NCBI GenBank assembly: GCA_000004985.1
Contig: GG738873.1
Length of the DNA: 64,000 nucleotides
Reading direction: 5' to 3' (one strand)
Source of the DNA: Naegleria gruberi
Taxonomy: Eukaryota
Under the pieces are notes generated by a model. That model had not been told where the DNA came from, did not search any database, and was given only the letters and a program-made list of their open reading frames with translations. A program made the position numbers and the translations under genes. Below are positions 1 through 64,000 of this stretch, piece after piece (positions within the stretch are counted from its first letter, which is position 1; the number at the start of each line of letters is the position of its first letter).

Positions 1-3000
1 TTACCATTTCCATTGCAAACAAGTGGATCTTCTGATTTAACACCAAAACAAATTGGTAAGGAACAATTTGATCCATAATATCCTTCTCTACAAATACTGA
101 CATTGCTAAAAACAGGAGATCCAACCAACATTGTTTGCCCACAAGCATAAATGTCTTGACTATTTTTGCAATCAGGTGAGCTGGAGGTAAAATTCAAGCC
201 CTTACTTGCAATGTAATTAGTGGCATTGTTGGAAGCACAATTACCCTCTGGATCTGTACATGTTGACTTAATTAGTTCAGTTTGGCATTTAGACCCTACA
301 AACCCAACATTACACTCACAGATGTTTGGCTTTATACAAACACCATGTCCTGAACATACACCGGCATCATTGCTAACTATATTGAAACACATTGGAAGAG
401 AACAAGAAAGTCCTGAATAGTTAGAGTTACATATACAAACATCAAAGCCGTTACAAACACCATTTCCGTTACATACTTTTGTCGAATTCATGTGAATTCC
501 GTTACACTTGAAAGCACCTCCAATTGCAGCAATATTGGTAATTTCAGACTCTTGCATTCCGTAAACTCCAAAAATCATGAGCTCGTCTATGTAACCATGA
601 GAAGGAGAAAAACCAACAGAACTGTAGGTGTTTTGAGATTCGTTCACAGAAATGTAATCATCATAGTGTTCAAATATATAATCTGGAGTAGACTTTCCAT
701 CCAAGTACACTCTGGTACCTAAAGAGCTTGATTTAACAACCAAAATCTTGTACCATTTGTCTAAAGTTTCAATCATCGGTGTCAACAGCGTTTGCTCTTG
801 CACCAAATTTGTCTGGGTTCCATTTATATATAGTTTAGTTCCTTGTAAGTAAAGGAACCAGTTAGCAAGATTGTTGATTGAAATAATATGTTTAACAGTA
901 TTGTCTATACTGGTAAGGTAAATCTTGAAAGATATTGCAAAGTCATTCACTGTCCTTCTTGTTAAAGCACAAGGAACATTTGAATCTAACATTGATTTAT
1001 CATTTGCTGCAAGTTGATGAAGAGAAGTGTTTGTTTGTGAGGAAATTGCAAAACCCATAGAATAGGTTTCTTGTCCACAGGTGGACAGCTCTTCATAGGC
1101 AGCATTTGTATAGTTTGAATCAATTTGACAGTTGTGACCATGGAAGCCAGAATAACATAAACAAAAATTCTTATATTTACAACTTCCATGCCCACTACAA
1201 ACATTATGATCTTCCTGTTTAACTCCAAAACACATTGGCTTGCATCTATAGGTAACATTAGGGTCTTGATAATAGCCTTCTTCACATACTGTGATATTAT
1301 AAGTTGTATTTGCTGTTATGTGAGCATCAAGAATTAGCTGTTTACAAGCTGCACTGGGAGCGACAGAGGATAAACATTCTTGAACTGTTTGATCTACAAC
1401 AGTATCAGGTTTTACAAAGCCATTTGGAAACTCAATTGGATTATAAGCTCCAGTTTCGTTTATCACACTTAGGTTGTTATGGATAAAAAACGCTTGAGGA
1501 TCTACACTATCCACAGCAGTTCCATTTTCATTGTGAACATATAAAATTGCATTATTGATTTGACACTCCAATCCTGTGAAAGAAAGGTCACATTTGCATT
1601 CATCGGTACTATGACAATCACCATGGCCTGAACAAACAGAAACGTTAGTTGCCGAGACGTTGTGGCAAAAAGGAACTTGGCAATTATTACCTTCACTATA
1701 AACACACTCACATAAATCTCTACCTAAACATAATCCTTTTCCTGAACAAACAATTGGACTATCATATCTAATACCATTACAATACCAAAGAGAAGATATT
1801 TCTTCAGTCATATTATAGGAAAACCAAAGAAGTTCAATATAGCCTTCCAATGCCAAGTCGCCAACATAACTTTCACCCTTAGTGTTGGTAACAAGATCCT
1901 CAGTAATGGTAGTGTCATTAAAAATGACATTACTATCAATAGAAATAGTTAAACCTCGTTCTGATGATTTGGTAATTTGAAATTCGTATAAATGATTTGG
2001 TAAAATGAGAGAAAGGCCTAATATAATAGTTTTTGATTTGAGTGATCCTTGCTTAGTTTCAAATATTAAATCATTTCCATTAGTAGAAAGTTTCCAACCG
2101 GCAATGTTATTCAAGTCTAGCAAAGTTTGGTTTCCATCTAAGGTGAAAAATAACACCCTAACAGTAACTTGGAAATTATTGTAGAGAATGATATATGGTG
2201 AGTTAGTGTTACCACTTGCCAGTGTTGCCCTCAAGCAGCCCTTATTATCACTAGCCGATTGATAGTCTTTCAAATTGTACATTGCATCCAATCCTCGAAC
2301 CTCAGCACCTAACATATATTTGTTGTCGAATATATTACGCAAGCTGAACGATTCTCCGTATGTTGCGATTATGGATTCAAAAATAGTGTCTTTGATTGCG
2401 CAATTGGACCCACTGTATCCAAAATCACAAGTACAGTTATTAAGACCATCACATTGTCCGTGACCACTACAAACTTCAGAAGTGTTGCTACCTATTCCGA
2501 AACATGTTGTATTTTCGCATTTATCTCCAGAGTAACCATCTTTACATTCACACAAGCTTTCACCGATGCAAATGCCTCTATTGTTGCAAACTGTTGGGTT
2601 TTTATCTCCATGGCAACCCACAGCACTATAAAAACCTTTTTTGAGGTGATAATCCTGATAGTCAAAAAAGGCAATAGCAACATTGTCTACAAGTCCATTA
2701 AGGTAACTGTCACCTCTGATACTCATACCAATAGTAGAACTCTGTGTTTGGTTTTGTCTTTTGTTAAACTTTGAGGTAAAAGTAGAATTAATATACACGT
2801 CTGTTGTATTAGCAACAAGCTTCAACCCTTGAGACGAGCTTTTCACAAGGGCCAAATAGAAAGGATAAGTGCTGACACTATATTGTGAGACAATTACTGA
2901 GTCGTCATATAATTTTAGTTTCAAAATGTTGTCAGTGTCAACAAATAATTCCCATGTTGTATCATCATCGTTGAACACAATGGTTTGGCGAGAACCTAAT

Positions 3001-5983
3001 ACATTCATCTTAAGCCAAAAGGCAACAGAAAAATCATTCGAAAGGCTAGTGAACATGGAGTATCCTGAGAATACAGAGTAGGATTGGCCAGAAAGGAGCA
3101 AAGCACTCCCCCCACCAGGTAAAAAACTGTTGGTGTAGCTTGCATTGTAAAACACAGAAGTGAAGTTGTAATTCTTGTCTAAAAAGTACATTCTATTTGG
3201 GCCAGTTGAGATAGGATTATTAAAATCATAAAAAGTAATTTTAGATGGTGATCTTTGGGTTTCCTTTAGATACTTCAAATAAAAATCAGTTCTGGCAAAA
3301 GAGAAGGCACAAACAGAAAATTCTGCAGTAAGAAAATCTCCAACAGATTGACAAGGTACGGGGTCATTGGATGAGGAAGGCAATGTGCCACCTAGTGAGT
3401 AACCAGAACTAGATTGGCTATCATCGAATTGTTGAGAGCAACCACCCTGTAAGTTTAGTGGACAAATTGGCTTGGAACCATTCAAGTCCAACTCCAACAG
3501 TTTTTCACATTCTAAACCTTCATAGTTAGGGTTACAAGTACAATTATCGTAGTTAACACATTTACCTCTACCACTGCAAACATCAGAGCTGTTGCCATTA
3601 ATTCCGAAACAAGTGTATATGGGGAAATCGCAAACTGTAGCATGATATGGTTCAGAGCATCTGCACTCATCAGAACCAATACAAATACCATTGTAATTAC
3701 AGTACTTATCAGCTTCCATTTGTTCTATTCCTTGACATTGCCATTCTCGTTCAATATCTCTCAACACAATGGATGAAGAATTGAATTTCCAAATTATTAA
3801 CCTGTCCAGAACACCTTCGAAGAAATTACCTTTTGTTTGAGGGTTGACCCCAATTGTGGAGTTATCTGCCTCAATACTCGGATCTACCAATTTGTGAAAA
3901 TCTTCGACTCTTTTATAATCATAAATTGCAATTTTACCATTGACTTCAATCGTTAAGCCATCCAAAGAGCTCTTCTTGATGTAAATATCATAATCGCCAA
4001 TTTCATCATTTTTTGGAGGTATTGACTCAGATTTGTGAGTAATAATTTGTACCTGTGCATTATTTGCATTGTGGTTTGTTGATTGGAAAATAAACTCCCT
4101 CTTATTGGACATTAATAATCTCCAGTATGAACCATCAGAAACATGGATTATTTCGTGATATATTGTTTCAATAAATTGTGCCACCGTAGAAGATCTAATT
4201 TTAAGGTTCAACACAAAATTATTTCTTAAATGTCTGAAAGGAGAGTTATTGCCGGATATGTCAATGAAATTTTTTCCGTCTAGTTTGAGAAAACCACCAA
4301 TATCACTTTGCACATCTCCAACCATAGAAAAATTACAATTACCTCTTAATTCTCCCAAAGAATCGTTGTAAGGCAAGTATTTGCGATTGAACATCCACTT
4401 GAGAGTATAACTATCTCCAAATATTGTTTGGTTAACTGTAGTTGGGATGAGCAAGAAACTACAATTGTTACCATAATGGAGATTGTCACAGAGGCATGAA
4501 TCTGTGTCAACACAAGTACCAAATCCAGAGCAAACCGCTTGTTGGGTAGATTGTATTCCAAAACAAGTTGAAATTGAACAATCAGGTCCAAGGTATTGTG
4601 GAAGACATTCACACAAGTACTCCCCAACACATTCACCTCCTCTACACAAATCTGGGTTATTAACAAACAAAGAATTATGGCAACCATGACCTTTCCATTT
4701 CATCTTCGTTAGCAAACGGTTAATTGAGAGGTTATCAACCCCAGCATAAAAGAAAGCATAAAATTCATCAAGATATCCATGAAATTGACCAGACATAGAA
4801 TTTAAATCATAACCAATAGAGCTTCTTTGAGAATTAGAGGAACTGGGTCTAGTATTTGACGAAAAGGAACCAGTTATATCTACCCTTTGCAAACATTGTT
4901 TTCCATCGATGTAAATACGTAATCCAGTAACAGAAGATTTGGAAATAAAAACATGGCTAAAAGAGCTAGTTAGTTTCTCGACAGTGTCAAAACAACGTGA
5001 ACCACAAATTTCAACTCCATCAACGTTGACACAAAGCTCAGGACTTCCTTCTAACAGTTTAAGAATAAGGTTCCATTTTGTTACTGTATAGTTTACAGAT
5101 AAAATAAACTGATCTGTTGACAAATAAGATGTATCTGACAATTGTAACCAAAAACTCAATGTAAAGTTATTTTTCAGTTCAATAAATGGTGTTCTATCTA
5201 GAAGGATGTAGCTTTGGTCGGTTAAACCAAATTTGAAAGATCTTCCTTTTTTTACCACGTTAGACTCCAAATCAATACCATTTGATGCTAGTTGGAGTGG
5301 TTTGGTTTTTTCTCTAACGAACTGAACTCCTCCAATATTGGTAAGGTTGTCAAAATTAAAATACATTTCATAATCAGCATCTACATCATAGCTGATATCG
5401 TCTTGTAATTCTGTACATTGAGGATTGCTAAGTATTTCACTTGTTGTTGAACAAATAGGTGATTGGTAAGAGTATTGAGATGTCCCTAAAGTTGCGATTA
5501 CGCTTGAACTAGAGGAAGACAAAGGGCAATTGCCTAGTAAATCTTTTTGGCAAGTACTTGCAGTCGATTGCAGAAGAGACTCACAAAACACACCTGAAAA
5601 GCCAGGATTGCACTGACAAATTTCAGGACCAATACAAACACCATTGCCACTGCAAACACCGGGAGCACCTTCAGACATTCCACCACATACAATAGTTTCG
5701 CAATTTGTATTGGCGAAGCCTGGGGAACAACTACATAAATCTTCACCAATACAAACACCGTTACCGGAGCAGGCATTAACAAGATCCGATGAATGAACAC
5801 CAAAACAACTGAAGGAGCTAACTTGGCATGTACAATAAATCAAGAAAAGAAAGACTATAAATACAAATCTTATTGCACAAATATTTCTAGTAGATAAAAA
5901 GCGGAATAGATGTGGTGTTGTTGGGCAAAGATCATCACCCTTGGCACCACAACAAAAACCTGTATTCCTCATATCATTCATTT
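1..5983 (-). CDS. Giant intronless extracellular protein. A signal/anchor N-terminus is followed by about 8 EGF-like modules alternating with about 200-250-aa LamG/ConA-like lectin-fold domains. It is partial: the C-terminus lies beyond the window start.
   Basis: Hand translation of the minus strand from the ATG (RC of 5981-5983) gives MNDMRNTGFCCG..., a hydrophobic stretch FVFIVFLFLIYC, then repeated CSG(N/H)GxCxGxxxCxCxxGFxGxxC EGF signatures. The frame stays open for about 5.98 kb to coordinate 1. It is absent from the ORF track only because no stop falls inside the window. The intervening domains repeat F-x-[LV]-x-FW-[LI]-[KQ] ... W-x-L jelly-roll-like motifs. The 3' end (1-103) is near-identical to 46958-47060 of the paralog at 46367-47288. 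Confidence 0.75.
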
Positions 5984-6141
5984 TTTGTTGTGAAGGAAGC
6001 AAAGTTTGCAAACAACAGCTTGATTTACGCCGTAAATAAACTGTAGAGATACAGTAAACCTGTACAGCCACAGTAAAAGGGGTAACACCAGAGTGATTTA
6101 TTACATACAGAAAGAAAATACATCAAGCGTGTTCCGGTAGA

Positions 6142-8976
6142 ATGGCAAGAAACAATTTTTTTATTGCAATACTGGCTGTTTTTATTTTAGGATTAATTAC
6201 AGGTAGGTAGTAAAATCAACAAGAAGATGTAACACGGACTAGTTAATCTTTGTACCAATATTGTTAATGCTCAGGATGAAAATTCAGCAACAACAGAACA
6301 AGTGCAAAACCTTAAAGCTCAAAAACTTCTTCAAAATGATTTTTTAGAAGTGTTGAGCGTATTGCAAAAGCAGCAATCTGACCTCTCAGACGCAAACACC
6401 AAGAAGAAGCTGTTGGATACAAAGGAAGCTATTGAAATTTCTGGTCCATACCTGGCTGCTCTCAACATTACCTCGGATCAATTTACAACCATGCTAGCCA
6501 ATAAGCAAACTCAATTGCAAAGTGTAATGAGCTTGGAATTGGAGTTGAAGAATTTGATATCATTGACCCAAAACTCTGCTAATATTGTTGGTGATAACAT
6601 CAAAAATTTTGTAGCTGTAAGTATTAATTGTTTGTCTTTTATATTTAACATTAGCAGTTGTTCACAAAAAAAGCCTACACTGTGGATCAGTATCAAAATA
6701 CAACAAAAGAGGTACATAGATATGATCTTAATATTACCCAAGTTGATGCAATTGTTCCAAACTATCTAACTGCTTACCCAGTGAGAAGAATTAGAAATCG
6801 TATTTCAGTCGGTTTTCAACACGTGTTAGTACTAAACCAAAATGGGAAGTTGTACTCTACAGGTATTCCTTCTTATGGAAATCTGGGAAGAACCAACACT
6901 GATTCAAGAATGTTATATAACTTGCCTGTTCAAGGATTGGATGGTCTTGATATCCTTCAATTTGATGCCAATTATTACTCAAACCTTGTTTTAACCAATG
7001 ATGGAGTTTATTCATTTGGGTTGAATGACAAATCACAGATGGGAACTGGAGATAGAAATGACAGATATGTCGCTGGAAAGGTTTACGGATTTGGTGGACA
7101 AAATATTGTTCAAATAGCCATGGGACGCCAAGCATCCTATGCCATTGATTCCAACGGCAAGTTATGGGCCTGGGGTGACAATACCATGTACGGTCAATTG
7201 GGAGACAGAACCTTTTCTGAAAAGAATCGTCCTTTCCCAGTTTACAGCTATGGCGCTATTAACAGCACGGCTGTGGTTAGGGTTTGTGGGGGTGGTTACT
7301 TTGCTCTTGCCTTACTTGCAAATGGAAATATGGTTTCGTTTGGTGATAATTCATATGGACAGCTAGGTGTTAATAACCCATTAATTTCAAAATCGGGAGA
7401 ACCATTGTTGGTGGTTAAACCTTCAGAACTAGCCTCAAAGACAATTGTTGACATTCAATGTGGTTATGATTATGCAATGGCCCTTACATCATCAGGTGAT
7501 GTATATACTTGGGGAAACAACAATTACGGCCAATTGGGTGATGGAAGTTCTGGAGGTAAATCCCCAATTCCACAAAAGATCACAATTTCTGGCTGTACAG
7601 TATCCCAAATCCACACAAAATACCAAAGCTCATTTGCTTTGTGTACAAGCAACGAACTGTATTCATGGGGAATGAACTCTGTTGGCCAACTTGGAAGAAC
7701 TAGTAACCAAATACCAACAACTACCCCAACCAGAGTTGATCCTTCGTCGTTCTTGTCCAGCACTGATGACTATTTGGGCTTCCCCAAAATTATTGAGATA
7801 TCCTCCAATTTTAACAACATGTTCCTTACCACATCTGATTTGAGTATTTATGGAACCGGATCATGTATTGATGGTTCTAAACAGCAATTTGCCTTCTTCT
7901 ACACTACAAGATCCAGTGATTATGGGGCTTGCACTAGTTCCAATATTTTCTCCTTGAATTCAATGTCAAAGATGCCAACTTTCTCTTCTATTAGTTATCC
8001 AGTATCCCTTAGAAAGGCCCAATATTTTGAGATTGGAACAAGAGCCTACCTCCTTCAAACAGATACAGTAGTTCCAACCAGACCTAATAATGGCTTTAAT
8101 ATGTATTATAAGCAATTTGCTGATCCAGAAAACTCTTGGTCTATTATCGAACGAAATGAAGCCACCAACGCAGGTTTTCCTGTATCAATTTACAACAGCC
8201 ACTTCCTTAAAGCTGATGAATATGTCTACTTCTTTGGTGGTTTCATCAATGACGAAGTTTCAAATAAGATTTACAGGGCTCCAATTTATGATGTTGAATC
8301 TGGATGGGAACTCTGTAATTTTACTCTACCATATTCTGTTGCAAGTGGTATGACAACAGTTATTAATGGATACATTTATATTTTTGGTGGTATAACCAAG
8401 ATCTATTCCTACAATGGCGGTGAACTTCCAACTCTTTCTCCAACAGTTACAAACCAAATAATTAGAGCCCCAATTAATAATTTGACAAATTGGATGGTTG
8501 TTTCAGGAAAGGTATTGCCATCCGCTATACACAGTGCTTCCATTACAATTATTGACAAGTATGTCTATTTATTTGGAGGTTCCCCATCTTATTACTCTTC
8601 CAGCCAAGAAGTTTACAGAGCTTTGATTACTGATCCTTCATCTTGGGAAATGACTTTTGGTTTACTTCCATTCTTTGTAACAAATGGTGCTTTTATCTCA
8701 ACTGGTAATGAATTGTTAATGGTTGGAGGCACAGCTTCTGGCAGTTTAGTGAATGGAGGATTTATGGCGATTTCAAAGAAGTCACAATTTGACCCAGTCG
8801 GCTCATGGATGGCTAGTGATGTATTCTTACCTTCAAATGCTGCCCAATCTCTCATTACAGTGATTAGAAACGACACAGTATTGCTCTACGGAACTGAATT
8901 GCACCGTAGTACTTCTTACACTCCCCACTCACCAAAAATTGGAAGAGTTTTGAAGCTTGCACTCGATCTGTACTAA
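6142..8976 (+). CDS. Secreted RCC1-repeat + Kelch-repeat double-propeller protein, family member 1. Exons: 6142..6202, 6243..6616, 6655..8976.
   Basis: Exon 1 encodes MARNNFFIAILAVFILGLIT and the signal ends ...IVNA|QDEN. The introns are gtaggt...ag (40 nt) and gtaagt...ttag (38 nt). There are about seven RCC1 blades, for example YSWGMNSVGQLG and WAWGDNTMYGQLGD. These are followed by Kelch blades, for example YVYFFGGFIND, YIYIFGG and YVYLFGGSP. Stop is TAA at 8974-8976. Confidence 0.8.
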
Positions 8977-9451
8977 AAGTTGTATTTGTAAAATAAAAAA
9001 TAAATTCTGTTGGATTTTTAGTGAGATCTGTGAGTTTCTCGAGCTTCAATTAGAACTCAAACTCTTGGTCTTCTTTTTATTGTTTGAAACCATGCACCTA
9101 AATTGAAATTGTGGCTCTTCCCAAACATTTACAGACCTGACTGATAACTTGTCAGTAAGAGGGGAAGCAAGAGCAGAATCAATAGAAGCAGCATCAGATT
9201 TTCAAAGACGATGGTTCAATACTGATCCTGGGTTATGTTCTATCTGGTCACAAGACAGATAAATTTCTATTGACAAGAAACTCATATTGATCCTTACAGA
9301 GGAGATAATAAATATTGTTAGATTCTGTAAAAGTGTTTGGATTTTATTTGAACAATTTACTCTGTTAGTCTTTCATAGAAAATAGCTCAAAAGTGAAATA
9401 AGCCCTTTTCACTGCAGCTTTTCACTGTTATACATTCTTTGTTCTTGCGCA

Positions 9452-12363
9452 TTAATTTTGGGAAATTACAATAGTTGATATATGAGAGTGTAATCCTTCC
9501 ACTGTTGTGATAATGGATGAAGTTGAATTTGCAGCTGCTGTAATTACTGATACAATGTAACCAACAAGCGGTAACTTTAAATCAATAACTATCCATTTTG
9601 AAGGATCATTTTTAAAACAAGCTAATACATTAGTTGAATTTCCTTCATAATCCTTTCCTCCCCAGATGAAATAATTATCGTTATCACTTGAAATTTTAGC
9701 TTCCACTCTGCTGTATGGAAGAACTTCATATAAATTCTTCCATTTCCAGTCTGCGAGTGATGCTACATGTATATCACCCACAGATTGAACTCTGTTCACT
9801 CTTCCTCCAAAGAAGTACATAGTTTTATCAATTATCTCAATAAATACATTGTAAACCGATCTTGGTAAAACTTGGTTCACAACTTCCCACAACAGCACAT
9901 TGCTAATTTTTGCTCTCATAATCTTTGCTGTTGGTACTCCTTTTGCAATCATTCCACCAAATATATAGACATATTCCTCAATCATTTTAAGTACACCATT
10001 AGCAACTGGATATGGTAATGTTTCATTATAGATTGTAACTTGGTTAAAAGATTGCTTTGAAATAATTCTATTTGAAAAGGTGCCATTCACAATACCCCCA
10101 AAATAAAAAGTCAATCCATCAAATGCAAGTTGGTGAGTGCTAAAGAATGACTTGGCAAAAAACTTTGGGTCAATTGAAAAATTGAAAGTGGGGCTAGAAA
10201 AATAAAAGGAACTAGCTAAAATGACAGAGCTAGAGTTGGAGCTTGACAACGACTTAGTGTAAATTGGTATTTTTGTGAAACTAACTAAATCAAAACCAGT
10301 ATTAGGAATTGGATGATCCATAACTATCACTCTCTTCTCTTCATCTTCATATATTGGAAGAGTTCTTTCTTCTACTGGAAAATAATTAAAAGATCCCATC
10401 ATCATTACACCTGCCATGTAATTTTGCTCATTAATGAACCCACTTGGAAAAGGTGTCACTTTAAAATAACCACCAACCATAATGCCAATTTGCCCATTAT
10501 AGGAATAAACTACTAGAGAAGAATCAGTAGATATTTGAACATCCAATAAATCTTCATATGCTGTTTCGTGAATTTGTACAAATCTTGGTTGCCTAATATC
10601 TCCACAACAAGGAACTTCGTACGATACTGACTTGATGCAAGCTGCTGGTTTTTCACAAGTGCTAATTGTATAACCAACAAATACAGGGTGAGCAGAAACA
10701 GAACAAGTGCCTGAAGACAACAATTGGCTTATTTCTGCTGCTCTCTCTGGAAGAATTCCACTCTCATATAGCCTATTTTCACCAGTAAATACGATATCCA
10801 CATTATGGGCAGGAGCCCACTCTTCACAAGCATGTTCAATGCAAATGGCTGTCAGTACTCCAGTTGCACACTGACACTTTTTCTTAGTGTTAACTCCCCA
10901 AGAAACCACTCTATTGTCAGTGGTAATGGCGTTCACAAGACCACCTCTGTGTCCAATTTTTTCAAATTTAACATCTCCAATGAACTGCCTACTAACTGGA
11001 ACGGGGGAGGGTGATGATGTTTCATCATCAGTTCCAACACAAGGATCATACCTTCCCCAAGCATAAATATTTCCATTTGACAACAAAGCTACAGTTGTTT
11101 CAGTTCCACATTGAATATCTTTTACAAAAACTCCTTCAATCCAGTCTGGAAAGCTGCTCCTAGAGATTGGTGTTGGTGATACACTGGATGCAGATCCCTA
11201 AAAGAAAACAGTAATTAATAATATGTCAAATATTGTACTCACCCAAGTATAAATGTTACCATCATAACCAATTCCAAAGGCATCTTTATCTTGTAAGCAC
11301 ACTTTTTCCATTCTAATATTTGAATTCATTCTTGTTGGCTTTTCAACATTGATATTGTCATTGTTTCCAATTATTGGGCCACCTATTCCCCATATAAAAA
11401 CGTACCCAGAATTATCTATAGCTACTGAATTAATTGCTGCATTCATGTATGCAAAAGTGTTATCATGATAAAGTATTGTAAGTGGTAAGGAAATAAATTT
11501 GTTTGTTCCTGAAGGAGGAGGTATGCCCAATCTTCCATCTGAGTTTTCTCCCTTTCAAAAATTTAGATAGATATAAAATATTGACAACCTACCCAACCAA
11601 TGATTCGTTTGTTGGTCAACACCATTGCATGAACTTTTCCACATACTAGTTGTTTGATGAATTCTCCATCTACAAGTCCTAAATTAACAGCAGCTGGTTC
11701 TATAGTTGGTGGTGAGCCCGGTCTTCCAAGAGGAACAGTCAGACTATATTCATATCCAAATGACATAAGCTGCCCACTTGAAAGATCAATGTACATTCCA
11801 TACTGATCTCCAAGGCATATGAATGTTCTTTCAGAAATAAATTTTCCACGTACTTCTCTTGAAATGCTGACTTTGTTCTTTCGTATGGATGTAGAGTTCA
11901 TTTTCTCCCTTGCAAAATAAGGGGATTTAAAGGCTTCTTGCAATGTTGTTAGGTTTTTTACAAATCGTTGTTCTATACTGTTCCACTTTTCTTGAGCAAT
12001 TTTGTTCATGCACTTTGTTTCCTTCAGCGAATGGAAAAAGGATTGCCTCCTTTGCAAAGTTTGCTTAAATGCATACATGTTTCTATTATTTGTTTCTCCC
12101 AAACTAATTATTTTCATTTCATGATCAACTTGTTTCAATTGAGCTTCTACTTCATTAATATATTCAAACATTGTTCCATTTAATTGATTAACTTTCTCTC
12201 TGTGGGCTTTTGCATTCATTAGGGCTTCAAGATAGATCTCCGAAGACATTTTGGTGTTTGTTGTTAGTGTTGCATTCATTACATTTGTTGAGTTGAGAGC
12301 CACAACTTGCAAACAACATCCCACAGTCAGGAAAAACAAAAGAACAACACTCCAACCACCCAT
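9452..12363 (-). CDS. Secreted RCC1-repeat + Kelch-repeat protein, family member 2. Exons (minus strand): 12363..11592, 11550..11243, 11197..9452.
   Basis: The signal peptide is MGGWSVVLLFFLTVGCCLQVVA, followed by a coiled-coil-like stalk carrying NxT sites. Intron 1 is gtaggt...aaag (RC at 11591-11551). Intron 2 is gtgagt...tttag (RC at 11242-11198). RCC1 motifs include GENSDGRLG and YAWGRYDPCVG. Kelch motifs include YVYIFGGMIA, MYFFGGRVN and YFIWGGKDY. This paralog has a unique Cys-rich insert between the propellers (CQCATGVLTAICIEHACEEW...CEKPAACIKSVSYEVPCCGD). Confidence 0.75.
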
Positions 12364-12691
12364 GTGTTTTCAATGCGTTTTTTAATTATTAATATTGGAG
12401 AGATATGCAACCTCCTGACTAAACACTTGAACATTTCACCTCTTTAAGGGCGGCTTGACTTTTACTGTAACCAAAAGTTGCTGTTGTATTACCTCTTCTG
12501 CTGTCTGCAATTGGCACTGATAATACGGTATTTTAAATGAATAATGGGTGCCCTAGAGTAAGGTAATACACAAATTTTAAAGGAGCCAAAGTTCTCCAAC
12601 ATGCAAAAAGTTCAATGGTTTGGACAGAGAGCAACTTGTCTAACAAATAAACATGTACAGAATATTTGATGGGTTTTGTCTATTAAGCTTA

Positions 12692-13086
12692 CAGCACGTT
12701 TACTTCAAATTTGACTCGTTTTATGAAAGAAAATAAATTATTTAGAAAAAATTTTGATGTTCTTCTGCTGTCAAATCCAAAATAAGCATTTCAATAGAAC
12801 AACACCTAACCACTCGTTCTTACTCATTTCTACATATTTTTGAGAATGCTGCCACCCCAAGGGGTATGTCAATGCGAGGATTCATAATTTGAAGTCAGAT
12901 TTCAAAACTACCTTAATTCCATCGAGAATTTAGCATTTTGTTGAATAAAATATTATCGTTACAGATTCTTTTCAAATGGAGTTGAGTTTACTTGCCAAAT
13001 CAAAATTGAAAGATGAAATACTGTTAATTTTAAAAAAAACAATTTTAATTTCCCCAAATCTTGTCAAACTTGAAGTAAACGTGCTG
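12692..13086. mobile_element. Stowaway/Tc1-mariner-like MITE, about 395 bp, non-coding.
   Basis: It has 24-bp terminal inverted repeats. The left one is cagcacgtttacttcaaatttgac (12692-12715). The right one is gtcaaacttgaagtaaacgtgctg (13063-13086). They match at 23 of 24 positions. It is flanked by TA/TA (12690-91 and 13087-88). The interior is AT-rich and has no ORF. Confidence 0.6.
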
Positions 13087-13610
13087 TAATAAAATTACAA
13101 TTTATTCATTATTGTAAATTATTGGAGCTAAAAATATATTCTCGCGCCAACCAAAAACCGCTGAAGGTATAACATAAGGACCGTTAAATATTCAACAAAA
13201 AAAAACAATCGCTCAACATGAGTTCCTCACCACCCTGCTAAACAACCACCTTGATACCAGGAGGAGAGTTCTCCCTTTGCTTCCTTCCACAAAGTTGTTG
13301 TTCATTCTCATCAGCCATAACTAGATTCAACCATAACATCAACAGTCTTACCTGCCATTTACTTGAAGTTGTAGCTACATTAAAGTGAAGGTTCATATCC
13401 AAGAACAAGTACTTCTTTTTAATAAACAAAATATATAATATATTATATTATATTTGTCAATCCTTCACCTCCTTTGGCTTGGGTTCTCCTGGAAAATGAA
13501 CCAGTTTCTCATCTATTTGAATGAAATTATACTTTCTAATAACAATGACTCTTATTTTCCTCTTTGCGCTTTTTGACAGATTTCTCTCACCAAAATAAAA
13601 GTTTAAAAAA

Positions 13611-15016
13611 ATGGAAAAACTGAAAAACGAAACTCTCCCACAATACCCACCAACGGACAATAATAATACAGACTACTCGATCACACAGACAACAGATGAC
13701 CACTCTAAAAACAATAGTACACCACTTTTAAAGAGTACCACAATCGTTTTAGAACAAGGAAATTATAGAATTCATGTTCTAGGGACTGCTCATGTATCGG
13801 AAGAATCAGCAAGAGAGGTGAGAGAATTAATTTTGGAAAAGAAGCCCTCGATAGTAATCTTGGAATTATGTCAAGGAAGAAGTTCAATTCTTGTAGATAC
13901 CAACATTTTGAAAAAGAAGCCTTTTGAAAAATCGGAAAATAGTTTTGATGGAGAAAACAGCTCACCCATATTGATGGAAAAGACAGAGGAAATTGATCCT
14001 CACAGTAATAACAATAATAGACAAAGTTTATTTTCATTACTGATGGATTACGTAAAGAGTAAGTTTAAATCTTTTTTTGTTTGACCTTATTTTCATCATT
14101 AGAAAAGAGGAAAATTACACTTTTTCAATTGGCACTTGTATATTTCATGCAAAAGGTTACAAATGATTTGAAAATACAAACCGGAATTGAAATGAAAGCA
14201 GCATATGATATTTCTGTAAAATTAAATTCGAGAATAATTCTAGGAGATAGACCAATAGATATTACGTTGAATAGATGCTGGCATTTGATGGGCTATTTCC
14301 AAAAATTCAAATTTATTTCACATATTTTATATGCCTGCACACAGACATTTTCCTCTAAAGACATTGAAATGTTGAAACATTCCGATATTTTGACGGATAT
14401 TATTGAAGAGTTTGGAAATCAATTCCCACAGCTTGCAAGAGTGTTGGTTGATGGTATGTAATGAATAATTCTAATTTTGTAATCATTTTCAAAAGAACGT
14501 GATGCCTATCTTACTCATTCAATTCTCAAGGCAATTGAATATCTGGAAAATGAAAGGCTCAGAAGAGATCAATTGGATAGTGCAGATGATGTTGAATCTA
14601 ATAATTCTAACATTTCTTCAAATAATTCAACAGCTTTGGAAGAATCAAAAATAACAACAACCAATACTACAGATATATCGACCATTACTAATGAGAGTAA
14701 GGAAAATCAAATTGAGGAGGAAGGAGCAAACAGTTGGAGTGAATCAGAAGATGAGGAAATAGATACAAGGAGTGGCGATAATTCAAGTGAAACAACTCAA
14801 CCAGATTTGGATCCAAATACAATTGTTGTAGTTGTTGGGGCAGGACATGTTAACGGTATTTCAAAATACTTTTCCAATCCAGAAAAGATTAACAGACGAG
14901 AAATTATGAAACGATACAAGAATGAGTCTAATACGGGAAATATTCTTTTCATTTTTGCTATCCTTTTCACTTTATTGGGAATTGTAATGTATTTGTTCAA
15001 AGATATGTTCATGTAG
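13611..15016 (+). CDS. TraB-family protein (pheromone-shutdown TraB / TIKI-like metalloprotease fold). Exons: 13611..14058, 14103..14453, 14496..15016.
   Basis: The motifs HVLGTAHVSEESAREVRELILEKKPSIVILELCQGR and, in exon 3, ERDAYLTHSIL match the TraB family GTAH..S / ERD signatures. The C-terminus has VVVVGAGHVNGI and a terminal hydrophobic segment. The introns are gtaagt...cattag and gtatgt...caaaag. Confidence 0.65.
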
Positions 15017-15339
15017 CAAAGTATTAATAATTTTAGGTTTAGATTAATTTCAAAATGGAAAACTAAACTCATAATACCATCCCAATTGTTGCCAACCTTA
15101 GTACTTTTGAAATTAACAAGATCCAATTTTTATTTTTCAAATTTCATGCTCCTTCAGTTTGCTGTATGTTTTTGGCACTTTGAAAAATTAACAAGAAGAC
15201 TTTTCATTACTTTCTTTCACCTTTCAACATCTCCAAATATTTTTTAAAAAAAAAATCGTCATTACCCATTCATTCTGCTGTCAATTAATCTGTTGACAAC
15301 AAAACATCATCAACGCCAATCATTAAAATAAAAAAGAAA

Positions 15340-18207
15340 ATGGCCAAAGATAAAAAGAAGAAGGAAACATCTCCATCCTCTTCCTCTACATCTAATCTTT
15401 CTGATGCTCCAACAAGAATTTCTATTTCGTCATCTGACTCTGGATTTTCAAAGAATAGTCAAGATGACCAAAGCTTTGGTGAAGGAGAAGAATATATCCC
15501 AGGTGCTTCATCATCATTGTTATCAGCTTCCTCTGCTGCTAATTCAAAGAAAAAACATAGATTTTCCATTCGTAATTTATTAGGAGGTAAGAAGGAATCC
15601 TCAAAGGAATTGAGTCCTGGCAGAAATTCCGTTACCCAATCAACAGGTTCTCTAGATGAGATGAAAAAGGCAGGATTGAGTGGTACAAATATTGGTGTTT
15701 CACTTGATGTTCCAACTTTGGACACTTCTTCCTCAAGTGATCAAGCTCTCTTGGATTTACAAAAGAGAATCAAGGAATCTGATGTTAATGGAACAAGTTC
15801 AATGTCTCCTTCCTCTCCAAGTGGTTCTACTTCTGCCAGGTCAAATAATTCCCCTCGTGTCTCTTCACCAATTGCTTCATCAACTGGTTCTCCACGCACT
15901 AATCTTGCTTCCAATGAAAAGATTATTCAAATTGATGAATTTGAAAGATTAAAGAATTGTGAACAAGAATTGGCAACCAAATTGAATGAAATTAAAAATT
16001 TTGAAGAAGAGTTGGCTCAAACTAATGCCAAACACAAGCAAGAATCGGAAGAAAAAGAAGGTCAATTACAACAACTTAAAAAGAGTATTGAGGTATTGAC
16101 CAATCAATGCGAACAATTGAAGCAATCCATTTCCAATTCTGCTCCTGTTGAAACTCAACAACAACCAACGAGTGGTGTGGTTGATATATCACTTGTTGAC
16201 CAATTAAAGAAGGAAAATGAAGAAAAATTGCAACAAGTCAAGAATGAACATGCTACTCTCTTAGAACAAACAAAGAAGGATCTTGCAACCGAGTTGGATC
16301 AAGTGAAGAAACAAGTTGAAACTCTTCAAACCAGTATTACTCAATTAACCAAAGAAAAGCAGGAACAAGAAACCAAGATTAAAGAATTGACTTTAGAAAA
16401 TGAAGGTTTAATGGATGACTTGGTGAATTTGGATTCTAGGGCTTCCGACGTTAAAAAAACATTGGAAAAGAAGAATAAGGATCTTGCTACTGAAGTTGAT
16501 GAACTAAAGAAGAAACTCCAAGAACAAACATCCACCGAAAAAAAGGAAACTCAAAAGGCCATCCTTGAACAAAGTGAAAAAGTTGTCTCAAACACAACTG
16601 GAGATCATGCTGAAAAGGTTAAGGCAGAATTTGAAAAATTGAAACGTTGGAATCAAGAACTCAATGATATCATGTCCACTATTGAGAAAGAACGTGATCA
16701 ATTGGCCTTGCAAGTGGAAGAGCTCAAGAAGAAGCTTGAAGAGTCCTCCGAAACAACCAAAAAGGCAGTGCCAACATCAGGTGAAGATGCTGATGCCGAA
16801 GAACCAGCAGATATAGAAACTCTCTTGAAGAATTTGGAAGAAATCACATTGGAAAGAGATGTCCTTGAAGAATTACGTCAAGAAGAACTTTTGGAATATG
16901 AAAAGGAAAAGGAAGAATTAGCTGGTGAAATACTGGCTCTTAAGGAAGAATTGGAAAAGATTAATGGAAGTCAACCATCCTCTACACCTGTTGCCACAAC
17001 TCAACCTCTTGTAGATACAACAGAGTTGGACAATTTGAAGAAACTTGTTCAATCTCTCCAGTCAGAGAATCAAGAATTAAACAAGGTGTCAAGCAAGTCA
17101 GAACCAGAAAAGATTGTAGAACAAGTTGAAAGGGTAGTTGAGAAGGAAGTCGAGAAAATTGTTGAAAAAGTTGTCGAAAAGATTGTTGAAAAGGAAGTTG
17201 AAAAGATTGTAGAGGTTGAGAAGATTATTGAAAAGCTTATTCCTGTTGGAGATGGTGAAGCCAGTGTTGAAATTAACAATTTGAGAGAACAAGTTGATAA
17301 TTTGGTAACTCAACTCGATCAAACTCAAGAACAAGTGAGAGATTACGAAAAACAATTTGAGAGTGATCGTTTGATTTTGGAACAACTCAAGAAGGAATTA
17401 TCTGCTGAAACTCAAAAGGCCAAGAATGCTGAAAGTGAGCTCAAGAAGGCCAAGAACGAACTTGAAAAGCAAGTTTCTTCTGTTTCTACTGCCTCTGCCA
17501 TTGTTACTAAGCAAGAAACCTCCAGTGCACCAACAGAAAATACCATCCAAGAACAACCATCCATCCCAGAGTCATCAGAATCAGCTGTCACCAGTGAAGA
17601 ATCAGCCTCTGTCAGACCAGCATCTTTTGAGGCTCCTGTCATTTCCTCCTTAGAAAAGGAAGACTTGTACAAGATTCGTTCCAAGTATAGTTATTATGAC
17701 TCTGATGAAGAACACAACTCTGTTCCTCAACAACCAGTTGCTGCCGTACCAATTAAAAAAGAAGAACCAGAAGAAGAGGAAGAACCAGCTAGAGACGATG
17801 AAGACGAAATTTATCAAGATGAACTCAAAAAATTCGAAAAGGATTTGGATAAGATGTTGAGTAAAACATCTATCAATCTCTCCAAAGGAAAGATTACCTC
17901 ACTCAAAGAACTCGAATTGTTATGCATCAAGTTGAAATTCAACAAGAGTGTTAAAATTTTGGACTTGTCAAGCAATACTTCCATTGATAATAGAGGTTTA
18001 AAGATTATTTGTGATATGCTTCGATGGAATACTGCTGTAACTGATCTTTATCTCGAAGACACTAGTATTACAACCCTCAATCCTCATCTTTTTGATGTTT
18101 TCAATGAAAATTTCAAACTTACCAATGTTGCCTTCTCAGAAGATTACATCCCAAGTGCAGAATTAGACAAATTGGATACTCTATTAGACAGAAATGAAAC
18201 CTACTAG
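15340..18207 (+). CDS. 955-aa protein with a Ser-rich disordered N-terminus, about 500 aa of coiled coil and a C-terminal RNI-like leucine-rich-repeat domain. Single exon.
   Basis: One uninterrupted ORF. It has E/K/Q/L-rich heptad-like sequence. There is an internal (E/V)EK(I/V)VEK tandem coding repeat at about 17100-17230. The C-terminus reads LKELELLCIKLKFNKSVKILDLSSNTSIDNRGLKIICDMLRWNTAVTDLYLEDTSI, typical of RNI-type LRRs. Confidence 0.7.
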   Translation: MAKDKKKKETSPSSSSTSNLSDAPTRISISSSDSGFSKNSQDDQSFGEGEEYIPGASSSLLSASSAANSKKKHRFSIRNLLGGKKESSKELSPGRNSVTQSTGSLDEMKKAGLSGTNIGVSLDVPTLDTSSSSDQALLDLQKRIKESDVNGTSSMSPSSPSGSTSARSNNSPRVSSPIASSTGSPRTNLASNEKIIQIDEFERLKNCEQELATKLNEIKNFEEELAQTNAKHKQESEEKEGQLQQLKKSIEVLTNQCEQLKQSISNSAPVETQQQPTSGVVDISLVDQLKKENEEKLQQVKNEHATLLEQTKKDLATELDQVKKQVETLQTSITQLTKEKQEQETKIKELTLENEGLMDDLVNLDSRASDVKKTLEKKNKDLATEVDELKKKLQEQTSTEKKETQKAILEQSEKVVSNTTGDHAEKVKAEFEKLKRWNQELNDIMSTIEKERDQLALQVEELKKKLEESSETTKKAVPTSGEDADAEEPADIETLLKNLEEITLERDVLEELRQEELLEYEKEKEELAGEILALKEELEKINGSQPSSTPVATTQPLVDTTELDNLKKLVQSLQSENQELNKVSSKSEPEKIVEQVERVVEKEVEKIVEKVVEKIVEKEVEKIVEVEKIIEKLIPVGDGEASVEINNLREQVDNLVTQLDQTQEQVRDYEKQFESDRLILEQLKKELSAETQKAKNAESELKKAKNELEKQVSSVSTASAIVTKQETSSAPTENTIQEQPSIPESSESAVTSEESASVRPASFEAPVISSLEKEDLYKIRSKYSYYDSDEEHNSVPQQPVAAVPIKKEEPEEEEEPARDDEDEIYQDELKKFEKDLDKMLSKTSINLSKGKITSLKELELLCIKLKFNKSVKILDLSSNTSIDNRGLKIICDMLRWNTAVTDLYLEDTSITTLNPHLFDVFNENFKLTNVAFSEDYIPSAELDKLDTLLDRNETY

Positions 18208-18398
18208 TTAAACTACTAAAACATTCGACTCAACTTTAAGAAGATTAATTTCTTTGTACATAAATTTTCTTTAACTTCAACTGTTTCCCAATTAATAAAT
18301 TGAAGAACACAAAGCTCACAAATCAAGCTGATTTCCAACATTTATCAAACTTTCCTTGATTCCACTTTTCGGCAATGTAGTAAAGGAGCAAAGAAAAA

Positions 18399-19903
18399 AT
18401 GGGACAAAGAGGTTCAAAGGGAACGAATAATAACGGAAAGAGAGGATCAACACGATCCACCACGACCACAACAACAAATACAACAAATACTGTTGCTAGT
18501 ATTCAAAACGATCCACAGGACTTTGAAAAAGTATGTACAAGATTATTTGTTATATTAATAATTCTTTTACAATTAAATTATATAATATTAACAACATGAT
18601 GATGCTGCGGAAATTAATTACAGGGCATTGAATTTATAATAGATAAATTAAAAAACAATGAAATATATAGAGCAAGACTCCAAGATATTAATATTATGAG
18701 GCAATTTGCTGAAGTTCTTGGTACAGAAGATAAACTCCAAACAACCTATTTAACTACCAAATGGTTAGATACTGTTGATCTTGCCAGGAAGATGTTACAA
18801 CAATCAAAGACTTTAGTGGAGGATGAGGAATTATCTAGAAGTGGACATTCAGGTATGAAATCAGTTGTACCAGCCAGTACAGCTGCTTCGGATGTGAATC
18901 AAATCAACAAGACACCATCAGAAAATGTTGGAGGTGACTTTGATGATGATGATGATATTATCAATGAGGAAGATATTCGTTTGGGAGAAAAGGATCCAGG
19001 ATTGAACAAGATTTTAGAACAAAATACTGTTAAAGTTAAGATTGTCATTTCTGAAATTGCCAAGACTAAAGGAAAGAAGGCATTCAGAAGAATGTTGTCT
19101 CCTGTTTTGAGCAAATTGGATATGTTACCAGAGTTGGGTATGTTCCACTCTGCTCTTCAAATTGGGTATGTAACTATTCTCTAATATTTCCCCTCACTTT
19201 ATATTGTTTAATATTTACTTGCATTACTAATTAATCAATCAAATATTTTAGACCTTGGTTAATTGAATGGAACAATTCTGCTATTTGTGTTCCAAGAAAA
19301 TGTGTTAGCTCTGCTGCCATGCTATCAGCAGATATTGAACAACTCCAAACCAATGAGGATGTTAGAAATGTTGTAGAGAAATTGAGCAAAGTTATTGTAA
19401 AGTGGAATACTAGTATGAGTTATAAGGAAAGAGATACAGAACCAGGAAAGAGTGGAAATTGTCAAGATTTTGTGGATGATGTTCTGGTTTCAATTGGACT
19501 TTCAAGAGATAGCCTATCACAAGGACCTCTTGGAGAATTCCTTAAAAAACTCAAAACAAAGGGACAGAGTGATTTGGTTTTCAAAATGAATGAACAATTC
19601 AGAAAAGCATTTAATTTTGCTGAAAACAAAAAGAAATTTACTACCCACAGAGATTTGGACGAATTTGTTAAAGGTTTACTGACTATTGATCCAGATTTCG
19701 AAAAGAACTACCGATATGAATGGCTATTCCTCAAATCAATGGATCGTGCATTCTGGCTGAAACATATAAAATTTGAGGAAATGGAAGAATACAAGCCTGC
19801 TTCAAGGGAGGCTGTAGATGAGGATGATGAGGTTATATTAATCACAGACTGCCCATTCAAAGATCCAAGAGATACCTATTCTTTCATTTATGACGACGAA
19901 TAA
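18399..19903 (+). CDS. Probable N-myristoylated permuted-papain-fold (PPPDE/DeSI- or LRAT-like) thiol peptidase-domain protein. Exons: 18399..18530, 18624..19165, 19252..19903.
   Basis: The start MGQRGSKG fits the MGxxxS myristoylation consensus. The exon 2/3 junction gives ...FHSALQIG|PWLIEWN (candidate His). About 45 aa later comes GKSGNCQDFVDDVLVSIGL (NCxxF catalytic Cys motif). This His-then-Cys order is seen in PPPDE/LRAT families. The introns are gtatgt...acag and gtatgt...tttag. Confidence 0.4.
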
Positions 19904-20652
19904 ACCAATATTATCCTATACAGTTACATGAAACCTAAAGAACTTAAAAACCTATTTCTAAATATTAATCCTTGTAATTGGTTTACAATAGATTTCAGTG
20001 TGGACATTTTCAAGGTGGATTTTATACAAGGTTTTGGAAGTCTAATCTGTCGATTGTGACCTGCATGACGAAGATAGAGAATCAGAAGAGCATTGACCAT
20101 GAATGTCTGTTACAGAGCTTGACATCGAAGAGCGGACTGCACCAATGATCTTTGAACAAGAAATGAGAGAACATTTGGAATCGACTTGGTGCAAAGAACT
20201 AAAATGAGAATTGCTAGTTTTCAGACAGTTTTTCAAGATTGAATGGTGATGTGAATTGACCAAAAGTACCACTAATCATCTTGATGTTGCTGTGCATGTT
20301 TCGTTCGGAGGAAATTGTTGGTGAACAGTGTTTAATTGGTTTTTTCTAACAAGCAGTAAAAACGAGCTGCCCTTAATGAAAATCTTTGTCTGCTCAACCA
20401 TTATTGAATTATGAGGGTTCAGAGTATATAGAAATCAACAAAAAGGTGTATTGAGGGTTTGGTGAAGACTAAATTAAGTGCGTTTGATCATGTTTGGAGG
20501 GTGACTCCTTCTGTTGGAGGAAGCAGTAACAGTTCAGATACAATAAAGCAAGTAAAAGTTTCAAGCTAAGCGTTTGTTCTTGTCATGGTTGGAGTGTAAT
20601 GATTCAAATGTTTGTTTTTGAAACAGCCGATTCAAAATAATATAAAAAAGAA

Positions 20653-23600
20653 CTAAAAAACCATGTCACAATATACTTTAATTGGTATTGTTGTTCCATT
20701 ATTTAGAATACTATAGAAACCACCACCAATCAAACCTTGATAAACACGAGAGGTGTTAGTTGGATTTTTGTAGGAAGAGCAAGAATCAGCAACAGTTCCA
20801 TCAGCATAGTGTCTCCCATTACTGTAATCCACTATTCCTATTAATTGACATCTGTCACCAAATCTACCATGACTACATTGACATTCATCATTACCAACGC
20901 AAATACCAGCTGAAGAGCAGACACTTGGATTAGTAGCCTCGTAATATTGTGGACCAGTATACCCTGTAACATTACTGAAACCAAAATCTGGGTTAGAACA
21001 TTGATAGCACAACAATGGATACTTAGTGCACCAATCAAAATGGGTCAACTCTATATTTGTATCAGGAATAGCAGTCCATGATCCTATAATATCACTCTTC
21101 TTACCAAAGGCAAAGTAAGGTCCAGTTGAACTAGTGGATGAGTTTGTACCACCAAAAATATATAACTTATCTTCTGTTGAGGAAAATGGACCGGTATTAG
21201 TAATGAAATAAGGAAGGAGACCGAAGGTCATCTCCCAAACAGTTGGAGATTGTAATTTTGCTCTAAAGATATTAATACCACTTCCTCGTACTGTTGAGCT
21301 GCCACCAAACAAGTAGACATAATTATCAACCACTTCGATAAAAGCAGAATGCAGAGGAAGGGGAATAACATCTTGTACAATCTCCCATTTTGTTATGCTT
21401 GTTGTTGAAGCTCGCATTATACAATTGGTTACATTGTGTTTCATTGTTGGAGCAATATCTGCAGTTGCATTGAACTCATAGATGGAAATGATACCACCAA
21501 AAATGTAAACATAATCTCCTACTGCCATAAGCATACCAGATGCTATTGGGATTGGAAGTTTTTCGTTAATTAATTCCCATGATTGAAACAAATCATAGAC
21601 AGGTGCTCTGTAAATTCTATTTGAAATATCATCATCCACAACACCTCCAAACAAATAGACATATTCACCATGTTTAAGGACGTGTGTATTATAAATAGAG
21701 TGAGGAAAACCAGTGTTGGTAGTTTCATTATACTCAATCATATTCCATACCATGTCATTTGCTGTAACGTTTGTGGTGTACATATTGAACCCGTTATTTC
21801 TTCTTGTTGGAAGAGTGTTCTCTGTTTGAAGTAAATATGCAATATCACCCATTTCGAAATAAACTGGTTTTCTCTGATACCAGTATAATTGCATGTTGGT
21901 TTGGTGTCGTACTTGAGTGAAAAGTCCGTTAATAGAGAAAGCAAACTTCTTTGTTTGAACGGTTTCAAAGCAATCTTGTCCAAGGAAAAACTGGGTATTA
22001 AAACAGCCACCTGTGGCATGAATGGATCCATCAGCAAGAAAAAGGAAGGAATTATAAACATTGGAAGTAATATCTACAATTGGGTGAGCTGAGTATTTTA
22101 CAAGTTTGGGCGATAGAATTTTTAATCCATAAGAAAGTCCAGCACCTGTTTGCCCAATATCATTCAATCCCCAAGAATAAAAATACCCTGGTTTAGATGC
22201 ACAAACAGCAAAACTCACATGACCTTTTGTGTGGATCTTGGTTACGGTGCAGTTAATACCAGAAATCAAAGTTGGTATTGGTATGTTTGTTGTGTTACCA
22301 GTTCCAACTTGTCCATACATATTACCACCAAAAGCAAAAACTTTACCACTGGCTGTAAGGACAAGGTTATGAAACATACCACATTGAATATCTTTGATTG
22401 TCTCATTTTGGAATGGTTTCATCTTTACAACAACAGGCTCACCACTTGAAACGTAATCACCAGTACCCAATTGACCGTATGTGTTGTCTCCAATTGCTAC
22501 CAGATTACCTGTTGATGTTAAAGCAAGTACACTACCATTTCCAGCACAAACTCTAACAACTGTTTGATTTGCTAAAGCTCCGTATCTATAAACAGAGAAT
22601 GGTCTATTCTTTTCATCCCAAGTTCTGTCACCAATTTGACCTTGATCATTAGCTCCCCATGCCCACAATTTTCCATTTTCATCTATCGCATACGAAGCAT
22701 AATTACCCATAGCAATTTGAACTATTTTAGTGTCAAAGTTAAAACCATGAACTTTTGTTGCTTTCAACACAGATTTAGTTCCACCAGTTGCTAATTGTGA
22801 ACGATCATTTAAACCAAAAACATAGAGACCATTCGTAGTCAACACCATGCTGCTATTTCTCTGAGCTTCAATTTGAAGAATTTCTAATTCGTCAAGAACT
22901 TCAACAGGGTTATTGTAGAGGAGTCTAGAATCCTGACTTGTTCTTCCCAAATTTCCATTATTGTAGACACCAGTCGAGTATAATTTACCATTAGGCATTA
23001 GTACAAGTACGTGATTTGCACCTGCAACAATTCTGTTTCTCACTCTGACAATAGAAGAATGATATTCATAGGAAGGAAAAATACCTGGTCTAGAGTTGAA
23101 ATACATTTGGTGGTTCATTGAAAAGTTCAAAGTGTTTTGTCTGAATAATAATTCCTCTCCATAGATAGCTTCGGTGAAGTTCTTTACAAAACTAAATTGT
23201 CGATGCTCAAAATAAACTTACATTAATCATATTAAAACTATTCTCTCCCAATATTCTTTGTGAGTTATCAGCCAAGGTAATGACATTTAGTAATTCCACC
23301 TCCATGCTCAATGCTCTTTTCCAGTCCTTTTTCTTTGATGTGACCATTTGATCAAACATTGTTTGATTAACTCCCAAGTCATCCAATATCATTGAAGCTC
23401 CATCAAGTGCTTCTTGCATATTCACTAGCTTTTGCATTATCTTTGAGGAGTAAAAATCTTCCTTTTGCTTTTCGAGTCCAACCAGAACTCTATTGTAACT
23501 ATTTTGTTTTTCTTTCCATCCTTTTACAAGTTCAACAGCATGTTGTTGTTGATCATTTGAGGCATCAAATGTATGTACACTCAATGTGAAGCAAATTATT

Positions 23601-23701
23601 ACTATGAAAAATTTATAGTAAGCGGAAATATACAACCTACAAAAAGCTACACACACACATTGCAATTTAGACCGCAAACCAGCGTTGAGGGTCTTCATCA
23701 T
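20653..23701 (-). CDS. Secreted RCC1-repeat + Kelch-repeat protein, family member 3. Exons (minus strand): 23701..23222, 23181..20653.
   Basis: Exon 1 encodes MMKTLNAGL..., the hydrophobic stretch FFIVIICFTLSV and a helical stalk, ending ...NMIN. It is followed by a 40-nt intron gtaagt...taaag. Exon 2 encodes NFTEAIYGEELLF...VRVRNRIVAGANHVLVLMPNGKLYSTG. RCC1 blades include WAWGANDQGQIGD and VAIGDNTYGQLGTGD. Kelch blades include YVYLFGGVVDD, YVYIFGGIIS and YVYLFGGSST. There is an extra Cys-rich C-terminal tail. The start codon is uncertain; an alternative GTG lies at 23725. Confidence 0.75.
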
Positions 23702-24077
23702 TCGTTTTTTTTCTGAGTTGTGCACCGCAAATCACTGTAATTTCTGTGTTAAGGCTGTATTCACAGTAAGACTTTCAAAAACCTTAACTAGAAGTTATTT
23801 GGAGAATATTAGAAGAAGATTGTGCATAATGTATCTCCCAAATGTGCTCAACATTTTTTTTGGTTTCAAGCCAATCATAAGGGACGATTGAGCAGCAATA
23901 AACTTTTCATTTCTGCACGAAAATGAGATGATAATTGCCTACAGATTTATTAATCAAGATCTGTTTCTAAGTTGAATAGTCCACAATAAAATTCAAAACA
24001 TTTCAAAGAATAAAGTCCCTATCATTTTCATTATTCTCATTCAATACTCTATATTATCATTAAACTACTAGTACAAT

Positions 24078-26846
24078 TTATTTATTTTCAAATGGTTGAG
24101 TTAATAATGGTATGGTACACAATGTGTGAGTCTTGTTGCTCATTAACCTGGTGAAGATTCTCTTGATATCAGTGCCGTAGAGATAAAGATTATTACCAGA
24201 GAAGGTTGGAGTGAAAGAAGAAACAGAAGGGATAACATCTCCCGAAACAGTCCATGAACCAACTGGGTCACTTGTTGGAGTGTAAACAACTCTGTAATTG
24301 AAATCATTCAGAGATCTTGAATGTCCTTTGCTTGGATAACCACCAAATATGAAAATGTAATCTCCTGTTACCACCATTGGCCCATCAGAGTAGGTAAATG
24401 GCAATACAGAGAAGGTATTTTCCCACAGATAGGGGAAAATATATCTAGCTCTCAAAATATCAGAGTAGGCTTCTTGAGATGGTGATCTACCCCCAAAAAT
24501 ATAGATATAATCACCGATCATGGCTATGTTACCACCATACACAGGTTGTGGGAGTTTTTTAGAGACTATTTCAAAGTTGTAAGGTGCATTGATAGGGGCA
24601 CGAATTATCATGTCAGTAACATTATTAATTGAAATGTCAAAGTTCAAGATGCCACCATAAATGTAGATGTAATCGTCTACAACCAATGACATACCAGAAG
24701 CAACTGCATATGGTAAGGTATTTTTCATCAACTCCCACCCATTCTCTATATCACTGACAGGAGCACGATAAATCTTATTGCTGAGGGTTCCATTCACCAC
24801 ACCACCATAAAAATAAATATATTCTTGAGCTCTGGCTATATGCGTGTTATAAATGGTACCAGGGAAGGTTCTTTTTGTCTTGTTTTGGTAATTCACAAGA
24901 TCCCAAGTCATAGGGTCACTCAAGTTTCTATAATACAACTGGAAGCCATTATCCACAAGTGGATAATACTTATCACCAACAAACTGATAGGCCTTATCAT
25001 CAGTTTCAAAATATGGGTAATGTCTTCTTTCAAGAGTAAAGCCAGTGGTGTTGTCAAAGGTAAAAACTTTTCTAAAATTGGATGTTACAGGTTCAAAAAC
25101 GTCAAACAATTGTCTTTCGGTTTGGGAGGAATATCCAGCACCTACAAACGCTCCATCGGTTGTCAAGCCAACAGCCGACCTGTACATCATTGTTATTTCA
25201 GTAATTTTGTGGTTGTATAATTCATCATTGGAGAGAGGAATAACTTCTGTTGCCACATTCATAAGAGCAGAAAGACCACCTGTGTGACCTAATTGCCCAT
25301 TAGAATTATCACCCCAAGAGAACCACTTTCCATCGTTACAAAGTACAAAGGAATTTCTAAACTTGGAATAGAGGGCAACAATAGATCTGCCAGCACCAAT
25401 ACCAGCCATTTCAATTGGTGTAGGGACAGTGAGGTATGGTGAATTGATACCTGTTCCACACTGACCTTTGTCATTTTTTCCCCAAGCAAAAACTTTTCCT
25501 GATTCTGTCAATACAGTTGTAAAATCATCACCACACTTCAAATCAACAACTATCTCTCCTGCAAAGCTTTCTGGTAAATTTACAGCAACAGCTTCCATTT
25601 TATATTCAGCGGAGGAGGCGCTTCCAATACCTAGTTGACCGTATGTGTTGTCGCCAAATGAATACAGACTATTATTTGAGGTTAAGACAGCAGTGTGTGA
25701 CAAACCACCACAAACCTTAACAATGTACTGATTGGCTAGAGCACCATCCATGTATACATCAACCGGTCTCACCTTTGTCACAGTTGTTTTATCACCAAGT
25801 TGGCCTCTATGATTTCTTCCCCAGGCATATAACTTGCCGTTTTCCTTAATGGCATAGAAAGTAAAAGCACCAGCAGCAATTTGCTCAACATCTTGAGGAC
25901 CTTGCAAGTCCCAAGAGAATAATTTGAATGGTACTTTTTTGTGAACGGCAACGGTTCCATCACCAACTTCGCCATAGTCATTTCTTCCCCAAGTGTAAAC
26001 AGCATCACCAGCCAAGAGAATGTTACTATAGTACGAAGAATCGAATTGAAGAATTGTAAGATTGACATTTGTAGAATAGTTTGGCAACTCAACTGGTGTA
26101 CTAAGTGTTGGAACATATCCTGTGCCCATAGTAGTTCCTAATCTACCCAAACATCCATCACATTCAACACCCCAGGAATAAAGTTTTCCATTGCCATGAA
26201 GATAAAGTCCATGGTCTCTTCCAGCTGATAGCCTATTTCTTTCACGCACAACCTTCTTAAAGGTTGCATAGTTTGGCAGATACCCATATGTAAGATTAAA
26301 ATGCAACGGAACAGGAATTGTACTAATGTTAGTATTGGTCCACTTAGAAGGATCATTCAAATAGTTCAAGGAATCTATTACCAGATCTTTCAAGGAACTA
26401 TATGTTGTATTAAAACCTTGATTGGTGAGAGCAATGAGACTGTCAAGTTCTTTTTCAACAGAAACAACATTCTCATATTGGGTAACCTTATTTTTAAGAA
26501 TTGCTTCGTATTGGTCTTGAGGGATACCAAAATCAGATATAAATTCTTTCGAGTACTTTACAGCTTCACTAATAACAGTGATTTTTTCTTTAATATTTGC
26601 TTTGACCATGTCTGCTTTTTGTTGTAAATAATCTTGATTAACAGCATAATAACTATCTCTTCTTTCTCTAAGACTAGCAATATTATAGTAAGCTTCATCT
26701 AACGGGAGTTGCTCTGATAATACTTGATTGATTACTGTTATATTAAGCATTGTAAATAATCATTTAATATTAATAAATAGAAACATCAACCTACCCGAAG
26801 CAACAAGCAATAGTAACACAACCACAATTGTGGCATTCAGCTTCAT
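24078..26846 (-). CDS. Secreted RCC1-repeat + Kelch-repeat protein, family member 4. Exons (minus strand): 26846..26794, 26732..24078.
   Basis: Exon 1 encodes MKLNATIVVVLLLLVAS followed by a phase-1 donor gtaggt. The acceptor is ...ataacag, after which the sequence reads VINQVLSEQ.... Then come a helical stalk, GYLPNYATFKKVVRERNR, seven RCC1 blades (YSWGVECDGCLGR, YAWGRNHRGQLGD) and Kelch blades (YIYFYGGVVNG, YIYIYGGILN, YIYIFGGRSP, YIFIFGGYPS). Confidence 0.8.
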
Positions 26847-27018
26847 TTTGTGATGTAGCGGGAGATGTGATGGGTGTTGTTTTTTTAAAAGTAGTTGCAG
26901 TTTGCTGCTGTAAGCACTCGCCCAAATCAGCTTAAATACAGCTGTGTACAGTACAGTCGTAATGAAATTACCACTACGAATTATTTTATCGCTTAATACA
27001 GCAGAAAAAAACATCACA

Positions 27019-29799
27019 ATGAAAATCAAGCCATCCCCAAACACGCACATCAACAAACGGGTGGTTTTTTGCGTCCTCCTCGCTTTGCTAGGACTTGGTA
27101 AGTAGTGTGGAGGAATAATATGTTGACACGTTTAAAGTATTTGTAGTGGTCAAGGCTCAATCAGAACAATCTTTCAGTGAATATGTACTTTCCTTAATGT
27201 TCATGATTCAAAAAAGACAAAGTTTGATGGGAATTGAAACAGATTATTTAAGTGAAGCTGACAAAATTATCTACAAGGAGAAAATAATTTATAATACAAA
27301 ATATGCAATGGAAAGGTCTCTAGCCTCTATTAACAAGCTTGGTGTTAAAGAACAAACATATACCATACTTCTCTCAGCCAAACAAAACGAAGCAGCAGCC
27401 GCTTGGGACTCTCTTGTTGAAGTTAACAGTTATATCAATGTTACTAAGCATGCTGTTTCAGTTGCCTACTCAACCATTGATTCAATCAATGAGGTATGTT
27501 TTTTTACAATTTTTGTTGCTGAACCAGTTAGAAATTATCGAATGTACTTCTAAGCTACCACCATTGGCAAAAAACTGACCTCGATTTATTGCCAGCAAAC
27601 ATGACTCTCAATACTACAGTTGGTTATCTCCCAAATCATGTAATGTATTTCCCAGTTATGAGAATTAGAAATAGAATTTCTGCTGGATTAAATCATGGTT
27701 TGTTCCTTGGCCCTGGTGGTAATTTGTATTCTTGGGGTGTTGATATGGGTGGTTCTTTGGGAAGATCTGTTAACACACCAATGCCAAGTTTGGATTTGCC
27801 TGTAGAATTGAAGAACGTTACCATTCTTCAGTTCACTAACTCTTACTATGGAAATCTGTTGCTAGCTGATGATGCCGTCTATTCATGGGGAAAGAATGAC
27901 TATGGAGTTGATGCTGATGGTACAACTGTGAATCATTACCAACCAAGGAAGGTCTTTTCATGGGATTTACAAGGTCCTAAAGGAATCGCTCAGATTGCTT
28001 CTGGCCCATATAACTTTTATGCTATTGACGAAAATGGTAAACTCTATTCATGGGGAAAGAATGATTTTGGCCAACTTGGCGATAGAACTCCAATTGACAA
28101 ATGGAGACCTGTGGACGTTTTTATGAAGGGTGCTTTGCTTAATCAAACAGTTACCAGAGTTTGTGGTGGTTTGACTCATACTCTTGTCCTTGCCAACAAT
28201 GGAATGCTTTACTCTTTTGGTGATAACTCTAAAGGACAACTTGGTATCGGAGTTAGTTCCTCAGTTATTGCAAAGAAATGGGAACCTGTCCTCATCAATT
28301 TCCCATTCAATGACACAATTGCAGATATTCAATGTGGTGATAACCACAACCTGGTGCTCTTGACTGGAGGTGCCATGTATGCTTGGGGTCTTAACGACTA
28401 TGGGCAACTTGGAGATAATACCACAACAACAAGAACAAAACCAACCAAAGTCAACACACTCTCAGCTATTGGTACAAGAAAAGTTGTCAAGATTGAATCA
28501 AGACTCAACGAGAATTTTGCCTTCTTGGAAAATGGAGCCATGGTTTCATGGGGTCAAAATGATTATTCTCAATTAGGTCATTCCAAAATAGCAATTATAG
28601 GCAATATTGCCACCACCTTTATAAATGTTCCGGTAGAGTTTAGCTTACCCAATGGTTATATGCCTTCTGAAATAGCAATCATGAATGGATCAACTGTAAT
28701 TCTTGGTGCAAATGGCACCCTTTATGGTGCTGGATTTTCTTCAGAAAGTACCAGAAAACTGTTGAACATCACCACTTCCCAAACTAAGTTTACCCAGTGT
28801 TACACCTTCCCACCTATATACCCAGTTATGGAAAGAAGACATTATCCATATATCCAACTCAACGAAAAGAGCTATGCATTTATTGGATCCAAGTACTTTT
28901 CTTACCCTGATAATGGGTTTGATGGATACGTGAGGAATAACACCTCTCCAGAATTGTGGTCAATGATTGATTATCAAAATACAACATCACAGATGTTCCC
29001 TGGTTCCATTTACAATACTCATATTTTGAGAACTAACCAACATGTTTACTTCTATGGTGGTTTTGTTAATGGATCAATTTCAAACCTTATTTACAGAGCT
29101 CCAGTGGATAATATTGAAAATGGATGGGAAATTGTTAAGCCAACGCTCCCATTCCCAGTTTCAAACGGTATGTCCATTTTATTGGATGACTTTTTCTACA
29201 TATTTGGTGGCTTGACTTGGTTTAATAGCACAGACAAAGGATTCGTATCAATTGGTGTTTCATCAAGTATTTTGAGATGTCATGTTTCCAGTCCAACCCA
29301 ATGGGAAATAATGAGTGGTGGTGGGTTGCCAAGAGGTGTCTATAGTGGCAATATTGCAAGAATTGGAGATTTCGTCTATATTTTGGGTGGGCGAGTTAAC
29401 ACGGGTGATGCGTTTGCTGACATCTTCAGAGCTCCTTATTTGAATATTAGTCAATGGGAAAATACTTACTCAGTGCTTCCATTCCCTTTATCTGATAGCC
29501 CAATGATAATTACCAATAGTAGTATCTACCTCATGGGAGGATATTTGTCTGAGTACTCTCCAAATATTATTGGTACATACTATCCTCATATTATTACAGC
29601 TCCTCTAAGTGATCCAGTTGGTTCATGGTCTGTTACTGGAGACAAGCTCCCAACTAATCCAGCTTTTCAATCTGTTACTTCGCCAGTAGTTGTTGGATCG
29701 AATGTATATTTATACGGTAATGATGCCTCAAAGATAACAGAGACAAACATCAGAAGTACCACTGTCAGCTCATTCATTAAGATTCCTCTATTGGTTTAA
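27019..29799 (+). CDS. Secreted RCC1-repeat + Kelch-repeat protein, family member 5. Exons: 27019..27097, 27147..27493, 27532..29799.
   Basis: Exon 1 encodes MKIKPSPNTHINKRVVFCVLLALLGLG followed by gtaagt. The signal ends ...VVKA|QSEQ. The intron 27494-27531 is gtatgt...cagttag and is phase 0. Exon 3 reads KLSNVLLSYHHWQKTDLDLLPANMTLNTTVGYLPNH.... RCC1 blades include YSWGKNDYGVDADG and YSWGKNDFGQLGD. Kelch blades include VYFYGGFVNG, FFYIFGGLTW, VYILGGRVN and IYLMGGYLS. Confidence 0.8.
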
Positions 29800-29990
29800 T
29801 AAACAACCTTGTATAATAGTTATTTATTTTCTAAACATATCTCTTTAAAAAATTAGTTAACCTTATTCAACATTCAAACAAAAAAAATTGAGGTAAAAAA
29901 CCGTTTTAACATTTTGAACACTGTACCGTACAAAATTACAGCCATTGGCTGTAAAACACTGTATAAGGCTTTAAAAAAACATAAAAAAAA

Positions 29991-32751
29991 ATGATCTGGA
30001 GCAATACTCATGTAGAGGTTAGTCCAAAGAGCATTGGGCTTGCCGTGGTATTGTTATTTGTATCAATATCTTTTATTTGTAAGTTTCTCCAAGTAATAAT
30101 TGAAGCATATAGTCCATATAGGTGTTACTTCAAGTGCTCAAACAACCCAATACAATAGCACATTAACTTCAGAATTGTTTTACAAACTGTCATTTTACAG
30201 AGAAAGACGAGATAGTTTTTACCAGATTTACACAGACTACGTTCGTCAAAATCAAGAAATAGAAGAATCCAGAATTAAATTGAAAATTAATATTACAAAA
30301 GAGGCTGTAGAAGCTTCTTTTTATGAAATTACAAAATTAAGAATTCCAGTTGAACAATACTATCAAATGCTGAATAATAAGAATATACAATACGCAAACC
30401 TAGAAGAGGTTCAGAAGGAGCTTGATGACTTGATCACATTGACTGATCTTGGTTTCCTACACACCCAATCCACCCTAGATGATGTAGAAAAAGTAAGTCC
30501 TTCAGTTATTGGAAATGCTTATCGGTAATAGTCTGCTTCTAACATTTTGTACAATGAAGAAAAATGGCAATTGGCCAAAACAAGGAAGATAGTTTCCTCA
30601 ATGAACTTTACTACGACTGTTGGATTTCTTCCTAGTCATGCTAGATCTCACAAAATACCAAGAATTAGAAATAGAGTGTCTGCAGGAAAAAATCATGGTA
30701 TTCTTCTTCATTATAATGGACTACTCTATTCTTGGGGCGCTGACAATGGTGGTGCTTTAGGTAGACCAAATAGTGCAGGTGTCTCATCTTTTACTCTCTC
30801 TACCCCTGTTGAATTACCAAAGAATATTTCCATTCTTCAATTTGTTAGCTCAAACTATGCCAATTTGGTTCTTGCTGGAGATGCAGTTTATTCTTGGGGC
30901 AGAAATGAATACGGAGTTGTTGGTGATGGTACTTTTGGTGGAAATAAGCCACCATACAAGTTATTCTCTTGGGATTTGCAAGGTCCAAAAAGAATTGAGC
31001 AAATTGGAGCTGGAGGCTACACTTTTTATGTAATTGATGAAAATGGAAAAGCATATGCTTGGGGCAGAAACAATAGAGGCCAACTTGGAGACAAAACAAC
31101 CATTGACAAGCCAAGACCAGTTGACGTCTACATGAAAGGCATTTTACTCAATCAAACAGTCATTAGGGTTTGTGGTGGAGAAAGTCACACTTTGTTGTTG
31201 ACTAGTAATAATGAATTAGCGGCTATGGGTGACAACACTTATGGGCAATTAGGTGTGGGTACTTCTGGTGGATATAAAATGGAACCAACAAGAGTCAACA
31301 TCAAATTTAATGGTACTATTATGGACATACAGTGTGGTGAAAATTATAACCTTGTCTTAACTTCCAAAGGGTTGGTATACGGTTGGGGAAGGAACGATGT
31401 TGGTCAACTTGGAAGTGGAGACAAGCTAGACAAGTTGGAACCTACTCTTATTTCCTACCTTAAAAACAGCACAGTAGTCAAGATTTATGCCAGATTTTCG
31501 ACCTCATTTGCTCTTACCAATGAAAGTTTCTTATATGCTTGGGGTAATAACAATCAATACCAATTGGGTGCTAGTTCAGCCACCCTTTTTACAGTACCTC
31601 AAAATATAACACTCCCAGAATATGTGACTGTTGTTGACTTGGCTGTCATGCAAGGAACAACTGTATTTTTAGGAAATAATGGTACTTATTACGGTAGTGG
31701 TGGATCAACTAATGGAGAACTGCTCCGTATTTCATCACAACAACCAGCCTTCGACTGGATTTATAATGGATTGAGTTTTTATGGGTTTGCAATGGAAAGA
31801 AGAAGATATCCATATTTTGAAGTGGATGATATTGCCTACCAGTTTGTAGGGGACAATTTTGCAATCTTTCCAGATAATGGTTTTTACCTTTATAAGAGAA
31901 ATATTGCAGATCCAACAATGGGTTCGATTGTAGAATACAGAAACAATACTGGCAAATTCTTCCAAGGAACAATTTACAATTCTCATATGCTTAGACTAGG
32001 AGAATATTTCTACCTGTACGGAGGGGTGGTAAATAACACTATCTCTAATGCTATCCATAGATGCAAAACATCTGATCTGGAAAGTGGATGGGAGCTTACT
32101 AGATTCAAACTTCCTTATAATGTATCAGCTGGTCAATCATTACTGGTAGATGACTTTTTCTATATTTTTGGTGGTCTTGTTAGTCTAAGTGATGACTCTG
32201 ATAGCCCAAAGTTAAGTCTCAACGTTACTGACATGATTTTGAGATTCCACATCTCTAATCCCTTCACTCCTGAAATACTATCACAAAGATTACCACTAGG
32301 TGTTTATAGTGGTCAAATTGCTAGAGTTAAGGATTATTTGTACATATTTGGGGGAAGAACTCAAGATCCAAATGCACCATACAGCGATATCTTGAAAGCG
32401 TCCTATTTCAAACCTACCGTATTTGAAAACTCTTACTCTGTTTTGCCATACCAAGTTACAGATGGTTCGTTAATAGTTACAGAAAACTTTGTTGTTATAT
32501 TTGGTGGCTTTTACAGTGGTCTTTACCCATACAATGCAGGAAGATTCAACTATGAAATTGTATCAACCCCATCTGATGAGCCTGTTGGTTCTTGGATGGT
32601 GACTGATTATAAGATTCCAGGATTAATGAGGGCGACCCCTTCAATCATGGGTTCAACACTTTCTCTGTTCGGAGAGGATGTCAGAATGGTCAACACATTC
32701 CCTCTCTCCAACAGAACTTTCACCATGTTTAACTGCACATTCTTGTTGTAA
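29991..32751 (+). CDS. Secreted RCC1-repeat + Kelch-repeat protein, family member 6. Exons: 29991..30078, 30123..30492, 30532..32751. The first acceptor is ambiguous by 9 nt.
   Basis: Exon 1 encodes MIWSNTHVEVSPKSIGLAVVLLFVSISFI followed by gtaagt. The intron 30493-30531 is gtaagt...aatag and is phase 0. Exon 3 reads SASNILYNEEKWQ...TTVGFLPSH.... RCC1 blades include YSWGADNGGALGR, YSWGRNEYGVVGDG and YAWGRNNRGQLGD. Kelch blades include YFYLYGGVVNN, FFYIFGGLVS, YLYIFGGRTQ and VVIFGGFYS. Confidence 0.8.
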
Positions 32752-33429
32752 TAAAATTGTAAATTATTCTGTCATCAATCAATGACCTTTGTTGAACAGA
32801 AAATAATTGTAATGTGATCATTTAATAGATTGAAGGTACAAAATGTTTTGTTTGGTCCTTTTCTAATTAAGGAGTAGAACTAAAACAGAAAGTGTTGATG
32901 GAAAACTTTAAAACCAACAAACTCAAAGAAGAATAAAAAAAAACCAATAGTTTAATATAGAATGCTTTCTAATATGAGGGACGATGAGACCACAGAGAGA
33001 GGTGGTTTTGATGATTACCAGGAACCTTTTGACCAATTTCTTGAGAGCAGAAAAAGAAATTTGTCAGAATTATATAGAGATGTACTATAGACATCCAAGA
33101 TGAAGATCAAGTTACGGTTTCGGGATCGTCGAGAAAAATTTACTCAACACGTGTGTCTATTAAGAAATCTGACATTGAACTGAATTCCCTAGATGACATC
33201 AGTGACATGCCGCTACCACAACCTTTTTTTAAGCTAATAGAGAAATCCAAAATTCTATATTTGGATATTGGTACTGGTTCTTTCAAGTCTGGTAAGACAA
33301 TCACGGGTGAGTTCATACGGAGTAACTTTCATATATTTGAAAATGGTTTGCAATATTTTCCATACCAGCTACTATACCACAAGGAAAAGAAAGAATAGTG
33401 AAGAAGATACCGATTCACAAGGACACACT

Positions 33430-33975
33430 ATGTACTTGGACCTAGGACACGGTACGACTGATTATACTGTCATGTCATATGATCAAAACCAAAAGAAATT
33501 CATTTTGAAAGATAGTGGTGGGTGGCCTTCTGGACTCTCATGGATTCAAAATTTGATCATGAGAGAGAAGAATTTAACTTTTCAAGAAGCCACCAAACTA
33601 CTAAATAAGCAATTCGACTCACTAGATTCCAATCCTGTTGACGGTATTGCTGATATTCAAGAAAAGATTTATAATGAGTTTGAGAAATTATTACAACCTT
33701 TGTTGTTGGTAATTTTTGAAAATTCAGTTACAAAGGTTTGCTTTGTAGGTGCTTTCATTCATTGCCAATACTTTAGAGAGATTATTAAGAAAATAATTTC
33801 ACACTCTTACATTTCCAAATTTGTAGAGGAAAGAAGAAAGTATTTCAAGGAAGAATTCAAGTTAAAGAAGTTGGAAAAGTTTTCCATCTTCTTCCCTCCA
33901 AAGGCAGGTGCTAGTTGCATCATTCAAGGCTTGATGCGTATGGTTGAGAATTCAAATGGACTCAACCACTGTTAA
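33430..33975 (+). CDS. Hypothetical 181-aa protein with ASKHA-like (actin/Hsp70/sugar-kinase fold) phosphate-binding motifs. A decayed partial duplicate of its N-terminus lies upstream at 33153-33398.
   Basis: MYLDLGHGTTDYTV has a DxGxGTT phosphate-1-like hairpin. Later, VCFVGAFIHCQYFREII and FFPPKAGASCIIQGL resemble ASKHA phosphate-2/adenosine motifs. It is short for that fold, and the upstream ORF repeats the motif ILYLDIGTGSFKSG. The exon structure is unresolved and this may be a pseudogene. Confidence 0.3.
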   Translation: MYLDLGHGTTDYTVMSYDQNQKKFILKDSGGWPSGLSWIQNLIMREKNLTFQEATKLLNKQFDSLDSNPVDGIADIQEKIYNEFEKLLQPLLLVIFENSVTKVCFVGAFIHCQYFREIIKKIISHSYISKFVEERRKYFKEEFKLKKLEKFSIFFPPKAGASCIIQGLMRMVENSNGLNHC

Positions 33976-34203
33976 TTGAAAAAGAATCAACCAGTGACAA
34001 TTCAGTTCCAGTGATGTTACAAGAGATTGCCGAAGAGGGGCAGAAACTTGTTCTTACACCCACATGGGCCTCCTATGTTATGCACGTACTTCAAGATTTC
34101 GAAGTATTCGTCATTACATTGAGCTCTTGTATTGACCCTGAAAGCTTTGAAAATATTAATTTTGATAATTTCAAATACCTTGGAATAAACTAAGCTCCAA
34201 AGA

Positions 34204-34836
34204 TTGGCAGCTGTCACACCCATGTTTGATAGAGACTCCATAAGAACAACCAAGAATAATTTTTTGGTCAATGCAGTCATTGATGCAGAAAAAGTGAGAC
34301 TCAACTTCTTCTTTTCTCATGTATCTCACTATTACATGAGTGTATTAGACATTAATAGAACTGGTAGAGTAGAACATATTCCAGTCTGTGGTATTGAACT
34401 ATTGGTATTCAAGGTTCGTGAAACTGAAACCAAGACATGGTATGGTCGTAATTATTATGTGAAAACCATTATTAGAGTGTGTTGCTCCAACCACTTAAAC
34501 AATTCACAAAATCTCATTCCACAGGAATATATTGGCATAATTTCTCCACAAAAGAAAAATGGTAAATATGTTACTGAACTTATTGGTGAGGATAAACCTG
34601 GTGATTATGATACTGTGAAAGCTCTACTGGATTCATTATGTGTTGGTTGTTCCGCAGAGCTTGAGGAAACCAACACCATTCATACAGTGTCCCCACACAC
34701 ATTACCTAAATACCGACGAGCTTTGCAAAATAATAAGCTAATTTGTGGTAATGTCTGCAACAAATGTTACTCAAAATATTGCAACTCATTTAGGACAGAT
34801 GCTTCCTTTTTAAAGAAAAAGAAGTCTAAAAAATAG
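34204..34836 (+). CDS. Hypothetical protein with a Cys-rich C-terminus (CVGCS...CGNVCNKCYSKYC) and a lysine tail.
   Basis: A 210-aa ORF with codon usage matching the neighbouring genes and no recognisable family. A small ORF upstream (34011-34193) could be an additional exon. Confidence 0.3.
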   Translation: MAAVTPMFDRDSIRTTKNNFLVNAVIDAEKVRLNFFFSHVSHYYMSVLDINRTGRVEHIPVCGIELLVFKVRETETKTWYGRNYYVKTIIRVCCSNHLNNSQNLIPQEYIGIISPQKKNGKYVTELIGEDKPGDYDTVKALLDSLCVGCSAELEETNTIHTVSPHTLPKYRRALQNNKLICGNVCNKCYSKYCNSFRTDASFLKKKKSKK

Positions 34837-35341
34837 TCTTGTAAAATACTTGTAAATAATAAATTAAAATAATATATCAAATTGTTTAAAATGGTACCAT
34901 TTTTTCATTGAGGAAAGCTCGCTTCTTCTAATGAATGTTTCTCATGGAATAGATAATTATTTGGTAGATAATGGATGAATGACATGATGAAAATCTGATA
35001 ACAAATATGATGTTTATCAAATAGTACCTCTTTTAATATTCAATGTTCATCATCTTTGGATATCTTTGTTCTATTTCACCCATAATTCGCCAGCCCGCTA
35101 ACAGTTTTCACAAATCTGCCACCCATGTAATGGCACTCCATCCTTCAGGTGGATTTCTTCTCATTATTCAGTTCTTCTTTCTTGGTTCATACTTCAGGTG
35201 GTAAATCTTCTTTCTCCTCCTTTAATACTTTTTTTAACCAATAAAAACGAAAACAATGAGCAAGTACGCCCTTAATGATTGTGTTATAGTCTGTCTAACA
35301 AACCAATCAACAGAACTTTCAAAAATATTTCAAAAATATTG

Positions 35342-35935
35342 GATCAACATCAGGTACATCATGCCTCTGTTGATTCTTGGAGTAGTTTCACATCTATTAA
35401 CTCCAAGAATTTCACCACATCATCTCATCATCATTTAAATAGTAGTATTAATAGTAATTTTTGGAATTTAATTGTTCATCATGATTTGGAAATAATTTTA
35501 TTATTCGGAAACATTCAAGTTGGTACATCATCATCGGAACAACTACCAACCATCATCATTGTTATTTATCATCATTACAATAGTAATATTTGTGGAAATA
35601 AATCTGATAATAGTAATATTTTAGTGAAATTCAATATTTTTCACTAAAATCATCATCACTACCAGATTTATATGATAATTTAGAAAACTTTCAATCTAGT
35701 ATTGTTCAGCATGGTCGATATATATTAGGTAAAATTACTTCCGAACATTTCCCTATTGGTTATCATAATGTTAGGTACATGTATATATTTCAACACCATA
35801 TCTCAACCTGTACTTCACCAACTTGAAAAATGTCTTTCATCACTACTATTCAAATACATAATAAACAATATATTTATTATCAGATTTTCCTAGTTTTGTG
35901 TTTTTACCAACTTCGGGTATTCATAGTCACCAATC
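35342..35935. repeat. Dispersed repeat copy D1, about 600 bp, a direct copy of D2 at 40966-41560.
   Basis: It can be aligned by eye to 40966-41560 at roughly 65-70% identity in the same orientation. Example: catcatctcatcatcatttaaatagtagtattaatagtaattttt in D1 against catctctacatcatctatataatagtagtaatagtgatttttt in D2. The internal ORF 35279-35647 is H/S/N low-complexity and not credible as coding. Confidence 0.55.
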
Positions 35936-37204
35936 ATTATTCATGCCAAAAGTACACAGTCAATCTTCTTGGAACATTAATAAACTTTTATTAGTACTAT
36001 TGCAGATGTACAATATCAATTATTTCGTATTGTTTCGTTGAAATCATGAAGATCTTGATTTTTCTGTTTTTAATTAAATTTCACATCACATACACCATAT
36101 TTGTTGATAGTTACATATTCGCATTACCAAACCGAATTTATTTAGTACGCATAAATTTTATTCAATTTTATTGGTAAAATTATGCGAATTATTACGAATA
36201 AAAATACTATTTATTATTGTATTTTTAAATTAATTAACTGAAAATTATTGCCAATATTTATGGGTAATAATTCATGCAGAATGAAAATTGGTTGAGAGCA
36301 ATAAGACCTGGAAATCTGATCACACTGCACACACTATTAATCTTTGAAAGAAGAAGTGGCAACTGAGTGAATAAATAATTTGAACATAATGATTCGTAAC
36401 ACAACTCTCCAAGCACAAAAATTTCATCACAACAAACAACAGTATCCCTAATTGAGATATCTTCCCAATAAATCTATCGAATTGAATATACATTCCAACC
36501 TTAAGTGAGGATTTTCTAGCATAAAAAGTGCACAATCTTCAAAAATGTGTTGCCCAATGATAATTCGGAAATTGGCCATTTTCTTTTACAAAACAATACG
36601 GATTGAAATTTTGTAAATTGGATCAAAAGTTGAAAATAGATTCTTCTTTCTACAAAGGAGGTTTTTATTGTAAATTAAAAAGCTTTTTTCCATTTGGAAG
36701 AGTATACTTTGTTGATATTTCAATTAAATCATCCATTGCTTACTTTTAAATCTCTCTTCTTCCCAAGATTGTTCGTTTACACCTTTCCTTGCAATTCTAT
36801 TTTGTTTAGAATCTGCAATTTTAGGTAATTCAGGTAATTTCTCAACAATATCTTTCATTTCTGAATGCTCTCTCCTTTTAAATGAGTGTACACTCGCTTC
36901 AGGGCATTTAACAAGGTATTCATCAAATATTTTTGAAAATTAAGGTTGATTTTCTTTGTTTTGTATATTCTTTTTTTCAAAATATTCTTTTAGTGTTAAG
37001 CACATGTGTTTTGTGATTGCTTGATCATTCGTTCAAAATTAATCTCAAATGAAATTGCTGCAAATCCATCTTCTTGTTTGTATTCAAAATTAATCATTGC
37101 TTTTTTCCTTTCGAGTAATATGTATAGTAACAAGGAATTTCGCTAAAAGTTGATTCAGGGACCATGTATTTCAACATATCTCTAAGGAAATCGTACCCAC
37201 TTTT

Positions 37205-37570
37205 ACAAAATATCAAACACCAAATCATATCTGTGGCAATGTTTTTCCCACTTTTTTCTAGTGCTCCCTCTTTAAAAGAGGATATGCTTGGTTAAAGTCA
37301 CCACCACAAAATTCAATATTCGATATTAAGTAGTTGAGCGAAAAATCACTTTTCCCAAAAAGGTATATGATTTCATAACTCACTAATTATCTCAATTAAA
37401 ACAAAAGATTAAATATTCAAAAATGACCAGGATATAGTATACATGATATGAAACCATCCATGCAAAATTCAAGATTTATACCATGAATCAAACTACATAT
37501 TTCCTTTTAAAGAGGGTGCACTAGAAAAAAGCGGGAAGATATGGCACATCCGATTCTTTGTGAAATATTT
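37205..37570. repeat. Inverted duplication (foldback). Arms of about 75 bp at 37205-37281 and 37503-37570, about 75-80% identical, with a spacer of about 220 bp.
   Basis: cttttttctagtgctccctctttaaaagagg (37251-37281) is the reverse complement of ccttttaaagagggtgcactagaaaaaag (37503-37531). Both arms carry short coding-like fragments in opposite senses (GSTRKKWEKHCHRYDLVFDIL and GCTRKKREDMAHPILCEIF). Confidence 0.5.
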
Positions 37571-38111
37571 CCGAAACTGGAATTATTGAAAAGGGAGTTT
37601 CAATTGTATTAGCAATCAAATTAACTTTCCTGTCTTTTCACCTTCAAACATTGCTTTGAACAACTTACTGTAATTTTCAACAAGGAAAAAATTCATCAAG
37701 TTTGATAAAAAATAGAAAAGTTTCATCTACAATATTCTTGCATCTGCTCACACAATTCCCACCACAAACATGTTGATGGTAATATCACATCGTTGTTTCT
37801 TGTCCCTTTCTGGTTGGAGGGCCGTCAATTGCAGGAATTGTTGATTATTATTGGATGGTATTATTGTTGTTGGTTTAACACTTAGTGGAGAGGCTACAAC
37901 AAATTTAATCATCCCAAAGTGACTCTACTCTTCCAATCTATTCAAGTTTCAACATTGTGTGTTGTGGATATATTACATTATTGAGATACACACATGTATT
38001 ATTGAGATGATTAGTTGAGTGGATGATATTTCTTCAGTTAATTCTGGAATGAAGAAGGGAAAAACACTGGAAATCATTTTGGATAAAGTTATGTGATTTT
38101 AAGAGAATAGT

Positions 38112-38282
38112 AACATAGCAAGACTAGCTGGTGGAGAATTTTTAAGCTTACCATCCCAGCGCTGGGATGGTCAAAACCAGCTAGACAACATCAAAAACTC
38201 GCGACTAAAAATAATCAGCTGGTAAAAACTGACTTCGCAGATTTCAAGTAGCCAAAAAACAATTTTCCAGTCTTGCTATGTT
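38112..38282. repeat. Small foldback structure: 16-20-bp inverted arms flanking a perfect 20-bp palindrome. It lies about 400 bp upstream of the recombinase ORF.
   Basis: The left arm is aacatagcaagactagctgg (38112-38131). The right arm is ccagtcttgctatgtt (38267-38282). The central palindrome is ccatcccagcgctgggatgg (38151-38170). ccagctag/cagctgg motifs recur in between. The segment is GC-richer than its flanks. Confidence 0.5.
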
Positions 38283-38670
38283 GAGGATAGGGATGAACCT
38301 TTTAATATTTGTCATAAGTGATTGAACAGTATTGTTAATTTGAGTTGATTAATTTTCCAATTAATTGTGTCAAGAGTTGATTTTTTGAAATAAGCTCTTG
38401 CAAAGTTAACATGTATATTCTAGAGAATTCCCATTGGTGGCAGTAACAAATTTTTTTGTCAATACACAAATTCAAAGTTTAAAAAATAATTGTGAAAAAG
38501 ATAAAATGTTATTTTTCTTTACTGTGCAACAGTGGCAAAACATTTCCACCACGAGTGAGGTACGAACGAGCTGGTGGATGATTTTTGCGCGATTTGTTGC
38601 GAAGTAAGAACAGCACTTTTTCTCACGAACAAATATTCCACTGATCTCTGGATATTATTCATTCAAAAAA

Positions 38671-39942
38671 ATGTCTCAAGAGGTTGATGATCTTGCCAGC
38701 GACCTGTTGCTAGAAGAGTTTGATAGTCTCACTGTAACAGGGGAGCAGTCTTTCAACTTTGTTCTTGGAGAAAATAGTATTCAAGCAGTCAAAACAAGGA
38801 AAAACTACAACAATCACAATATGGCACTCAAGGATTTTGCTCTTGAAAATCCAGATGTAAATCTGCAAGATTTACAGGTTGGTTGGTTGAAAGATTATTT
38901 TCAATTCCTCCATCAGAATAAGAAAGTAACTGGTCAAACATTATGGCAATATCACTCCAGTCTTGCAAAGCTGTATGCATGTAATTACAATCTTTCGATT
39001 AAGAATGTTGCCAATTATTCAGTTCTGTCTAGTTTCATCAAAGAATTAGAGAAAAACAGTGTAGACAGCACCGCAGGTGCTGAAGATATTCCATTAAGCA
39101 CAGTAATTGGTGTTCTCTCTCAATACCCAGAAGATGGATCAAATATTATGAAAAAGGCTTTTTTTGTATTCACCACAATAAGCTGTAAGAGATGTGATGA
39201 TGCTCATTGTTTACAATTTCATCATTTAACATTCAAAGAAGATTCAATCGATTTTGATATCTCACAAACTGCAACCAATCCAACTTCCAAAAAAACCAAG
39301 ACAGATGCCTGCACTGGTTGTATTGTCAAAAGCAATGTTCTAGAAATATGTCCCTTTAGAATTTTTAAGAAATACACTGATCAAATTGAAGACAAGAAAG
39401 GTCCTGTATTTAGGAGATGGGTTGGTAAAAAGGGTGGTGGTTATTTCGGAAAACAAGCAGTTGGTATTAACACCATGTACAGTTTCTTCCAAGATATTTT
39501 GAAAAGTGTTATTGAAGTATGTCCAGAGGACATACAAATTGAAGAAAGAACTGGTGCTAGAGCACCAGAACACCTTCGTTCCAACAAGACATCCACAAAA
39601 ATTGGTCTTGCTCGTTATACAGGACACACAGGAAGAAAAACAGCTGGTACCATCATTTCCACCATTGCTGCAATGACTGATCTTGAAAGAAAGAAATATG
39701 GTGATTGGAAGAATATGAAAACGGTTGAAACCTACAGCAACAACAATCCTGAAACCAGAAAAATTGCTAGCAAGAAGGTTGTTGATCATTTATCAGATGC
39801 TTTTAAAAGATCCAATGATGAAGAAGAAGAAAGTCAATATGCTCCTGTAGCAAAAAAGAGCAAGTCTTCCGAATCAAGCTTCAGTAATGATGGAAAGACA
39901 TTCGTCTTCAAAAACTGCTCAAATATCACAATAAACTTCTAA
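38671..39942 (+). CDS. Crypton-like tyrosine recombinase (YR). Intact 423-aa intronless ORF.
   Basis: The C-terminal catalytic region reads ...RYTGHTGRKTAGTIISTIAAMTDLERKKYGDWKNMKTVETY. This matches the YR HxxR box (GH[ST]xRxxA) and the GRW-x(8)-Y tyrosine box. A Cys/His cluster lies upstream (CKRCDDAHCLQFHH). No RT, RNase H or integrase is nearby. Confidence 0.65.
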   Translation: MSQEVDDLASDLLLEEFDSLTVTGEQSFNFVLGENSIQAVKTRKNYNNHNMALKDFALENPDVNLQDLQVGWLKDYFQFLHQNKKVTGQTLWQYHSSLAKLYACNYNLSIKNVANYSVLSSFIKELEKNSVDSTAGAEDIPLSTVIGVLSQYPEDGSNIMKKAFFVFTTISCKRCDDAHCLQFHHLTFKEDSIDFDISQTATNPTSKKTKTDACTGCIVKSNVLEICPFRIFKKYTDQIEDKKGPVFRRWVGKKGGGYFGKQAVGINTMYSFFQDILKSVIEVCPEDIQIEERTGARAPEHLRSNKTSTKIGLARYTGHTGRKTAGTIISTIAAMTDLERKKYGDWKNMKTVETYSNNNPETRKIASKKVVDHLSDAFKRSNDEEEESQYAPVAKKSKSSESSFSNDGKTFVFKNCSNITINF

Positions 39943-40965
39943 CATTTTTATTTCCAGTAAAAAGTGGTGTTATGCACTCATTTATGCCAGCACAGTTGGA
40001 ACTCGGAACAAGAAGAAATAAGCAAGGACGCTGTTATGCACTCACTGTTCGGAGAGGATTATGTTAACTCGCGAGCAGTCCATAACAGGTCCTGGAGTGA
40101 GAAAAAACAATTTAATTTAATCGTAAGTTAGATTTTAATAGCTAATAGTTTGTTTAATTTTAATGTTCAGATTGATGAAATAGTGTTGAACTGTTGCCGA
40201 GCTTATAAGAAGAAGAATTTGAAAGAATTGACGGTGTGCCGGTAAATCCTGTCTAACGGGATCCGTCAGATGTAATAAGCTGTCAAATGGGACAGTCAGC
40301 AGTAAGAGGGAGCAAGAATGGAATTAAGGGAAATACTAAAAATTCTCAATTGTAGAATAATCACTAAAATCAAAGATTACACTCTTTCTGTCTCAAATTT
40401 AAGAATGACATGATATAATTTGACTAAATTGATTAAAACACTGTTGGGGAACTACCCTTCTTTTTTAGAGAAGTTTCCTTCTCAAACAATTCAGGTAAAT
40501 AGTAAACTGTGGAAAGTTTAAATTTGATTTTTTATTGAAAATGAAAAATATGGATTAATTGATATGAGTGTGATTACTATAATGTGCAAGATGTTGAAAA
40601 AGTTGGTTATCTTTGAAATTCAATTTAAAAGTGCACTAAGAAAGCAAATGCTGAACTAGATGAGTTGATACAAATAAACGGTGAGACGGGCAACGGGATG
40701 AACGGGATTCAGGCGTTTCTTATTCTAAACGGGAGATTCTCTCCGCTTAATACTACAAGGTGGCAATTCAAATATGGAGAGAGAGCTTAGTAACATTAAT
40801 AAAATGAATGAGACATAATTACTTTTTGAATTTTCCTTTTATATTTGAAACTTTGACTCTGCTTACTTTCAATTGTTTGTTTAATATGGCTTGCTTGACT
40901 GAAGAATAAGCAATAACTAACACATCCAAACATCACCAGACTGGATTTTGAAGAAAAAATATTTC

Positions 40966-41560
40966 AACATCTAGTACGTGATGTACTTTGATGATTTACG
41001 GAGTGGTTTCACATCTTTATACCACAATAATTTCAGCTCGTCATCTCTACATCATCTATATAATAGTAGTAATAGTGATTTTTTATTGGAAAATTATCAT
41101 CATGAAATTAGAAATTATTTTTCATCATGGAAAAATTCATGTTGGTGATACCATCATCTGATCATTTACCAACCATCATCAATGATATTTTCCATCGATA
41201 TAATAATAGTATTTGTGGAAATTAATTTTCAGTAATTTAATTTTAGTTGAAAATCACCATTTTCACTAAATTCATCATCAGTGTGGAATCTACTGTACAA
41301 ATTGGAAATCTGTCAACATAGTATTGTTCGGAATGGTCAATAGTATCAGAAAAGATTTTGTCCGATGACTTTTGGTCAAGTTATGATAGGGAAAGGTATG
41401 TGTGAAATTTGAAAATACACATTATACTACCCATCATGTACTTCACCAAATCAAAAAGTTTCTTCTAGTAGTACTATTTAAATTGATAATAAACATCATA
41501 TTTATTATAATTTATTCCTTTTCTTTTGTGTTGGTCAAGTTCCGGTTGGGTTGACTAAGA
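40966..41560. repeat. Dispersed repeat copy D2, the direct partner of D1 at 35342-35935.
   Basis: See D1 (35342-35935). Together they bracket about 5.6 kb containing the YR ORF and the two foldback structures. Confidence 0.55.
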
Positions 41561-42071
41561 ATTGGTTATTTACTCGCCCAAATTAAATTTCCAAATCATG
41601 TAACTTTCCCATGTATTAGTAAATATCAAATTAATAATAAATTTCACTTTTTTTTTAATTTTTTATATAAGGCAGTCCTTAACACTCTTTTTTTCCCTTA
41701 ATTCTAAATAACTCTTGGATCAGATGACGAAACCTGAATTTTTTGAATAATTATGGATATATATAAATAATGACAATGCTACTAACTGTAATTGACATGT
41801 TTTATTATTTGCGAATAAACTTGAAACAAATCTATTCAAAGATTTGCTAATTTGTTAGTTGAAATTACAAAATCAAACAATGAAACTTGATCTGGTAACA
41901 TATATAAATGCACACATCGAGTGGGGAAAGTTTCATGAAATAATAATGTGAAATTTGATCTTGGGAATGAAATCGTTAAGAACAAGTAGATTAAAGCCAA
42001 CAACAAATGGAATAGCCTATTTTATTCAATTCATATTAGAACAATTTTAGAATGTTACTGTGTTATTGAGC

Positions 42072-42716
42072 TTAATATAATTTAGACTTCAAATGTAACA
42101 TTTCCATCATCTTTTGCAAGCCTTTGGATTGAATTTCTTGTAGACGAGGATAGTTACGAGAGTTGTGAATGACAGATTCAAATCGAGCCATCAAAACTTG
42201 AACTCTATTCAACAACGCCTCATTGGAAGAGTAATGACGAAGTGTTTTGGTTGAGACAAAACTTATGACATCTCCATCGGATAGTCTATCACCAACTTCG
42301 TAGTTACGTCTAATCTCCTTGATAGTAGTTAGACCCCAATGTTTACCAGTGAAATCCTCATCAGCGGATTCCTCATCAAGGTCTTCATCAAGTTGATTAG
42401 CTTGTTGCAGAATAGGAGGAACAGCTTCAAGATGCTTTATTCTCTCACCCAAAGAAGTGATGGCGTTGAAAATAGCATCAAGGTTCTTTTCAGAACCAGC
42501 TTGGTTGTTATCCAAGGTTTTGCTTGTTGGGTCAACCACAGAGGGGAGTGAAGCTGAGCTACCATTGTCAGTTACTAGGATGTAACCTGACTTGTAGGTA
42601 GAAGTTGAAGATTTGCTTACTGAAACTCTTTGACGAATGTTGGAGATATTCGCTTTGCTTGGTGTTTGAACCATTTCAATATACTTAATTTTTTTGAGCA
42701 TAAAATTATTTATCAA
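42072..42716 (-). CDS. Hypothetical acidic protein of 214 aa. Its 5' end and start codon lie inside repeat A.
   Basis: It has an ORF with an internal Met MLKKIKYIE. A truncated copy of the first approximately 130 bp (promoter plus the first 9 codons) recurs at 45255-45385. No recognisable domain. Confidence 0.35.
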   Translation of the reverse strand: MINNFMLKKIKYIEMVQTPSKANISNIRQRVSVSKSSTSTYKSGYILVTDNGSSASLPSVVDPTSKTLDNNQAGSEKNLDAIFNAITSLGERIKHLEAVPPILQQANQLDEDLDEESADEDFTGKHWGLTTIKEIRRNYEVGDRLSDGDVISFVSTKTLRHYSSNEALLNRVQVLMARFESVIHNSRNYPRLQEIQSKGLQKMMEMLHLKSKLY

Positions 42717-42776
42717 CTCAATTTTATTGTTTACAATTTGTCGAAATGCTAACGTTGCATCGTTCCTCGCAACTCT
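42650..42776. repeat. Repeat A (A1), about 90% identical to 45255-45385 (A2) in the same orientation.
   Basis: cttaatttttttgagcataaaattatttatcaactcaattttattgtttacaatttgtcgaaatgctaacgttgcatcgttcctcgcaact occurs in both copies with a few mismatches. Confidence 0.7.
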
Positions 42777-43826
42777 ACATTATTGAATCTTCTGTAGCCT
42801 TGTTGATTGTTGGATTGATAAGTATTACCTTGTCCTTGGTTGAAGTTGTTGTAGTTGTAGCCAGCTTGTCTAGTATTGTATCTAGTGAGGAACTTACGAA
42901 AATTAAGGGTTCTGCTAGCCCATTTGCTGACTTTTTCAATAGTTTCTGTGTTTGAATGGGCATTAAAAATGACTTTGAAGCAGCTGAAAACTTCTCTAAC
43001 AGCTACAAATCAGGAGGTTCACTTAACCAAATCACCTCCAAACAACAAGAGAAGACGATTAAATCTGCTGAAAAAGTAAAAACAGCAGAAGATTAGATTT
43101 AACTCAGAAATATTCTAAATAAATTCAAATCCTTGAAGAATAAGTGGTAAATCAAGAATATCACTCTCTCAAACGCTTGCAGATTTCAATGACTCACCAA
43201 ACATTCTTTGGTAAGAGTCGATGATGTGGTTTTTAAACCAATCATCTAGTTCATCAGCAACTCTTGCACTTTTACCAGAAACCTCTTCAGATGGGTTGGA
43301 CTCAAACAATTCCATCGAAGAAGCGAGAGTAGAAGTACTTTGTGAACCAACCTTGGCGTTGTTTGAGTCTTTGTCAGGTGATATCTTTTGCTGATTGTTC
43401 TTTTTCGTGTCTTGAAGGCATAGCAGAACTATTAGATGAATTTGAGGTGGAAGGAGTTAGAATAATAACTCGTTTCTCGCTACCTGCAGAAGGTGAGCTA
43501 AGGTCTTTCGTTTTCTTGTTGTTCTTTGGTGTAGTTGGTGTTTTGTAATTCTAGAGTGAAACAATTTGTTGAACGTGTAGAATGTATGTGTTCTGAATGA
43601 TTATAATAAATTGAATGTTATTTGCTTAAATTTATTGAGTTTCATGTTCAAAAAATTTATCTAAACTAAATGTCTTCAAGAAACATTTTAACTTCTGCTT
43701 CTAAAGCAAGAAATGATAGGTCCCACCCTGTTCTTATCGAAGTTTACTGAGATAAAGTAGTGTTTCTTGAAAACAACAATTGAATAAACTAATAATAGAA
43801 AGTATGCTCAAAAAAATTGTCATACT

Positions 43827-44954
43827 ATGGTCGCTAAGAAGCCTCAAGATATTGACTCCTCTTTATCTGATGAAGATCTCCCAGCAGTTGAAGTAGAATA
43901 CCTCATAACACTAGTGAAAGCAAGAAAACAACAAGCTGCTAAGAAGCTTAGAAAGTTAAAGGCCATGTCACCTGTAGCTAATAGAAATAAGCGCAAACAA
44001 TTTACTTCAGTTTCATCATCTAACAGTGCCTTAGATGATGGTATTTCAACTGTTGTTTCCAGTTCGTTGTTAAACAATTCAACATTGTTGGATAGTTCTT
44101 CAACTGCACCCTCTTCGTCAAACAATTCGTCTTCTTCCAATTCAGGTAGAGATAGTTTTACCAGTAGTTCATCTGAACATGATATCATGGTGATCAAAGC
44201 CCAAATGCAAGAAATGATTGGAGTTTTGAGAACCGTAACAGGAAATATCTCTGAACTTACTAAGAAAGTTCAGGAGAGAGAAGAAGAATCAGATGATGAT
44301 TTTGTTAATCCAGAAGCTATATCTTTAGAAGTTTGGTTACGTCAAACTTATAGAGACCTTAGAAGTTCTTACAATGTTCCTTCATCTATTGGAGATGATT
44401 TATTACTTTCTGCAGTATCCTCCGAGATACTTAAAGACCGTAAACAAGAGGAGACCAAGAGAAGAATTCAATATTTGCTCCTTAAATACAAGGATGTGAT
44501 TTCCAAGTTTGCCCCAGACATTAGATTGGATGAGATTAACAGTATTGGTTATTCTAAACTAGTAGAGTTAACTCAAATCAAAATTGAATTGTTGGAATAT
44601 GCATTGAATTCTCCACTTGATTTTACAGTCATGACAGAGATTACAGAACTTTGTAGAATGATTTGCAAAGTTGAAGCCCTCTTCCTTAAAGAAGGTTTAC
44701 AAGTTTCCACTTTCGATGTTGGTAGAGAATTCCTTAACAGATACATTTCTACTAATAGTTTCGAAACTGCTGCCGAAAGTGAACTTCATAATATTAGAAC
44801 AACATATCATTACTACAAAGCAACCAAGCAGCAACAAGGTCCAAAGGGAATTACCAAGAAGTATTCTAAGAAGAAACCGTTTCAAAAGAAAAACAATAAG
44901 GGTCAAGGAAACGATGGTAAATTCCAAGGAAAAGATAAGGATAAGTCAGAATGA
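43827..44954 (+). CDS. Hypothetical 375-aa protein with a Ser-rich low-complexity N-terminal half, a helical C-terminal half and a basic K-rich tail. It may be a TE-associated (Gag-like?) ORF.
   Basis: A single ORF located between the split direct repeats A1 and B1. No recognisable catalytic motif. Confidence 0.3.
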   Translation: MVAKKPQDIDSSLSDEDLPAVEVEYLITLVKARKQQAAKKLRKLKAMSPVANRNKRKQFTSVSSSNSALDDGISTVVSSSLLNNSTLLDSSSTAPSSSNNSSSSNSGRDSFTSSSSEHDIMVIKAQMQEMIGVLRTVTGNISELTKKVQEREEESDDDFVNPEAISLEVWLRQTYRDLRSSYNVPSSIGDDLLLSAVSSEILKDRKQEETKRRIQYLLLKYKDVISKFAPDIRLDEINSIGYSKLVELTQIKIELLEYALNSPLDFTVMTEITELCRMICKVEALFLKEGLQVSTFDVGREFLNRYISTNSFETAAESELHNIRTTYHYYKATKQQQGPKGITKKYSKKKPFQKKNNKGQGNDGKFQGKDKDKSE

Positions 44955-45126
44955 CTCTTCCACTAATAAAGATTTTTATCCAATCAAAGCAGGTTCTATA
45001 ACTGAATCACCAATTTGGTGAAACAGTTACCTGACTCTAAAACCCATTTGTCTCTAATCAATTTGTTACTCTTTTTATTATAATCTATGAAGAACATTTA
45101 ACTTGATAAATTTTTCAAATTATAAA

Positions 45127-45441
45127 TATTATTTCTCCAAATAAAACAATAAAGAATTTCGTTGATAAACCAATGGGTAGAAGCTCACTCAACATATTCT
45201 TCATCCAAAGGATGAGGTATGTTGCTCGGAAATGCTGCCTTTTAGGTCATTGACTTTATTCAGCAATGATTTTGCTTGGTGTGTTTACCATGTTTCTTAA
45301 TTTTTTTGAGCATAAAAATTATTTATCAACTCAATTTTATTGTTTACAATTTGTCGAAATACTAACGTTGCATCGTTCCTCGCAACTAGCCATATTTCTC
45401 CAAATAAAACAATAAAGAATTTCGTTGATAAACCAATGGGT
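45127..45441. repeat. Split direct-repeat block: B1 (45127-45177), A2 (45255-45385) and B2 (45391-45441).
   Basis: atatttctccaaataaaacaataaagaatttcgttgataaaccaatgggt occurs twice, at 45127-45177 and 45391-45441, flanking the A-repeat copy. This gives the order A1 ... B1 A2 B2 known from Ngaro/PAT-like DIRS elements. Confidence 0.5.
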
Positions 45442-45644
45442 TAGTCCAGAGAAAATAGAGTGTTAGTGAAATTCTTGCCAGCTAGGCCTTCAGATCTAAG
45501 GTAAGGAAATAAACTTTTTTCCTTTTTATGTCTTGCACCGACCATTAGATCAGTTGTAGACATACCCTTTCTGAGTCCTTCTGTGATAGCACCTATTCTA
45601 AGGCTGTGACCTGAGACTGTTACGCCTTGATCTACTATACCCAC
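45441..45644 (-). pseudogene. Tyrosine-recombinase C-terminal fragment (Crypton/DIRS-type YR), degraded.
   Basis: SGHSLRIGAITEGLRKGMSTTDLMVGARHKKEKSLFPYL contains the YR HxxR box (GHSLRIGAIT) and a degenerate GRW...Y tyrosine box. Only 67 codons are open and there is no N-terminal domain. It lies directly beside B2. Confidence 0.6.
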
Positions 45645-45780
45645 TGCATTCTTTAGTATTTTTGAAATACCATCTGAATCTTAGTAGTACCGTTTCAGTT
45701 TTACCTAGTTGTAATAAACACCGGAAATTTATTTATGTTTTTAACTATAAAAGCTGAAAGTAGTCAAATGTTGATATTTG

Positions 45781-45782
<2 letters not shown>

Positions 45783-45812
<30 letters not shown>
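45783..45812. repeat. (AT)15 microsatellite.
   Basis: A perfect AT dinucleotide run. Confidence 0.9.
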
Positions 45813-45815
<3 letters not shown>

Positions 45816-46311
45816 AATAGATGTTAGATATTAGTTGTTCCATTTATTTTTAAACCTATCACTCCATCAACCTCCATGAATCTAGTTGTCTATTTCTTGT
45901 TGTAAGAGTTTTTCTTTGTTTTAATAAACAACTATCACAACTCTAATTTTACTACTTCTAATAGCAGTGTTTTTGTAATATTTTTACAAAGTTTGTTCTT
46001 TCTTTGAATTCATTTTCTTTGGATTTACCATAAAGATTATTACTTCCAATCAATAATCTTCATAATGATAATACCAACTTTAGAAGATTTTTAAAAATTA
46101 ATGGTTTTTTATATTTTATATATTACTTTGTTAAGCTTTTCTAAATTTCAAATCGATAAATTTTTGAAAATTTATTTTAGCTTCTTAATTTTCAATTAAT
46201 TTCATTATCTTTATATCTAAATCACTTTTAAATGCTTTTTCAGATAAACCAATTAAACCACCATCTTATAAACCAACTTGCAACAAAAATTTTTTCGGAT
46301 GTATATATATA

Positions 46312-46327
46312 TATATATATATATATA
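46312..46327. repeat. (TA)8 microsatellite.
   Basis: A perfect TA dinucleotide run. Confidence 0.9.
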
Positions 46328-46366
46328 AATGCATGCGAAAATTTTTATTTTATTTATATTAAATAT

Positions 46367-47288
46367 CTAATATGACAAACATATCCCACCAACGCATGTA
46401 TGAAAATTCGTATTTTTNNNNNNNNNNNNNNNNNNNNNNNNNNNNNNNNNNNNNNNNNNNNNNNNNNTATTATATGTGAAATTACCAATTGTAATATTAT
46501 TGCTTGTAAAGTTACTAATTGTAAAGTTACTAATTGTAATGTTATCACTCGTAAGGTTACGGATTGTTAAATTAGTATATGTGAAATTACCAATTGTAAT
46601 GTTATCACTTGTAAAGTTACTATTTGTAAAGTTACCAATTGTAATATTATCACTCGTAAGGTTAGTGTTTGTAAAGTTACTGCTTGTTGAATTAGTATAT
46701 GTGTAATTACCAATTGTAATATTATCACTTGTAAAGTTACTATTTGTAAAGTTACTGATCGTTAAATTAGTATATGTGTAATTACCACTTGTGGTATTCT
46801 CATATGTAAAATTATAATAGGTAAAATTGTTGAGTGTCAAATTCGGTATTTCCGTAATTCTCATCACCTCGTTTTCTGGATAATTTGCATCATTTTGGCA
46901 ATTTTGTCCCGTAATAGAATTTCTAAAACATTTACAAAAATCAGGCTTGGTACAATTACCATTTCCACTGCAAACAAGTGGATCTTCTGATTTAACACCA
47001 AAACAAATTGGTAAAGAACAATTTGATCCATAATATCCTTCTCTGCAAGTGGTTACATTTAAGAGACCTGTTGCATTCTTCTTGGAGCAAAGATACAAAT
47101 TATCACCTGTTGGGTTTGTACAATCAATTTCAAGATCAAGAGTTCCATTAATCTTTGTATTATTACATTTACCTTCAGGATTGGTACATGTCGCCATACT
47201 AACATTTGTTTGACACTGTGTGCCAATAAAACCAACTTTGCAAGAACATTGATTTGGTTTCTCACAATAACCATTTCCTGAACAAACC
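46367..47288 (-). CDS. Second paralog of the giant EGF-like/LamG extracellular protein, C-terminal part only. Its 5' end is in the N gap.
   Basis: The ORF ends at the stop at 46367. It contains EGF motifs (REGYYGSNCSLPICFGVKSEDPLVCSGNGNCTKPDFCKC). Positions 46958-47060 match window positions 1-103. The C-terminal approximately 130 aa are N-x-T pentapeptide repeats. The sequence continues open to the gap at 47289. Confidence 0.75.
46468..46860. repeat. 15-nt tandem repeat of at least 23 units with an approximately 90-nt higher-order period. It encodes N-[F/I/L]-T-x-x pentapeptide glycosylation-sequon repeats on the minus strand and is interrupted by the 50-N gap at 46418-46467.
   Basis: Units include tgtaaagttactaat, tgtaatgttatcact and cgtaaggttacggat. 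The translation reads ...NFTSDNITIGNFTNSNFTSDNITIGNFTYTNLT.... Confidence 0.8.
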
Positions 47289-50200
47289 NNNNNNNNNNNN
47301 NNNNNNNNNNNNNNNNNNNNNNNNNNNNNNNNNNNNNNNNNNNNNNNNNNNNNNNNNNNNNNNNNNNNNNNNNNNNNNNNNNNNNNNNNNNNNNNNNNNN
47401 NNNNNNNNNNNNNNNNNNNNNNNNNNNNNNNNNNNNNNNNNNNNNNNNNNNNNNNNNNNNNNNNNNNNNNNNNNNNNNNNNNNNNNNNNNNNNNNNNNNN
47501 NNNNNNNNNNNNNNNNNNNNNNNNNNNNNNNNNNNNNNNNNNNNNNNNNNNNNNNNNNNNNNNNNNNNNNNNNNNNNNNNNNNNNNNNNNNNNNNNNNNN
47601 NNNNNNNNNNNNNNNNNNNNNNNNNNNNNNNNNNNNNNNNNNNNNNNNNNNNNNNNNNNNNNNNNNNNNNNNNNNNNNNNNNNNNNNNNNNNNNNNNNNN
47701 NNNNNNNNNNNNNNNNNNNNNNNNNNNNNNNNNNNNNNNNNNNNNNNNNNNNNNNNNNNNNNNNNNNNNNNNNNNNNNNNNNNNNNNNNNNNNNNNNNNN
47801 NNNNNNNNNNNNNNNNNNNNNNNNNNNNNNNNNNNNNNNNNNNNNNNNNNNNNNNNNNNNNNNNNNNNNNNNNNNNNNNNNNNNNNNNNNNNNNNNNNNN
47901 NNNNNNNNNNNNNNNNNNNNNNNNNNNNNNNNNNNNNNNNNNNNNNNNNNNNNNNNNNNNNNNNNNNNNNNNNNNNNNNNNNNNNNNNNNNNNNNNNNNN
48001 NNNNNNNNNNNNNNNNNNNNNNNNNNNNNNNNNNNNNNNNNNNNNNNNNNNNNNNNNNNNNNNNNNNNNNNNNNNNNNNNNNNNNNNNNNNNNNNNNNNN
48101 NNNNNNNNNNNNNNNNNNNNNNNNNNNNNNNNNNNNNNNNNNNNNNNNNNNNNNNNNNNNNNNNNNNNNNNNNNNNNNNNNNNNNNNNNNNNNNNNNNNN
48201 NNNNNNNNNNNNNNNNNNNNNNNNNNNNNNNNNNNNNNNNNNNNNNNNNNNNNNNNNNNNNNNNNNNNNNNNNNNNNNNNNNNNNNNNNNNNNNNNNNNN
48301 NNNNNNNNNNNNNNNNNNNNNNNNNNNNNNNNNNNNNNNNNNNNNNNNNNNNNNNNNNNNNNNNNNNNNNNNNNNNNNNNNNNNNNNNNNNNNNNNNNNN
48401 NNNNNNNNNNNNNNNNNNNNNNNNNNNNNNNNNNNNNNNNNNNNNNNNNNNNNNNNNNNNNNNNNNNNNNNNNNNNNNNNNNNNNNNNNNNNNNNNNNNN
48501 NNNNNNNNNNNNNNNNNNNNNNNNNNNNNNNNNNNNNNNNNNNNNNNNNNNNNNNNNNNNNNNNNNNNNNNNNNNNNNNNNNNNNNNNNNNNNNNNNNNN
48601 NNNNNNNNNNNNNNNNNNNNNNNNNNNNNNNNNNNNNNNNNNNNNNNNNNNNNNNNNNNNNNNNNNNNNNNNNNNNNNNNNNNNNNNNNNNNNNNNNNNN
48701 NNNNNNNNNNNNNNNNNNNNNNNNNNNNNNNNNNNNNNNNNNNNNNNNNNNNNNNNNNNNNNNNNNNNNNNNNNNNNNNNNNNNNNNNNNNNNNNNNNNN
48801 NNNNNNNNNNNNNNNNNNNNNNNNNNNNNNNNNNNNNNNNNNNNNNNNNNNNNNNNNNNNNNNNNNNNNNNNNNNNNNNNNNNNNNNNNNNNNNNNNNNN
48901 NNNNNNNNNNNNNNNNNNNNNNNNNNNNNNNNNNNNNNNNNNNNNNNNNNNNNNNNNNNNNNNNNNNNNNNNNNNNNNNNNNNNNNNNNNNNNNNNNNNN
49001 NNNNNNNNNNNNNNNNNNNNNNNNNNNNNNNNNNNNNNNNNNNNNNNNNNNNNNNNNNNNNNNNNNNNNNNNNNNNNNNNNNNNNNNNNNNNNNNNNNNN
49101 NNNNNNNNNNNNNNNNNNNNNNNNNNNNNNNNNNNNNNNNNNNNNNNNNNNNNNNNNNNNNNNNNNNNNNNNNNNNNNNNNNNNNNNNNNNNNNNNNNNN
49201 NNNNNNNNNNNNNNNNNNNNNNNNNNNNNNNNNNNNNNNNNNNNNNNNNNNNNNNNNNNNNNNNNNNNNNNNNNNNNNNNNNNNNNNNNNNNNNNNNNNN
49301 NNNNNNNNNNNNNNNNNNNNNNNNNNNNNNNNNNNNNNNNNNNNNNNNNNNNNNNNNNNNNNNNNNNNNNNNNNNNNNNNNNNNNNNNNNNNNNNNNNNN
49401 NNNNNNNNNNNNNNNNNNNNNNNNNNNNNNNNNNNNNNNNNNNNNNNNNNNNNNNNNNNNNNNNNNNNNNNNNNNNNNNNNNNNNNNNNNNNNNNNNNNN
49501 NNNNNNNNNNNNNNNNNNNNNNNNNNNNNNNNNNNNNNNNNNNNNNNNNNNNNNNNNNNNNNNNNNNNNNNNNNNNNNNNNNNNNNNNNNNNNNNNNNNN
49601 NNNNNNNNNNNNNNNNNNNNNNNNNNNNNNNNNNNNNNNNNNNNNNNNNNNNNNNNNNNNNNNNNNNNNNNNNNNNNNNNNNNNNNNNNNNNNNNNNNNN
49701 NNNNNNNNNNNNNNNNNNNNNNNNNNNNNNNNNNNNNNNNNNNNNNNNNNNNNNNNNNNNNNNNNNNNNNNNNNNNNNNNNNNNNNNNNNNNNNNNNNNN
49801 NNNNNNNNNNNNNNNNNNNNNNNNNNNNNNNNNNNNNNNNNNNNNNNNNNNNNNNNNNNNNNNNNNNNNNNNNNNNNNNNNNNNNNNNNNNNNNNNNNNN
49901 NNNNNNNNNNNNNNNNNNNNNNNNNNNNNNNNNNNNNNNNNNNNNNNNNNNNNNNNNNNNNNNNNNNNNNNNNNNNNNNNNNNNNNNNNNNNNNNNNNNN
50001 NNNNNNNNNNNNNNNNNNNNNNNNNNNNNNNNNNNNNNNNNNNNNNNNNNNNNNNNNNNNNNNNNNNNNNNNNNNNNNNNNNNNNNNNNNNNNNNNNNNN
50101 NNNNNNNNNNNNNNNNNNNNNNNNNNNNNNNNNNNNNNNNNNNNNNNNNNNNNNNNNNNNNNNNNNNNNNNNNNNNNNNNNNNNNNNNNNNNNNNNNNNN

Positions 50201-53200
50201 NNNNNNNNNNNNNNNNNNNNNNNNNNNNNNNNNNNNNNNNNNNNNNNNNNNNNNNNNNNNNNNNNNNNNNNNNNNNNNNNNNNNNNNNNNNNNNNNNNNN
50301 NNNNNNNNNNNNNNNNNNNNNNNNNNNNNNNNNNNNNNNNNNNNNNNNNNNNNNNNNNNNNNNNNNNNNNNNNNNNNNNNNNNNNNNNNNNNNNNNNNNN
50401 NNNNNNNNNNNNNNNNNNNNNNNNNNNNNNNNNNNNNNNNNNNNNNNNNNNNNNNNNNNNNNNNNNNNNNNNNNNNNNNNNNNNNNNNNNNNNNNNNNNN
50501 NNNNNNNNNNNNNNNNNNNNNNNNNNNNNNNNNNNNNNNNNNNNNNNNNNNNNNNNNNNNNNNNNNNNNNNNNNNNNNNNNNNNNNNNNNNNNNNNNNNN
50601 NNNNNNNNNNNNNNNNNNNNNNNNNNNNNNNNNNNNNNNNNNNNNNNNNNNNNNNNNNNNNNNNNNNNNNNNNNNNNNNNNNNNNNNNNNNNNNNNNNNN
50701 NNNNNNNNNNNNNNNNNNNNNNNNNNNNNNNNNNNNNNNNNNNNNNNNNNNNNNNNNNNNNNNNNNNNNNNNNNNNNNNNNNNNNNNNNNNNNNNNNNNN
50801 NNNNNNNNNNNNNNNNNNNNNNNNNNNNNNNNNNNNNNNNNNNNNNNNNNNNNNNNNNNNNNNNNNNNNNNNNNNNNNNNNNNNNNNNNNNNNNNNNNNN
50901 NNNNNNNNNNNNNNNNNNNNNNNNNNNNNNNNNNNNNNNNNNNNNNNNNNNNNNNNNNNNNNNNNNNNNNNNNNNNNNNNNNNNNNNNNNNNNNNNNNNN
51001 NNNNNNNNNNNNNNNNNNNNNNNNNNNNNNNNNNNNNNNNNNNNNNNNNNNNNNNNNNNNNNNNNNNNNNNNNNNNNNNNNNNNNNNNNNNNNNNNNNNN
51101 NNNNNNNNNNNNNNNNNNNNNNNNNNNNNNNNNNNNNNNNNNNNNNNNNNNNNNNNNNNNNNNNNNNNNNNNNNNNNNNNNNNNNNNNNNNNNNNNNNNN
51201 NNNNNNNNNNNNNNNNNNNNNNNNNNNNNNNNNNNNNNNNNNNNNNNNNNNNNNNNNNNNNNNNNNNNNNNNNNNNNNNNNNNNNNNNNNNNNNNNNNNN
51301 NNNNNNNNNNNNNNNNNNNNNNNNNNNNNNNNNNNNNNNNNNNNNNNNNNNNNNNNNNNNNNNNNNNNNNNNNNNNNNNNNNNNNNNNNNNNNNNNNNNN
51401 NNNNNNNNNNNNNNNNNNNNNNNNNNNNNNNNNNNNNNNNNNNNNNNNNNNNNNNNNNNNNNNNNNNNNNNNNNNNNNNNNNNNNNNNNNNNNNNNNNNN
51501 NNNNNNNNNNNNNNNNNNNNNNNNNNNNNNNNNNNNNNNNNNNNNNNNNNNNNNNNNNNNNNNNNNNNNNNNNNNNNNNNNNNNNNNNNNNNNNNNNNNN
51601 NNNNNNNNNNNNNNNNNNNNNNNNNNNNNNNNNNNNNNNNNNNNNNNNNNNNNNNNNNNNNNNNNNNNNNNNNNNNNNNNNNNNNNNNNNNNNNNNNNNN
51701 NNNNNNNNNNNNNNNNNNNNNNNNNNNNNNNNNNNNNNNNNNNNNNNNNNNNNNNNNNNNNNNNNNNNNNNNNNNNNNNNNNNNNNNNNNNNNNNNNNNN
51801 NNNNNNNNNNNNNNNNNNNNNNNNNNNNNNNNNNNNNNNNNNNNNNNNNNNNNNNNNNNNNNNNNNNNNNNNNNNNNNNNNNNNNNNNNNNNNNNNNNNN
51901 NNNNNNNNNNNNNNNNNNNNNNNNNNNNNNNNNNNNNNNNNNNNNNNNNNNNNNNNNNNNNNNNNNNNNNNNNNNNNNNNNNNNNNNNNNNNNNNNNNNN
52001 NNNNNNNNNNNNNNNNNNNNNNNNNNNNNNNNNNNNNNNNNNNNNNNNNNNNNNNNNNNNNNNNNNNNNNNNNNNNNNNNNNNNNNNNNNNNNNNNNNNN
52101 NNNNNNNNNNNNNNNNNNNNNNNNNNNNNNNNNNNNNNNNNNNNNNNNNNNNNNNNNNNNNNNNNNNNNNNNNNNNNNNNNNNNNNNNNNNNNNNNNNNN
52201 NNNNNNNNNNNNNNNNNNNNNNNNNNNNNNNNNNNNNNNNNNNNNNNNNNNNNNNNNNNNNNNNNNNNNNNNNNNNNNNNNNNNNNNNNNNNNNNNNNNN
52301 NNNNNNNNNNNNNNNNNNNNNNNNNNNNNNNNNNNNNNNNNNNNNNNNNNNNNNNNNNNNNNNNNNNNNNNNNNNNNNNNNNNNNNNNNNNNNNNNNNNN
52401 NNNNNNNNNNNNNNNNNNNNNNNNNNNNNNNNNNNNNNNNNNNNNNNNNNNNNNNNNNNNNNNNNNNNNNNNNNNNNNNNNNNNNNNNNNNNNNNNNNNN
52501 NNNNNNNNNNNNNNNNNNNNNNNNNNNNNNNNNNNNNNNNNNNNNNNNNNNNNNNNNNNNNNNNNNNNNNNNNNNNNNNNNNNNNNNNNNNNNNNNNNNN
52601 NNNNNNNNNNNNNNNNNNNNNNNNNNNNNNNNNNNNNNNNNNNNNNNNNNNNNNNNNNNNNNNNNNNNNNNNNNNNNNNNNNNNNNNNNNNNNNNNNNNN
52701 NNNNNNNNNNNNNNNNNNNNNNNNNNNNNNNNNNNNNNNNNNNNNNNNNNNNNNNNNNNNNNNNNNNNNNNNNNNNNNNNNNNNNNNNNNNNNNNNNNNN
52801 NNNNNNNNNNNNNNNNNNNNNNNNNNNNNNNNNNNNNNNNNNNNNNNNNNNNNNNNNNNNNNNNNNNNNNNNNNNNNNNNNNNNNNNNNNNNNNNNNNNN
52901 NNNNNNNNNNNNNNNNNNNNNNNNNNNNNNNNNNNNNNNNNNNNNNNNNNNNNNNNNNNNNNNNNNNNNNNNNNNNNNNNNNNNNNNNNNNNNNNNNNNN
53001 NNNNNNNNNNNNNNNNNNNNNNNNNNNNNNNNNNNNNNNNNNNNNNNNNNNNNNNNNNNNNNNNNNNNNNNNNNNNNNNNNNNNNNNNNNNNNNNNNNNN
53101 NNNNNNNNNNNNNNNNNNNNNNNNNNNNNNNNNNNNNNNNNNNNNNNNNNNNNNNNNNNNNNNNNNNNNNNNNNNNNNNNNNNNNNNNNNNNNNNNNNNN

Positions 53201-56200
53201 NNNNNNNNNNNNNNNNNNNNNNNNNNNNNNNNNNNNNNNNNNNNNNNNNNNNNNNNNNNNNNNNNNNNNNNNNNNNNNNNNNNNNNNNNNNNNNNNNNNN
53301 NNNNNNNNNNNNNNNNNNNNNNNNNNNNNNNNNNNNNNNNNNNNNNNNNNNNNNNNNNNNNNNNNNNNNNNNNNNNNNNNNNNNNNNNNNNNNNNNNNNN
53401 NNNNNNNNNNNNNNNNNNNNNNNNNNNNNNNNNNNNNNNNNNNNNNNNNNNNNNNNNNNNNNNNNNNNNNNNNNNNNNNNNNNNNNNNNNNNNNNNNNNN
53501 NNNNNNNNNNNNNNNNNNNNNNNNNNNNNNNNNNNNNNNNNNNNNNNNNNNNNNNNNNNNNNNNNNNNNNNNNNNNNNNNNNNNNNNNNNNNNNNNNNNN
53601 NNNNNNNNNNNNNNNNNNNNNNNNNNNNNNNNNNNNNNNNNNNNNNNNNNNNNNNNNNNNNNNNNNNNNNNNNNNNNNNNNNNNNNNNNNNNNNNNNNNN
53701 NNNNNNNNNNNNNNNNNNNNNNNNNNNNNNNNNNNNNNNNNNNNNNNNNNNNNNNNNNNNNNNNNNNNNNNNNNNNNNNNNNNNNNNNNNNNNNNNNNNN
53801 NNNNNNNNNNNNNNNNNNNNNNNNNNNNNNNNNNNNNNNNNNNNNNNNNNNNNNNNNNNNNNNNNNNNNNNNNNNNNNNNNNNNNNNNNNNNNNNNNNNN
53901 NNNNNNNNNNNNNNNNNNNNNNNNNNNNNNNNNNNNNNNNNNNNNNNNNNNNNNNNNNNNNNNNNNNNNNNNNNNNNNNNNNNNNNNNNNNNNNNNNNNN
54001 NNNNNNNNNNNNNNNNNNNNNNNNNNNNNNNNNNNNNNNNNNNNNNNNNNNNNNNNNNNNNNNNNNNNNNNNNNNNNNNNNNNNNNNNNNNNNNNNNNNN
54101 NNNNNNNNNNNNNNNNNNNNNNNNNNNNNNNNNNNNNNNNNNNNNNNNNNNNNNNNNNNNNNNNNNNNNNNNNNNNNNNNNNNNNNNNNNNNNNNNNNNN
54201 NNNNNNNNNNNNNNNNNNNNNNNNNNNNNNNNNNNNNNNNNNNNNNNNNNNNNNNNNNNNNNNNNNNNNNNNNNNNNNNNNNNNNNNNNNNNNNNNNNNN
54301 NNNNNNNNNNNNNNNNNNNNNNNNNNNNNNNNNNNNNNNNNNNNNNNNNNNNNNNNNNNNNNNNNNNNNNNNNNNNNNNNNNNNNNNNNNNNNNNNNNNN
54401 NNNNNNNNNNNNNNNNNNNNNNNNNNNNNNNNNNNNNNNNNNNNNNNNNNNNNNNNNNNNNNNNNNNNNNNNNNNNNNNNNNNNNNNNNNNNNNNNNNNN
54501 NNNNNNNNNNNNNNNNNNNNNNNNNNNNNNNNNNNNNNNNNNNNNNNNNNNNNNNNNNNNNNNNNNNNNNNNNNNNNNNNNNNNNNNNNNNNNNNNNNNN
54601 NNNNNNNNNNNNNNNNNNNNNNNNNNNNNNNNNNNNNNNNNNNNNNNNNNNNNNNNNNNNNNNNNNNNNNNNNNNNNNNNNNNNNNNNNNNNNNNNNNNN
54701 NNNNNNNNNNNNNNNNNNNNNNNNNNNNNNNNNNNNNNNNNNNNNNNNNNNNNNNNNNNNNNNNNNNNNNNNNNNNNNNNNNNNNNNNNNNNNNNNNNNN
54801 NNNNNNNNNNNNNNNNNNNNNNNNNNNNNNNNNNNNNNNNNNNNNNNNNNNNNNNNNNNNNNNNNNNNNNNNNNNNNNNNNNNNNNNNNNNNNNNNNNNN
54901 NNNNNNNNNNNNNNNNNNNNNNNNNNNNNNNNNNNNNNNNNNNNNNNNNNNNNNNNNNNNNNNNNNNNNNNNNNNNNNNNNNNNNNNNNNNNNNNNNNNN
55001 NNNNNNNNNNNNNNNNNNNNNNNNNNNNNNNNNNNNNNNNNNNNNNNNNNNNNNNNNNNNNNNNNNNNNNNNNNNNNNNNNNNNNNNNNNNNNNNNNNNN
55101 NNNNNNNNNNNNNNNNNNNNNNNNNNNNNNNNNNNNNNNNNNNNNNNNNNNNNNNNNNNNNNNNNNNNNNNNNNNNNNNNNNNNNNNNNNNNNNNNNNNN
55201 NNNNNNNNNNNNNNNNNNNNNNNNNNNNNNNNNNNNNNNNNNNNNNNNNNNNNNNNNNNNNNNNNNNNNNNNNNNNNNNNNNNNNNNNNNNNNNNNNNNN
55301 NNNNNNNNNNNNNNNNNNNNNNNNNNNNNNNNNNNNNNNNNNNNNNNNNNNNNNNNNNNNNNNNNNNNNNNNNNNNNNNNNNNNNNNNNNNNNNNNNNNN
55401 NNNNNNNNNNNNNNNNNNNNNNNNNNNNNNNNNNNNNNNNNNNNNNNNNNNNNNNNNNNNNNNNNNNNNNNNNNNNNNNNNNNNNNNNNNNNNNNNNNNN
55501 NNNNNNNNNNNNNNNNNNNNNNNNNNNNNNNNNNNNNNNNNNNNNNNNNNNNNNNNNNNNNNNNNNNNNNNNNNNNNNNNNNNNNNNNNNNNNNNNNNNN
55601 NNNNNNNNNNNNNNNNNNNNNNNNNNNNNNNNNNNNNNNNNNNNNNNNNNNNNNNNNNNNNNNNNNNNNNNNNNNNNNNNNNNNNNNNNNNNNNNNNNNN
55701 NNNNNNNNNNNNNNNNNNNNNNNNNNNNNNNNNNNNNNNNNNNNNNNNNNNNNNNNNNNNNNNNNNNNNNNNNNNNNNNNNNNNNNNNNNNNNNNNNNNN
55801 NNNNNNNNNNNNNNNNNNNNNNNNNNNNNNNNNNNNNNNNNNNNNNNNNNNNNNNNNNNNNNNNNNNNNNNNNNNNNNNNNNNNNNNNNNNNNNNNNNNN
55901 NNNNNNNNNNNNNNNNNNNNNNNNNNNNNNNNNNNNNNNNNNNNNNNNNNNNNNNNNNNNNNNNNNNNNNNNNNNNNNNNNNNNNNNNNNNNNNNNNNNN
56001 NNNNNNNNNNNNNNNNNNNNNNNNNNNNNNNNNNNNNNNNNNNNNNNNNNNNNNNNNNNNNNNNNNNNNNNNNNNNNNNNNNNNNNNNNNNNNNNNNNNN
56101 NNNNNNNNNNNNNNNNNNNNNNNNNNNNNNNNNNNNNNNNNNNNNNNNNNNNNNNNNNNNNNNNNNNNNNNNNNNNNNNNNNNNNNNNNNNNNNNNNNNN

Positions 56201-59200
56201 NNNNNNNNNNNNNNNNNNNNNNNNNNNNNNNNNNNNNNNNNNNNNNNNNNNNNNNNNNNNNNNNNNNNNNNNNNNNNNNNNNNNNNNNNNNNNNNNNNNN
56301 NNNNNNNNNNNNNNNNNNNNNNNNNNNNNNNNNNNNNNNNNNNNNNNNNNNNNNNNNNNNNNNNNNNNNNNNNNNNNNNNNNNNNNNNNNNNNNNNNNNN
56401 NNNNNNNNNNNNNNNNNNNNNNNNNNNNNNNNNNNNNNNNNNNNNNNNNNNNNNNNNNNNNNNNNNNNNNNNNNNNNNNNNNNNNNNNNNNNNNNNNNNN
56501 NNNNNNNNNNNNNNNNNNNNNNNNNNNNNNNNNNNNNNNNNNNNNNNNNNNNNNNNNNNNNNNNNNNNNNNNNNNNNNNNNNNNNNNNNNNNNNNNNNNN
56601 NNNNNNNNNNNNNNNNNNNNNNNNNNNNNNNNNNNNNNNNNNNNNNNNNNNNNNNNNNNNNNNNNNNNNNNNNNNNNNNNNNNNNNNNNNNNNNNNNNNN
56701 NNNNNNNNNNNNNNNNNNNNNNNNNNNNNNNNNNNNNNNNNNNNNNNNNNNNNNNNNNNNNNNNNNNNNNNNNNNNNNNNNNNNNNNNNNNNNNNNNNNN
56801 NNNNNNNNNNNNNNNNNNNNNNNNNNNNNNNNNNNNNNNNNNNNNNNNNNNNNNNNNNNNNNNNNNNNNNNNNNNNNNNNNNNNNNNNNNNNNNNNNNNN
56901 NNNNNNNNNNNNNNNNNNNNNNNNNNNNNNNNNNNNNNNNNNNNNNNNNNNNNNNNNNNNNNNNNNNNNNNNNNNNNNNNNNNNNNNNNNNNNNNNNNNN
57001 NNNNNNNNNNNNNNNNNNNNNNNNNNNNNNNNNNNNNNNNNNNNNNNNNNNNNNNNNNNNNNNNNNNNNNNNNNNNNNNNNNNNNNNNNNNNNNNNNNNN
57101 NNNNNNNNNNNNNNNNNNNNNNNNNNNNNNNNNNNNNNNNNNNNNNNNNNNNNNNNNNNNNNNNNNNNNNNNNNNNNNNNNNNNNNNNNNNNNNNNNNNN
57201 NNNNNNNNNNNNNNNNNNNNNNNNNNNNNNNNNNNNNNNNNNNNNNNNNNNNNNNNNNNNNNNNNNNNNNNNNNNNNNNNNNNNNNNNNNNNNNNNNNNN
57301 NNNNNNNNNNNNNNNNNNNNNNNNNNNNNNNNNNNNNNNNNNNNNNNNNNNNNNNNNNNNNNNNNNNNNNNNNNNNNNNNNNNNNNNNNNNNNNNNNNNN
57401 NNNNNNNNNNNNNNNNNNNNNNNNNNNNNNNNNNNNNNNNNNNNNNNNNNNNNNNNNNNNNNNNNNNNNNNNNNNNNNNNNNNNNNNNNNNNNNNNNNNN
57501 NNNNNNNNNNNNNNNNNNNNNNNNNNNNNNNNNNNNNNNNNNNNNNNNNNNNNNNNNNNNNNNNNNNNNNNNNNNNNNNNNNNNNNNNNNNNNNNNNNNN
57601 NNNNNNNNNNNNNNNNNNNNNNNNNNNNNNNNNNNNNNNNNNNNNNNNNNNNNNNNNNNNNNNNNNNNNNNNNNNNNNNNNNNNNNNNNNNNNNNNNNNN
57701 NNNNNNNNNNNNNNNNNNNNNNNNNNNNNNNNNNNNNNNNNNNNNNNNNNNNNNNNNNNNNNNNNNNNNNNNNNNNNNNNNNNNNNNNNNNNNNNNNNNN
57801 NNNNNNNNNNNNNNNNNNNNNNNNNNNNNNNNNNNNNNNNNNNNNNNNNNNNNNNNNNNNNNNNNNNNNNNNNNNNNNNNNNNNNNNNNNNNNNNNNNNN
57901 NNNNNNNNNNNNNNNNNNNNNNNNNNNNNNNNNNNNNNNNNNNNNNNNNNNNNNNNNNNNNNNNNNNNNNNNNNNNNNNNNNNNNNNNNNNNNNNNNNNN
58001 NNNNNNNNNNNNNNNNNNNNNNNNNNNNNNNNNNNNNNNNNNNNNNNNNNNNNNNNNNNNNNNNNNNNNNNNNNNNNNNNNNNNNNNNNNNNNNNNNNNN
58101 NNNNNNNNNNNNNNNNNNNNNNNNNNNNNNNNNNNNNNNNNNNNNNNNNNNNNNNNNNNNNNNNNNNNNNNNNNNNNNNNNNNNNNNNNNNNNNNNNNNN
58201 NNNNNNNNNNNNNNNNNNNNNNNNNNNNNNNNNNNNNNNNNNNNNNNNNNNNNNNNNNNNNNNNNNNNNNNNNNNNNNNNNNNNNNNNNNNNNNNNNNNN
58301 NNNNNNNNNNNNNNNNNNNNNNNNNNNNNNNNNNNNNNNNNNNNNNNNNNNNNNNNNNNNNNNNNNNNNNNNNNNNNNNNNNNNNNNNNNNNNNNNNNNN
58401 NNNNNNNNNNNNNNNNNNNNNNNNNNNNNNNNNNNNNNNNNNNNNNNNNNNNNNNNNNNNNNNNNNNNNNNNNNNNNNNNNNNNNNNNNNNNNNNNNNNN
58501 NNNNNNNNNNNNNNNNNNNNNNNNNNNNNNNNNNNNNNNNNNNNNNNNNNNNNNNNNNNNNNNNNNNNNNNNNNNNNNNNNNNNNNNNNNNNNNNNNNNN
58601 NNNNNNNNNNNNNNNNNNNNNNNNNNNNNNNNNNNNNNNNNNNNNNNNNNNNNNNNNNNNNNNNNNNNNNNNNNNNNNNNNNNNNNNNNNNNNNNNNNNN
58701 NNNNNNNNNNNNNNNNNNNNNNNNNNNNNNNNNNNNNNNNNNNNNNNNNNNNNNNNNNNNNNNNNNNNNNNNNNNNNNNNNNNNNNNNNNNNNNNNNNNN
58801 NNNNNNNNNNNNNNNNNNNNNNNNNNNNNNNNNNNNNNNNNNNNNNNNNNNNNNNNNNNNNNNNNNNNNNNNNNNNNNNNNNNNNNNNNNNNNNNNNNNN
58901 NNNNNNNNNNNNNNNNNNNNNNNNNNNNNNNNNNNNNNNNNNNNNNNNNNNNNNNNNNNNNNNNNNNNNNNNNNNNNNNNNNNNNNNNNNNNNNNNNNNN
59001 NNNNNNNNNNNNNNNNNNNNNNNNNNNNNNNNNNNNNNNNNNNNNNNNNNNNNNNNNNNNNNNNNNNNNNNNNNNNNNNNNNNNNNNNNNNNNNNNNNNN
59101 NNNNNNNNNNNNNNNNNNNNNNNNNNNNNNNNNNNNNNNNNNNNNNNNNNNNNNNNNNNNNNNNNNNNNNNNNNNNNNNNNNNNNNNNNNNNNNNNNNNN

Positions 59201-62200
59201 NNNNNNNNNNNNNNNNNNNNNNNNNNNNNNNNNNNNNNNNNNNNNNNNNNNNNNNNNNNNNNNNNNNNNNNNNNNNNNNNNNNNNNNNNNNNNNNNNNNN
59301 NNNNNNNNNNNNNNNNNNNNNNNNNNNNNNNNNNNNNNNNNNNNNNNNNNNNNNNNNNNNNNNNNNNNNNNNNNNNNNNNNNNNNNNNNNNNNNNNNNNN
59401 NNNNNNNNNNNNNNNNNNNNNNNNNNNNNNNNNNNNNNNNNNNNNNNNNNNNNNNNNNNNNNNNNNNNNNNNNNNNNNNNNNNNNNNNNNNNNNNNNNNN
59501 NNNNNNNNNNNNNNNNNNNNNNNNNNNNNNNNNNNNNNNNNNNNNNNNNNNNNNNNNNNNNNNNNNNNNNNNNNNNNNNNNNNNNNNNNNNNNNNNNNNN
59601 NNNNNNNNNNNNNNNNNNNNNNNNNNNNNNNNNNNNNNNNNNNNNNNNNNNNNNNNNNNNNNNNNNNNNNNNNNNNNNNNNNNNNNNNNNNNNNNNNNNN
59701 NNNNNNNNNNNNNNNNNNNNNNNNNNNNNNNNNNNNNNNNNNNNNNNNNNNNNNNNNNNNNNNNNNNNNNNNNNNNNNNNNNNNNNNNNNNNNNNNNNNN
59801 NNNNNNNNNNNNNNNNNNNNNNNNNNNNNNNNNNNNNNNNNNNNNNNNNNNNNNNNNNNNNNNNNNNNNNNNNNNNNNNNNNNNNNNNNNNNNNNNNNNN
59901 NNNNNNNNNNNNNNNNNNNNNNNNNNNNNNNNNNNNNNNNNNNNNNNNNNNNNNNNNNNNNNNNNNNNNNNNNNNNNNNNNNNNNNNNNNNNNNNNNNNN
60001 NNNNNNNNNNNNNNNNNNNNNNNNNNNNNNNNNNNNNNNNNNNNNNNNNNNNNNNNNNNNNNNNNNNNNNNNNNNNNNNNNNNNNNNNNNNNNNNNNNNN
60101 NNNNNNNNNNNNNNNNNNNNNNNNNNNNNNNNNNNNNNNNNNNNNNNNNNNNNNNNNNNNNNNNNNNNNNNNNNNNNNNNNNNNNNNNNNNNNNNNNNNN
60201 NNNNNNNNNNNNNNNNNNNNNNNNNNNNNNNNNNNNNNNNNNNNNNNNNNNNNNNNNNNNNNNNNNNNNNNNNNNNNNNNNNNNNNNNNNNNNNNNNNNN
60301 NNNNNNNNNNNNNNNNNNNNNNNNNNNNNNNNNNNNNNNNNNNNNNNNNNNNNNNNNNNNNNNNNNNNNNNNNNNNNNNNNNNNNNNNNNNNNNNNNNNN
60401 NNNNNNNNNNNNNNNNNNNNNNNNNNNNNNNNNNNNNNNNNNNNNNNNNNNNNNNNNNNNNNNNNNNNNNNNNNNNNNNNNNNNNNNNNNNNNNNNNNNN
60501 NNNNNNNNNNNNNNNNNNNNNNNNNNNNNNNNNNNNNNNNNNNNNNNNNNNNNNNNNNNNNNNNNNNNNNNNNNNNNNNNNNNNNNNNNNNNNNNNNNNN
60601 NNNNNNNNNNNNNNNNNNNNNNNNNNNNNNNNNNNNNNNNNNNNNNNNNNNNNNNNNNNNNNNNNNNNNNNNNNNNNNNNNNNNNNNNNNNNNNNNNNNN
60701 NNNNNNNNNNNNNNNNNNNNNNNNNNNNNNNNNNNNNNNNNNNNNNNNNNNNNNNNNNNNNNNNNNNNNNNNNNNNNNNNNNNNNNNNNNNNNNNNNNNN
60801 NNNNNNNNNNNNNNNNNNNNNNNNNNNNNNNNNNNNNNNNNNNNNNNNNNNNNNNNNNNNNNNNNNNNNNNNNNNNNNNNNNNNNNNNNNNNNNNNNNNN
60901 NNNNNNNNNNNNNNNNNNNNNNNNNNNNNNNNNNNNNNNNNNNNNNNNNNNNNNNNNNNNNNNNNNNNNNNNNNNNNNNNNNNNNNNNNNNNNNNNNNNN
61001 NNNNNNNNNNNNNNNNNNNNNNNNNNNNNNNNNNNNNNNNNNNNNNNNNNNNNNNNNNNNNNNNNNNNNNNNNNNNNNNNNNNNNNNNNNNNNNNNNNNN
61101 NNNNNNNNNNNNNNNNNNNNNNNNNNNNNNNNNNNNNNNNNNNNNNNNNNNNNNNNNNNNNNNNNNNNNNNNNNNNNNNNNNNNNNNNNNNNNNNNNNNN
61201 NNNNNNNNNNNNNNNNNNNNNNNNNNNNNNNNNNNNNNNNNNNNNNNNNNNNNNNNNNNNNNNNNNNNNNNNNNNNNNNNNNNNNNNNNNNNNNNNNNNN
61301 NNNNNNNNNNNNNNNNNNNNNNNNNNNNNNNNNNNNNNNNNNNNNNNNNNNNNNNNNNNNNNNNNNNNNNNNNNNNNNNNNNNNNNNNNNNNNNNNNNNN
61401 NNNNNNNNNNNNNNNNNNNNNNNNNNNNNNNNNNNNNNNNNNNNNNNNNNNNNNNNNNNNNNNNNNNNNNNNNNNNNNNNNNNNNNNNNNNNNNNNNNNN
61501 NNNNNNNNNNNNNNNNNNNNNNNNNNNNNNNNNNNNNNNNNNNNNNNNNNNNNNNNNNNNNNNNNNNNNNNNNNNNNNNNNNNNNNNNNNNNNNNNNNNN
61601 NNNNNNNNNNNNNNNNNNNNNNNNNNNNNNNNNNNNNNNNNNNNNNNNNNNNNNNNNNNNNNNNNNNNNNNNNNNNNNNNNNNNNNNNNNNNNNNNNNNN
61701 NNNNNNNNNNNNNNNNNNNNNNNNNNNNNNNNNNNNNNNNNNNNNNNNNNNNNNNNNNNNNNNNNNNNNNNNNNNNNNNNNNNNNNNNNNNNNNNNNNNN
61801 NNNNNNNNNNNNNNNNNNNNNNNNNNNNNNNNNNNNNNNNNNNNNNNNNNNNNNNNNNNNNNNNNNNNNNNNNNNNNNNNNNNNNNNNNNNNNNNNNNNN
61901 NNNNNNNNNNNNNNNNNNNNNNNNNNNNNNNNNNNNNNNNNNNNNNNNNNNNNNNNNNNNNNNNNNNNNNNNNNNNNNNNNNNNNNNNNNNNNNNNNNNN
62001 NNNNNNNNNNNNNNNNNNNNNNNNNNNNNNNNNNNNNNNNNNNNNNNNNNNNNNNNNNNNNNNNNNNNNNNNNNNNNNNNNNNNNNNNNNNNNNNNNNNN
62101 NNNNNNNNNNNNNNNNNNNNNNNNNNNNNNNNNNNNNNNNNNNNNNNNNNNNNNNNNNNNNNNNNNNNNNNNNNNNNNNNNNNNNNNNNNNNNNNNNNNN

Positions 62201-64000
62201 NNNNNNNNNNNNNNNNNNNNNNNNNNNNNNNNNNNNNNNNNNNNNNNNNNNNNNNNNNNNNNNNNNNNNNNNNNNNNNNNNNNNNNNNNNNNNNNNNNNN
62301 NNNNNNNNNNNNNNNNNNNNNNNNNNNNNNNNNNNNNNNNNNNNNNNNNNNNNNNNNNNNNNNNNNNNNNNNNNNNNNNNNNNNNNNNNNNNNNNNNNNN
62401 NNNNNNNNNNNNNNNNNNNNNNNNNNNNNNNNNNNNNNNNNNNNNNNNNNNNNNNNNNNNNNNNNNNNNNNNNNNNNNNNNNNNNNNNNNNNNNNNNNNN
62501 NNNNNNNNNNNNNNNNNNNNNNNNNNNNNNNNNNNNNNNNNNNNNNNNNNNNNNNNNNNNNNNNNNNNNNNNNNNNNNNNNNNNNNNNNNNNNNNNNNNN
62601 NNNNNNNNNNNNNNNNNNNNNNNNNNNNNNNNNNNNNNNNNNNNNNNNNNNNNNNNNNNNNNNNNNNNNNNNNNNNNNNNNNNNNNNNNNNNNNNNNNNN
62701 NNNNNNNNNNNNNNNNNNNNNNNNNNNNNNNNNNNNNNNNNNNNNNNNNNNNNNNNNNNNNNNNNNNNNNNNNNNNNNNNNNNNNNNNNNNNNNNNNNNN
62801 NNNNNNNNNNNNNNNNNNNNNNNNNNNNNNNNNNNNNNNNNNNNNNNNNNNNNNNNNNNNNNNNNNNNNNNNNNNNNNNNNNNNNNNNNNNNNNNNNNNN
62901 NNNNNNNNNNNNNNNNNNNNNNNNNNNNNNNNNNNNNNNNNNNNNNNNNNNNNNNNNNNNNNNNNNNNNNNNNNNNNNNNNNNNNNNNNNNNNNNNNNNN
63001 NNNNNNNNNNNNNNNNNNNNNNNNNNNNNNNNNNNNNNNNNNNNNNNNNNNNNNNNNNNNNNNNNNNNNNNNNNNNNNNNNNNNNNNNNNNNNNNNNNNN
63101 NNNNNNNNNNNNNNNNNNNNNNNNNNNNNNNNNNNNNNNNNNNNNNNNNNNNNNNNNNNNNNNNNNNNNNNNNNNNNNNNNNNNNNNNNNNNNNNNNNNN
63201 NNNNNNNNNNNNNNNNNNNNNNNNNNNNNNNNNNNNNNNNNNNNNNNNNNNNNNNNNNNNNNNNNNNNNNNNNNNNNNNNNNNNNNNNNNNNNNNNNNNN
63301 NNNNNNNNNNNNNNNNNNNNNNNNNNNNNNNNNNNNNNNNNNNNNNNNNNNNNNNNNNNNNNNNNNNNNNNNNNNNNNNNNNNNNNNNNNNNNNNNNNNN
63401 NNNNNNNNNNNNNNNNNNNNNNNNNNNNNNNNNNNNNNNNNNNNNNNNNNNNNNNNNNNNNNNNNNNNNNNNNNNNNNNNNNNNNNNNNNNNNNNNNNNN
63501 NNNNNNNNNNNNNNNNNNNNNNNNNNNNNNNNNNNNNNNNNNNNNNNNNNNNNNNNNNNNNNNNNNNNNNNNNNNNNNNNNNNNNNNNNNNNNNNNNNNN
63601 NNNNNNNNNNNNNNNNNNNNNNNNNNNNNNNNNNNNNNNNNNNNNNNNNNNNNNNNNNNNNNNNNNNNNNNNNNNNNNNNNNNNNNNNNNNNNNNNNNNN
63701 NNNNNNNNNNNNNNNNNNNNNNNNNNNNNNNNNNNNNNNNNNNNNNNNNNNNNNNNNNNNNNNNNNNNNNNNNNNNNNNNNNNNNNNNNNNNNNNNNNNN
63801 NNNNNNNNNNNNNNNNNNNNNNNNNNNNNNNNNNNNNNNNNNNNNNNNNNNNNNNNNNNNNNNNNNNNNNNNNNNNNNNNNNNNNNNNNNNNNNNNNNNN
63901 NNNNNNNNNNNNNNNNNNNNNNNNNNNNNNNNNNNNNNNNNNNNNNNNNNNNNNNNNNNNNNNNNNNNNNNNNNNNNNNNNNNNNNNNNNNNNNNNNNNN
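47289..64000. other. Assembly gap (run of N).
   Basis: 16,712 consecutive N characters. Confidence 1.

What the first reader, a model, noticed from the sequence alone, without database searches (positions are those of the whole stretch)
1..5983. Intronless giant EGF/LamG modular protein not shown in the ORF track, with a second paralog at the other side of the cluster
The ORF track lists only small fragments here. The true minus-strand frame nevertheless stays open for about 5.98 kb, at least 1990 aa. About 8 EGF-like modules alternate with LamG/ConA-like jelly-roll domains. The last 103 nt in the window are near-identical to 46958-47060 of a second copy at 46367-47288. That paralog continues into a C-terminal tail of NxT pentapeptide repeats, so gene 1 probably has the same tail just beyond coordinate 1. 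The two paralogs, both on the minus strand, bracket the whole RCC1-Kelch cluster, which may reflect a large segmental duplication. In a genome that otherwise uses many small introns, a 6-kb intronless gene stands out. One explanation is retrogene or horizontal origin. Another is that repetitive module structure disfavours introns.
Basis: partly seen in the sequence, partly recalled or inferred. Interest (0 to 1): 0.6.

Follow-up and report, generated by a model that had tools for sequence, protein, structure and literature searches.

The report
Giant Naegleria EGF/LamG surface-protein gene
The 6-kb open frame is real, but it is only the first third of one already-catalogued, roughly 6,400-residue cell-surface protein gene of the amoeba Naegleria gruberi, and the supposed "second paralog" is an 0.8-kb orphan assembly fragment identical to an internal piece of that same gene.

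Summary
The minus-strand frame is open from 6122 to base 1, with an ATG at 5981 (1,993 codons). It encodes 13 complete EGF-like modules plus one cut by the window edge, alternating with five LamG-type jelly rolls.

The interpretation mostly fails. ORF1 residues 992-1993 are 100% identical to residues 1-1002 of N. gruberi XP_002676246.1 (NAEGRDRAFT_58267, 5,396 aa). So the gene continues about 13 kb beyond base 1.

The "paralog" at 46469-47287 is 100% identical to residues 2176-2448 of that same protein. It is an 821-nt island between a 50-N gap and an N run. The NxT repeats are internal, not a C-terminal tail. The near-identity with window 1-93 (93 nt, 96.8%) reflects an EGF block that recurs four times inside the gene.

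Codon usage matches the neighbours, so there is no sign of horizontal transfer or a retrogene. The neighbours have zero or one small 5' intron followed by 2-2.9 kb exons, so a long exon is not unusual here.

One small new point: the public model starts at an internal Met inside a LamG domain. The 991 upstream codons supply the only signal-peptide-like segment. The protein is therefore probably about 6,387 aa, type I membrane-anchored, and likely an adhesion or recognition receptor. This is ordinary and of low interest.

The parts
1..5981 (-). 5' part (codons 1-1993) of one giant gene. The frame is open from 6122 to base 1, the ATG is at 5981, and the gene runs off the window's left edge.
3009..5981 (-). 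991 codons upstream of the publicly annotated start. They are in frame, have the same EGF/LamG architecture, and hold the only N-terminal hydrophobic segment. This is the proposed true N-terminus.
3..3008 (-). Codons 992-1993, 100% identical to residues 1-1002 of N. gruberi XP_002676246.1 (NAEGRDRAFT_58267). The match is a single uninterrupted block, so the public model has no intron here.
5811..5888 (-). Hydrophobic segment, aa 32-57 (ICAIRFVFIVFLFLIYCTC...QVSS). Signal peptide or signal anchor.
5583..5807 (-). EGF-like pair 1 (aa 59-133)
4683..5582 (-). Cys-containing linker plus LamG-like module G1 (aa 134-433). Laminin_G_3 34.5 bits.
4461..4682 (-). EGF-like pair 2 (aa 434-507)
3738..4460 (-). 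LamG-like module G2 (aa 508-748). Below the Pfam cutoff alone. Linked to G1/G3/G5 by hhalign at 95.6% probability.
3507..3737 (-). EGF-like pair 3 (aa 749-825)
2616..3506 (-). Cys-containing linker plus LamG-like module G3 (aa 826-1122). Laminin_G_3 45.5 bits. The publicly annotated start Met992 falls inside this domain.
2400..2615 (-). EGF-like pair 4 (aa 1123-1194)
1782..2399 (-). LamG-like module G4 (aa 1195-1400). Below the Pfam cutoff alone. hhalign 95.6% together with G2.
1563..1781 (-). EGF-like pair 5 (aa 1401-1473)
1128..1562 (-). Cys-containing linker plus a single EGF-like module (aa 1474-1618)
507..1127 (-). LamG-like module G5 (aa 1619-1825). Laminin_G_3 33.7 bits.
285..506 (-). 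EGF-like pair 6 (aa 1826-1899)
93..284 (-). Cys-containing linker between EGF pair 6 and the conserved EGF block (aa 1900-1963).
3..92 (-). Copy 1 of a nearly invariant EGF block (C-R-E-G-Y-Y-G-S-N-C-S-L-P-I-C-F-G-V-K-S-E-D-P-L-V-C...). The block recurs at aa 1964, 2389, 2826 and 3247 of the reconstructed protein.
46469..47287 (-). Orphan 821-nt contig island, 100% identical (273 aa) to residues 2176-2448 of the same annotated protein (aa 3167-3439 of the reconstruction).
46955..47047 (-). Copy 4 of the conserved EGF block within the island. It is 96.8% identical in DNA to window 1-93, while the adjacent upstream sequence is only 43-72% identical.
46469..46834 (-). First part of an array of 30 phased N-x-S/T-x-x pentapeptides. 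The DNA period is 15 nt with 75/105/120-nt higher orders. The array is cut by the gap.
46418..46467 (.). 50-N assembly gap separating the island from unrelated AT-rich DNA to its left.
47289..64000 (.). Run of N, either the end of the scaffold with padding or a large gap. No sequence information.

Best explanation
Window 1-5981 (minus strand) is the first 6 kb of a single, very long Naegleria gruberi gene, already in GenBank as NAEGRDRAFT_58267 / XP_002676246.1 (5,396 aa, 'predicted protein').

Shown:
- The public model starts at an internal methionine (ORF1 Met992) that lies inside a LamG-type domain.
- The 991 in-frame codons upstream have the same architecture and contain the protein's only N-terminal hydrophobic segment.
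- Joining the two gives a protein of about 6,387 aa with exactly two hydrophobic segments: aa 32-57 and a transmembrane helix at aa 6283-6316, followed by a tail of about 70 residues.
- It has about 51 EGF-like modules, at least 12 LamG-type jelly rolls, and an internal array of 30 phased N-x-S/T pentapeptides.
- The 821-nt fragment at the other end of the sequence duplicates an internal segment of this gene exactly at protein level.
- Its 93-nt near-identity to window 1-93 arises because both contain copies (1 and 4) of an EGF block that recurs with a period of about 425 residues inside the gene.

Inferred:
- The protein is a type I membrane protein. The LamG-type lectin-like modules, held apart by disulphide-rich EGF pairs and a heavily N-glycosylated spacer, probably bind carbohydrate or protein ligands on substrates, prey or other cells. 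That would make it an adhesion or recognition receptor.
- The island is a redundant or mis-scaffolded repeat contig rather than a second gene.
For: - Open frame and domains.
- All five inter-EGF modules share the LamG hallmarks. G2 and G4 are linked to the Pfam-positive modules by hhalign at 95.6% probability, E 1e-8.
- The profile search found one outlier, P0140, with E 1e-227 and 11 stretches. It matches ORF1 992-1993 at 100% over 1,002 aa. It matches the island at 100% over 273 aa with no mismatch. It is N. gruberi XP_002676246.1 on a 461,873-bp scaffold.
- Met992 lies inside the strand 'FSVAFWLK|MNV' of module G3.
- The homologous ENA contig L002 aligns collinearly across that position (ORF1 aa 460-1454, 32% identity).
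- There are only two hydrophobic segments, and the N-terminal one is in the unannotated part.
- The EGF block recurs at aa 1964, 2389, 2826 and 3247. DNA identity jumps from 43-72% to 97% exactly over that block.
- Native codon usage.
- Nothing to the left of the 50-N gap matches P0140.
- The 90%-identity cluster of P0140 has one member.
Against: - The DNA to the left of the window could not be fetched. The island was therefore compared with the gene only at protein level, and a very recent true duplicate is not excluded.
- The function is inferred from domain content only. No paper mentions the locus. Both single-sequence AlphaFold models were unusable, with pLDDT 34 and 45. The C-terminal 435 residues have no detectable homolog.
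- The hydrophobic segment starts 31 residues after the ATG, which is long for a signal-peptide n-region. The true start could differ.
- No transcript evidence was available.
Confidence: 0.78

Rival explanations
1. Two paralogous giant EGF/LamG genes on the minus strand flank the RCC1-Kelch cluster as the result of a segmental duplication, and each ends in an NxT-repeat tail.
For: - Similar coding sequence is present at both ends of the real sequence, on the same strand.
- The 50-N gap could hide more sequence.
- The island was compared with the gene only at protein level.
Against: - The island is 100% identical over 273 aa, including the fast-evolving repeat array, to an internal part of the same annotated protein.
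- In that protein the NxT array is internal and is followed by about 2,900 residues.
- The DNA to the left of the gap does not continue the gene.
- No second near-identical protein is in the 90% cluster.
- Assemblies tend to break at repeats, so repeat-derived sequence at contig edges is expected (my inference).
Confidence: 0.12
2. The publicly annotated start (Met992) is correct. Window 3009-5981 is then either a separate upstream gene or a decaying or untranslated extension.
For: - The public model XP_002676246.1 begins at this Met.
- No transcript data were examined here.
Against: - Met992 sits inside a conserved LamG strand.
- The frame is open with no stop across the junction.
- The homolog in L002 is collinear across it.
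- Without the extension, a protein with a C-terminal transmembrane helix and about 50 disulphide-rich EGF modules would lack any signal sequence.
Confidence: 0.07
3. The gene is foreign or retroposed (horizontal transfer or a retrogene), which would explain the long intron-free exon.
For: - There is no intron in 6 kb.
- Outside this family, the LamG-like modules are closest to mostly bacterial or metagenomic LamG-jellyroll proteins.
Against: - GC3 and RSCU are indistinguishable from the neighbours, r = 0.97.
- The neighbours also have 2.1-2.9 kb intron-free exons.
- The EGF modules are closest to other Naegleria and Willaertia proteins.
- Internal modules are only 20-31% identical to each other, so the internal duplications are old.
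- N. gruberi is intron-poor overall. From memory of Fritz-Laylin et al. 2010, Cell 140:631, it has about 0.7 introns per gene. I could not check this here.
Confidence: 0.03

Closest known systems
Naegleria gruberi NAEGRDRAFT_58267 (XP_002676246.1 / EFC43502.1 / UniProt D2VHZ3), an uncharacterised 'predicted protein'
   Same: It is the same gene. There is 100% identity over 1,002 aa with ORF1 992-1993 and over 273 aa with the island.
   Different: The public model lacks the first 991 codons, including the signal-peptide-like segment. The window shows these in frame.
Metazoan EGF/LamG alternating surface and matrix proteins (Crumbs, neurexins, agrin, perlecan domain V, eyes shut). This comparison rests on my own knowledge.
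   Same: - A large extracellular region in which LamG-type jelly rolls alternate with one or two EGF modules.
- Like Crumbs and neurexin, a single C-terminal transmembrane helix and a short cytoplasmic tail.
   Different: - The LamG modules match Laminin_G_3 (PF13385), not Laminin_G_1/2. No such hit appeared at E <= 0.1.
- The EGFs are of the EGF_2/teneurin type.
- The tail ends in ...SYAVWN, which is not a Crumbs or neurexin PDZ-binding motif.
- There is no detectable orthology.
- The resemblance in architecture is therefore most simply convergent domain shuffling.
Giant EGF-repeat proteins of Heterolobosea (N. lovaniensis C9374_002875, N. gruberi and Willaertia magna predicted proteins)
   Same: They share EGF_2 / EGF_TEN / EGF_Teneurin modules at about 31-39% identity.
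   Different: None of the 19 hits aligns with any of the five LamG-like modules. They combine EGF with REJ, GPS, kinase, RCC1 or Kelch domains instead.
Unnamed homologs: ENA contig ERZ27315067 k141_657981 (P0141 / L002) and JGI metagenome fragment P0142
   Same: They show the same LamG_3 and teneurin-type EGF pair alternation. L002 is collinear with the N. gruberi protein at 32-37% identity along its whole 6.5 kb, with similar GC (0.354).
   Different: They come from a different, unidentified organism and are only fragments. It is unknown whether they have the NxT array or the transmembrane end.
Pentapeptide-repeat (quadrilateral beta-helix) proteins, including the glycosylated luminal domain of SV2. 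This comparison rests on my own knowledge.
   Same: The array x-N-[FLI]-T-x has a strict 5-residue period and resembles the A(D/N)LXX consensus.
   Different: Pentapeptide_4 scores only 14.7 bits against a cutoff of 38 and gave no hit in a longer construct. The AlphaFold model is unreliable. A flexible, densely N-glycosylated spacer is equally possible.

Membership tests
Laminin_G_3 / ConA-like jelly roll (PF13385) | Score above the Pfam gathering cutoff (27.6 bits) | tested here: met
   The whole ORF scores 94.1 bits. Alone, G1 scores 34.5, G3 45.5 and G5 33.7 bits. G2 and G4 fall below the cutoff alone.
Laminin_G_3 / ConA-like jelly roll (PF13385) | All five inter-EGF modules are homologous to one another | tested here: met
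   Shared motifs N-F-x-x-x-F/W, W-x-L, K-S-S-x-x-G-L and G-x-x-D-E. hhalign of G2+G4 against G1+G3+G5 gives 95.6% probability, E 1e-8, over 152 columns.
Laminin_G_3 / ConA-like jelly roll (PF13385) | Beta-sandwich jelly-roll fold | tested here: inconclusive
   The single-sequence AlphaFold2 model of EGF2-G4-EGF2 has pLDDT 34. The profile against PDB finds only 4qvs_A at E 4e-5.
EGF-like domain (EGF_2 PF07974 / EGF_Teneurin PF23106 / EGF_TEN PF25024) | Score above the gathering cutoff, and the six-cysteine C..C..C.C..C pattern | tested here: met
   EGF_2 112.7 bits (cutoff 22.1), EGF_Teneurin 106.6 (24.3), EGF_TEN 131.1 (65). There are 13 complete cores in the window and 51 in the reconstruction.
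Teneurins | Type II orientation and the other teneurin-specific domains beyond the EGF array | tested here: not met
   Pfam scans of ORF1 and of selected non-EGF segments of P0140 (about 2,600 residues) give only EGF and LamG families. The EGF array region (P0140 about 3750-4960) was not scanned. The hydrophobic segments are N-terminal and C-terminal, indicating type I topology.
Crumbs / neurexin / agrin-type LamG-EGF proteins | Laminin_G_1 or Laminin_G_2 domains | tested here: not met
   No PF00054 or PF02210 hit at E <= 0.1 for ORF1, nor at E <= 1 for the separate modules.
Crumbs / neurexin / agrin-type LamG-EGF proteins | Sequence orthology, including the conserved cytoplasmic tail | tested here: not met
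   The best hits of ORF1 are heterolobosean EGF proteins. The C-terminal 435 aa have no hit at E <= 1e-3.
Pentapeptide repeat family (PF13599 and relatives) | Score above the gathering cutoff (38 bits) | tested here: not met
   14.7 bits, E 0.032. No family was reported for the 390-aa construct.
   100% identical over 273 aa to an internal part of the same annotated protein. It is bounded by N on both sides, and the DNA beyond the 50-N gap is unrelated.
   The DNA to the left of the window could not be retrieved, and no reads are available.
Horizontally acquired gene or retrogene | Codon usage or GC3 deviating from the resident genes | tested here: not met
   GC3 is 0.281 against 0.25-0.32 in the neighbours, and RSCU correlates at r = 0.969 with the pooled RCC1-Kelch genes.

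The most novel reading that the evidence does not exclude
A discoban amoeba has independently assembled a Crumbs/neurexin-like receptor. It would be a protein of about 6,400 residues in which LamG-type lectin modules alternate with EGF pairs. Its 30 perfectly phased N-x-T pentapeptides would fold as a glycan-studded quadrilateral beta-helix rod, which would be a new extracellular, obligatorily N-glycosylated class of pentapeptide-repeat domain. The four near-invariant copies of one EGF block, kept about 97% identical in DNA inside otherwise about 30%-identical super-repeats, would be maintained by intragenic gene conversion because they form a repeated ligand-binding or processing site.
Probability: 0.12. 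Interest if true: 0.5.

Novelty: new member of a known kind. Interest (0 to 1): 0.22.

Why it matters
The practical value is mainly correction:
- The window's 'two paralogs bracketing a cluster' is an assembly effect, not biology.
- The public N. gruberi gene model appears to be truncated by 991 residues at its N-terminus, losing its signal sequence.

Biologically, this is one more very large, lineage-restricted modular surface protein in a free-living amoeba. It shows that EGF/LamG alternation, familiar from animal adhesion and synaptic proteins, also occurs in Heterolobosea, built from different LamG and EGF subfamilies. That is of modest interest for the evolution of adhesion-type architectures, and it offers a candidate for Naegleria substrate or prey recognition. 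Nothing here challenges current understanding.

Tried and rejected
1. Exact look-ups of two complete window ORFs and of P0140 found no record. The DNA to the left of the window could not be obtained.
2. The search for homologous proteins with the whole ORF returned only EGF-sharing proteins. It did not return the 100%-identical P0140, although that protein is in the collection. Self-hits appear to be filtered. The gene was identified only through the unindexed profile search.
3. Synteny: the N. lovaniensis RCC1-Kelch pair (61% identical ortholog of the neighbour gene) has no EGF/LamG gene within 7-10 kb.
4. Single-sequence AlphaFold2 of EGF2-G4-EGF2 (pLDDT 34) and of the NxT array (pLDDT 45) was unusable, so no fold search was run.
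5. The C-terminal 435 aa gave no homolog. The metagenome scan with a central 761-aa segment found nothing.
6. PDB sequence searches gave only generic EGF arrays (WIF-1, a mastigoneme protein) and one S-layer-domain protein for the LamG profile.
7. Hidden in-frame introns: the two GTATGT sites with in-frame acceptors fall on V-C codons inside intact EGF or Cys-linker sequence. One of them lies inside the block annotated as a single exon. Both were rejected.
8. Literature: there is no paper on the locus. A citable intron density for N. gruberi was not found in the held papers, and the Cell 2010 genome paper is not held.
9. A giant-virus origin of the scaffold was considered early on, because of the dense intron-poor ORFs and Kelch families. 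It was dropped once spliceosomal introns and the N. gruberi identity were shown.

Full report
**1. The observation**

The window holds 47,288 bases of real sequence. Bases 46418-46467 are a 50-N gap, and 47289-64000 is all N. On the minus strand one frame has no stop between 6122 and base 1, while the other two minus frames have 233 and 98 stops. The first ATG is at 5981, which gives 1,993 codons up to the window edge. By my base-composition estimate, the chance of 2,040 stop-free codons at this composition is about e^-146.

Pfam finds EGF_2 (11 stretches, 112.7 bits), EGF_Teneurin (9 stretches), EGF_TEN (131 bits) and Laminin_G_3 (94 bits). The ORF is missing from the ORF list only because ORFs that run off an edge are not listed.

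**2. Anatomy inside the window**

- A hydrophobic segment at aa 32-57 is followed by 13 complete six-cysteine EGF-like cores plus one cut by the window edge. The complete cores form six pairs and one single.
- The EGF modules are separated by five modules of 200-300 aa each.
- Three of these modules (G1, G3, G5) pass the Laminin_G_3 cutoff on their own. G2 and G4 do not.
- All five share the same hallmarks in alignment: N-F-x-x-x-F/W, W-x-L, K-S-S-x-x-G-L and G-x-x-D-E.
- A profile-profile comparison of G2+G4 against G1+G3+G5 gives 95.6% probability, E 1e-8.
- The modules are only 20-27% identical to each other, so the internal duplications are old.

**3. Organism and context**

Six neighbouring genes encode RCC1-like plus Kelch beta-propeller proteins. 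One of them is 61% identical over 99% of its length to a Naegleria lovaniensis protein. The decisive identification came from the gene itself, described in section 4: the organism is Naegleria gruberi.

The neighbours each align to one another as single uninterrupted blocks of 700-890 aa. Where adjacent ORFs are split, there is one small intron of about 40-100 nt near the 5' end, with a GTAAGT or GTATGT donor. So the local rule is zero or one small 5' intron followed by a 2.1-2.9 kb exon. From my own memory of the 2010 genome paper, which I could not check here, N. gruberi is intron-poor overall. The premise of a genome with many small introns is overstated, and a long exon is not anomalous.

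ORF1's GC3 (0.281) and synonymous codon usage (r = 0.969 with the pooled RCC1-Kelch genes) are native. Candidate in-frame introns inside ORF1 fall on V-C codons of intact Cys-rich modules and were rejected. There is no support for a retrogene or horizontal origin.

**4. What the gene is**

A word-indexed homology search with the whole ORF returned only heterolobosean EGF-repeat proteins, matching 8-10% of the query. None of them aligns with any LamG-like module.

A profile of the five LamG-like modules, searched exhaustively against 1.84 billion representatives, gave one extreme outlier. This was P0140, 5,396 aa, with 11 matching stretches and E 1e-227.

- P0140 residues 1-1002 are 100% identical to ORF1 residues 992-1993, as one uninterrupted block (window 3008 to 3).
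- P0140 is N. gruberi XP_002676246.1 / EFC43502.1 / NAEGRDRAFT_58267 / D2VHZ3, a 'predicted protein' on a 461,873-bp scaffold.
- The gene therefore continues for another 4,394 codons beyond window base 1.

**5. The 'second paralog'**

The minus-strand translation of 46469-47287 (273 aa) is found in P0140 at residues 2176-2448 without a single mismatch. That includes the repeat array, which would be expected to diverge quickly. No peptide encoded to the left of the 50-N gap occurs in P0140. So the listed ORF 46367-47197, with its stop codon, is an artefact of translating through N.

The fragment is thus an 821-nt island between two N runs that duplicates an internal piece of the same gene. That piece should lie about 3.5 kb to the left of the window, about 50 kb away from the island. 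The 90%-identity cluster of P0140 has a single member, so no near-identical second protein is annotated. The simplest reading is a redundant or mis-scaffolded repeat contig. A very recent true duplicate cannot be excluded without the nucleotide sequence, which I could not fetch.

The 93-nt near-identity (96.8%) between window 1-93 and 46956-47048 has a clear cause. The block C-R-E-G-Y-Y-G-S-N-C-S-L-P-I-C-F-G-V-K-S-E-D-P-L-V-C occurs at aa 1964, 2389, 2826 and 3247 of the reconstructed protein, inside super-repeats of about 425 aa that are otherwise only 28-31% identical. The window edge falls in copy 1, and the island carries copy 4. DNA identity jumps from 43-72% to 97% exactly at this block. 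That suggests intragenic homogenisation.

**6. The NxT repeats**

In the full protein the array is 30 phased N-x-S/T-x-x pentapeptides (aa 3318-3467). It is internal. It is followed by more LamG-like modules, an array of about 1,000 aa of EGF modules, a unique region of about 320 aa, a transmembrane helix and a tail of about 70 aa. Just beyond window base 1, the gene shares about 20 residues with the island and then enters another LamG-like module instead.

The array resembles the A(D/N)LXX pentapeptide-repeat consensus, but it scores well below the Pfam cutoff. The AlphaFold model is unreliable, with pLDDT 45. Its structure remains open.

**7. A correction to the public model**

- The annotated start, Met992, lies inside the conserved strand 'FSVAFWLK|MNV' of LamG module G3.
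- The frame is open across it.
- A homologous ENA contig (L002; 6.5 kb, GC 0.354) is collinear across it, covering ORF1 aa 460-1454 at 32% identity.
- The reconstructed 6,387-aa protein has exactly two hydrophobic segments. The N-terminal one (aa 32-57) exists only in the unannotated 991 residues. The other is the transmembrane helix at aa 6283-6316.
- A protein with about 51 disulphide-rich EGF modules and a C-terminal membrane anchor needs a signal sequence (inference).

The extension is therefore very probably real.

**8. How it most likely works (inferred)**

This is a type I membrane protein with an ectodomain of about 6,200 residues. Multiple LamG-type, lectin-like jelly rolls are spaced by rigid EGF pairs. 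A densely N-glycosylated segment sits mid-way, and a long EGF stalk sits next to the membrane. By analogy with other LamG/EGF surface proteins (my own knowledge), the most likely role is adhesion to, or recognition of, carbohydrate or protein ligands on substrates, prey bacteria or other cells. The short acidic, Ser-rich tail could couple to trafficking or the cortex.

No experiment, paper or conserved tail motif supports a more specific claim.

**9. Comparison with known families**

The protein is the already deposited N. gruberi gene. It resembles animal Crumbs, neurexin, agrin, perlecan and eyes-shut proteins in architecture only. Its LamG modules belong to Laminin_G_3, not Laminin_G_1/2, its EGFs are of the EGF_2/teneurin type, and no orthology is detectable.

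Outside N. gruberi, the only clear relatives are an unnamed ENA contig and a small JGI metagenome fragment with the same LamG_3 and teneurin-EGF combination. The next-best LamG matches are generic, mostly bacterial, LamG-jellyroll proteins.

**10. Verdict**

This is a real but ordinary feature: the 5' third of a known, uncharacterised giant surface-protein gene. The paralog, segmental-duplication, retrogene and intron-anomaly ideas are not supported. The useful residue is a probable 991-residue N-terminal correction of the public model, and the description of a lineage-restricted EGF/LamG architecture with an unusual phased sequon array.

Noticed in passing
window 6300-33000: A cluster of six paralogous RCC1-like plus Kelch beta-propeller genes on both strands, 37-46% identical to one another. 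Most have one small 5' intron and an N-terminal coiled region. The best outside match is N. lovaniensis C9374_002175 (61% identity, 99% coverage), which also sits next to a paralog. Synteny does not extend further.
   Followed up: partly
window 20782-20982 (minus strand, C-terminal part of the RCC1-Kelch ORF 20653-23130): ORF1's EGF modules hit this stretch by tblastn (39-42% identity). At least one RCC1-Kelch gene therefore seems to end in EGF-like modules, as in several heterolobosean RCC1/Kelch+EGF proteins found.
   Followed up: no
window 38671-39942 (+), with repeats at 35529-35918 and 41152-41546: A 423-aa ORF with a Phage_int_SAM_5 (tyrosine-recombinase N-terminal) hit. It is flanked by diverged direct repeats (73-81% identity, about 5.6 kb apart) in the AT-richer, gene-poor right part of the sequence. 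It could be a Crypton/DIRS-like mobile element.
   Followed up: no
window 42702-42774 / 45315-45387 and 45130-45178 / 45393-45441: Short, nearly perfect direct repeats (73 nt at 99%, 49 nt at 100%). (TA)n tracts lie at 45787-45815 and 46302-46327, just before the 50-N gap.
   Followed up: no
window 3-92 and 46955-47047 (plus two further copies outside the window): One EGF block of about 45 aa is kept almost invariant in four super-repeats of the gene (97% DNA identity between copies 1 and 4, synonymous sites included). The surrounding repeat units are only about 30% identical in protein. This suggests intragenic gene conversion or an unusual constraint.
   Followed up: partly
window 15340-18207 (+) and 43827-44954 (+): ATG-initiated ORFs of 955 aa and 375 aa with native codon usage but no Pfam family at E <= 1e-3.
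   Followed up: no
L002 (ENA ERZ27315067 k141_657981), 1-6497: The contig is called as three separate genes. It is collinear over its whole length with the N. gruberi giant protein, in three different frames, so it is one gene with introns or frameshifts from an unidentified Naegleria-like organism.
   Followed up: partly
tool behaviour: The word-indexed protein search and the exact-contig look-up did not return the window's own N. gruberi proteins, although P0140 is in the collection. Absence of close hits from those tools should not be read as absence from public data.
   Followed up: yes

Follow-up and report, generated by a model that had tools for sequence, protein, structure and literature searches.

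The six RCC1-Kelch genes found in the analysed Naegleria gruberi DNA (64,000 nucleotides of contig GG738873.1, hereafter the window) encode proteins with a common architecture: a signal-like N-terminus, a helical stalk, an RCC1-like propeller and a Kelch propeller. This plan, already proposed in a first-pass annotation, was recovered in 6/6 genes by Pfam, hydropathy, AlphaFold and Foldseek analyses. The reading we favour, with a probability of about 0.55, is that of an old Naegleria-restricted family that enters the secretory pathway and whose propellers bind non-enzymatically outside the cell or in a lumen. A literature search on the RCC1-Kelch family returned nothing, and the family is uncharacterised.

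Locus organisation and gene models

The genes (g1 to g6) form two clusters, g1-g2 and g3-g6, separated by ~8.3 kb in which other, unrelated genes lie, among them a TraB-like gene and one for a coiled-coil protein. Their orientations are + - in the first cluster and - - + + in the second, and the single tandem array of six described in the first-pass annotation is thus replaced by two groups of mixed orientation, not arranged head-to-tail. The start and stop coordinates given there were exact for all six genes. Splicing out GT..AG introns, 38-60 nt long, leaves one intact ORF per gene, coding for 892-1002 aa.

6142..8976, + strand: g1, 918 aa; exons 6142-6202, 6243-6616, 6655-8976; signal-like segment aa 1-30 (6142-6271), stalk and linker aa 31-188 (6272-6783), RCC1-like propeller aa 189-594 (6784-8001), Kelch propeller aa 595-918 (8002-8973)
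9452..12363, - strand: g2, 941 aa; exons 12363-11593, 11551-11243, 11197-9452; signal-like segment aa 1-22, stalk aa 23-177, degenerate RCC1-like domain with a Cys-rich insert aa 178-633 (10379-11832), Kelch propeller aa 634-941 (9455-10378)
20653..23701, - strand: g3, 1002 aa; exons 23701-23222, 23181-20653; signal-like segment aa 1-46, stalk aa 47-204, RCC1-like propeller aa 205-593 (21883-23049), Kelch propeller aa 594-872 (21046-21882), tail aa 873-1002 (20656-21045)
24078..26846, - strand: g4, 902 aa; exons 26846-26795, 26734-24078; signal-like segment aa 1-17, stalk and linker aa 18-179 (26250-26795), RCC1-like propeller aa 180-583 (25038-26249), Kelch propeller aa 584-902 (24081-25037)
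26847..27018: head-to-head g4-g5 intergenic region, 172 bp
27019..29799, + strand: g5, 897 aa; exons 27019-27097, 27147-27493, 27532-29799; signal-like segment aa 1-30, stalk aa 31-184, RCC1-like propeller aa 185-573 (27658-28824), Kelch propeller aa 574-897 (28825-29796)
29991..32751, + strand: g6, 892 aa; exons 29991-30078, 30122-30492, 30532-32751; signal-like segment aa 1-35, stalk aa 36-195, RCC1-like propeller aa 196-572 (30658-31788), Kelch propeller aa 573-892 (31789-32748)

The architecture does not depend on any single splice prediction, because one uninterrupted ORF spans the stalk and both propellers in g4, the signal segment and the stalk share an exon in g2 and g3, and the 905-908-aa orthologue models from N. 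lovaniensis and N. fowleri align colinearly over the junctions. In g2 that exon also includes the first blades, and both introns fall within the RCC1 domain. In the other 4/6 genes the signal-like segment occupies a small phase-1 exon of its own. Gene g1 corresponds to NAEGRDRAFT_49691 and is 100% identical to XP_002676169.1 over 773 aa, a public model that does not include exons 1-2 (signal and stalk).

The g4-g5 spacer carries three WTACAGY motifs (26907, 26936, 26996) and is a putative bidirectional promoter. The orthologous N. lovaniensis pair is likewise head-to-head, with a 90-nt spacer containing the same 10-mer, TTACAGCAGC. Two neighbouring genes are of extracellular type: 3-6122 encodes a teneurin-EGF/LamG protein and 46367-47197 an EGF-repeat protein. 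Beyond the window, N. gruberi has at least three further family members.

Domain architecture of the six proteins

Hydropathy analysis found one hydrophobic N-terminal segment of 12-20 residues per protein (6/6; hydrophobic stretches of ~23 in g1, ~20 in g2 and ~21 in g6, h-regions of 12 in g3 and 14 in g5), and no second membrane-like segment in g1-g6. The segment is followed by small residues (VNA/Q, VKA/Q, SSA/Q, VVA/L), and in the orthologues its hydrophobicity is kept while its sequence is not conserved. On the basis of hydropathy and the -3/-1 rule we call it a putative signal peptide, which would be cleaved. No KDEL-type or GPI-like C-terminus was found in g1-g6.

In each protein the stalk is a ~115-residue antiparallel helical hairpin. 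The junction motif previously reported as conserved was retrieved in part: R[IVE]RNR is present in 5/6 proteins and the complete YLPN..RNR in 3/6, with neither in g2. The description of the stalk as studded with sequons turned out to be overstated, since their enrichment is mild: there are 7-17 per protein (z from -1.7 to +2.5 against shuffles), including 3-5 within stalk plus linker. Across 26 family members, up to 15 share a sequon position, and 14 alignment columns contain at least six sequons against a null maximum of five. This positional conservation could reflect shared descent. The proteins may be N-glycosylated.

The seven-blade RCC1-like propeller gave significant Pfam matches in 6/6 proteins (E from 1e-29 to 1e-74). 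RCC1 (PF00415) scored 130-169 bits in g1 and g3-g6 (cut-off 21.7) and was weakest in g2 (27.8 bits). The best values for WD40_RLD and RCC1 were 4e-64 and 1e-43 in g1, 1e-65 and 2e-46 in g4, 1e-66 and 2e-49 in g5, and 5e-74 and 4e-50 in g6. The spliced g2 protein, which has 18 Cys residues, mostly in the insert, matched WD40_RLD (8e-29), RCC1_2 (55.4 bits) and Kelch_KLHDC2 (1e-11). Kelch_6 was above the cut-off in g1 (27.5 bits), g3, g4 (33.4) and g6 (30.8), and below it in g2 and g5 (19.7).

The AlphaFold model of g4 (m0e6832887db3; pLDDT 79.6, pTM 0.71) contains, in order, three helices, 28 strands in seven blades and ~22 strands in six blades, in agreement with the two propellers anticipated in the first-pass annotation. 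The hairpin and the two propellers recur across the AlphaFold models. The Kelch propeller has six blades, not the four to six first estimated, with the blade motif hhhhGG...Y...W; it is preceded by a linker, ERRxYPYFE...DNGF, that was found in the g1-g6 family only. Using Foldseek, the RCC1-like part of g4 matched UVR8 (E 1.5e-30, TM 0.88, 24% identity) and its Kelch part KLHDC10 (5e-14). When the C-terminal domains of all six proteins were combined into a profile and searched against the PDB, the matches were LZTR1 (4e-11) and KLHDC3 (5e-8).

The g3 tail contains a weak EGF-like motif and a ~35-aa fibrinogen-like stub ending in KVYCDM-VF-stop. Its relative NAEGRDRAFT_68523, with 92% aa identity, runs ~190 aa beyond KVYCDM, and this extension matches Fibrinogen_C (23.9 bits, cut-off 22). 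Over 24117-20662 the DNA shares 95% identity with the environmental contig L003, and homology stops at 20662; against a 95%-identical homologue, g3 has a dN/dS of ~0.4. Gene g3 has lost the fibrinogen-like C-terminal domain. Fibrinogen_C is also found in NAEGRDRAFT_73810, and a teneurin-type EGF domain (1e-18) in FDP41_001832.

Divergence and relatives

Pairwise identity among the six proteins ranges from 22% to 47%. The ~35-50% estimated by eye approximates the values among g1 and g3-g6 (31-47%) and does not extend to g2, an outlier with 22-24% identity to the others. In the tree, every one of the six genes groups with an orthologue from N. lovaniensis or N. fowleri in a clade of its own, and thus the array is old, as one of the options first suggested had it, and genus-wide rather than a recent local burst. 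The orthologues include C9374_002175 of N. lovaniensis for g4 (61% identity, 98% of length), N. fowleri FDP41_000283 and N. lovaniensis C9374_002176 for g5 (57% identity by tblastn, colinear over both splice junctions), and N. lovaniensis C9374_014136 for g6 (55%). Gene g2 is closest to NAEGRDRAFT_73810 of N. gruberi (40-42% per domain) and to FDP41_003733 of N. fowleri. In the g4-g6 clades, orthologue identity is 61-71% for Kelch, ~55% for RCC1 and 44-62% for the stalk, and all three modules are under constraint.

All named carriers of the complete linker and Kelch domain are Naegleria, the remainder being environmental contigs. The predicted secreted double-propeller family is apparently restricted to this genus.

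As in g1-g6, RCC1 repeats form a seven-blade propeller in UVR8, the HERC2 RLDs, RCC1 and RPGR, and the predicted fold superposes on theirs. These proteins reside in the cytosol, nucleus or mitochondria and lack a signal peptide. In g1-g6 the domain comes after a signal-like segment and a stalk, with a Kelch propeller fused to it; Ran-GEF and UV-B-sensing features are not expected in it. The view that RCC1-like domains are classically intracellular holds for eukaryotes, but bacterial surface proteins and phage tail fibres abundantly carry such propellers, using them extracellularly or for receptor binding. After Naegleria, the best g4 matches are bacterial RCC1 repeats accompanied by T9SS sorting, FN3, Ig-like and cadherin-like domains (30-35% identity per domain), and the BFVD matches include phage tail fibres. 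These proteins have other partner domains and neither the hairpin stalk nor the Kelch fusion. The bacterial similarity is at most at the HERC2/UVR8 level and is therefore no evidence of gene transfer.

LZTR1 and KLHDC2/3/10 share the six-blade Kelch fold but are intracellular ubiquitin-ligase adaptors, unlike the proposed exported g1-g6. The Pfam attractin/LZTR1 propeller family matched the g1-g6 Kelch domains weakly; attractin combines an extracellular Kelch with CUB, EGF and C-type-lectin domains, and has no RCC1. Outside Naegleria, the Kelch domain has its closest relatives in giant surface proteins with Kelch repeats from Patescibacteria/CPR (Saccharimonadales, Paceibacterota and Parcubacteria MAGs; 110-135 bits, 30-35% identity per propeller), with which g1-g6 have in common the blade motif IYRAP..W...LP......Y.Y.FGG. 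They are 1,000-7,000 aa long, with up to 24 matched stretches and discoidin-like and tail-fibre-like modules, and differ in lacking both the RCC1 domain and the stalk. The scores may be inflated because the repeats of these proteins are near-consensus, and the match is therefore no demonstration of common origin or gene transfer.

Proposed role and alternative readings

The N-terminal segment could also be an uncleaved signal anchor, making g1-g6 type II membrane proteins in which the hairpin is a membrane-proximal stalk and the propellers a surface receptor, e.g., for phagocytosis or adhesion, on an anchor-stalk-propeller plan resembling that of paramyxovirus attachment proteins. The hydrophobic stretches of g1, g2 and g6 (20-23 residues) could span a membrane, the stalk directly follows, and g1-g6 offer no alternative anchor. 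However, the h-regions of g3 and g5 are too short for this, small residues occupy plausible -3/-1 cleavage positions in 6/6 proteins, and the charged n-regions of g1, g2 and g4 are short, which makes such an anchor rather unlikely. We regard it as highly improbable that the proteins are cytoplasmic or nuclear RCC1-type regulators or adaptors, like HERC, RCBTB or Kelch-type substrate adaptors, with a non-functional signal or 5' exons belonging to other transcripts. The RCC1 domain does score similarly against HERC2 RLD3 (153 bits), UVR8 (133 bits) and the extracellular RCC1 proteins of bacteria (150-170 bits), and the public models of g1 and 68523 begin past the stalk. Against this stand the g4 ORF and the g2/g3 exons described above, the hydrophobic N-termini of the orthologue models, the EGF/fibrinogen-like tails of paralogues, the conserved sequon positions and the absence from g1-g6 of BTB, HECT, F-box or other intracellular partner domains (Pfam).

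Kelch propellers include enzymes as well, and g1-g6 might be secreted or lysosomal/phagosomal enzymes with a catalytic site in Kelch or in both propellers, similar to galactose/glyoxal oxidase or to the NanM sialic-acid mutarotase, that process carbohydrates of prey or of the cyst wall. NanM matches exist in g1 and g4 (E from 4e-4 to 8e-4), Kelch is the module best conserved between orthologues, and five polar residues (R5, H66, S86, N87, R146; alignment A1) are invariant in 6/6 Kelch domains. Yet the NanM scores of ~19 bits are far under the family cut-off of 45, the top Kelch matches are substrate-recognition propellers (LZTR1, KLHDC3/10/2), the Cys/Tyr/His copper-site pattern was not seen in the Kelch domains, the propeller of galactose oxidase has seven blades rather than six, and the invariant residues sit in a repeated structural motif (IYNTH, SN.IYRAP). 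Catalysis is thus very unlikely.

We return to the non-enzymatic binding family as the preferred reading. The short signal peptide would take the protein into the ER; the mature protein would open with the antiparallel hairpin (~54 residues, ~80 Å), most likely a spacer or oligomerisation stalk, followed by the two rigid propellers as binding modules, extracellular or in a lumenal compartment. Secreted lectins and adhesion proteins that join a coiled coil to a globular head (olfactomedin/myocilin, ficolins, angiopoietins) begin with a signal peptide and an N-terminal stalk, helical or oligomerising, and carry their binding head, a beta-propeller or a fibrinogen-like domain, at the C-terminus. 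By analogy, this plan resembles that of the family, some members of which end fibrinogen-like, although no olfactomedin or collagen-like domain was matched in g1-g6 by Pfam, the heads are RCC1 and Kelch, and the stalk is modelled as an antiparallel hairpin within one chain instead of a parallel coiled coil.

Indirect support for an extracellular location comes from the EGF and fibrinogen-like tails of paralogues, the conserved sequon positions and the Cys-rich insert of g2. For g1-g6 we infer secretion, oligomerisation through the stalk and ligand binding, and they may have a lectin or adhesion activity. Most likely, the RCC1-Kelch family binds something extracellular, and the candidate targets would be glycan or protein ligands of prey bacteria, of the substrate, of other cells or of the cyst wall; certain paralogues add C-terminal EGF and fibrinogen-like modules of lectin type. 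As the divergence of the paralogues predates the split of the Naegleria species, they probably have distinct specificities.

Gene models and organization of the locus

Real sequence occupies only positions 1 to ~47290 of the window, with a small N gap at 46418-46467; the remainder is N, and this run (47290-64000) represents either a scaffold gap or padding. The GC content is ~36%, and the genes are broken up by very short GT..AG introns, which marks the DNA as eukaryotic. Long ORFs with RCC1 and Kelch motifs were present where the first-pass annotation had placed them, and a three-frame reading of the 5' regions placed one or two short introns (38-60 nt) in each gene. Joining the exons gave six intact ORFs, 892-1002 aa long, and the start and stop coordinates proposed earlier are exact in all of them:

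g1: 6142-8976 (+), RCC1-Kelch family gene
g2: 9452-12363 (-), RCC1-Kelch family gene, the most divergent of the six
g3: 20653-23701 (-), RCC1-Kelch family gene with a truncated fibrinogen-like tail
g4: 24078-26846 (-), RCC1-Kelch family gene
g5: 27019-29799 (+), RCC1-Kelch family gene
g6: 29991-32751 (+), RCC1-Kelch family gene

The shared architecture (a signal-like N-terminus, a helical stalk, a seven-blade RCC1-like propeller, a linker, and a six-blade Kelch propeller) is independent of any one splice call. Indeed, the g4 stalk and both propellers lie in one uninterrupted ORF, the hydrophobic N-terminus and the stalk are on one exon in g2 and g3, and the annotated orthologues of Naegleria lovaniensis and Naegleria fowleri (905-908 aa) align colinearly over these predicted splice sites. 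The possibility that g2 is a pseudogene was discarded, as it has an intact 941-aa ORF, two clean introns, and relatives in N. gruberi and N. fowleri.

The g1 protein is 100% identical over 773 aa to XP_002676169.1 (NAEGRDRAFT_49691), an NCBI model of 777 aa which begins past the signal and stalk exons (window 6142-6654). The public model of the N. gruberi paralogue NAEGRDRAFT_68523 (hereafter 68523) likewise starts at the junction between stalk and propeller, the signal and stalk exons being absent. In the protein search, identity to g4 never exceeded 61%, and g2 lacked any match at the family level. The public N. gruberi models for the cluster thus look incomplete, and the family looks partly mis-annotated in this species; therefore, proteome-wide predictions of the N. 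gruberi secretome would miss it.

The genes g1 and g2 are convergent and 476 bp apart, the spacers among g3-g6 measure 376, 172, and 191 bp, and the two groups are separated by 8.3 kb containing unrelated genes. The tandem array of six described in the first-pass annotation holds in that adjacent paralogues occupy one locus, as in tandemly arrayed multigene families; given the two groups and the mixed orientation, we describe it as a cluster and not as a head-to-tail array. A tblastn search of the window found no family members beyond the six genes.

Between the two groups lie a gene at 15340-18207 (+), encoding a 955-aa Ser-rich, coiled-coil protein that contains a run of (E/V)EKIVEK repeats and matches no Pfam family, and a TraB-like fragment at 13611-14084. 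At 3-6122 (-), one continuous open frame longer than 2040 aa, with 116 Cys, runs off the window start; it has teneurin-type EGF repeats (E 9e-38) and three Laminin_G_3/ConA-like domains (E 1e-26), and its predicted product is a giant extracellular-type protein, head-to-head with g1. An ORF at 46367-47197 (-), interrupted by assembly gaps, encodes Cys-rich EGF-like sequence and, after it, degenerate tandem repeats in which NxT sequons abound (NFT..NITIGNFT...). Finally, the 423-aa ORF at 38671-39942 (+) matches Phage_int_SAM_5 above the cut-off (E 7e-7), with flanking ORFs devoid of family matches, and may represent a Crypton-like mobile element of the tyrosine-recombinase type.

Sites matching the motif WTACAGY (core TACAG) are concentrated in the ~120 nt that precede the start codon, and this holds for every family gene (positions 6049; 12464; 23734, 23754; 26907, 26936, 26996; 29936, 29948, 29958). 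Occurrences of TACAG/CTGTA in the 150 nt upstream of the six family genes are 5, 1, 2, 4, 5, and 4, versus 0-1 for seven non-family genes and a mean window background of 0.36 per 150 nt. The 10-mer TTACAGCAGC in the g4/g5 spacer is also found, in opposite orientation, in the orthologous 90-nt spacer of N. lovaniensis (locus L001, about 7308-7319). The motif and the 10-mer may represent a shared cis-regulatory element.

The RCC1-like and Kelch propellers

The Pfam RCC1 model PF00415 (cut-off 21.7) scored 130-169 bits in g1 and g3-g6, and spliced g2 reached 27.8 bits with PF00415 and 55.4 bits with PF13540 (cut-off 22). RCC1 models are thus above threshold in all six genes, far above in g1 and g3-g6, with several repeats over the gathering thresholds, as in the RLD superfamily. 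The AlphaFold model of mature g4 (pLDDT 79.6, pTM 0.71) places three helices before a 28-strand seven-blade propeller, followed by a ~22-strand six-blade propeller. In Foldseek searches, the first propeller matched UVR8 (E 1.5e-30, target TM 0.88), and also HERC2, RPGR, and RCC1. The two-propeller structure proposed earlier is borne out by the g4 model and its Foldseek matches, and the seven-blade fold of the RLD superfamily is predicted for g4, the protein to which this model refers. The motif R[IVE]RNR, previously regarded as a junction common to all six genes, is present in five and corresponds to the first strand of the RCC1 propeller. Guanine-nucleotide exchange on Ran or another GTPase is the mark of RCC1 proper, not of the RLD superfamily, and such activity is not expected if the proteins are extracellular.

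After the Naegleria proteins, g4 matched best with multidomain surface proteins of bacteria, in which RCC1 repeats are combined with T9SS, FN3, Ig-like, or cadherin-like domains, and the viral structure library yielded phage tail fibres with RCC1-like propellers. Outside eukaryotes, RCC1-like propellers are therefore routinely extracellular. A bacterial origin of the RCC1 domain was rejected as unsupported: the per-domain scores to bacteria (150-170 bits) are comparable to those to HERC2 RLD3 (153) and UVR8 (133), and thus carry no gene-transfer signal.

At the level of single motifs, the Kelch assignment holds for four of the six genes, which exceed the Kelch_6 cut-off of 25.3 (g1 27.5, g3 45.3, g4 33.4, and g6 30.8), and not for g5 (19.7) and g2 (10.9); the domain-level model PF24681 gave 28-50 bits, its cut-off being 50. 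A profile of the six C-terminal domains matched the solved structures of LZTR1 (4e-11), KLHDC3 (5e-8), KLHDC10 (2e-7), and KLHDC2. The second propeller of the g4 model, from which the evidence on fold comes, matched KLHDC10 (5e-14) and designed six-blade SAKe Kelch proteins (2e-13) in Foldseek. The domain thus resembles solved Kelch propellers in profile and predicted fold, with six blades.

Outside the family, the Kelch domain has its nearest relatives in giant Patescibacteria/CPR proteins, which reach 110-135 bits per propeller; the top solved eukaryotic Kelch scores 45 bits. Giant Kelch proteins of 3,900-7,100 aa include the one at 1136-12844 of L002 (bacterial MAG GCA_017973795.1) and P0128-P0137, and their named sources include Saccharimonadales and Paceibacterota. 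Each consists of numerous six-blade Kelch propellers, whose blades are almost identical to one another, and of discoidin-like and tail-fibre/endosialidase-chaperone-like ends. Surface proteins of bacteria (Patescibacteria-type) are a possible source of the Naegleria Kelch module; a transfer is a weak lead only, because near-consensus repeats may inflate the scores.

Relationships within the family and the history of g3

Pairwise identity is 43-47% within g4/g5/g6, 43% between g1 and g3, and 31-36% between those groups, while g2 shares 22-24% with the other window genes; the earlier estimate by eye was roughly 35-50%. For the genes other than g1, the next-best relatives are N. lovaniensis and N. 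fowleri proteins; together with the perfect match of g1, this assigns the window to N. gruberi. In a neighbour-joining tree of 28 members, each window gene clusters with an orthologue of its own from N. lovaniensis, N. fowleri, or both; g2, for which no close orthologue was found, groups with the N. gruberi paralogue NAEGRDRAFT_73810 (73810) and N. fowleri FDP41_003733. The duplications are therefore older than the species split, and the array is old, one of the two alternatives raised in the first-pass annotation. The head-to-head g4/g5 pair is also kept in N. lovaniensis (C9374_002175/002176), with a 90-nt spacer and otherwise different neighbours. Among orthologues, identity is highest in the Kelch module (61-71%), followed by RCC1 (~55%), with 44-62% in the stalk.

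At least three N. gruberi members lie outside the window (68523, NAEGRDRAFT_49708, and 73810), two of them on the 461,873-bp scaffold that carries g1. When 1.84 billion representative proteins were searched exhaustively with a profile, the complete linker-plus-Kelch module appeared exclusively in proteins of Naegleria and on environmental contigs, in agreement with a lineage-specific family. Literature searches, including locus tags and UniProt accessions, returned nothing on this family, and a pangenome study lumps Naegleria RCC1 genes generically as "UVR8" (PMC9928731). The family is thus already in databases as hypothetical proteins, yet undescribed.

The g3 gene is 92% identical to 68523 and, over window 24117-20662, 95% identical in DNA to the environmental contig L003. 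Similarity to both stops right past the KVYCDM codons (breakpoint 20653-20662; for L003 at 20662), and the g3 stop is two codons beyond. In 68523, Fibrinogen_C scores 23.9 bits (cut-off 22) over the first 35 profile positions, and the protein runs on for ~190 aa. Thus, g3 has lost ~190 aa of a fibrinogen-like domain: its tail lacks the complete domain (~220 aa) and has no Fibrinogen_C match even at E up to 1. A downstream exon carrying the missing part was looked for in 19900-20653, and none was found on either reading. The remainder of g3 is under moderate constraint (dN/dS ~0.4), and the contrast between the synonymous divergence of the tail (pS 0.20) and that of the propellers (0.02-0.03) suggests a mosaic history.

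Predicted export features and candidate functions

The stalk is a conserved, alignable module and not a low-complexity coiled coil. Modelled alone, it gave a confident antiparallel hairpin (core pLDDT >90; helices at residues 11-45, 47-64, and 72-125). Upstream of it, each protein has one hydrophobic segment (12-23 residues), and plausible -3/-1 positions are occupied by small residues, from which we infer cleavage of a signal peptide. The segment is on its own short exon, ending in phase 1, in g1, g4, g5, and g6; the orthologues keep a hydrophobic N-terminus, its sequence not being conserved. The same segment could instead act as a type II membrane anchor, a reading that we regard as rather improbable. 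A Kyte-Doolittle scan of the six proteins found no other membrane-length hydrophobic segment, the sole additional window over the cut-off being marginal (g2 residue 902, 1.99 versus a threshold of 1.9). ER-retention and GPI signals were absent, as the six C-termini (LDLY, ISQN, DMVF, FENK, PLLV, and TFLL) are neither KDEL-like nor hydrophobic.

Paralogues outside the window provide the strongest, although indirect, support for an extracellular location: 68523 and 73810 have a C-terminal fibrinogen-like domain, and N. fowleri FDP41_001832 has C-terminal teneurin-type EGF repeats (E 1e-18). These tails, together with the hydrophobic N-termini, make an intracellular RCC1 or Kelch adaptor very improbable. 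We also consider a Kelch-type enzyme quite unlikely; the solved structures matched by the Kelch domain are LZTR1 and KLHDC proteins.

Sequons (NxS/T) number 7-17 per protein (z -1.7 to +2.5), so that overall enrichment is only mild and the proteins do not appear studded with them, as had been claimed for the stalk. Their positions recur far more often than at random: one sequon column is common to up to 15 of 26 family members, versus a maximum of 5 under random placement, and shared descent may account for part of this conservation. The VNGT site past the first Kelch blade is one of the conserved sequons. Counts and shared positions indirectly suggest N-glycosylation at these sites.

The evidence best supports a family of predicted secretory-pathway proteins restricted to Naegleria, in which the hairpin stalk would hold out two rigid propellers; these would function as binding modules, either extracellularly or within a lumenal compartment. 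The first-pass observation is confirmed by the intact spliced models, the domain matches, and the predicted fold, and its interpretation is partly supported. The family is a variation on known kinds: RCC1-like and Kelch propellers on the one hand, and secreted binding proteins made of a stalk and a head on the other. More speculatively, and in our view with the odds clearly against it, the proteins could form a Naegleria-specific, soluble, stalk-oligomerised repertoire of pattern-recognition or opsonin-like type, whose ancient propeller pairs (with fibrinogen-like or EGF domains in some) would recognise different bacterial prey or surfaces. If so, amoebae would have in them an equivalent of the innate lectins of ficolin or olfactomedin type, assembled from domains that eukaryotes are not known to use otherwise in this way.

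If exported, these proteins would provide a eukaryotic case of an RCC1-like propeller at work extracellularly, fused to Kelch on a helical stalk, an architecture of which we found no description in the literature searched. Its conservation extends throughout Naegleria, the brain-eating N. fowleri included. The family is therefore a candidate for the recognition of prey, surfaces, host tissue, or the wall of the amoeba's own cysts, and could serve as a surface or secreted marker specific to the genus.

What the first reader, a model, noticed from the sequence alone, without database searches (positions are those of the whole stretch)
35342..41560. Intact Crypton-like tyrosine recombinase ORF inside a 6-kb unit bounded by diverged direct repeats
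ORF 38671-39942 encodes a 423-aa protein with the YR catalytic signature (GHTGRKTAG...GDWKNMKTVETY). It has no RT, RNase H or integrase and no introns. These features are the hallmark of Cryptons or of a domesticated Crypton-derived gene. It is bracketed by two approximately 600-bp direct repeats about 5.6 kb apart, about 65-70% identical (35342-35935 and 40966-41560). Two foldback structures lie upstream of it, at 37205-37570 and 38112-38282. Cryptons classically lack terminal repeats. This unit is therefore either an unusual Crypton variant with long direct repeats, an old composite insertion, or a recombinase domesticated as a host gene. The ORF is fully open, which argues for recent activity or selection.
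Basis: partly seen in the sequence, partly recalled or inferred. Interest (0 to 1): 0.6.

Follow-up and report, generated by a model that had tools for sequence, protein, structure and literature searches.

The report
Intact Crypton-type recombinase gene in Naegleria
The amoeba Naegleria gruberi carries one intact gene for a Cre-like DNA-cutting-and-rejoining enzyme whose nearest described relatives are insect "Crypton" jumping genes; it sits in a patch of transposon debris, and the long repeats around it are real but not shown to be its ends.

Summary
ORF 38671-39942 encodes a 423-aa, two-domain tyrosine recombinase (YR) with a Cre fold. All six catalytic residues are present (R174, K210, H319, R322, W346, Y355). 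It carries no RT, RNase H or DDE domain and has no intron.

The window is the end of a Naegleria gruberi scaffold. The protein belongs to a small protist clade: at least 4 diverged copies in Acrasis kona, plus environmental sequences and, more distantly, Blastocystis. I found no description of this clade in the searchable literature. Its nearest described relatives are the insect CryptonI recombinases.

The two ~590-bp direct repeats are genuine (71% identity, E 1e-69) and non-coding. Nothing ties them to the recombinase:
- CryptonI elements are reported to have no terminal repeats.
- There is no split-repeat structure.
- If the repeats had started identical, a neutral ORF would have been destroyed (0 of 4000 simulations stayed open).
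- The surrounding DNA is a transposon-rich island, with DIRS/PAT-type retrotransposon relics directly to the right.

Probes from that retroelement find nothing inside the unit, so it is not a decayed copy. The genome itself could not be searched, so copy number, boundaries and mobility remain untested.

Verdict: a new member of a known kind, of moderate interest.

The parts
38671..39942 (+). Tyrosine recombinase gene: 423 aa, intronless, stop codon included
   Evidence: ORF. Identical to the NCBI entry 'predicted protein [Naegleria gruberi]'. The family profile matches Cre at E 1.4e-16 over both domains. AF2 model pLDDT 85.7. Foldseek top 30 hits are Cre/Tre.
38785..39090 (+). N-terminal core-binding (SAM-like) helical domain, about aa 39-140
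   Evidence: Pfam PF13102 Phage_int_SAM_5 at aa 39-102, E 6.8e-7. Helices H40-129 in the AF2 model. Aligned to the Cre N-terminal domain.
39094..39750 (+). Catalytic domain, about aa 142-360. Catalytic codons: R174 (39190-39192), K210 (39298-39300), H319 (39625-39627), R322 (39634-39636), W346 (39706-39708), Y355 (39733-39735)
   Evidence: Positions. These columns are conserved across 34 relatives (R 27/27, H 33/33 and Y 33/33 of the sequences that cover them). They align with Cre R173/K201/H289/R292/W315/Y324.
39907..39939 (+). Conserved C-terminal tail FKNCSNITINF (motif F-x-N-C-x(1-8)-[IV]-x-[IVF]-[NQK])
   Evidence: Alignment A2. A strict pattern finds it in 16 of 34 relatives, and about 25 of 34 by eye, including the CryptonI-like distant branch. 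Low pLDDT in the model. Function is inferred, not tested.
35332..35918 (.). Direct repeat, copy 1 (non-coding)
   Evidence: blastn against copy 2: 71% over 610 columns, E 1e-69. No ORF in any frame. No codon periodicity in the substitutions. GC 27.6%.
40955..41546 (.). Direct repeat, copy 2 (non-coding)
   Evidence: Similarity between the two sides of the unit is confined to these blocks.
34989..35017 (-). Third, short inverted fragment of the same repeat. It matches 35861-35889 and 41489-41517.
   Evidence: the repeat finder I3 (29 nt, 90%) and I5 (83%). blastn E 5e-5.
37245..37537 (.). Foldback 1: 42-nt terminal inverted repeats around 209 nt; looks like a MITE insertion
   Evidence: I1, 88% complementary. 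DNA fold z = -5.8, 0 of 100 shuffles as stable. No other copy in the 47 kb.
38112..38282 (.). Foldback 2, with a perfect 22-nt palindrome at 38150-38171
   Evidence: DNA fold z = -4.4. The palindrome is unique in the window, with 0 expected by chance. No partner downstream of the ORF.
42072..42784 (-). Context, not part of the unit: 5' leader plus truncated gag-like ORF1 of a DIRS/PAT-type YR retrotransposon
   Evidence: N. gruberi paralogues at 96%, 96% and 77% identity on other scaffolds. 77.5% nt identity to L012, where the homologue is followed by RT (RVT_1, 2.5e-25), a Dam-like MT and a DIRS-type YR.
45261..45680 (-). Context: two further relics of the same retroelement. The YR C-terminus is at 45522-45680 and the leader plus gag start is at 45261-45387.
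   Evidence: tblastn 87% aa identity, E 4e-24; blastn 91%.

Best explanation
ORF 38671-39942 is the recombinase gene of a Crypton-type (YR-only) DNA element. It belongs to a protist clade that sits next to the insect CryptonI group.

Shown: the protein has the two-domain Cre architecture and a complete catalytic set, so it should cut and rejoin DNA through a 3'-phosphotyrosine intermediate at Y355.

Inferred, by analogy with the Goodwin/Kojima model for Cryptons: the element would be excised as a circle and re-inserted by recombination at a few bases of microhomology, leaving neither target-site duplications nor long terminal repeats.

In N. gruberi it is present as a single annotated copy with host-like codon usage. 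It is lodged in a transposon-rich island at a scaffold end, beside relics of DIRS/PAT-type retrotransposons.

The ~590-bp direct repeats are an old duplicate of non-coding DNA, and the two foldbacks look like MITE insertions. These features share the neighbourhood, but they are most likely not the element's ends or sites. The true boundaries are unknown.
For: Recombinase identity:
- The family profile aligns with Cre at E 1.4e-16 from end to end, with all six catalytic residues aligned.
- 25 of 34 relatives hit PF00589.
- The AF2 model (pLDDT 85.7) matches Cre/Tre at E 5e-9 and target TM-score 0.64-0.70.

Crypton affinity:
- All six CryptonI references are the top six hits, both for a profile of the close protist clade (39-66 bits) and for the protein alone. 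PAT/DIRS score 29-39 bits, CryptonA at most 24, CryptonS at most 16 and CryptonF at most 8.5.

YR-only:
- No RT, RH, MT or gag domain appears in the six frames of the interior.
- Naegleria-specific gag, RT and YR probes give no hit within 34.8-42.0 kb.
- The A. kona YR genes also have no RT beside them.

Transposon-like behaviour of the family:
- A. kona has at least 4 mutually diverged copies, one of them truncated, lying among PIF/Harbinger, LINE and OTU-protease sequences.
- All 17 hits with E below 1e-12 were looked up, and none comes from another Naegleria species.

TE-island context.

Repeats probably not the ends:
- CryptonI elements have no terminal repeats (PMC3212892).
- Repeat divergence against an intact ORF.
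- No site pair brackets the ORF.
Against: - Only one copy is visible, and the word-indexed search found no N. gruberi paralogue. A single old copy of a selfish element should decay, yet this one is intact.
- Codon usage is indistinguishable from host genes (RSCU r 0.886 against a host range of 0.87-0.96; GC3 0.30 against 0.29). That also fits a host gene.
- No termini, target site, empty site, circular form or transcript was observed.
- N. gruberi is reported to have only about 0.28% TE content (bioRxiv 10.64898/2026.06.24.734286).
- The assignment to CryptonI rests on HMM scores against OCR-derived partial reference sequences, not on a phylogeny.
Confidence: 0.55

Rival explanations
1. A host-retained (domesticated) but still catalytic recombinase. 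The gene descends from a Crypton but is now kept by selection for a cellular task, for example resolving or rearranging a specific DNA substrate. The repeats and foldbacks would be incidental.
For: Single copy. Host-like codon usage and GC3. The ORF is intact although the flanking repeats have drifted to 30% mismatch; if the two are coeval, the ORF must have been under purifying selection (0 of 4000 neutral simulations stayed open; P(no frameshift) 0.0015). The conserved C-terminal tail and N-terminus point to constraint.
Against: All known Crypton domestications cited in PMC3212892 lost the catalytic site, whereas here all six residues are kept. No orthologue from another Naegleria species appears among the strong hits. 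The nearest relative is only 42% identical. The gene lies in a TE island at a scaffold end. The age argument collapses if the repeats have nothing to do with the gene.
Confidence: 0.2
2. One reading: a roughly 6.2-kb Crypton variant whose ends are ~590-bp direct repeats. A cut-and-paste element carries such repeats along without homogenising them, so they could be old and diverged while the ORF stays selected. Recombination between them would excise a 5.6-kb circle.
For: The repeats are genuine, in direct orientation, and bracket the only YR gene, which lies near and reads towards the right-hand repeat. Conserved blocks of 0.75-0.8 identity alternate with weaker ones, as binding-site arrays might. 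Each copy contains a conserved internal inverted repeat (I8 and I2).
Against: No second copy is available to define ends. CryptonI relatives have no terminal repeats, and other Cryptons have only 4-6 bp (PMC3212892). There is no high-identity crossover core. A third, inverted fragment of the repeat lies outside the unit at 34989-35017, which fits an independent dispersed repeat better. The 2.7-kb interior has no conserved content across species. The look-alike flanking repeat in A. kona is a LINE tail. Short contigs of relatives show no long repeats.
Confidence: 0.12
3. A decayed DIRS/PAT/Ngaro-type YR retrotransposon. The direct repeats would be its A1/A2 split repeats, the ORF-less 2.7 kb would be dead gag and RT/RH, and only the YR ORF survives.
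For: N. gruberi has degenerate DIRS1-like copies (PMC3266345), and relics of one lie 0.5 kb to the right. The layout (repeat, about 2.7 kb, YR, repeat) superficially resembles Ngaro/PAT. PAT-type YRs are the next-best scoring reference group.
Against: Pfam finds no RT, RH, MT or gag in six frames. Naegleria-type gag, RT/MT and YR probes detect relics elsewhere at E down to 1e-84 but give nothing below E 1.9 within 34.8-42.0 kb. There are no B1/B2 repeats around copy 2. The protein is only marginally similar to the DIRS-type YR of L012 (E 0.006 over 48 aa) and scores higher with CryptonI. The repeats do not match L012. An intact YR beside a fully erased RT is implausible under neutral decay.
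Confidence: 0.04
4. An integrase acquired from a virus or prokaryote: an integrated virus, virophage or plasmid remnant, or a horizontally transferred phage-type integrase.
For: The fold and Pfam families are those of phage integrases. Relatives hit the PHROG integrase families. One distant relative (P0010) lies on a gene-dense 9-kb metagenome contig of ORFans.
Against: The viral structure library gives only generic matches at 8-16% identity, no better than Cre. P0001 itself hits no PHROG or NCBIfam model. No relative was found in the IMG/VR contigs. The named relatives are eukaryotic: Acrasis, Blastocystis and an ant. Codon usage is host-like. No viral hallmark genes lie nearby.
Confidence: 0.04

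Closest known systems
CryptonI elements of insects (Kojima & Jurka 2011, PMC3212892)
   Same: YR-only coding capacity. The YR domain is the best-scoring reference group (39-66 bits). Shared motifs: 'YTGH-x-x-RR-T/S', 'G-x-WKS/N' and 'E-x-Y'. The distant branch of the family includes an ant protein. No accessory GCR1_C or DUF3504 domain.
   Different: The host is a heterolobosean amoeba, not an insect. The protist clade is only 21-30% identical to the insect-like branch. It is single-copy here, whereas CryptonI families have autonomous and many non-autonomous copies. No element boundaries are known here.
Cre recombinase of phage P1 (for example PDB 1crx, 3crx)
   Same: Two-domain fold over the full length, and an identical catalytic hexad including Trp rather than His at the fifth position.
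   Different: 13-14% sequence identity. A eukaryotic nuclear gene. It has an extra acidic N-terminus and a roughly 65-residue C-terminal extension ending in the conserved NC...IN tail. No lox-like site pair was found.
DIRS/PAT/Ngaro YR retrotransposons, including the Naegleria-type element seen in L012 and as relics in this window
   Same: They encode a YR, are present in the same genome, and lie immediately adjacent. PAT-type YRs are the second-best scoring group.
   Different: Those elements carry gag, RT/RH (and MT) and split or inverted terminal repeats. None of these is present in the unit.
Crypton-derived domesticated genes (DUF3504 genes such as QRICH1, ZMYM2-4 and KCTD1; yeast Gcr1 and Cbf2/Ndc10)
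   Same: Single-copy, host-like genes derived from a Crypton YR. QRICH1 appears as a weak structural hit (rank 48).
   Different: Those genes have lost the catalytic residues and gained other domains (PMC3212892). This protein keeps all six, has no added domain, and does not match DUF3504.

Membership tests
Tyrosine recombinase superfamily (Cre/Int/Xer type) | Catalytic R-K-H-R-[H/W]-Y residues in register in a profile alignment | tested here: met
   R174, K210, H319, R322, W346 and Y355 align to Cre R173, K201, H289, R292, W315 and Y324.
Tyrosine recombinase superfamily (Cre/Int/Xer type) | Two-domain fold: an N-terminal helical core-binding domain plus a C-terminal catalytic domain | tested here: met
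   AF2 pLDDT 85.7 and pTM 0.74. Foldseek matches Cre at E 5e-9 with target TM-score up to 0.70. PF13102 in the N-terminal domain.
Tyrosine recombinase superfamily (Cre/Int/Xer type) | Recombinase activity on DNA | not testable with these tools
   Needs biochemistry.
Crypton DNA transposons | Encodes a YR but no reverse transcriptase, RNase H or DDE transposase | tested here: met
   Pfam on the ORF and on six frames of the interior. Lineage-specific RT, gag and YR probes are negative.
Crypton DNA transposons | The YR groups with Crypton YRs rather than with retroelement or prokaryotic YRs | tested here: met
   CryptonI references are the top six by HMM score. This is score ranking only; no phylogeny was built.
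Crypton DNA transposons | No TIRs or long terminal direct repeats; short (4-6 bp) terminal direct repeats, or none in animal Cryptons | tested here: inconclusive
   The ends are unknown. The ~590-bp direct repeats are present, but it is not shown that they belong to the element.
Crypton DNA transposons | Multiple genomic copies that define boundaries, or evidence of mobility (empty sites, polymorphism, circles) | not testable with these tools
   The N. gruberi genome is not in any searchable collection. Only one annotated protein copy exists. A. kona has at least 4 diverged copies.
CryptonF / CryptonA subgroups | GCR1_C domain (CryptonF) or a DUF3504-type YR domain (CryptonA) | tested here: not met
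   None of the 34 family members hits these Pfam families. Reference scores are at most 8.5 bits (CryptonF) and at most 24 bits (CryptonA).
Ngaro/PAT/VIPER/DIRS YR retrotransposons | RT/RNase H (with or without MT) and gag ORFs alongside the YR | tested here: not met
Ngaro/PAT/VIPER/DIRS YR retrotransposons | Split direct repeats (A1 ... B1-A2-B2), or inverted terminal repeats with an internal complementary region | tested here: not met
   Only the A-like pair exists. No B1/B2 similarity flanks copy 2, and there is no ITR.
Domesticated Crypton-derived genes | Orthologues conserved in synteny across related species under purifying selection | tested here: inconclusive
   None of the 17 strongest hits is from another Naegleria species. 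Whether those proteomes are in the library was not verified. Synteny and dN/dS are not testable here.

The most novel reading that the evidence does not exclude
The gene is an active, host-retained Cre-like recombinase in a genome almost free of transposons. It would be kept by selection to act on a defined cellular DNA substrate. Two candidates are deletion or inversion between the two 590-bp direct repeats that bracket it (a self-excising 5.6-kb cassette), or resolution of multimers of Naegleria's circular extrachromosomal rDNA plasmids, as Cre does for the P1 plasmid. That would be a rare case of a catalytically intact domesticated tyrosine recombinase in a eukaryote.
Probability: 0.08. Interest if true: 0.75.

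Novelty: new member of a known kind. Interest (0 to 1): 0.35.

Why it matters
CryptonI recombinases were described only from insects. I found no paper describing a Crypton-type (YR-only) gene in Heterolobosea.

This gene, its Acrasis kona relatives and about 40 mostly unnamed environmental sequences show that the lineage reaches deep into protists. That points to either an ancient origin or horizontal spread of this small class of DNA transposons.

The protein is compact (423 aa), intronless and catalytically complete, with a Cre-like architecture. If its target sites can be found, it would be a candidate site-specific recombinase of eukaryotic origin.

Because N. gruberi has very few transposons, a single intact copy is also a clean system for asking whether such a gene is selfish or has been co-opted.

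Tried and rejected
1. Single-sequence AlphaFold gave pLDDT 35 and was unusable. I redid it with a 34-sequence alignment.
2. Direct phmmer of the protein against PDB found nothing relevant. The family profile was needed.
3. Repeats as coding sequence or paralogous genes: rejected. There is no ORF, stops occur in all frames, substitutions show no 3-base periodicity, and there is no protein-level similarity beyond the repeats.
4. tRNA or other RNA genes as integration targets: none in the window or in the A. kona loci.
5. Site-like inverted or direct repeats bracketing the ORF: only chance-level AT-rich matches.
6. Exact look-ups of the N. gruberi contig failed twice, so I could not do genome-wide copy counts.
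7. Scans for related loci: IMG/VR negative; the JGI metagenome scan with the single protein negative; the alignments were too diverse for the metagenome pattern search.
8. A. kona L011 looked like an independent case of a YR gene between direct repeats. I rejected it. The three copies share one 3' boundary ('CCCTGTTTT' plus an A-run) and differ in 5' extent, and the longest follows an ORF with a zf-RVT match. They are most likely 5'-truncated LINE tails.
9. Blastocystis and other relatives' contigs showed no comparable long flanking repeats.
10. No interior gene is conserved between the A. kona and N. gruberi units.
11. The profile search with source names was limited by its word index and returned only 3 hits.
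12. The afdb50 fold library was unavailable.

Full report
**Source and observation.** The window is the last 47,288 bases of a Naegleria gruberi scaffold, and the rest is N padding.
- ORF 38671-39942 (+) encodes 423 aa with the quoted motifs.
- The direct repeats align as 35332-35918 against 40955-41546: 71% identity over 610 columns, E 1e-69, about 5.62 kb apart. Identity is 0.6-0.8 inside the block and drops to background at both edges.
- Both foldbacks are significantly more stable than shuffled sequence, with z = -5.8 and -4.4. The second contains a perfect 22-nt palindrome that is unique in the window.

**The protein.**
- Pfam sees only an N-terminal Phage_int_SAM_5 domain.
- A full HMMER scan of 1.84 billion representatives finds just 43 relatives. 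The best is 42% identical over the full length.
- Of 34 aligned relatives, 25 match PF00589.
- A profile of the alignment matches Cre recombinase from end to end at E 1.4e-16. R174, K210, H319, R322, W346 and Y355 fall on Cre R173, K201, H289, R292, W315 and Y324.
- An alignment-based AlphaFold model (pLDDT 85.7) has Cre/Tre as its top 30 PDB matches.

The protein is a complete tyrosine recombinase.

A short C-terminal tail (F-x-NC...I-N) is conserved across the family. By analogy with Cre's C-terminal helix it may mediate contacts between subunits, but that is inference.

**Who the relatives are.** Most are unnamed sequences on short environmental or SRA-assembly contigs. The named ones are eukaryotic:
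- three proteins of Acrasis kona, another heterolobosean;
- one from Blastocystis;
- in the distant branch, an ant protein.

I took reference YR domains from the supplement of Kojima & Jurka (PMC3212892). I scored them with a profile built only from the close protist clade, and with the Naegleria protein alone. In both cases all six CryptonI (insect) sequences rank first, at 39-66 bits. PAT/DIRS YRs follow at 29-39 bits, CryptonA at 24 or less, CryptonS at 16 or less and CryptonF at 8.5 or less. No family member carries GCR1_C or DUF3504. Viral and prokaryotic libraries give only generic integrase matches, and IMG/VR holds no relative.

My literature searches for Crypton or tyrosine recombinases in Naegleria found no description of such a gene.

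**Is the 6-kb unit an element?** Several lines bear on this.
- *The repeats are non-coding.* They have no ORF and their substitutions show no codon periodicity. The similarity between the two sides of the unit does not extend beyond them, even at protein level.
- *The split-direct-repeat pattern of Ngaro/PAT/VIPER elements (A1...B1-A2-B2; PMC13465315) is absent*.
- *No site-like repeat pair brackets the ORF*.
- *The nearest relatives lack terminal repeats.* CryptonI elements are reported to have none, and other Cryptons have only 4-6 bp (PMC3212892).
- *A dating argument.* The repeats differ at 30% of sites (JC distance 0.39) and by 6 indel events in 585 bp. A 1272-bp ORF evolving neutrally for the same time would carry about 11 premature stops (0 of 4000 simulations stayed open) and about 6.5 frameshifting indels. 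So the ORF has been under selection since the repeats formed, or it arrived later, or the repeats never were identical. None of these supports a recently active element bounded by these repeats.
- *A third fragment.* A short inverted piece of the repeat lies outside the unit at 34989-35017, as expected of an independently dispersed sequence.

**A lesson from Acrasis kona.** Its contigs hold at least four mutually diverged YR genes of this family (598, 548 and 509 aa, plus a truncated 280-aa copy), and two of them lie tail to tail. In one locus the YR gene lies between 63-nt direct repeats, and the same sequence recurs upstream of another YR gene. However, the three copies share the same 3' boundary and differ in 5' extent, and the longest follows an ORF with a zf-RVT match. 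They are most likely 5'-truncated LINE tails. The A. kona YR genes lie among PIF/Harbinger, LINE and OTU-protease sequences and have no RT beside them. So the family behaves like a low-copy transposon living in TE-rich DNA, and flanking repeats in such DNA are easily coincidental.

**The neighbourhood in Naegleria.** The ORF just right of repeat 2 (42072-42716, minus strand) belongs to a multi-copy N. gruberi family, with paralogues at 96%, 96% and 77% identity on other scaffolds. On a Naegleria-like ENA contig (L012) its homologue is followed by an RT (RVT_1, 2.5e-25) with a Dam-like methyltransferase, and then by a DIRS-type YR. That makes it the gag-like ORF1 of a DIRS/PAT-type YR retrotransposon, in line with the degenerate DIRS1-like copies reported for N. 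gruberi (PMC3266345).

Relics of this element lie at 42083-42784, 45261-45387 and 45522-45680, and a diverged gag-like ORF lies at 43827-44954. The same probes give no hit better than E 1.9 anywhere in 34.8-42.0 kb, and Pfam finds nothing in six frames of the interior. The unit is therefore not a decayed copy of that retroelement, but it does lie in a transposon island at a scaffold end.

**What remains open.** The gene is single-copy among annotated N. gruberi proteins, and its codon usage matches host genes (RSCU r 0.886; GC3 0.30 against 0.29). That fits either a long-resident low-copy element or a host-retained gene. Three points speak against classical domestication:
- all catalytic residues are kept, unlike the known Crypton-derived genes (PMC3212892);
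- none of the 17 strongest hits comes from another Naegleria species;
- the gene sits in a TE island.

I could not verify that the other Naegleria proteomes are in the library, and the genome itself could not be searched. Copy number, boundaries, polymorphism and expression are therefore untested.

**Verdict.**
- Best explanation (0.55): the recombinase gene of a Crypton-type element from a protist clade adjacent to CryptonI, with unknown boundaries. The repeats and foldbacks are bystanders.
- Rivals: a host-retained active recombinase (0.20); a true 6.2-kb element with long direct terminal repeats (0.12); a decayed YR retroelement (0.04); viral or prokaryotic acquisition (0.04).
- Novelty: a new member of a known kind. 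Interest: moderate (0.35).

Noticed in passing
window 42072-42784(-), 43827-44954(+), 45261-45387(-), 45522-45680(-); locus L012: Relics of a DIRS/PAT-type YR retrotransposon lie just right of the finding. L012, a Naegleria-like ENA contig, shows the layout: gag-like ORF, RT with a Dam-like MT, then a DIRS-type YR. The gag-like ORF has paralogues at 96% and 77% identity on other N. gruberi scaffolds, so at least one family may be young. At 45.3-45.7 kb the YR 3' end abuts a copy of the 5' leader, as expected for a split-direct-repeat or tandem arrangement.
   Followed up: partly
window 20653-32751: Cluster of four large paralogous genes on both strands, each with an RCC1-like beta-propeller plus Kelch repeats (825, 890, 736 and 734 aa).
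   Followed up: no
window 1-1700, 3500-5800 and 46370-47287(-): The ORF at the scaffold end (46367-47197, weak EGF-like match) has relatives at the very start of the window (53% aa over 119 residues, E 2e-32) and several weaker repeats within 1-5.8 kb. This is a repeated cysteine-rich family. An N gap lies at 46418-46467.
   Followed up: no
L003 37-51, 76-90, 1481-1497 (metagenome relative P0045, 31% identical): Palindromic 'GGGAAAC-N-GTTTCCC' sites lie on both sides of the YR ORF: about 250 and 200 bp upstream and 40 bp downstream. They are candidate recombinase-binding sites for that relative. No equivalent was found in Naegleria.
   Followed up: partly
L002 38-55/1550-1567 and 138-155/1614-1631 (closest relative, 42% identical): Two short inverted-repeat pairs (18 nt, at 89% and 100%) flank the ORF in a crossed order. 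One arm ends exactly at the contig end, so it may be a longer repeat that broke the assembly.
   Followed up: no
L009 530-2326(+) and 2588-4234(-) (Acrasis kona): Two full-length, diverged YR genes of this family lie tail to tail, 260 bp apart. They are followed by an 877-aa ORF (weak AAA match) and an OTU-like cysteine protease ORF. The annotated gene models are shorter than the ORFs.
   Followed up: partly
L011 498-636, 4397-4459; L010 6795-6930 (Acrasis kona): A dispersed repeat with a common 3' end ('CCCTGTTTT' plus an A-run) and variable 5' truncation, next to an ORF with a zf-RVT match. It is probably the tail of a LINE family. Rfam and ARAGORN found no RNA gene in it.
   Followed up: partly
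window 39907-39939 and alignment A2: The extreme C-terminal motif F-x-N-C-x(1-8)-[IV]-x-[IVF]-[NQK] is conserved from the Naegleria and Acrasis clade to the CryptonI-like branch, although animal Cryptons are described as lacking a C-terminal domain.
   Followed up: partly
window 35433-35462 / 35826-35855 and 41054-41083 / 41448-41483: Each 590-bp repeat contains a ~30-nt imperfect internal inverted repeat, conserved in both copies (I8 and I2). Its meaning is unknown.
   Followed up: no

What the first reader, a model, noticed from the sequence alone, without database searches (positions are those of the whole stretch)
42650..45644. Ngaro/PAT-like split direct repeats (A1 ... B1 A2 B2) adjoining a degraded YR fragment
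Repeat A at 42650-42776 recurs at 45255-45385. A 50-bp repeat B occurs at 45127-45177 and again at 45391-45441, giving the order A1 - internal - B1 A2 B2. This is the terminal architecture of Ngaro/PAT/DIRS-order retroelements. A tyrosine-recombinase fragment (HSLRIGAIT box) lies directly beside B2 at 45441-45644 on the minus strand. The internal region of about 2.4 kb holds only a 375-aa ORF (43827-44954, Ser-rich plus helical, possibly Gag-like) and no RT. The A1 copy overlaps the promoter and start of a minus-strand gene (42072-42716). This could be a deleted, non-autonomous DIRS-like element, or a rearrangement that coincidentally duplicated a gene's 5' end.
Basis: partly seen in the sequence, partly recalled or inferred. 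Interest (0 to 1): 0.55.

Follow-up and report, generated by a model that had tools for sequence, protein, structure and literature searches.

The report
Cluster of broken DIRS-type retrotransposon fragments
The repeats and the recombinase fragment are real, but they are the remains of three different, already truncated tyrosine-recombinase (DIRS-type) retrotransposons lying side by side in the amoeba Naegleria gruberi, not one deleted element; this is ordinary transposon debris.

Summary
A1/A2 are about 91% identical, B1/B2 are 100% identical, and a tyrosine-recombinase (YR) C-terminus abuts B2.

The window is Naegleria gruberi. Full-length relatives fetched from public assemblies show the order A leader, gag, RT/RNase H/Dam-like domain, YR, then B.

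- **Orientation.** The repeats belong to the minus strand.
- **E1, 45680→45130.** This is the 3' end of a "family 2" element: the last 79 YR codons, B, A2, an 81-nt spacer, then B. Its first 421 nt are 99.5% identical to the full-length copy L005.
- **E2, 42784→42083.** This is the 5' end of a different "family 1" element: A1 plus gag codons 1-200. A1 and A2 are therefore not one element's repeats.

The 375-aa ORF (E3, 43729-44964, plus strand) is the gag of a third family. It is 98% identical to L003, a copy that carries RT and YR, and it is cut just after the gag stop.

The DIRS-order call is right, and the elements carry a Dam-like domain, so they are not Ngaro. B-A-B fits split direct repeats. 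B is also an inverted partial copy of A.

DIRS1-like elements were already reported in N. gruberi, so interest is low.

The parts
42083..42784 (-). E2: 5' fragment of a 'family 1' DIRS-type element. It holds the A1 leader (about 42654-42780) and gag codons 1-200 (ATG at 42674). It is truncated so that the ORF ends LHLKSKLY* at 42072.
   Evidence: - 77% DNA identity to L002 632-1332, and 75% to L005 133-883.
- The protein is identical over the whole of P0006 (NAEGRDRAFT_49699, sequence read), 99.5% identical to P0028, and 96.5% identical to residues 1-199 of the full-length family-1 gags P0004 and P0024.
- Homology stops at gag codon 200 of about 340.
42785..43728 (.). 944 nt of unassigned DNA between E2 and E3. 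It is duplicated together with E2 on another N. gruberi contig.
   Evidence: - No homology to any fetched DIRS locus.
- The N-terminal exons of gene model P0028 (3453-nt contig) map to 43541-43458 and 43417-43199 at 88-93% identity and continue into E2.
- No Pfam hit.
- A gag profile gives only non-significant hits here (E 1-12).
43729..44964 (+). E3: 5' fragment of a 'family 3' DIRS-type element. It holds the leader 43729-43826 and the complete 375-aa gag-position ORF 43827-44954. It is cut 10 nt after the stop, so pol and YR are missing.
   Evidence: - 98.1% identical to L003 61-1287.
- L003 continues with an RVT_1 plus Dam-like pol (637 aa) and a 297-aa YR.
- The protein is 100% identical to P0030 (NAEGRDRAFT_49700) and 97% identical to four further N. 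gruberi copies.
44965..45129 (.). 165 nt of unassigned DNA between the truncated end of E3 and the outer B copy.
   Evidence: No homolog in loci L001-L007 or elsewhere in the window.
45130..45178 (-).
   Evidence: 49/49 identical to 45393-45441 and to L005 79-127 and 4059-4107.
45179..45259 (.). 81-nt spacer between A2 and the outer B. Its origin is unknown.
   Evidence: - No match in L001-L007 or in the window.
- Homology to L005 ends exactly at 45260.
45260..45392 (-). A2: internal copy of the family-2 5' end. It covers the leader plus the first 10 gag codons (MVNTPSKIIA).
   Evidence: - 100% identical to L005 128-260, within a 260-nt 100% match.
- N. gruberi family-2 gag P0026 starts MVNTPSKIIA.
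- Contains the invariant 15-mer ATGCTCAAAAAAATT at 45299-45313.
45393..45441 (-). Inner copy of repeat B. It begins at the last base of the YR stop codon and abuts A2.
   Evidence: -.
- On the element strand, B is an inverted copy of an internal ~40-nt stretch of A at about 78% identity (0 of 5000 shuffles reach the score).
- The B-A2 region folds as a long hairpin (z = -4.1).
45441..45680 (-). C-terminal 79 codons plus stop of a family-2 tyrosine recombinase. It holds the catalytic H-x-x-R, H and Y. Everything upstream is missing.
   Evidence: - 99.3% DNA identity to L005 3820-4107.
- 97.5% protein identity to the L005 YR, 86% to N. gruberi P0024, and 51% to the family-3 YR.
- Catalytic spacing is as in Cre.
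- Of the eight distant homologs scanned, six carry Pfam Phage_integrase at E<=1e-4, four above gathering.
42687..42701 (-). Invariant 15-mer ATGCTCAAAAAAATT in the leader, 10-25 nt upstream of gag. It also occurs at 43804-43818 (+) and 45299-45313 (-).
   Evidence: - 3 exact matches in the window against 0.04 expected.
- Identical in all six leaders aligned: three window copies plus L001, L002 and L008, whose gag proteins are only 25-40% identical.

Best explanation
The 3.6 kb from 42083 to 45680 is a small graveyard of DIRS-order retrotransposons in Naegleria gruberi. DIRS-order elements use a tyrosine recombinase (YR) instead of an integrase. Three related families are each represented by one truncated piece.

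**Intact elements (shown from full-length relatives).** A full unit is about 4 kb and reads:
- A, a roughly 130-nt 5' leader that includes the first codons of ORF1;
- the gag-position ORF1;
- an RT / RNase H / Dam-like pol;
- a YR in a long overlapping frame;
- B, 49 nt starting at the YR stop;
- a second copy of A.

**The pieces in the window.**
- E1 is the 3' end of a family-2 element on the minus strand: YR tail, B, A2, 81 nt, B.
- E2 is the 5' end of a family-1 element on the minus strand: A1 plus gag codons 1-200.
- E3 is the 5' end of a family-3 element on the plus strand: leader plus the 375-aa gag.
- None can transpose. There is no RT in the window and no complete YR belonging to these elements.

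**How the repeats work (inferred from the published model for split-direct-repeat elements).**
- The internal B-A junction is a stored copy of the joined ends.
- During reverse transcription it lets the incomplete ends of the cDNA be restored and closed into a circle.
- The YR then recombines the circle's B|A junction with the chromosome, leaving no target duplication.
- B is an inverted partial copy of A, so the junction lies inside an imperfect palindrome of about 115 nt. This is the layout expected for a YR binding and crossover site.
For: **Organism and copy number**
- Close homologs of the 375-aa ORF are named N. gruberi predicted proteins.
- Each family has several copies on different scaffolds.

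**Full-length references**
- L005 is a 3980-nt unit. It has a 356-aa gag, a pol with RVT_1 (E 4.7e-26) and Dam (E 4.6e-5), and a YR. Its nearest solved RT is Ty3.
- L003 has a 372-aa gag, an RVT_1/Dam/RVT_3 pol and a YR. Its A1 (61-306) has an unrelated 5' flank, and A2 (4079-4324) follows YR and an inverted leader piece.
- L002 has A, gag, RT and YR.

**Assignment of the window pieces**
- E1 matches L005 3820->260 over 421 nt with 2 mismatches and no gaps.
- E2 and E3 are assigned.

**The 5' end of A is an element boundary**
- Three unrelated flanks meet at ATG..AGTTGCGAGG: window A1, L002 and L008.

**Inverted B/A relation**
- It is significant in three families: 0, 3 and 0 of 5000 shuffles reach the observed score.
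- The B-A2 hairpin has z = -4.1.

**Literature**
- DIRS1-like elements are reported in N. gruberi, with 7 copies in 6 families (PMC3266345).
- DIRS is an annotated repeat class in N. lovaniensis (PMC6125883).
- The split-direct-repeat model and class definitions come from PMC4157794 and PMC6681497.
Against: - No single intact genomic copy showing A1 ... B1-A2-B2 from end to end could be fetched. The N. gruberi scaffolds themselves are not in the DNA-retrievable collections.
- In E1, A2 and the outer B are separated by 81 nt of unknown origin. The canonical layout has none.
- The ends of L005 overlap by exactly the assembler's k (127). That contig is therefore a circular graph path, which fits tandem arrays or circles as well as collapsed split repeats.
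- The Dam hits are below Pfam's gathering score.
- The locus lies 0.7 kb from a 50-N gap and 1.6 kb from an N run of at least 16.7 kb, so local misassembly cannot be excluded.
- The replication and integration steps are taken from models of other DIRS-order elements. They are not shown here.
Confidence: 0.85

Rival explanations
1. E1 is not a split-direct-repeat terminus. It is a relic of a head-to-tail tandem array, or of an integrated circle junction. In that reading the unit is simply A-gag-pol-YR-B. The B-A junction is the boundary between two units, and the outer B is what is left of a second, almost wholly deleted unit.
For: - L005 closes on itself with a 127-nt (= k) overlap.
- In L003, A2 runs at least 246 nt into gag, up to the contig end, as a second unit would.
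- Integration of a circle into a resident B|A junction would naturally create tandems (inference).
Against: - Three independent copies start with A directly after unrelated flanks and no B.
- L003 has flank-A1 ... YR-B-A2 in one contig, with A1 and A2 differing by 3%. It is therefore not a k-mer wrap.
- The 81 nt between A2 and the outer B match nothing inside the element, so a simple internal deletion of a second unit does not explain them.
Confidence: 0.25
2. One reading: one plus-strand, non-autonomous Ngaro/PAT-like element A1 - (375-aa Gag) - B1 A2 B2 spanning 42650-45441, with a degraded YR outside it.
For: - The order A ... B A B on the plus strand is formally that of split direct repeats.
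- The ORF between the repeats is a gag-position ORF in the plus orientation.
Against: - A is the 5' leader plus start codon of minus-strand gag genes.
- A1 and A2 belong to different families.
- The 375-aa ORF has its own, different leader.
- The YR ORF reads into B on the minus strand exactly as in L005.
Confidence: 0.03
3. The arrangement is an assembly artefact: repeat-induced chimeric joins in a Sanger draft scaffold next to gaps. The juxtaposition of E1, E3 and E2 would then not exist in the genome.
For: - N runs lie at 46418-46467 and from 47289 onward.
- All three pieces are multi-copy repeats.
- E1 is a short 421-nt piece with unassigned DNA on both sides.
Against: - The unassigned segments are unique sequence joining the pieces.
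- The block of E2 plus its 944-nt flank recurs on another contig (P0028).
- Family-1 and family-3 gag genes also appear to be neighbours on a second scaffold, judging from adjacent gene and accession numbers.
- The identity of each piece does not depend on the joins.
Confidence: 0.07
4. A2 is a chance segmental duplication of a host gene's promoter and 5' end, unrelated to the YR fragment.
For: A1 overlaps the start of an annotated 'gene' (P0006).
Against: - That gene is the ORF1 of a retroelement.
- YR tail, B and A2 are contiguous and 99.5% identical to one full-length element.
Confidence: 0.01

Closest known systems
PAT-like elements (Pat1, Toc, Kangaroo), within the DIRS group of YR retrotransposons
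   Same: - A gag-position ORF1, a Ty3/gypsy-like RT/RNase H, a Dam-like methyltransferase-like domain and a YR.
- Repeats are in direct orientation, in the order A1 ... B1 A2 B2, with the internal copies downstream of the YR.
   Different: - B is an inverted partial copy of A at about 78% identity. I did not find this described for PAT-like elements in the papers read.
- An 81-nt spacer separates A2 from the outer B in the only 3' end available.
- Similarity searches by Piednoel et al. placed N. gruberi elements nearer DIRS1-like than PAT references (PMC3266345).
- No phylogeny was done here.
DIRS1-like elements (Dictyostelium DIRS-1, AcasDIRS1 of Acanthamoeba at 3974 bp)
   Same: - The same domain series and a similar size (about 4 kb).
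- A long overlap of the YR frame with pol.
- Ends that are partly inverted copies of each other (A against B).
- A junction copy placed between the YR and the 3' end.
- A tendency of copies to lie next to each other.
   Different: - In DIRS1-like elements the internal regions (ICRs) are the inverse complement of the termini.
- Here the internal B-A copy is a perfect direct copy, and the inverse relation is the imperfect one.
- No inverse complement of the element's start is found after the YR in L003 or L005.
[quoted passage not shown]
   Same: [quoted passage not shown]
   Different: These groups lack the methyltransferase-like domain. The Naegleria pol proteins have a Dam-like region (PF05869, E 4.6e-5 and 7.8e-4).

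Membership tests
DIRS order (YR retrotransposons) | Reverse transcriptase / RNase H of the LTR-retroelement type | tested here: met
   - Met in the full-length relatives of the window pieces. L005 pol has RVT_1 at E 4.7e-26 and its best PDB match is Ty3 RT (1.2e-20). L003 pol has RVT_1 at 3e-26 and RVT_3 at 0.017.
- The window itself holds no RT.
DIRS order (YR retrotransposons) | Tyrosine recombinase in place of a DDE integrase | tested here: met
   - The window fragment 45680-45441 has H-x-x-R ... H ... Y with Cre-like spacing.
- It is 97.5% identical to the L005 YR.
- Of eight distant homologs scanned, six carry Phage_integrase at E<=1e-4, four above gathering.
- The L003, L005 and L002 YRs hit PF00589 only below the gathering score (E 1.6e-4 to 1.6e-3).
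DIRS order (YR retrotransposons) | Gag-position ORF1 upstream of pol | tested here: met
   - The 375-aa ORF and the 214-aa ORF are homologous (E 4e-7).
- Their orthologs sit directly upstream of pol in L002, L003, L005 and L007.
- A capsid fold was not shown, because the model had pLDDT 45.6.
DIRS group sensu stricto (DIRS1-like + PAT-like) | Methyltransferase-like (Dam-like) domain after RNase H | tested here: inconclusive
   PF05869 Dam hits at the expected position: L005 residues 526-632 at E 4.6e-5, and L003 at E 7.8e-4. Both are below the gathering score of 28.1 bits.
PAT-like | Split direct repeats A1 ... B1 A2 B2 | tested here: inconclusive
   - B-A2-(81 nt)-B lies after the YR in window E1.
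- A1 with a flank, plus YR-B-A2, is seen in one contig (L003).
- A1 has three independent flanks.
- No single intact copy with both ends and both flanks was available.
DIRS1-like | Inverted terminal repeats | tested here: inconclusive
   B (3' end) is an inverted copy of about 40 nt of A (5' end) at about 78% identity. This is significant in three families, but it is short and imperfect.
DIRS1-like | Internal complementary regions: the inverse complement of the element's termini, placed between the YR and the right terminus | tested here: not met
   - The internal copies are direct, not inverse. A2 is 100% identical in direct orientation to the L005 5' end, and B1 equals B2.
- No inverse complement of the first about 40 nt of A follows the YR in L003 or L005.
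Ngaro-like | Absence of the methyltransferase-like domain | tested here: not met
   A Dam-like region is present in both full-length pols, although the hits are weak.
Any DIRS superfamily | Placement in an RT/RNase H or YR phylogeny with reference elements | not tested
- Piednoel et al. assigned N. gruberi elements to DIRS1-like by TBLASTX (PMC3266345).
   A1 is family 1, A2/B are family 2, and the ORF between them is family 3 in the opposite orientation.

The most novel reading that the evidence does not exclude
These Naegleria elements may have a terminal architecture intermediate between the two known DIRS-group designs.

- They carry the methyltransferase-like domain and were scored DIRS1-like by sequence.
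- Their internal junction copy is nevertheless direct, which is the PAT-like split-repeat design.
- Their two ends are still partial inverted repeats, so the circle junction is a conserved imperfect palindrome. That palindrome would be the recombinase's site.

Szitenberg et al. [quoted passage not shown] A living family of this kind would fill that gap. The full-length copies are 98-100% identical to the window pieces.
Probability: 0.3. Interest if true: 0.45.

Novelty: new member of a known kind. Interest (0 to 1): 0.25.

Why it matters
For genome annotation, the result removes several 'predicted protein' genes of N. gruberi from the host gene set. NAEGRDRAFT_49699, NAEGRDRAFT_49700 and their paralogs are transposon ORF1s or chimeric models that splice gag to YR.

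The result also defines three related DIRS-type families, with their ends and a conserved 15-nt leader motif, in a heterolobosean. That is a lineage far from the organisms in which these elements were worked out.

The wider interest is modest. If the mixed direct and inverted terminal design holds in intact copies, it bears on how the two terminal designs of YR retrotransposons are related.

The tendency of the fragments to sit together next to assembly gaps recalls the DIRS-1 clusters of Dictyostelium.

Tried and rejected
- **Third gag pseudogene at 42785-43728 (minus strand).** A gag profile gave only collinear hits at E 1-12, and tblastn was not significant. The region instead corresponds to the N-terminal exons of gene model P0028 and has no Pfam domain. 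It is left unassigned.
- **Homolog search with the 79-aa YR fragment.** The search for homologous proteins found nothing, most likely because only cluster representatives are indexed. The exhaustive search and cluster listing then found relatives.
- **DNA context of N. gruberi proteins.** P0001, P0002, P0004 and the window's own ORFs are not on record.
- **AlphaFold model of the 375-aa ORF, from 6 sequences.** Mean pLDDT was 45.6 and the model was all-helical. It was too poor for a fold search, so 'Gag' rests on position only.
- **L004 (a distant family) 3' region.** No B1/B2-type repeats were found, so it was uninformative.
- **Consensus RNA structure of the B-A junction across three families.** It was weak (-4.6 kcal/mol). 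The palindrome is supported per family, not by the alignment.
- **One tandem or circle junction split by an insertion (E1 + E2).** Rejected because E1 and E2 are different families.
- **The 423-aa YR-like ORF at 38671-39942 as the element's recombinase.** Rejected because it has no significant similarity to the DIRS YRs.


Full report
**Observation**

The two repeat pairs are real.
- A1 (42654-42774) and A2 (45271-45387) align at 91% over 122 nt with small indels. A 73-nt core is 99% identical.
- B1 (45130-45178) and B2 (45393-45441) are 49/49 identical.
- Neither repeat has another copy in the window.
- The 375-aa ORF (43827-44954, +), the 214-aa ORF (42072-42716, -) and the 67-aa ORF with the HSLRIGAIT box (45441-45644, -) are present.
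- Only 47288 bases of the window are sequence. N runs lie at 46418-46467 and from 47289 to the end.

**Organism and multiplicity**

- The 375-aa ORF has 97% identical paralogs named as Naegleria gruberi predicted proteins.
- It is 100% identical to NAEGRDRAFT_49700. From MVQTPSK onward, the 214-aa ORF reads the same as NAEGRDRAFT_49699 (P0006). Both are on a 461,873-nt scaffold.
- The two ORFs are distant homologs of each other (24% identity, E 4e-7).
- A profile search found three groups of such proteins in N. gruberi, each with several copies on different scaffolds.

**Full-length relatives**

The N. gruberi scaffolds could not be fetched as DNA. Contigs from ENA and Logan assemblies that are 77-100% identical to the window could be fetched.

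- **L002** carries an A-like leader, a 339-aa ortholog of the 214-aa ORF, an RT/RNase H ORF, and a YR in an overlapping frame.
- **L005** (4107 nt) has ends that overlap by 127 nt, which equals the assembler's k. It is therefore a 3980-nt unit. The unit reads:
  - A;
  - a 356-aa gag;
  - a pol with RVT_1 (E 4.7e-26) and a Dam-like region (PF05869, E 4.6e-5, below gathering), whose nearest solved structure is Ty3 RT;
  - a YR whose frame is open across the whole pol;
  - B.
- **L003** carries the ortholog of the 375-aa ORF, followed by an RVT_1/Dam-like pol and a 297-aa YR.

So the two window ORFs are the ORF1 (gag-position) genes of DIRS-order retroelements. A fold-level test of 'Gag' failed because the model was poor (pLDDT 45.6).

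**What the window pieces are**

- **E1, 45680->45260 (minus strand).**
  - It matches L005 positions 3820 through the unit end to 260. That is 421 nt without gaps and with 2 mismatches.
  - It comprises the last 79 YR codons and stop, B, and A with the first 10 gag codons (MVNTPSKIIA, the start of N. gruberi family-2 gag P0026).
  - After that come 81 nt that match nothing available, then the second B (45178->45130).
- **E2, 42784->42083 (minus strand).**
  - It is A1 plus gag codons 1-200 of another family.
  - Its protein is 96.5% identical to P0004 and P0024 and 99.5-100% identical to P0028 and P0006, but its DNA is only 75% identical to L005.
- **E3, 43729-44964 (plus strand).**
  - It is 98% identical to L003 61-1287, which covers leader plus gag.
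  - It stops 10 nt after the gag stop.

The window holds no RT. The segments 42785-43728 and 44965-45129 match no DIRS locus. The first of these is co-duplicated with E2 on another N. gruberi contig (P0028).

**The YR fragment**

- It is 97.5% identical to the L005 YR, 86% to N. gruberi P0024 and 51% to the family-3 YR.
- Its H-x-x-R, H and Y align position for position with Cre H289, R292, W315 and Y324. That match alone is not significant.
- An exhaustive search gave 12 hits at E<=1e-3. Eight were scanned and six carry Phage_integrase at E<=1e-4, four of them above Pfam's gathering score.

- The DIRS-order call, the YR call and the Gag guess were right. A full-length element with matching A and B exists.
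- However, the A/B block belongs to the minus strand, where it reads YR-B-A-B.
- A1 and A2 come from different families. Their 91% identity reflects a conserved leader, not the two repeats of one element.
- The DNA between them is not an element interior.

**Terminal architecture**

- The 5' end of A is a true element boundary. Three unrelated flanks (window A1, L002 and the JGI contig L008) meet the element at ATG..AGTTGCGAGG.
- L003 shows, in one contig, a flank, A1, the coding region, a short inverted leader piece right after the YR stop, and A2. A2 is 97% identical to A1.
- E1 shows A2 ending after 10 gag codons, followed after 81 nt by a second B.
- Together these fit split direct repeats A1 ... 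B1 A2 B2, the design of PAT-like, Ngaro and VIPER elements (PMC4157794, PMC6681497).
- The Dam-like domain argues against Ngaro.
- The DIRS1-like design needs internal regions that are the inverse complement of the termini (PMC3266345). Here the internal copies are perfect direct copies, so that feature is not met.
- On the element strand, B is an inverted copy of part of A at about 78% identity.
  - The same inverted relation across the post-YR/A2 boundary is significant in three families: 0, 3 and 0 of 5000 shuffles reach the observed score.
  - The B-A2 region folds as a long hairpin (z = -4.1).
  - An alignment-based consensus structure was weak.
- A 15-mer, ATGCTCAAAAAAATT, is invariant in all six leaders compared.

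**Mechanism**

- Shown: the domain content, the order of the parts, the boundaries and the repeat relations.
- Inferred from the published model for split-repeat elements (PMC6681497): the internal B-A junction restores and joins the cDNA ends into a circle, and the YR integrates that circle. I add the suggestion that the palindrome around B|A is the YR site.
- The window copies are dead.

**Open points**

- The origin of the 81-nt spacer is unknown.
- It is unclear whether B-A-B is the canonical 3' end or a tandem relic. L005's circular graph path fits both.
- The superfamily placement by phylogeny was not done.
- The joins next to the gaps have not been checked for correctness.

**Prior knowledge**

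- Piednoel et al. 2011 reported 7 DIRS1-like copies in 6 families in N. gruberi and confirmed them by similarity. They did not annotate the termini.
- DIRS is a listed repeat class in N. lovaniensis.
- The finding is therefore ordinary transposon debris of a known kind. The one modestly unusual feature is the mixed direct and inverted terminal design.

Noticed in passing
window 38671-39942 (+): An intact 423-aa ORF has an N-terminal Phage_int_SAM_5 domain (E 6.8e-7). Its C-terminal region reads like a tyrosine-recombinase catalytic domain (KRCDD ... GHTGRKTAG ... GDWKNMKTVETY). It has no significant similarity to the DIRS YRs of this locus and no PDB match. It may be a Crypton-type or domesticated recombinase, 2.1 kb from the DIRS debris.
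   Followed up: partly
window 6658-8976 (+), 9452-11086 (-), 20653-23130 (-), 24078-26750 (-), 27589-29799 (+), 30547-32751 (+): An array of six paralogous genes that combine an RCC1-like beta-propeller with Kelch repeats, some with an EGF-like tail.
   Followed up: partly
L005 1300-4056 and L007 1201-3978: The YR reading frame stays open for about 920 codons across the entire RT/RNase H/Dam ORF, which lies in another frame. This is an extreme case of the 'long ORF overlap' described for DIRS1-like elements (PMC3266345).
   Followed up: no
L005 1-127 and 3981-4107: The contig ends overlap by exactly 127 nt at 100% identity, which equals the assembler's k. The cut falls exactly at the last base of repeat B. 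The element thus assembles as a 3980-nt circle-like path, which fits tandem copies, circular DNA or collapsed split repeats.
   Followed up: partly
N. gruberi proteins P0024, P0031, P0028 and P0007: Several annotated N. gruberi 'predicted proteins' are chimeric gene models built on these transposons. Some join gag directly to the YR, with the RT region spliced out. Others join unrelated upstream exons to a truncated gag, or start at the A leader in a shifted frame.
   Followed up: partly
N. gruberi scaffold of 196,593 nt (P0032, P0004, P0008): Family-3 and family-1 gag genes have neighbouring gene and accession numbers on a second scaffold as well (75391/75393; EFC36891/EFC36893). This suggests that the different DIRS families tend to lie next to each other, as DIRS-1 does in Dictyostelium. 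Positions could not be checked.
   Followed up: no
window 41000-41547 and 35379-35918: A 560-nt direct repeat at 71% identity. One copy starts just downstream of the truncated end of E2. No Pfam domain was found in the ORF at 35279-35647.
   Followed up: partly
window 37245-37286 and 37496-37537: A 42-nt inverted repeat, 88% complementary, with arms 209 nt apart. The size and shape are those of a miniature inverted-repeat element.
   Followed up: no
window 46367-47197 (-), with 46453-46873: A cysteine-rich ORF with EGF-like spacing. It continues into a run of degenerate 15-nt (5-aa) repeats rich in N-x-T/S sites. It is interrupted by the 50-N gap and runs off into the large N run.
   Followed up: no
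window 45783-45812 and 46299-46330: Two (TA)n microsatellites form the arms of a loose inverted repeat in the AT-rich stretch between the truncated YR and the assembly gap.
   Followed up: no
L001 1069-1200: In this environmental relative, the frame after the gag stop begins with GGRLQQFWEKWQIFPKTVAEWIREGIPIHSE, as the pol ORFs of L003 and L005 do. It then breaks off at a perfect hairpin, cataatggcataaaaatctaaaaaatttatgccattatg. This may be another truncated copy.
   Followed up: no

What the first reader, a model, noticed from the sequence alone, without database searches (positions are those of the whole stretch)
46367..46860. Pentapeptide N-x-T sequon tandem array forming the C-terminal tail of the EGF-giant paralog, collapsed at a 50-N gap
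At least 23 units of 15 nt encode ...SNFT/SDNIT/IGNFT/YTNLT... A dense array of N-glycosylation sequons is predicted, which could form a glycan brush or stalk, or possibly a beta-helix-like pentapeptide fold. The array has an approximately 90-nt higher-order period. It spans the 50-N gap at 46418-46467, so the true copy number is unknown and probably polymorphic. This is coding sequence, not a CRISPR or satellite.
Basis: seen in the sequence. Interest (0 to 1): 0.5.

Follow-up and report, generated by a model that had tools for sequence, protein, structure and literature searches.

The report
Naegleria giant protein's N-x-T repeat
The flagged repeat is real coding sequence (25 units of Asn-hydrophobic-Thr-x-x), but it comes from the middle, not the tail, of an already annotated 5,396-residue Naegleria gruberi surface protein, and the copy seen here is an orphan 821-base contig at a scaffold end, so it is only mildly interesting.

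Summary
The 15-nt repeat is real. There are 25 in-frame units on the minus strand (46469-46843), each encoding N-[F/L/I/Y]-T-x-x, read straight on from teneurin-type EGF domains.

The window is Naegleria gruberi NEG-M. The 273 residues encoded at 46469-47287 are 100% identical to residues 2176-2448 of predicted protein NAEGRDRAFT_58267 (EFC43502.1, 5,396 aa). That protein's first 1,002 residues are encoded at window 3008..3.

In that protein the array is internal. It has about 32 units (res 2324-2483) and sits between an EGF cluster and the next LamG-like module, about 2,900 residues before the C-terminal membrane anchor. "C-terminal tail", "spans the gap", "collapsed" and "90-nt period" are therefore not supported.

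The flagged copy is an orphan 821-bp contig between a 50-N gap and a 16.7-kb N run. I could not tell whether it is a misplaced or allelic contig or a true second copy.

N and T are invariant in all 25 units despite synonymous codon variation, and position 2 is almost always hydrophobic. The unit partly matches the pentapeptide-repeat consensus, which itself contains a sequon, but it fails Pfam thresholds and the structure prediction is weak.

Most likely role: a beta-rich, N-glycosylated spacer. This is inferred, not shown.

The parts
46469..46843 (-). 25 tandem 15-nt units encoding N-[F11 L5 I5 Y2 T1 S1]-T-[I/S/Y/N/L]-[S/G/T/D/N..]. These equal residues 2324-2448 of N. gruberi NAEGRDRAFT_58267.
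   Evidence: repeat, frame, codons. (100% identity to P0006 residues 2176-2448). (25 NxT, no Pro or Lys, 31% bulky hydrophobic residues).
46844..46897 (-). 18-residue linker QNDANYPENEVMRITEIP between the last EGF cysteine and the first repeat unit.
46898..47287 (-). Teneurin/tenascin-type EGF cluster (17 Cys in 130 residues), cut off by the N run at 47289. Equals P0006 residues 2176-2305.
   Evidence: PF23106 EGF_Teneurin 25.5 bits, cutoff 24.3; EGF_TEN E 1.4e-9..
46418..46467 (.). 50-N assembly gap. The contig ends inside the array, one base into unit 26.
   Evidence: Base 46468 (T on the + strand, A on the - strand) fits the next codon AAY (Asn) of P0006.
46200..46417 (.). AT-rich non-coding DNA with (TA)13 to the left of the gap. 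It is not a continuation of the ORF.
   Evidence: stops in all three minus-strand frames within 22 codons. (no repeat unit).
47289..64000 (.). 16,712 N: either window padding at the scaffold end or a very large gap. Either way the 821-bp piece 46468-47288 is an island.
3..6122 (-). 5' part of the same giant gene: one open frame of 2,040 codons running off the left window edge. The first ATG is at 5981 and is followed by a hydrophobic, signal-like segment. The annotated Met of NAEGRDRAFT_58267 is at 3008. The frame holds Laminin_G_3 plus EGF modules. By arithmetic, the genuine array locus should lie about 4 kb left of window position 1.
   Evidence: P0006 residues 1-1002 = 3008..3, 100%. (open frame, ATG, hydrophobic segment). 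(PF13385 46 and 31.8 bits)..

Best explanation
SHOWN. The array is an in-frame coding minisatellite inside the ectodomain of a giant Naegleria gruberi protein, NAEGRDRAFT_58267 / EFC43502.1 / D2VHZ3. The annotated protein is 5,396 aa. It is probably about 6,390 aa with the unannotated 5' extension. The protein is built of about 10 repeats of [Laminin_G_3-like module + 3-4 teneurin-type EGFs], then a long EGF run, a membrane-spanning segment (read by eye) and a short cytoplasmic tail. About 32 units of N-hydrophobic-T-x-x (res 2324-2483) are inserted at one of four closely paralogous EGF-to-LamG junctions. That stretches a linker of about 60 residues to about 215. The copy in the finding is an 821-bp, Sanger-read-sized island contig. 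Its translation is identical to residues 2176-2448. It sits about 51 kb away on the wrong side of the gene, with no continuation across the 50-N gap.

INFERRED. (a) The island is most likely a misplaced or allelic duplicate contig rather than a separate paralog. (b) The protein enters the ER, and N. gruberi has a near-complete N-glycosylation pathway, so most of the 32 closely spaced N-x-T sites are expected to be glycosylated. (c) The array has no proline, 31% bulky hydrophobic residues and an alternating polar/hydrophobic pattern, so it more likely forms a beta-rich, solenoid-type rod than a disordered mucin-like tether. It would then act as a glycan-covered spacer between two ectodomain modules.
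For: IDENTITY. phmmer of the array finds P0006 at E 1.4e-64. P0006 is N. gruberi EFC43502.1 on a 461,873-bp scaffold. tblastn gives residues 1-1002 = window 3008..3 and residues 2176-2448 = 47287..46469, both 100% with no gaps.

INTERNAL POSITION AND UNIT COUNT.. Module map. Laminin_G_3 and EGF Pfam hits. Of four paralogous junctions sharing SLPICFGVKSEDPLVC..., only one carries the array.

SELECTION. N is 25/25 with AAT 14 / AAC 11. T is 25/25 with ACA 21 / ACG 3 / ACC 1 and never Ser. Position 2 is hydrophobic or aromatic in 23/25 units through 7 different codons. Positions 4 and 5 vary freely.

SECRETORY CONTEXT. Signal-like hydrophobic segment after the first ATG. Membrane-spanning segment plus basic stop-transfer sequence, seen by inspection. 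171 sequons in the whole protein. N. gruberi scored present for nearly all N-glycosylation pathway proteins (PMC4973528).

ORPHAN STATUS.. NEG-M is a Sanger assembly with 35% GC (PMC9928731).
Against: - No DNA of the annotated array locus was available. I cannot say whether the island is identical at synonymous sites, so artefact, allele and true duplicate are not separated.
- Glycosylation is not measured.
- Pfam pentapeptide models are below threshold (17.5 vs 38 bits; PF00805 silent).
- Thirty-two N-glycans at 5-residue spacing may be sterically incompatible with a compact solenoid, and co-translational glycosylation could keep the chain extended.
- The array occurs in only one module and no ortholog with it was found, so a tolerated, weakly functional expansion remains possible.
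- The signal peptide and membrane-spanning segment were judged by eye and hydropathy, not by a dedicated predictor.
Confidence: 0.6

Rival explanations
1. The array is a genuine pentapeptide-repeat (Rfr-type) right-handed quadrilateral beta-helix domain. It would have four units per coil and about 8 coils, with hydrophobic position 2 stacked in the core. It would serve as a rigid binding or spacer module. The sequons would be a by-product of the [S/T/A]-[D/N]-[L/F]-[S/T]-x consensus.
For: There are at least 8 contiguous pentapeptides. N at i-1, L/F/I/Y at i and T at i+1 match the published consensus (PMC8145042). phmmer links the array to bona fide PF00805 proteins and to solved designed PRP solenoids, in register. 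The link depends on the order within the unit. SV2 shows that a luminal, glycosylated PRP helix exists in eukaryotes.
Confidence: 0.2
2. The array is an intrinsically extended, heavily N-glycosylated 'bottle-brush' tether. It would be the N-glycan analogue of a mucin stalk, and the peptide would not fold.
For: Sequon density is the maximum possible, one per 5 residues. All sites are the efficient N-x-T form and never N-x-S, although ACA to TCA is a single-base change. Uncharacterised eukaryotic secreted proteins carry similar NxT 5-mer arrays. One is a yeast PRY3-like cell-wall protein, where the array lies in a Ser/Thr-rich stalk. Others are a sponge CCP protein and a fish NRF/acyltransferase-like protein.
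Against: Composition is unlike known disordered stalks: no Pro, 31% F/I/L/Y, only 5% charged. Conservation of a hydrophobic middle residue is not needed for glycosylation. AF2 puts it in beta structure, though with low confidence.
Confidence: 0.25
3. The copy in the window is a real second copy, partial or complete, of the giant gene. The rest of that copy would be unassembled or collapsed onto the first copy, inside the N run and/or the 50-N gap. It would not be a misplaced or allelic contig.
For: The island has the same strand orientation as the gene. Both of its ends fall inside intragenic repeats, which is where assemblies break. If the 16.7-kb N run to its right is a real gap, it could hold the 5' 9.5 kb of a second copy. 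A tyrosine-recombinase mobile element lies just to the left and could have truncated a copy.
Against: Translation is 273/273 identical across a fast-evolving repeat. To the left of the gap there is AT-rich non-coding DNA instead of the 8.8 kb of remaining ORF. The piece is the size of a single Sanger read.
Confidence: 0.3
4. The array is a selectively neutral, lineage-specific replication-slippage expansion of a short NIT/NLT-containing linker, tolerated but without a role.
For: It is present at only one of four near-identical junctions. The paralogous linker reads ...LLQNITNLQNELKQNLTS..., which could have seeded it. No ortholog or second array was found.
Against: Units are only about 66% identical in DNA, yet N and T have no non-synonymous change in 25 units while their third codon positions vary. 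That pattern points to purifying selection rather than recent neutral expansion.
Confidence: 0.1

Closest known systems
Pentapeptide repeat proteins (Pfam PF00805/PF13599; Rfr fold; e.g. MfpA, Qnr, Np275/276, and the designed 'beta1' solenoids 4YC5/5DRA)
   Same: A strict 5-residue period with at least 8 contiguous units. Asn is at i-1, Leu/Phe-type at i and Thr at i+1. The match to solved PRPs is in register, with phmmer E 5e-7. Most database neighbours are PRPs.
   Different: There is no Ala or small-residue preference at i-2. Position i+2 is often Ile or Tyr. The array falls below Pfam thresholds. It is extracellular in a eukaryote, so every unit is a usable N-glycosylation site. The fold is not verified.
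SV2A/B/C luminal domain (glycosylated pentapeptide-repeat beta-helix; BoNT/A receptor)
   Same: It is a eukaryotic, lumen- or outside-facing pentapeptide-type repeat that carries N-glycans (PMC8145042).
   Different: SV2 has about 4.5-5 coils and a few glycans. From memory, its Phe-centred units place the sequon Asn at the turn position. Here every unit has the Asn next to the central hydrophobic residue. No sequence match to SV2 was returned.
Tandem-repeat glycosylated stalks of surface or cell-wall proteins (e.g. the yeast PRY3-like protein P0151 with SNIT[H/Y] x ~25; mucin-type stalks)
   Same: An in-frame minisatellite in an ectodomain, saturated with glycosylation sites, plausibly acting as a spacer. 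P0151 has the same N-I-T core.
   Different: Classical stalks are Ser/Thr/Pro-rich, O-glycosylated and disordered. This array has no Pro and 31% bulky hydrophobic residues.
Three-sided right-handed beta-solenoids (DUF2807/DUF4097 'putative adhesins' such as 3LYC and 3PET; bactofilin)
   Different: The model is low-confidence (pLDDT 53). There is no sequence relationship, and those proteins lack a 5-residue period.
Giant LamG + EGF adhesion-type ectodomain proteins (teneurin/tenascin-type EGF, Laminin_G_3)
   Same: The host protein's architecture: PF13385, PF23106 and PF25024 hits.
   Different: It is a protist protein with about 10 LamG/EGF modules and no other recognisable domains. I know of no such family member with a pentapeptide sequon array.

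Membership tests
Pentapeptide repeat protein family (PRP, PF00805 clan) | [quoted passage not shown] | tested here: met
   25 uninterrupted units in the window. 26 units, then a 2-residue insert, then 5-6 more in P0006.
Pentapeptide repeat protein family (PRP, PF00805 clan) | Consensus [S,T,A,V][D,N][L,F][S,T,R][G], or the 2019 extended sets, at all five positions | tested here: inconclusive
   i-1 is N in 25/25. i is L/F in 16/25, plus I/Y in 7. i+1 is T in 25/25. But i-2 falls in the allowed set in only 10/25 and i+2 in only 3/25 (against the consensus quoted).
Pentapeptide repeat protein family (PRP, PF00805 clan) | Score above the curated Pfam gathering threshold | tested here: not met
   PF13599 scores 14.7-17.5 bits against a cutoff of 38. 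PF00805 is not reported even at E<=1. Control PRPs score 150-670 bits.
Pentapeptide repeat protein family (PRP, PF00805 clan) | [quoted passage not shown] | tested here: inconclusive
N-glycosylated sequon array (glycoprotein stalk or spacer) | N-x-S/T with x not Pro, at high density | tested here: met
   25/25 units are N-x-T in the window. There are 32 sequons in 160 residues of P0006, against 139 in the other 5,236 residues.
N-glycosylated sequon array (glycoprotein stalk or spacer) | The segment is translocated into the ER lumen (signal peptide, ectodomain topology) | tested here: inconclusive
   A hydrophobic segment lies 34-52 aa after the first ATG. Disulfide-type EGF domains flank the array. 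A C-terminal hydrophobic span followed by RRKK is seen by eye. No dedicated signal-peptide or membrane-segment predictor was available.
N-glycosylated sequon array (glycoprotein stalk or spacer) | The organism has the oligosaccharyltransferase/ALG pathway | not testable with these tools
   Literature only: N. gruberi is scored present for nearly all pathway components in PMC4973528.
N-glycosylated sequon array (glycoprotein stalk or spacer) | Sites actually occupied by glycans | not testable with these tools
   Needs glycoproteomics or a PNGase F shift.
Teneurin/tenascin-type EGF domain (host protein) | Pfam hit above the gathering threshold, six-Cys pattern | tested here: met
   PF23106 scores 25.5 bits (cutoff 24.3) on the window fragment and 81.9 bits on the 1,200-aa P0006 segment.
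N. gruberi NAEGRDRAFT_58267 (is the fragment this gene?) | Sequence identity to the annotated product | tested here: met
   273/273 residues are identical and ungapped. The gene's first 1,002 residues are encoded elsewhere in the same window. DNA-level identity could not be tested.

The most novel reading that the evidence does not exclude
The array is a folded 'glyco-solenoid': a eukaryotic extracellular pentapeptide-type beta-solenoid in which the outward-facing Asn and Thr of every unit form a sequon, so a rigid protein rod carries a regular ladder of N-glycans. The same solution would then have arisen independently in surface proteins of Naegleria, sponges, fish and yeasts (the NxT 5-mer arrays seen). 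That would define an unrecognised class of glycan-presenting spacer derived from, or convergent with, the pentapeptide-repeat fold.
Probability: 0.12. Interest if true: 0.6.

Novelty: new variant of a known kind. Interest (0 to 1): 0.25.

Why it matters
It matters modestly.

1. The result corrects the reading of this locus. The repeat is an internal spacer of an annotated giant Naegleria surface protein, and the flagged copy is an assembly island, so it should not be counted as a separate paralog or as a C-terminal tail.

2. It illustrates a general point. The pentapeptide-repeat consensus x-[D/N]-[L/F]-[S/T]-x contains an N-glycosylation sequon. When such a repeat sits in a secreted eukaryotic protein with Asn fixed, every unit is a potential glycan site. 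Similar uncharacterised arrays exist in unrelated eukaryotes. If one were shown to be both folded and fully glycosylated, it would be a new type of glycan-presenting rod.

3. The annotated gene model appears to lack about 991 N-terminal residues, including the probable signal peptide.

Tried and rejected
- CRISPR, satellite or non-coding repeat: rejected. The minus-strand frame is open, continuous with EGF domains and identical to an annotated protein. The 76-aa plus-strand ORF 46476-46706 is an antisense by-product.
- Bacterial-type gene calls: not applicable, since the window is eukaryotic (N. gruberi).
- The search for homologous proteins, three searches (whole fragment, array alone, post-array module). 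These returned only three metagenomic EGF proteins or nothing. They never returned P0006, although it is in that collection. As a result no admissible homologues were available to build an alignment for AF2.
- The look-up of encoding contigs for a window protein and for P0006: not on record, so no DNA of the true array locus could be fetched.
- Two metagenome DNA scans, one exact junction 29-mer and one degenerate NFTSDNITIGNFT pattern: no hits.
- Literature searches for Naegleria + pentapeptide repeat, sequon tandem pentapeptide repeats, and PRP + N-glycosylation: nothing specific.
- A second copy of the array in the window (tblastn, blastn, 15-mer with 3 mismatches): none.
- A 90-nt higher-order repeat: rejected by autocorrelation.
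- An alternative pentapeptide register with position 4 as the core residue: rejected by inspection. Position 4 is L in only 1 of 25 units and is S/N in 10.

Full report
WHAT IS IN THE SEQUENCE

Real sequence occupies only window positions 1-47288. Positions 47289-64000 are N, and a 50-N gap lies at 46418-46467. Between the two N runs sits an 821-bp island, 46468-47288.

Tandem Repeats Finder reports a 15-nt period with 18.3 copies and score 161 at 46482-46756. It also reports overlapping higher-order rows of 45, 60, 75, 105 and 120 nt. DNA self-identity is 0.66 at lag 15, against 0.21-0.38 at lags that are not multiples of 15.

The repeat is coding on the minus strand. The frame window:46468-47287:- is open for 273 codons. 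It reads as follows:
- 130 residues of Cys-rich EGF sequence (PF23106 EGF_Teneurin 25.5 bits, above the cutoff; EGF_TEN E 1.4e-9).
- An 18-residue linker.
- 25 consecutive pentapeptides at 46469-46843.

The core observation therefore stands: at least 23 units, N-x-T in each, in frame with EGF. Three details do not hold.
- There is no 90-nt period. Lag 90 gives 0.649, while lags 75, 105 and 120 give 0.733, 0.737 and 0.706. Four unit types occur: D = N[FY]TYT, A = NFT[NI][ST], B = N[FL]TS[DN] and C = NITI[GS]. They run DAABC DAABC ABC DABC ABC D.
- The array does not span the gap. The 51 bases to the left contain no unit. All three minus-strand frames there hit stops within 22 codons, in AT-rich DNA with a (TA)13 run.

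WHOSE GENE IT IS

A full phmmer scan with the array gave 1,016 hits at E<=1e-3. One of them, P0006 (E 1.4e-64), contains the whole fragment.

P0006 is Naegleria gruberi predicted protein NAEGRDRAFT_58267 (EFC43502.1, XP_002676246.1, UniProt D2VHZ3). It is 5,396 aa long and lies on a 461,873-bp scaffold. The window's 35% GC agrees with the NEG-M Sanger assembly (PMC9928731).

tblastn of P0006 against the window gives two perfect, ungapped matches:
- Residues 1-1002 at 3008..3, minus strand.
- Residues 2176-2448 at 47287..46469, minus strand.

So the 'EGF giant' at the left edge of the window and the flagged fragment are the same annotated gene, not two paralogs. The gene runs off the left edge. 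By arithmetic, its own array should lie about 4 kb to the left of window position 1.

WHERE THE ARRAY SITS IN THE PROTEIN

In P0006 the units occupy residues 2324-2483. There are 26 in register, then a two-residue insert (RG), then five more sequon units and a degenerate one. That gives 32 of the protein's 171 sequons.

The array is followed by a module homologous to the Laminin_G_3 modules (28% identity, E 1.5e-15). After that come further LamG/EGF modules and a long EGF run. By inspection, a hydrophobic span with an RRKK stop-transfer sequence and a ~75-residue tail then follow.

The array is therefore internal, about 2,900 residues from the C-terminus. Only about 7 units lie beyond the point where the island contig ends. 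Nothing suggests collapse.

Four junctions in the protein share the near-identical motif SLPICFGVKSEDPLVC[NS]GNGNC.KPD.C.C. Three of them continue with a ~25-residue linker, for example LLQNITNLQNELKQNLTS. Only the fourth carries the array.

THE ISLAND CONTIG

The piece is the length of one Sanger read. It is flanked by N on both sides, and its ORF does not continue to the left. It lies about 51 kb from where the annotated gene places these residues, upstream of the gene's start. No other copy exists in the window.

I could not obtain the DNA of the annotated locus. I therefore cannot tell apart a misplaced contig, an allelic contig and a genuine second copy whose remainder is unassembled. I favour misplaced or allelic, at about 0.6, because translation is 273/273 identical across a repeat whose units are only ~66% identical to one another.

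SELECTION ON THE UNIT

- Position 1 is Asn in 25/25 units, with AAT 14 and AAC 11.
- Position 3 is Thr in 25/25, with ACA 21, ACG 3 and ACC 1. It is never Ser, although ACA to TCA is one base change.
- Position 2 is F11/L5/I5/Y2 (plus T1, S1); the hydrophobic residues use seven different codons and position 2 as a whole uses nine.
- Position 4 is I8/S7/Y6/N3/L1.
- Position 5 is S6/G5/T4/D4/N3 and others.

Synonymous variation without amino-acid change at N and T, and conservative replacement at position 2, indicate purifying selection. Recency of expansion alone would not give this pattern.

RELATION TO PENTAPEPTIDE-REPEAT PROTEINS

About 110 of the top 150 phmmer hits have the consensus [N/D]-L-T-[G/R/E]-A. 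The 7 sampled hits of that consensus type score 150-670 bits on PF00805.

The best solved-structure matches are designed consensus pentapeptide beta-solenoids (5dra, 4yc5, 4yfo; E 5e-7 to 7e-5). They align N to N and hydrophobic to L.

A control shows the similarity depends on order within the unit. I permuted residues within the unit while keeping composition and the 5-residue period. The number of these hits scoring at least 40 bits fell from 145 of 148 to between 0 and 24. Full shuffling gave 0. The hit set was selected with the real query, so this shows dependence on register, not independent significance.

Against the published consensus (PMC8145042), i-1, i and i+1 fit. Position i-2 fits in only 10/25 units and i+2 in only 3/25. 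Pfam thresholds are not met: PF13599 scores 17.5 against 38 bits, and PF00805 is silent. I therefore do not file the array as a PRP. It resembles one, and the resemblance explains why each unit is a sequon, because N-[L/F]-[S/T] is part of the consensus.

STRUCTURE PREDICTION

AF2 had to be run without an alignment, since no admissible homologues were available. It gave pLDDT 34 for the 273-aa fragment. For the array alone it gave 53, with the other four models at 34-39.

The composition argues independently against a mucin-like disordered stalk: no Pro, no Lys, 31% F/I/L/Y and 5% charged residues.

LIKELY ROLE

The protein has the hallmarks of a type I surface protein. The evidence is:
- The minus-strand frame is open for 1,038 codons upstream of the annotated Met.
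- The first ATG is at 5981, followed by a strongly hydrophobic segment.
- Disulfide-type EGF domains run throughout.
- There is a C-terminal hydrophobic anchor, identified by eye.

N. gruberi is scored as having nearly the whole N-glycosylation pathway (PMC4973528). I therefore infer that the array is glycosylated at many of its 32 N-x-T sites. It would lengthen one inter-module linker from about 60 to about 215 residues, acting as a glycan-covered, probably beta-rich spacer.

The steps from 'sequons in an ectodomain' to 'glycosylated' and from 'beta-prone composition' to 'solenoid' are inferences. Rival readings are a canonical PRP helix, a disordered glycan brush and a neutral minisatellite. 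They are listed with the results that would decide between them.

COMPARABLE ARRAYS ELSEWHERE

The phmmer list also contains uncharacterised eukaryotic proteins with NxT 5-mer arrays:
- A fish NRF/acyltransferase-3 protein with NVTID x ~80.
- A Sycon CCP-domain protein with SNFTQ x ~45.
- A galactosyltransferase-domain protein with NATVD.
- A yeast PRY3-like CAP cell-wall protein with SNIT[H/Y] x ~25.

I found no literature on this class.

VERDICT

The repeat is real and coding. The gene is already annotated, though uncharacterised. The 'C-terminal tail / paralog / collapsed at gap / 90-nt period' reading is not supported. As a kind of object it is a variant of known things: a pentapeptide-type repeat and a glycosylated tandem-repeat spacer. 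Interest is low to moderate.

Noticed in passing
window 3-6125, minus strand: The giant gene's frame is open for 1,038 codons upstream of the annotated Met at 3008. That Met falls inside a Laminin_G_3 domain. The first in-frame ATG is at 5981 and is followed by a signal-like hydrophobic segment (ICAIRFVFIVFLFLIYCTC). The public model NAEGRDRAFT_58267 therefore looks 5'-truncated by about 991 aa, and the true protein would be about 6,390 aa.
   Followed up: partly
window 6658-8976(+), 9452-11086(-), 20653-23130(-), 24078-26750(-), 27589-29799(+), 30547-32751(+): A cluster of six paralogous ORFs that appear to share an RCC1-like propeller and Kelch repeats. Only 20653-23130 was scanned with Pfam. 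That ORF also ends in a weak EGF-like hit that is below threshold. The others were read from their translations. The nearest metagenomic EGF homologue (P0001) is also an RCC1+EGF+TM protein.
   Followed up: partly
window 38671-39942(+) and 45441-45644(-): Tyrosine-recombinase-like ORFs. The first has a Phage_int_SAM_5 hit of 30 bits. The second carries a GHSLRIGA...LFPYL motif, seen by eye only. They suggest Crypton/DIRS-like mobile element(s) immediately left of the orphan contig. ORFs 42072-42716(-) and 43827-44954(+) between them have no Pfam match.
   Followed up: no
window 47289-64000 and 46418-46467: 26% of the window is N. The 821-bp contig carrying the finding is an island between a 50-N gap and a 16.7-kb N run.
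   Followed up: yes
window 15340-18207(+), repeat at 17123-17241: A 955-aa coiled-coil-type ORF with a 12/24-nt coding repeat (EKIVEKVVEKEV...) and what looks, by eye only, like a leucine-rich C-terminus.
   Followed up: no
window 45783-45812 and 46302-46327: (AT)15 and (TA)13 microsatellites in AT-rich non-coding DNA left of the gap.
   Followed up: no
tools (versus 30): the search for homologous proteins never returned P0006, although listing of cluster members shows it is a representative in that collection. The exhaustive phmmer search found it at once. The word-index searches were effectively blind to this genome.
   Followed up: partly
P0006 residues 983, 1408, 1845, 2266 (window 1-104 versus 46955-47058): The segment CREGYYGSNCSLPICFGVKSEDPLVC is kept nearly identical in four modules that are otherwise 30-70% identical. 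Two copies are 93% identical in DNA over 104 nt. This suggests intragenic gene conversion or strong constraint.
   Followed up: no
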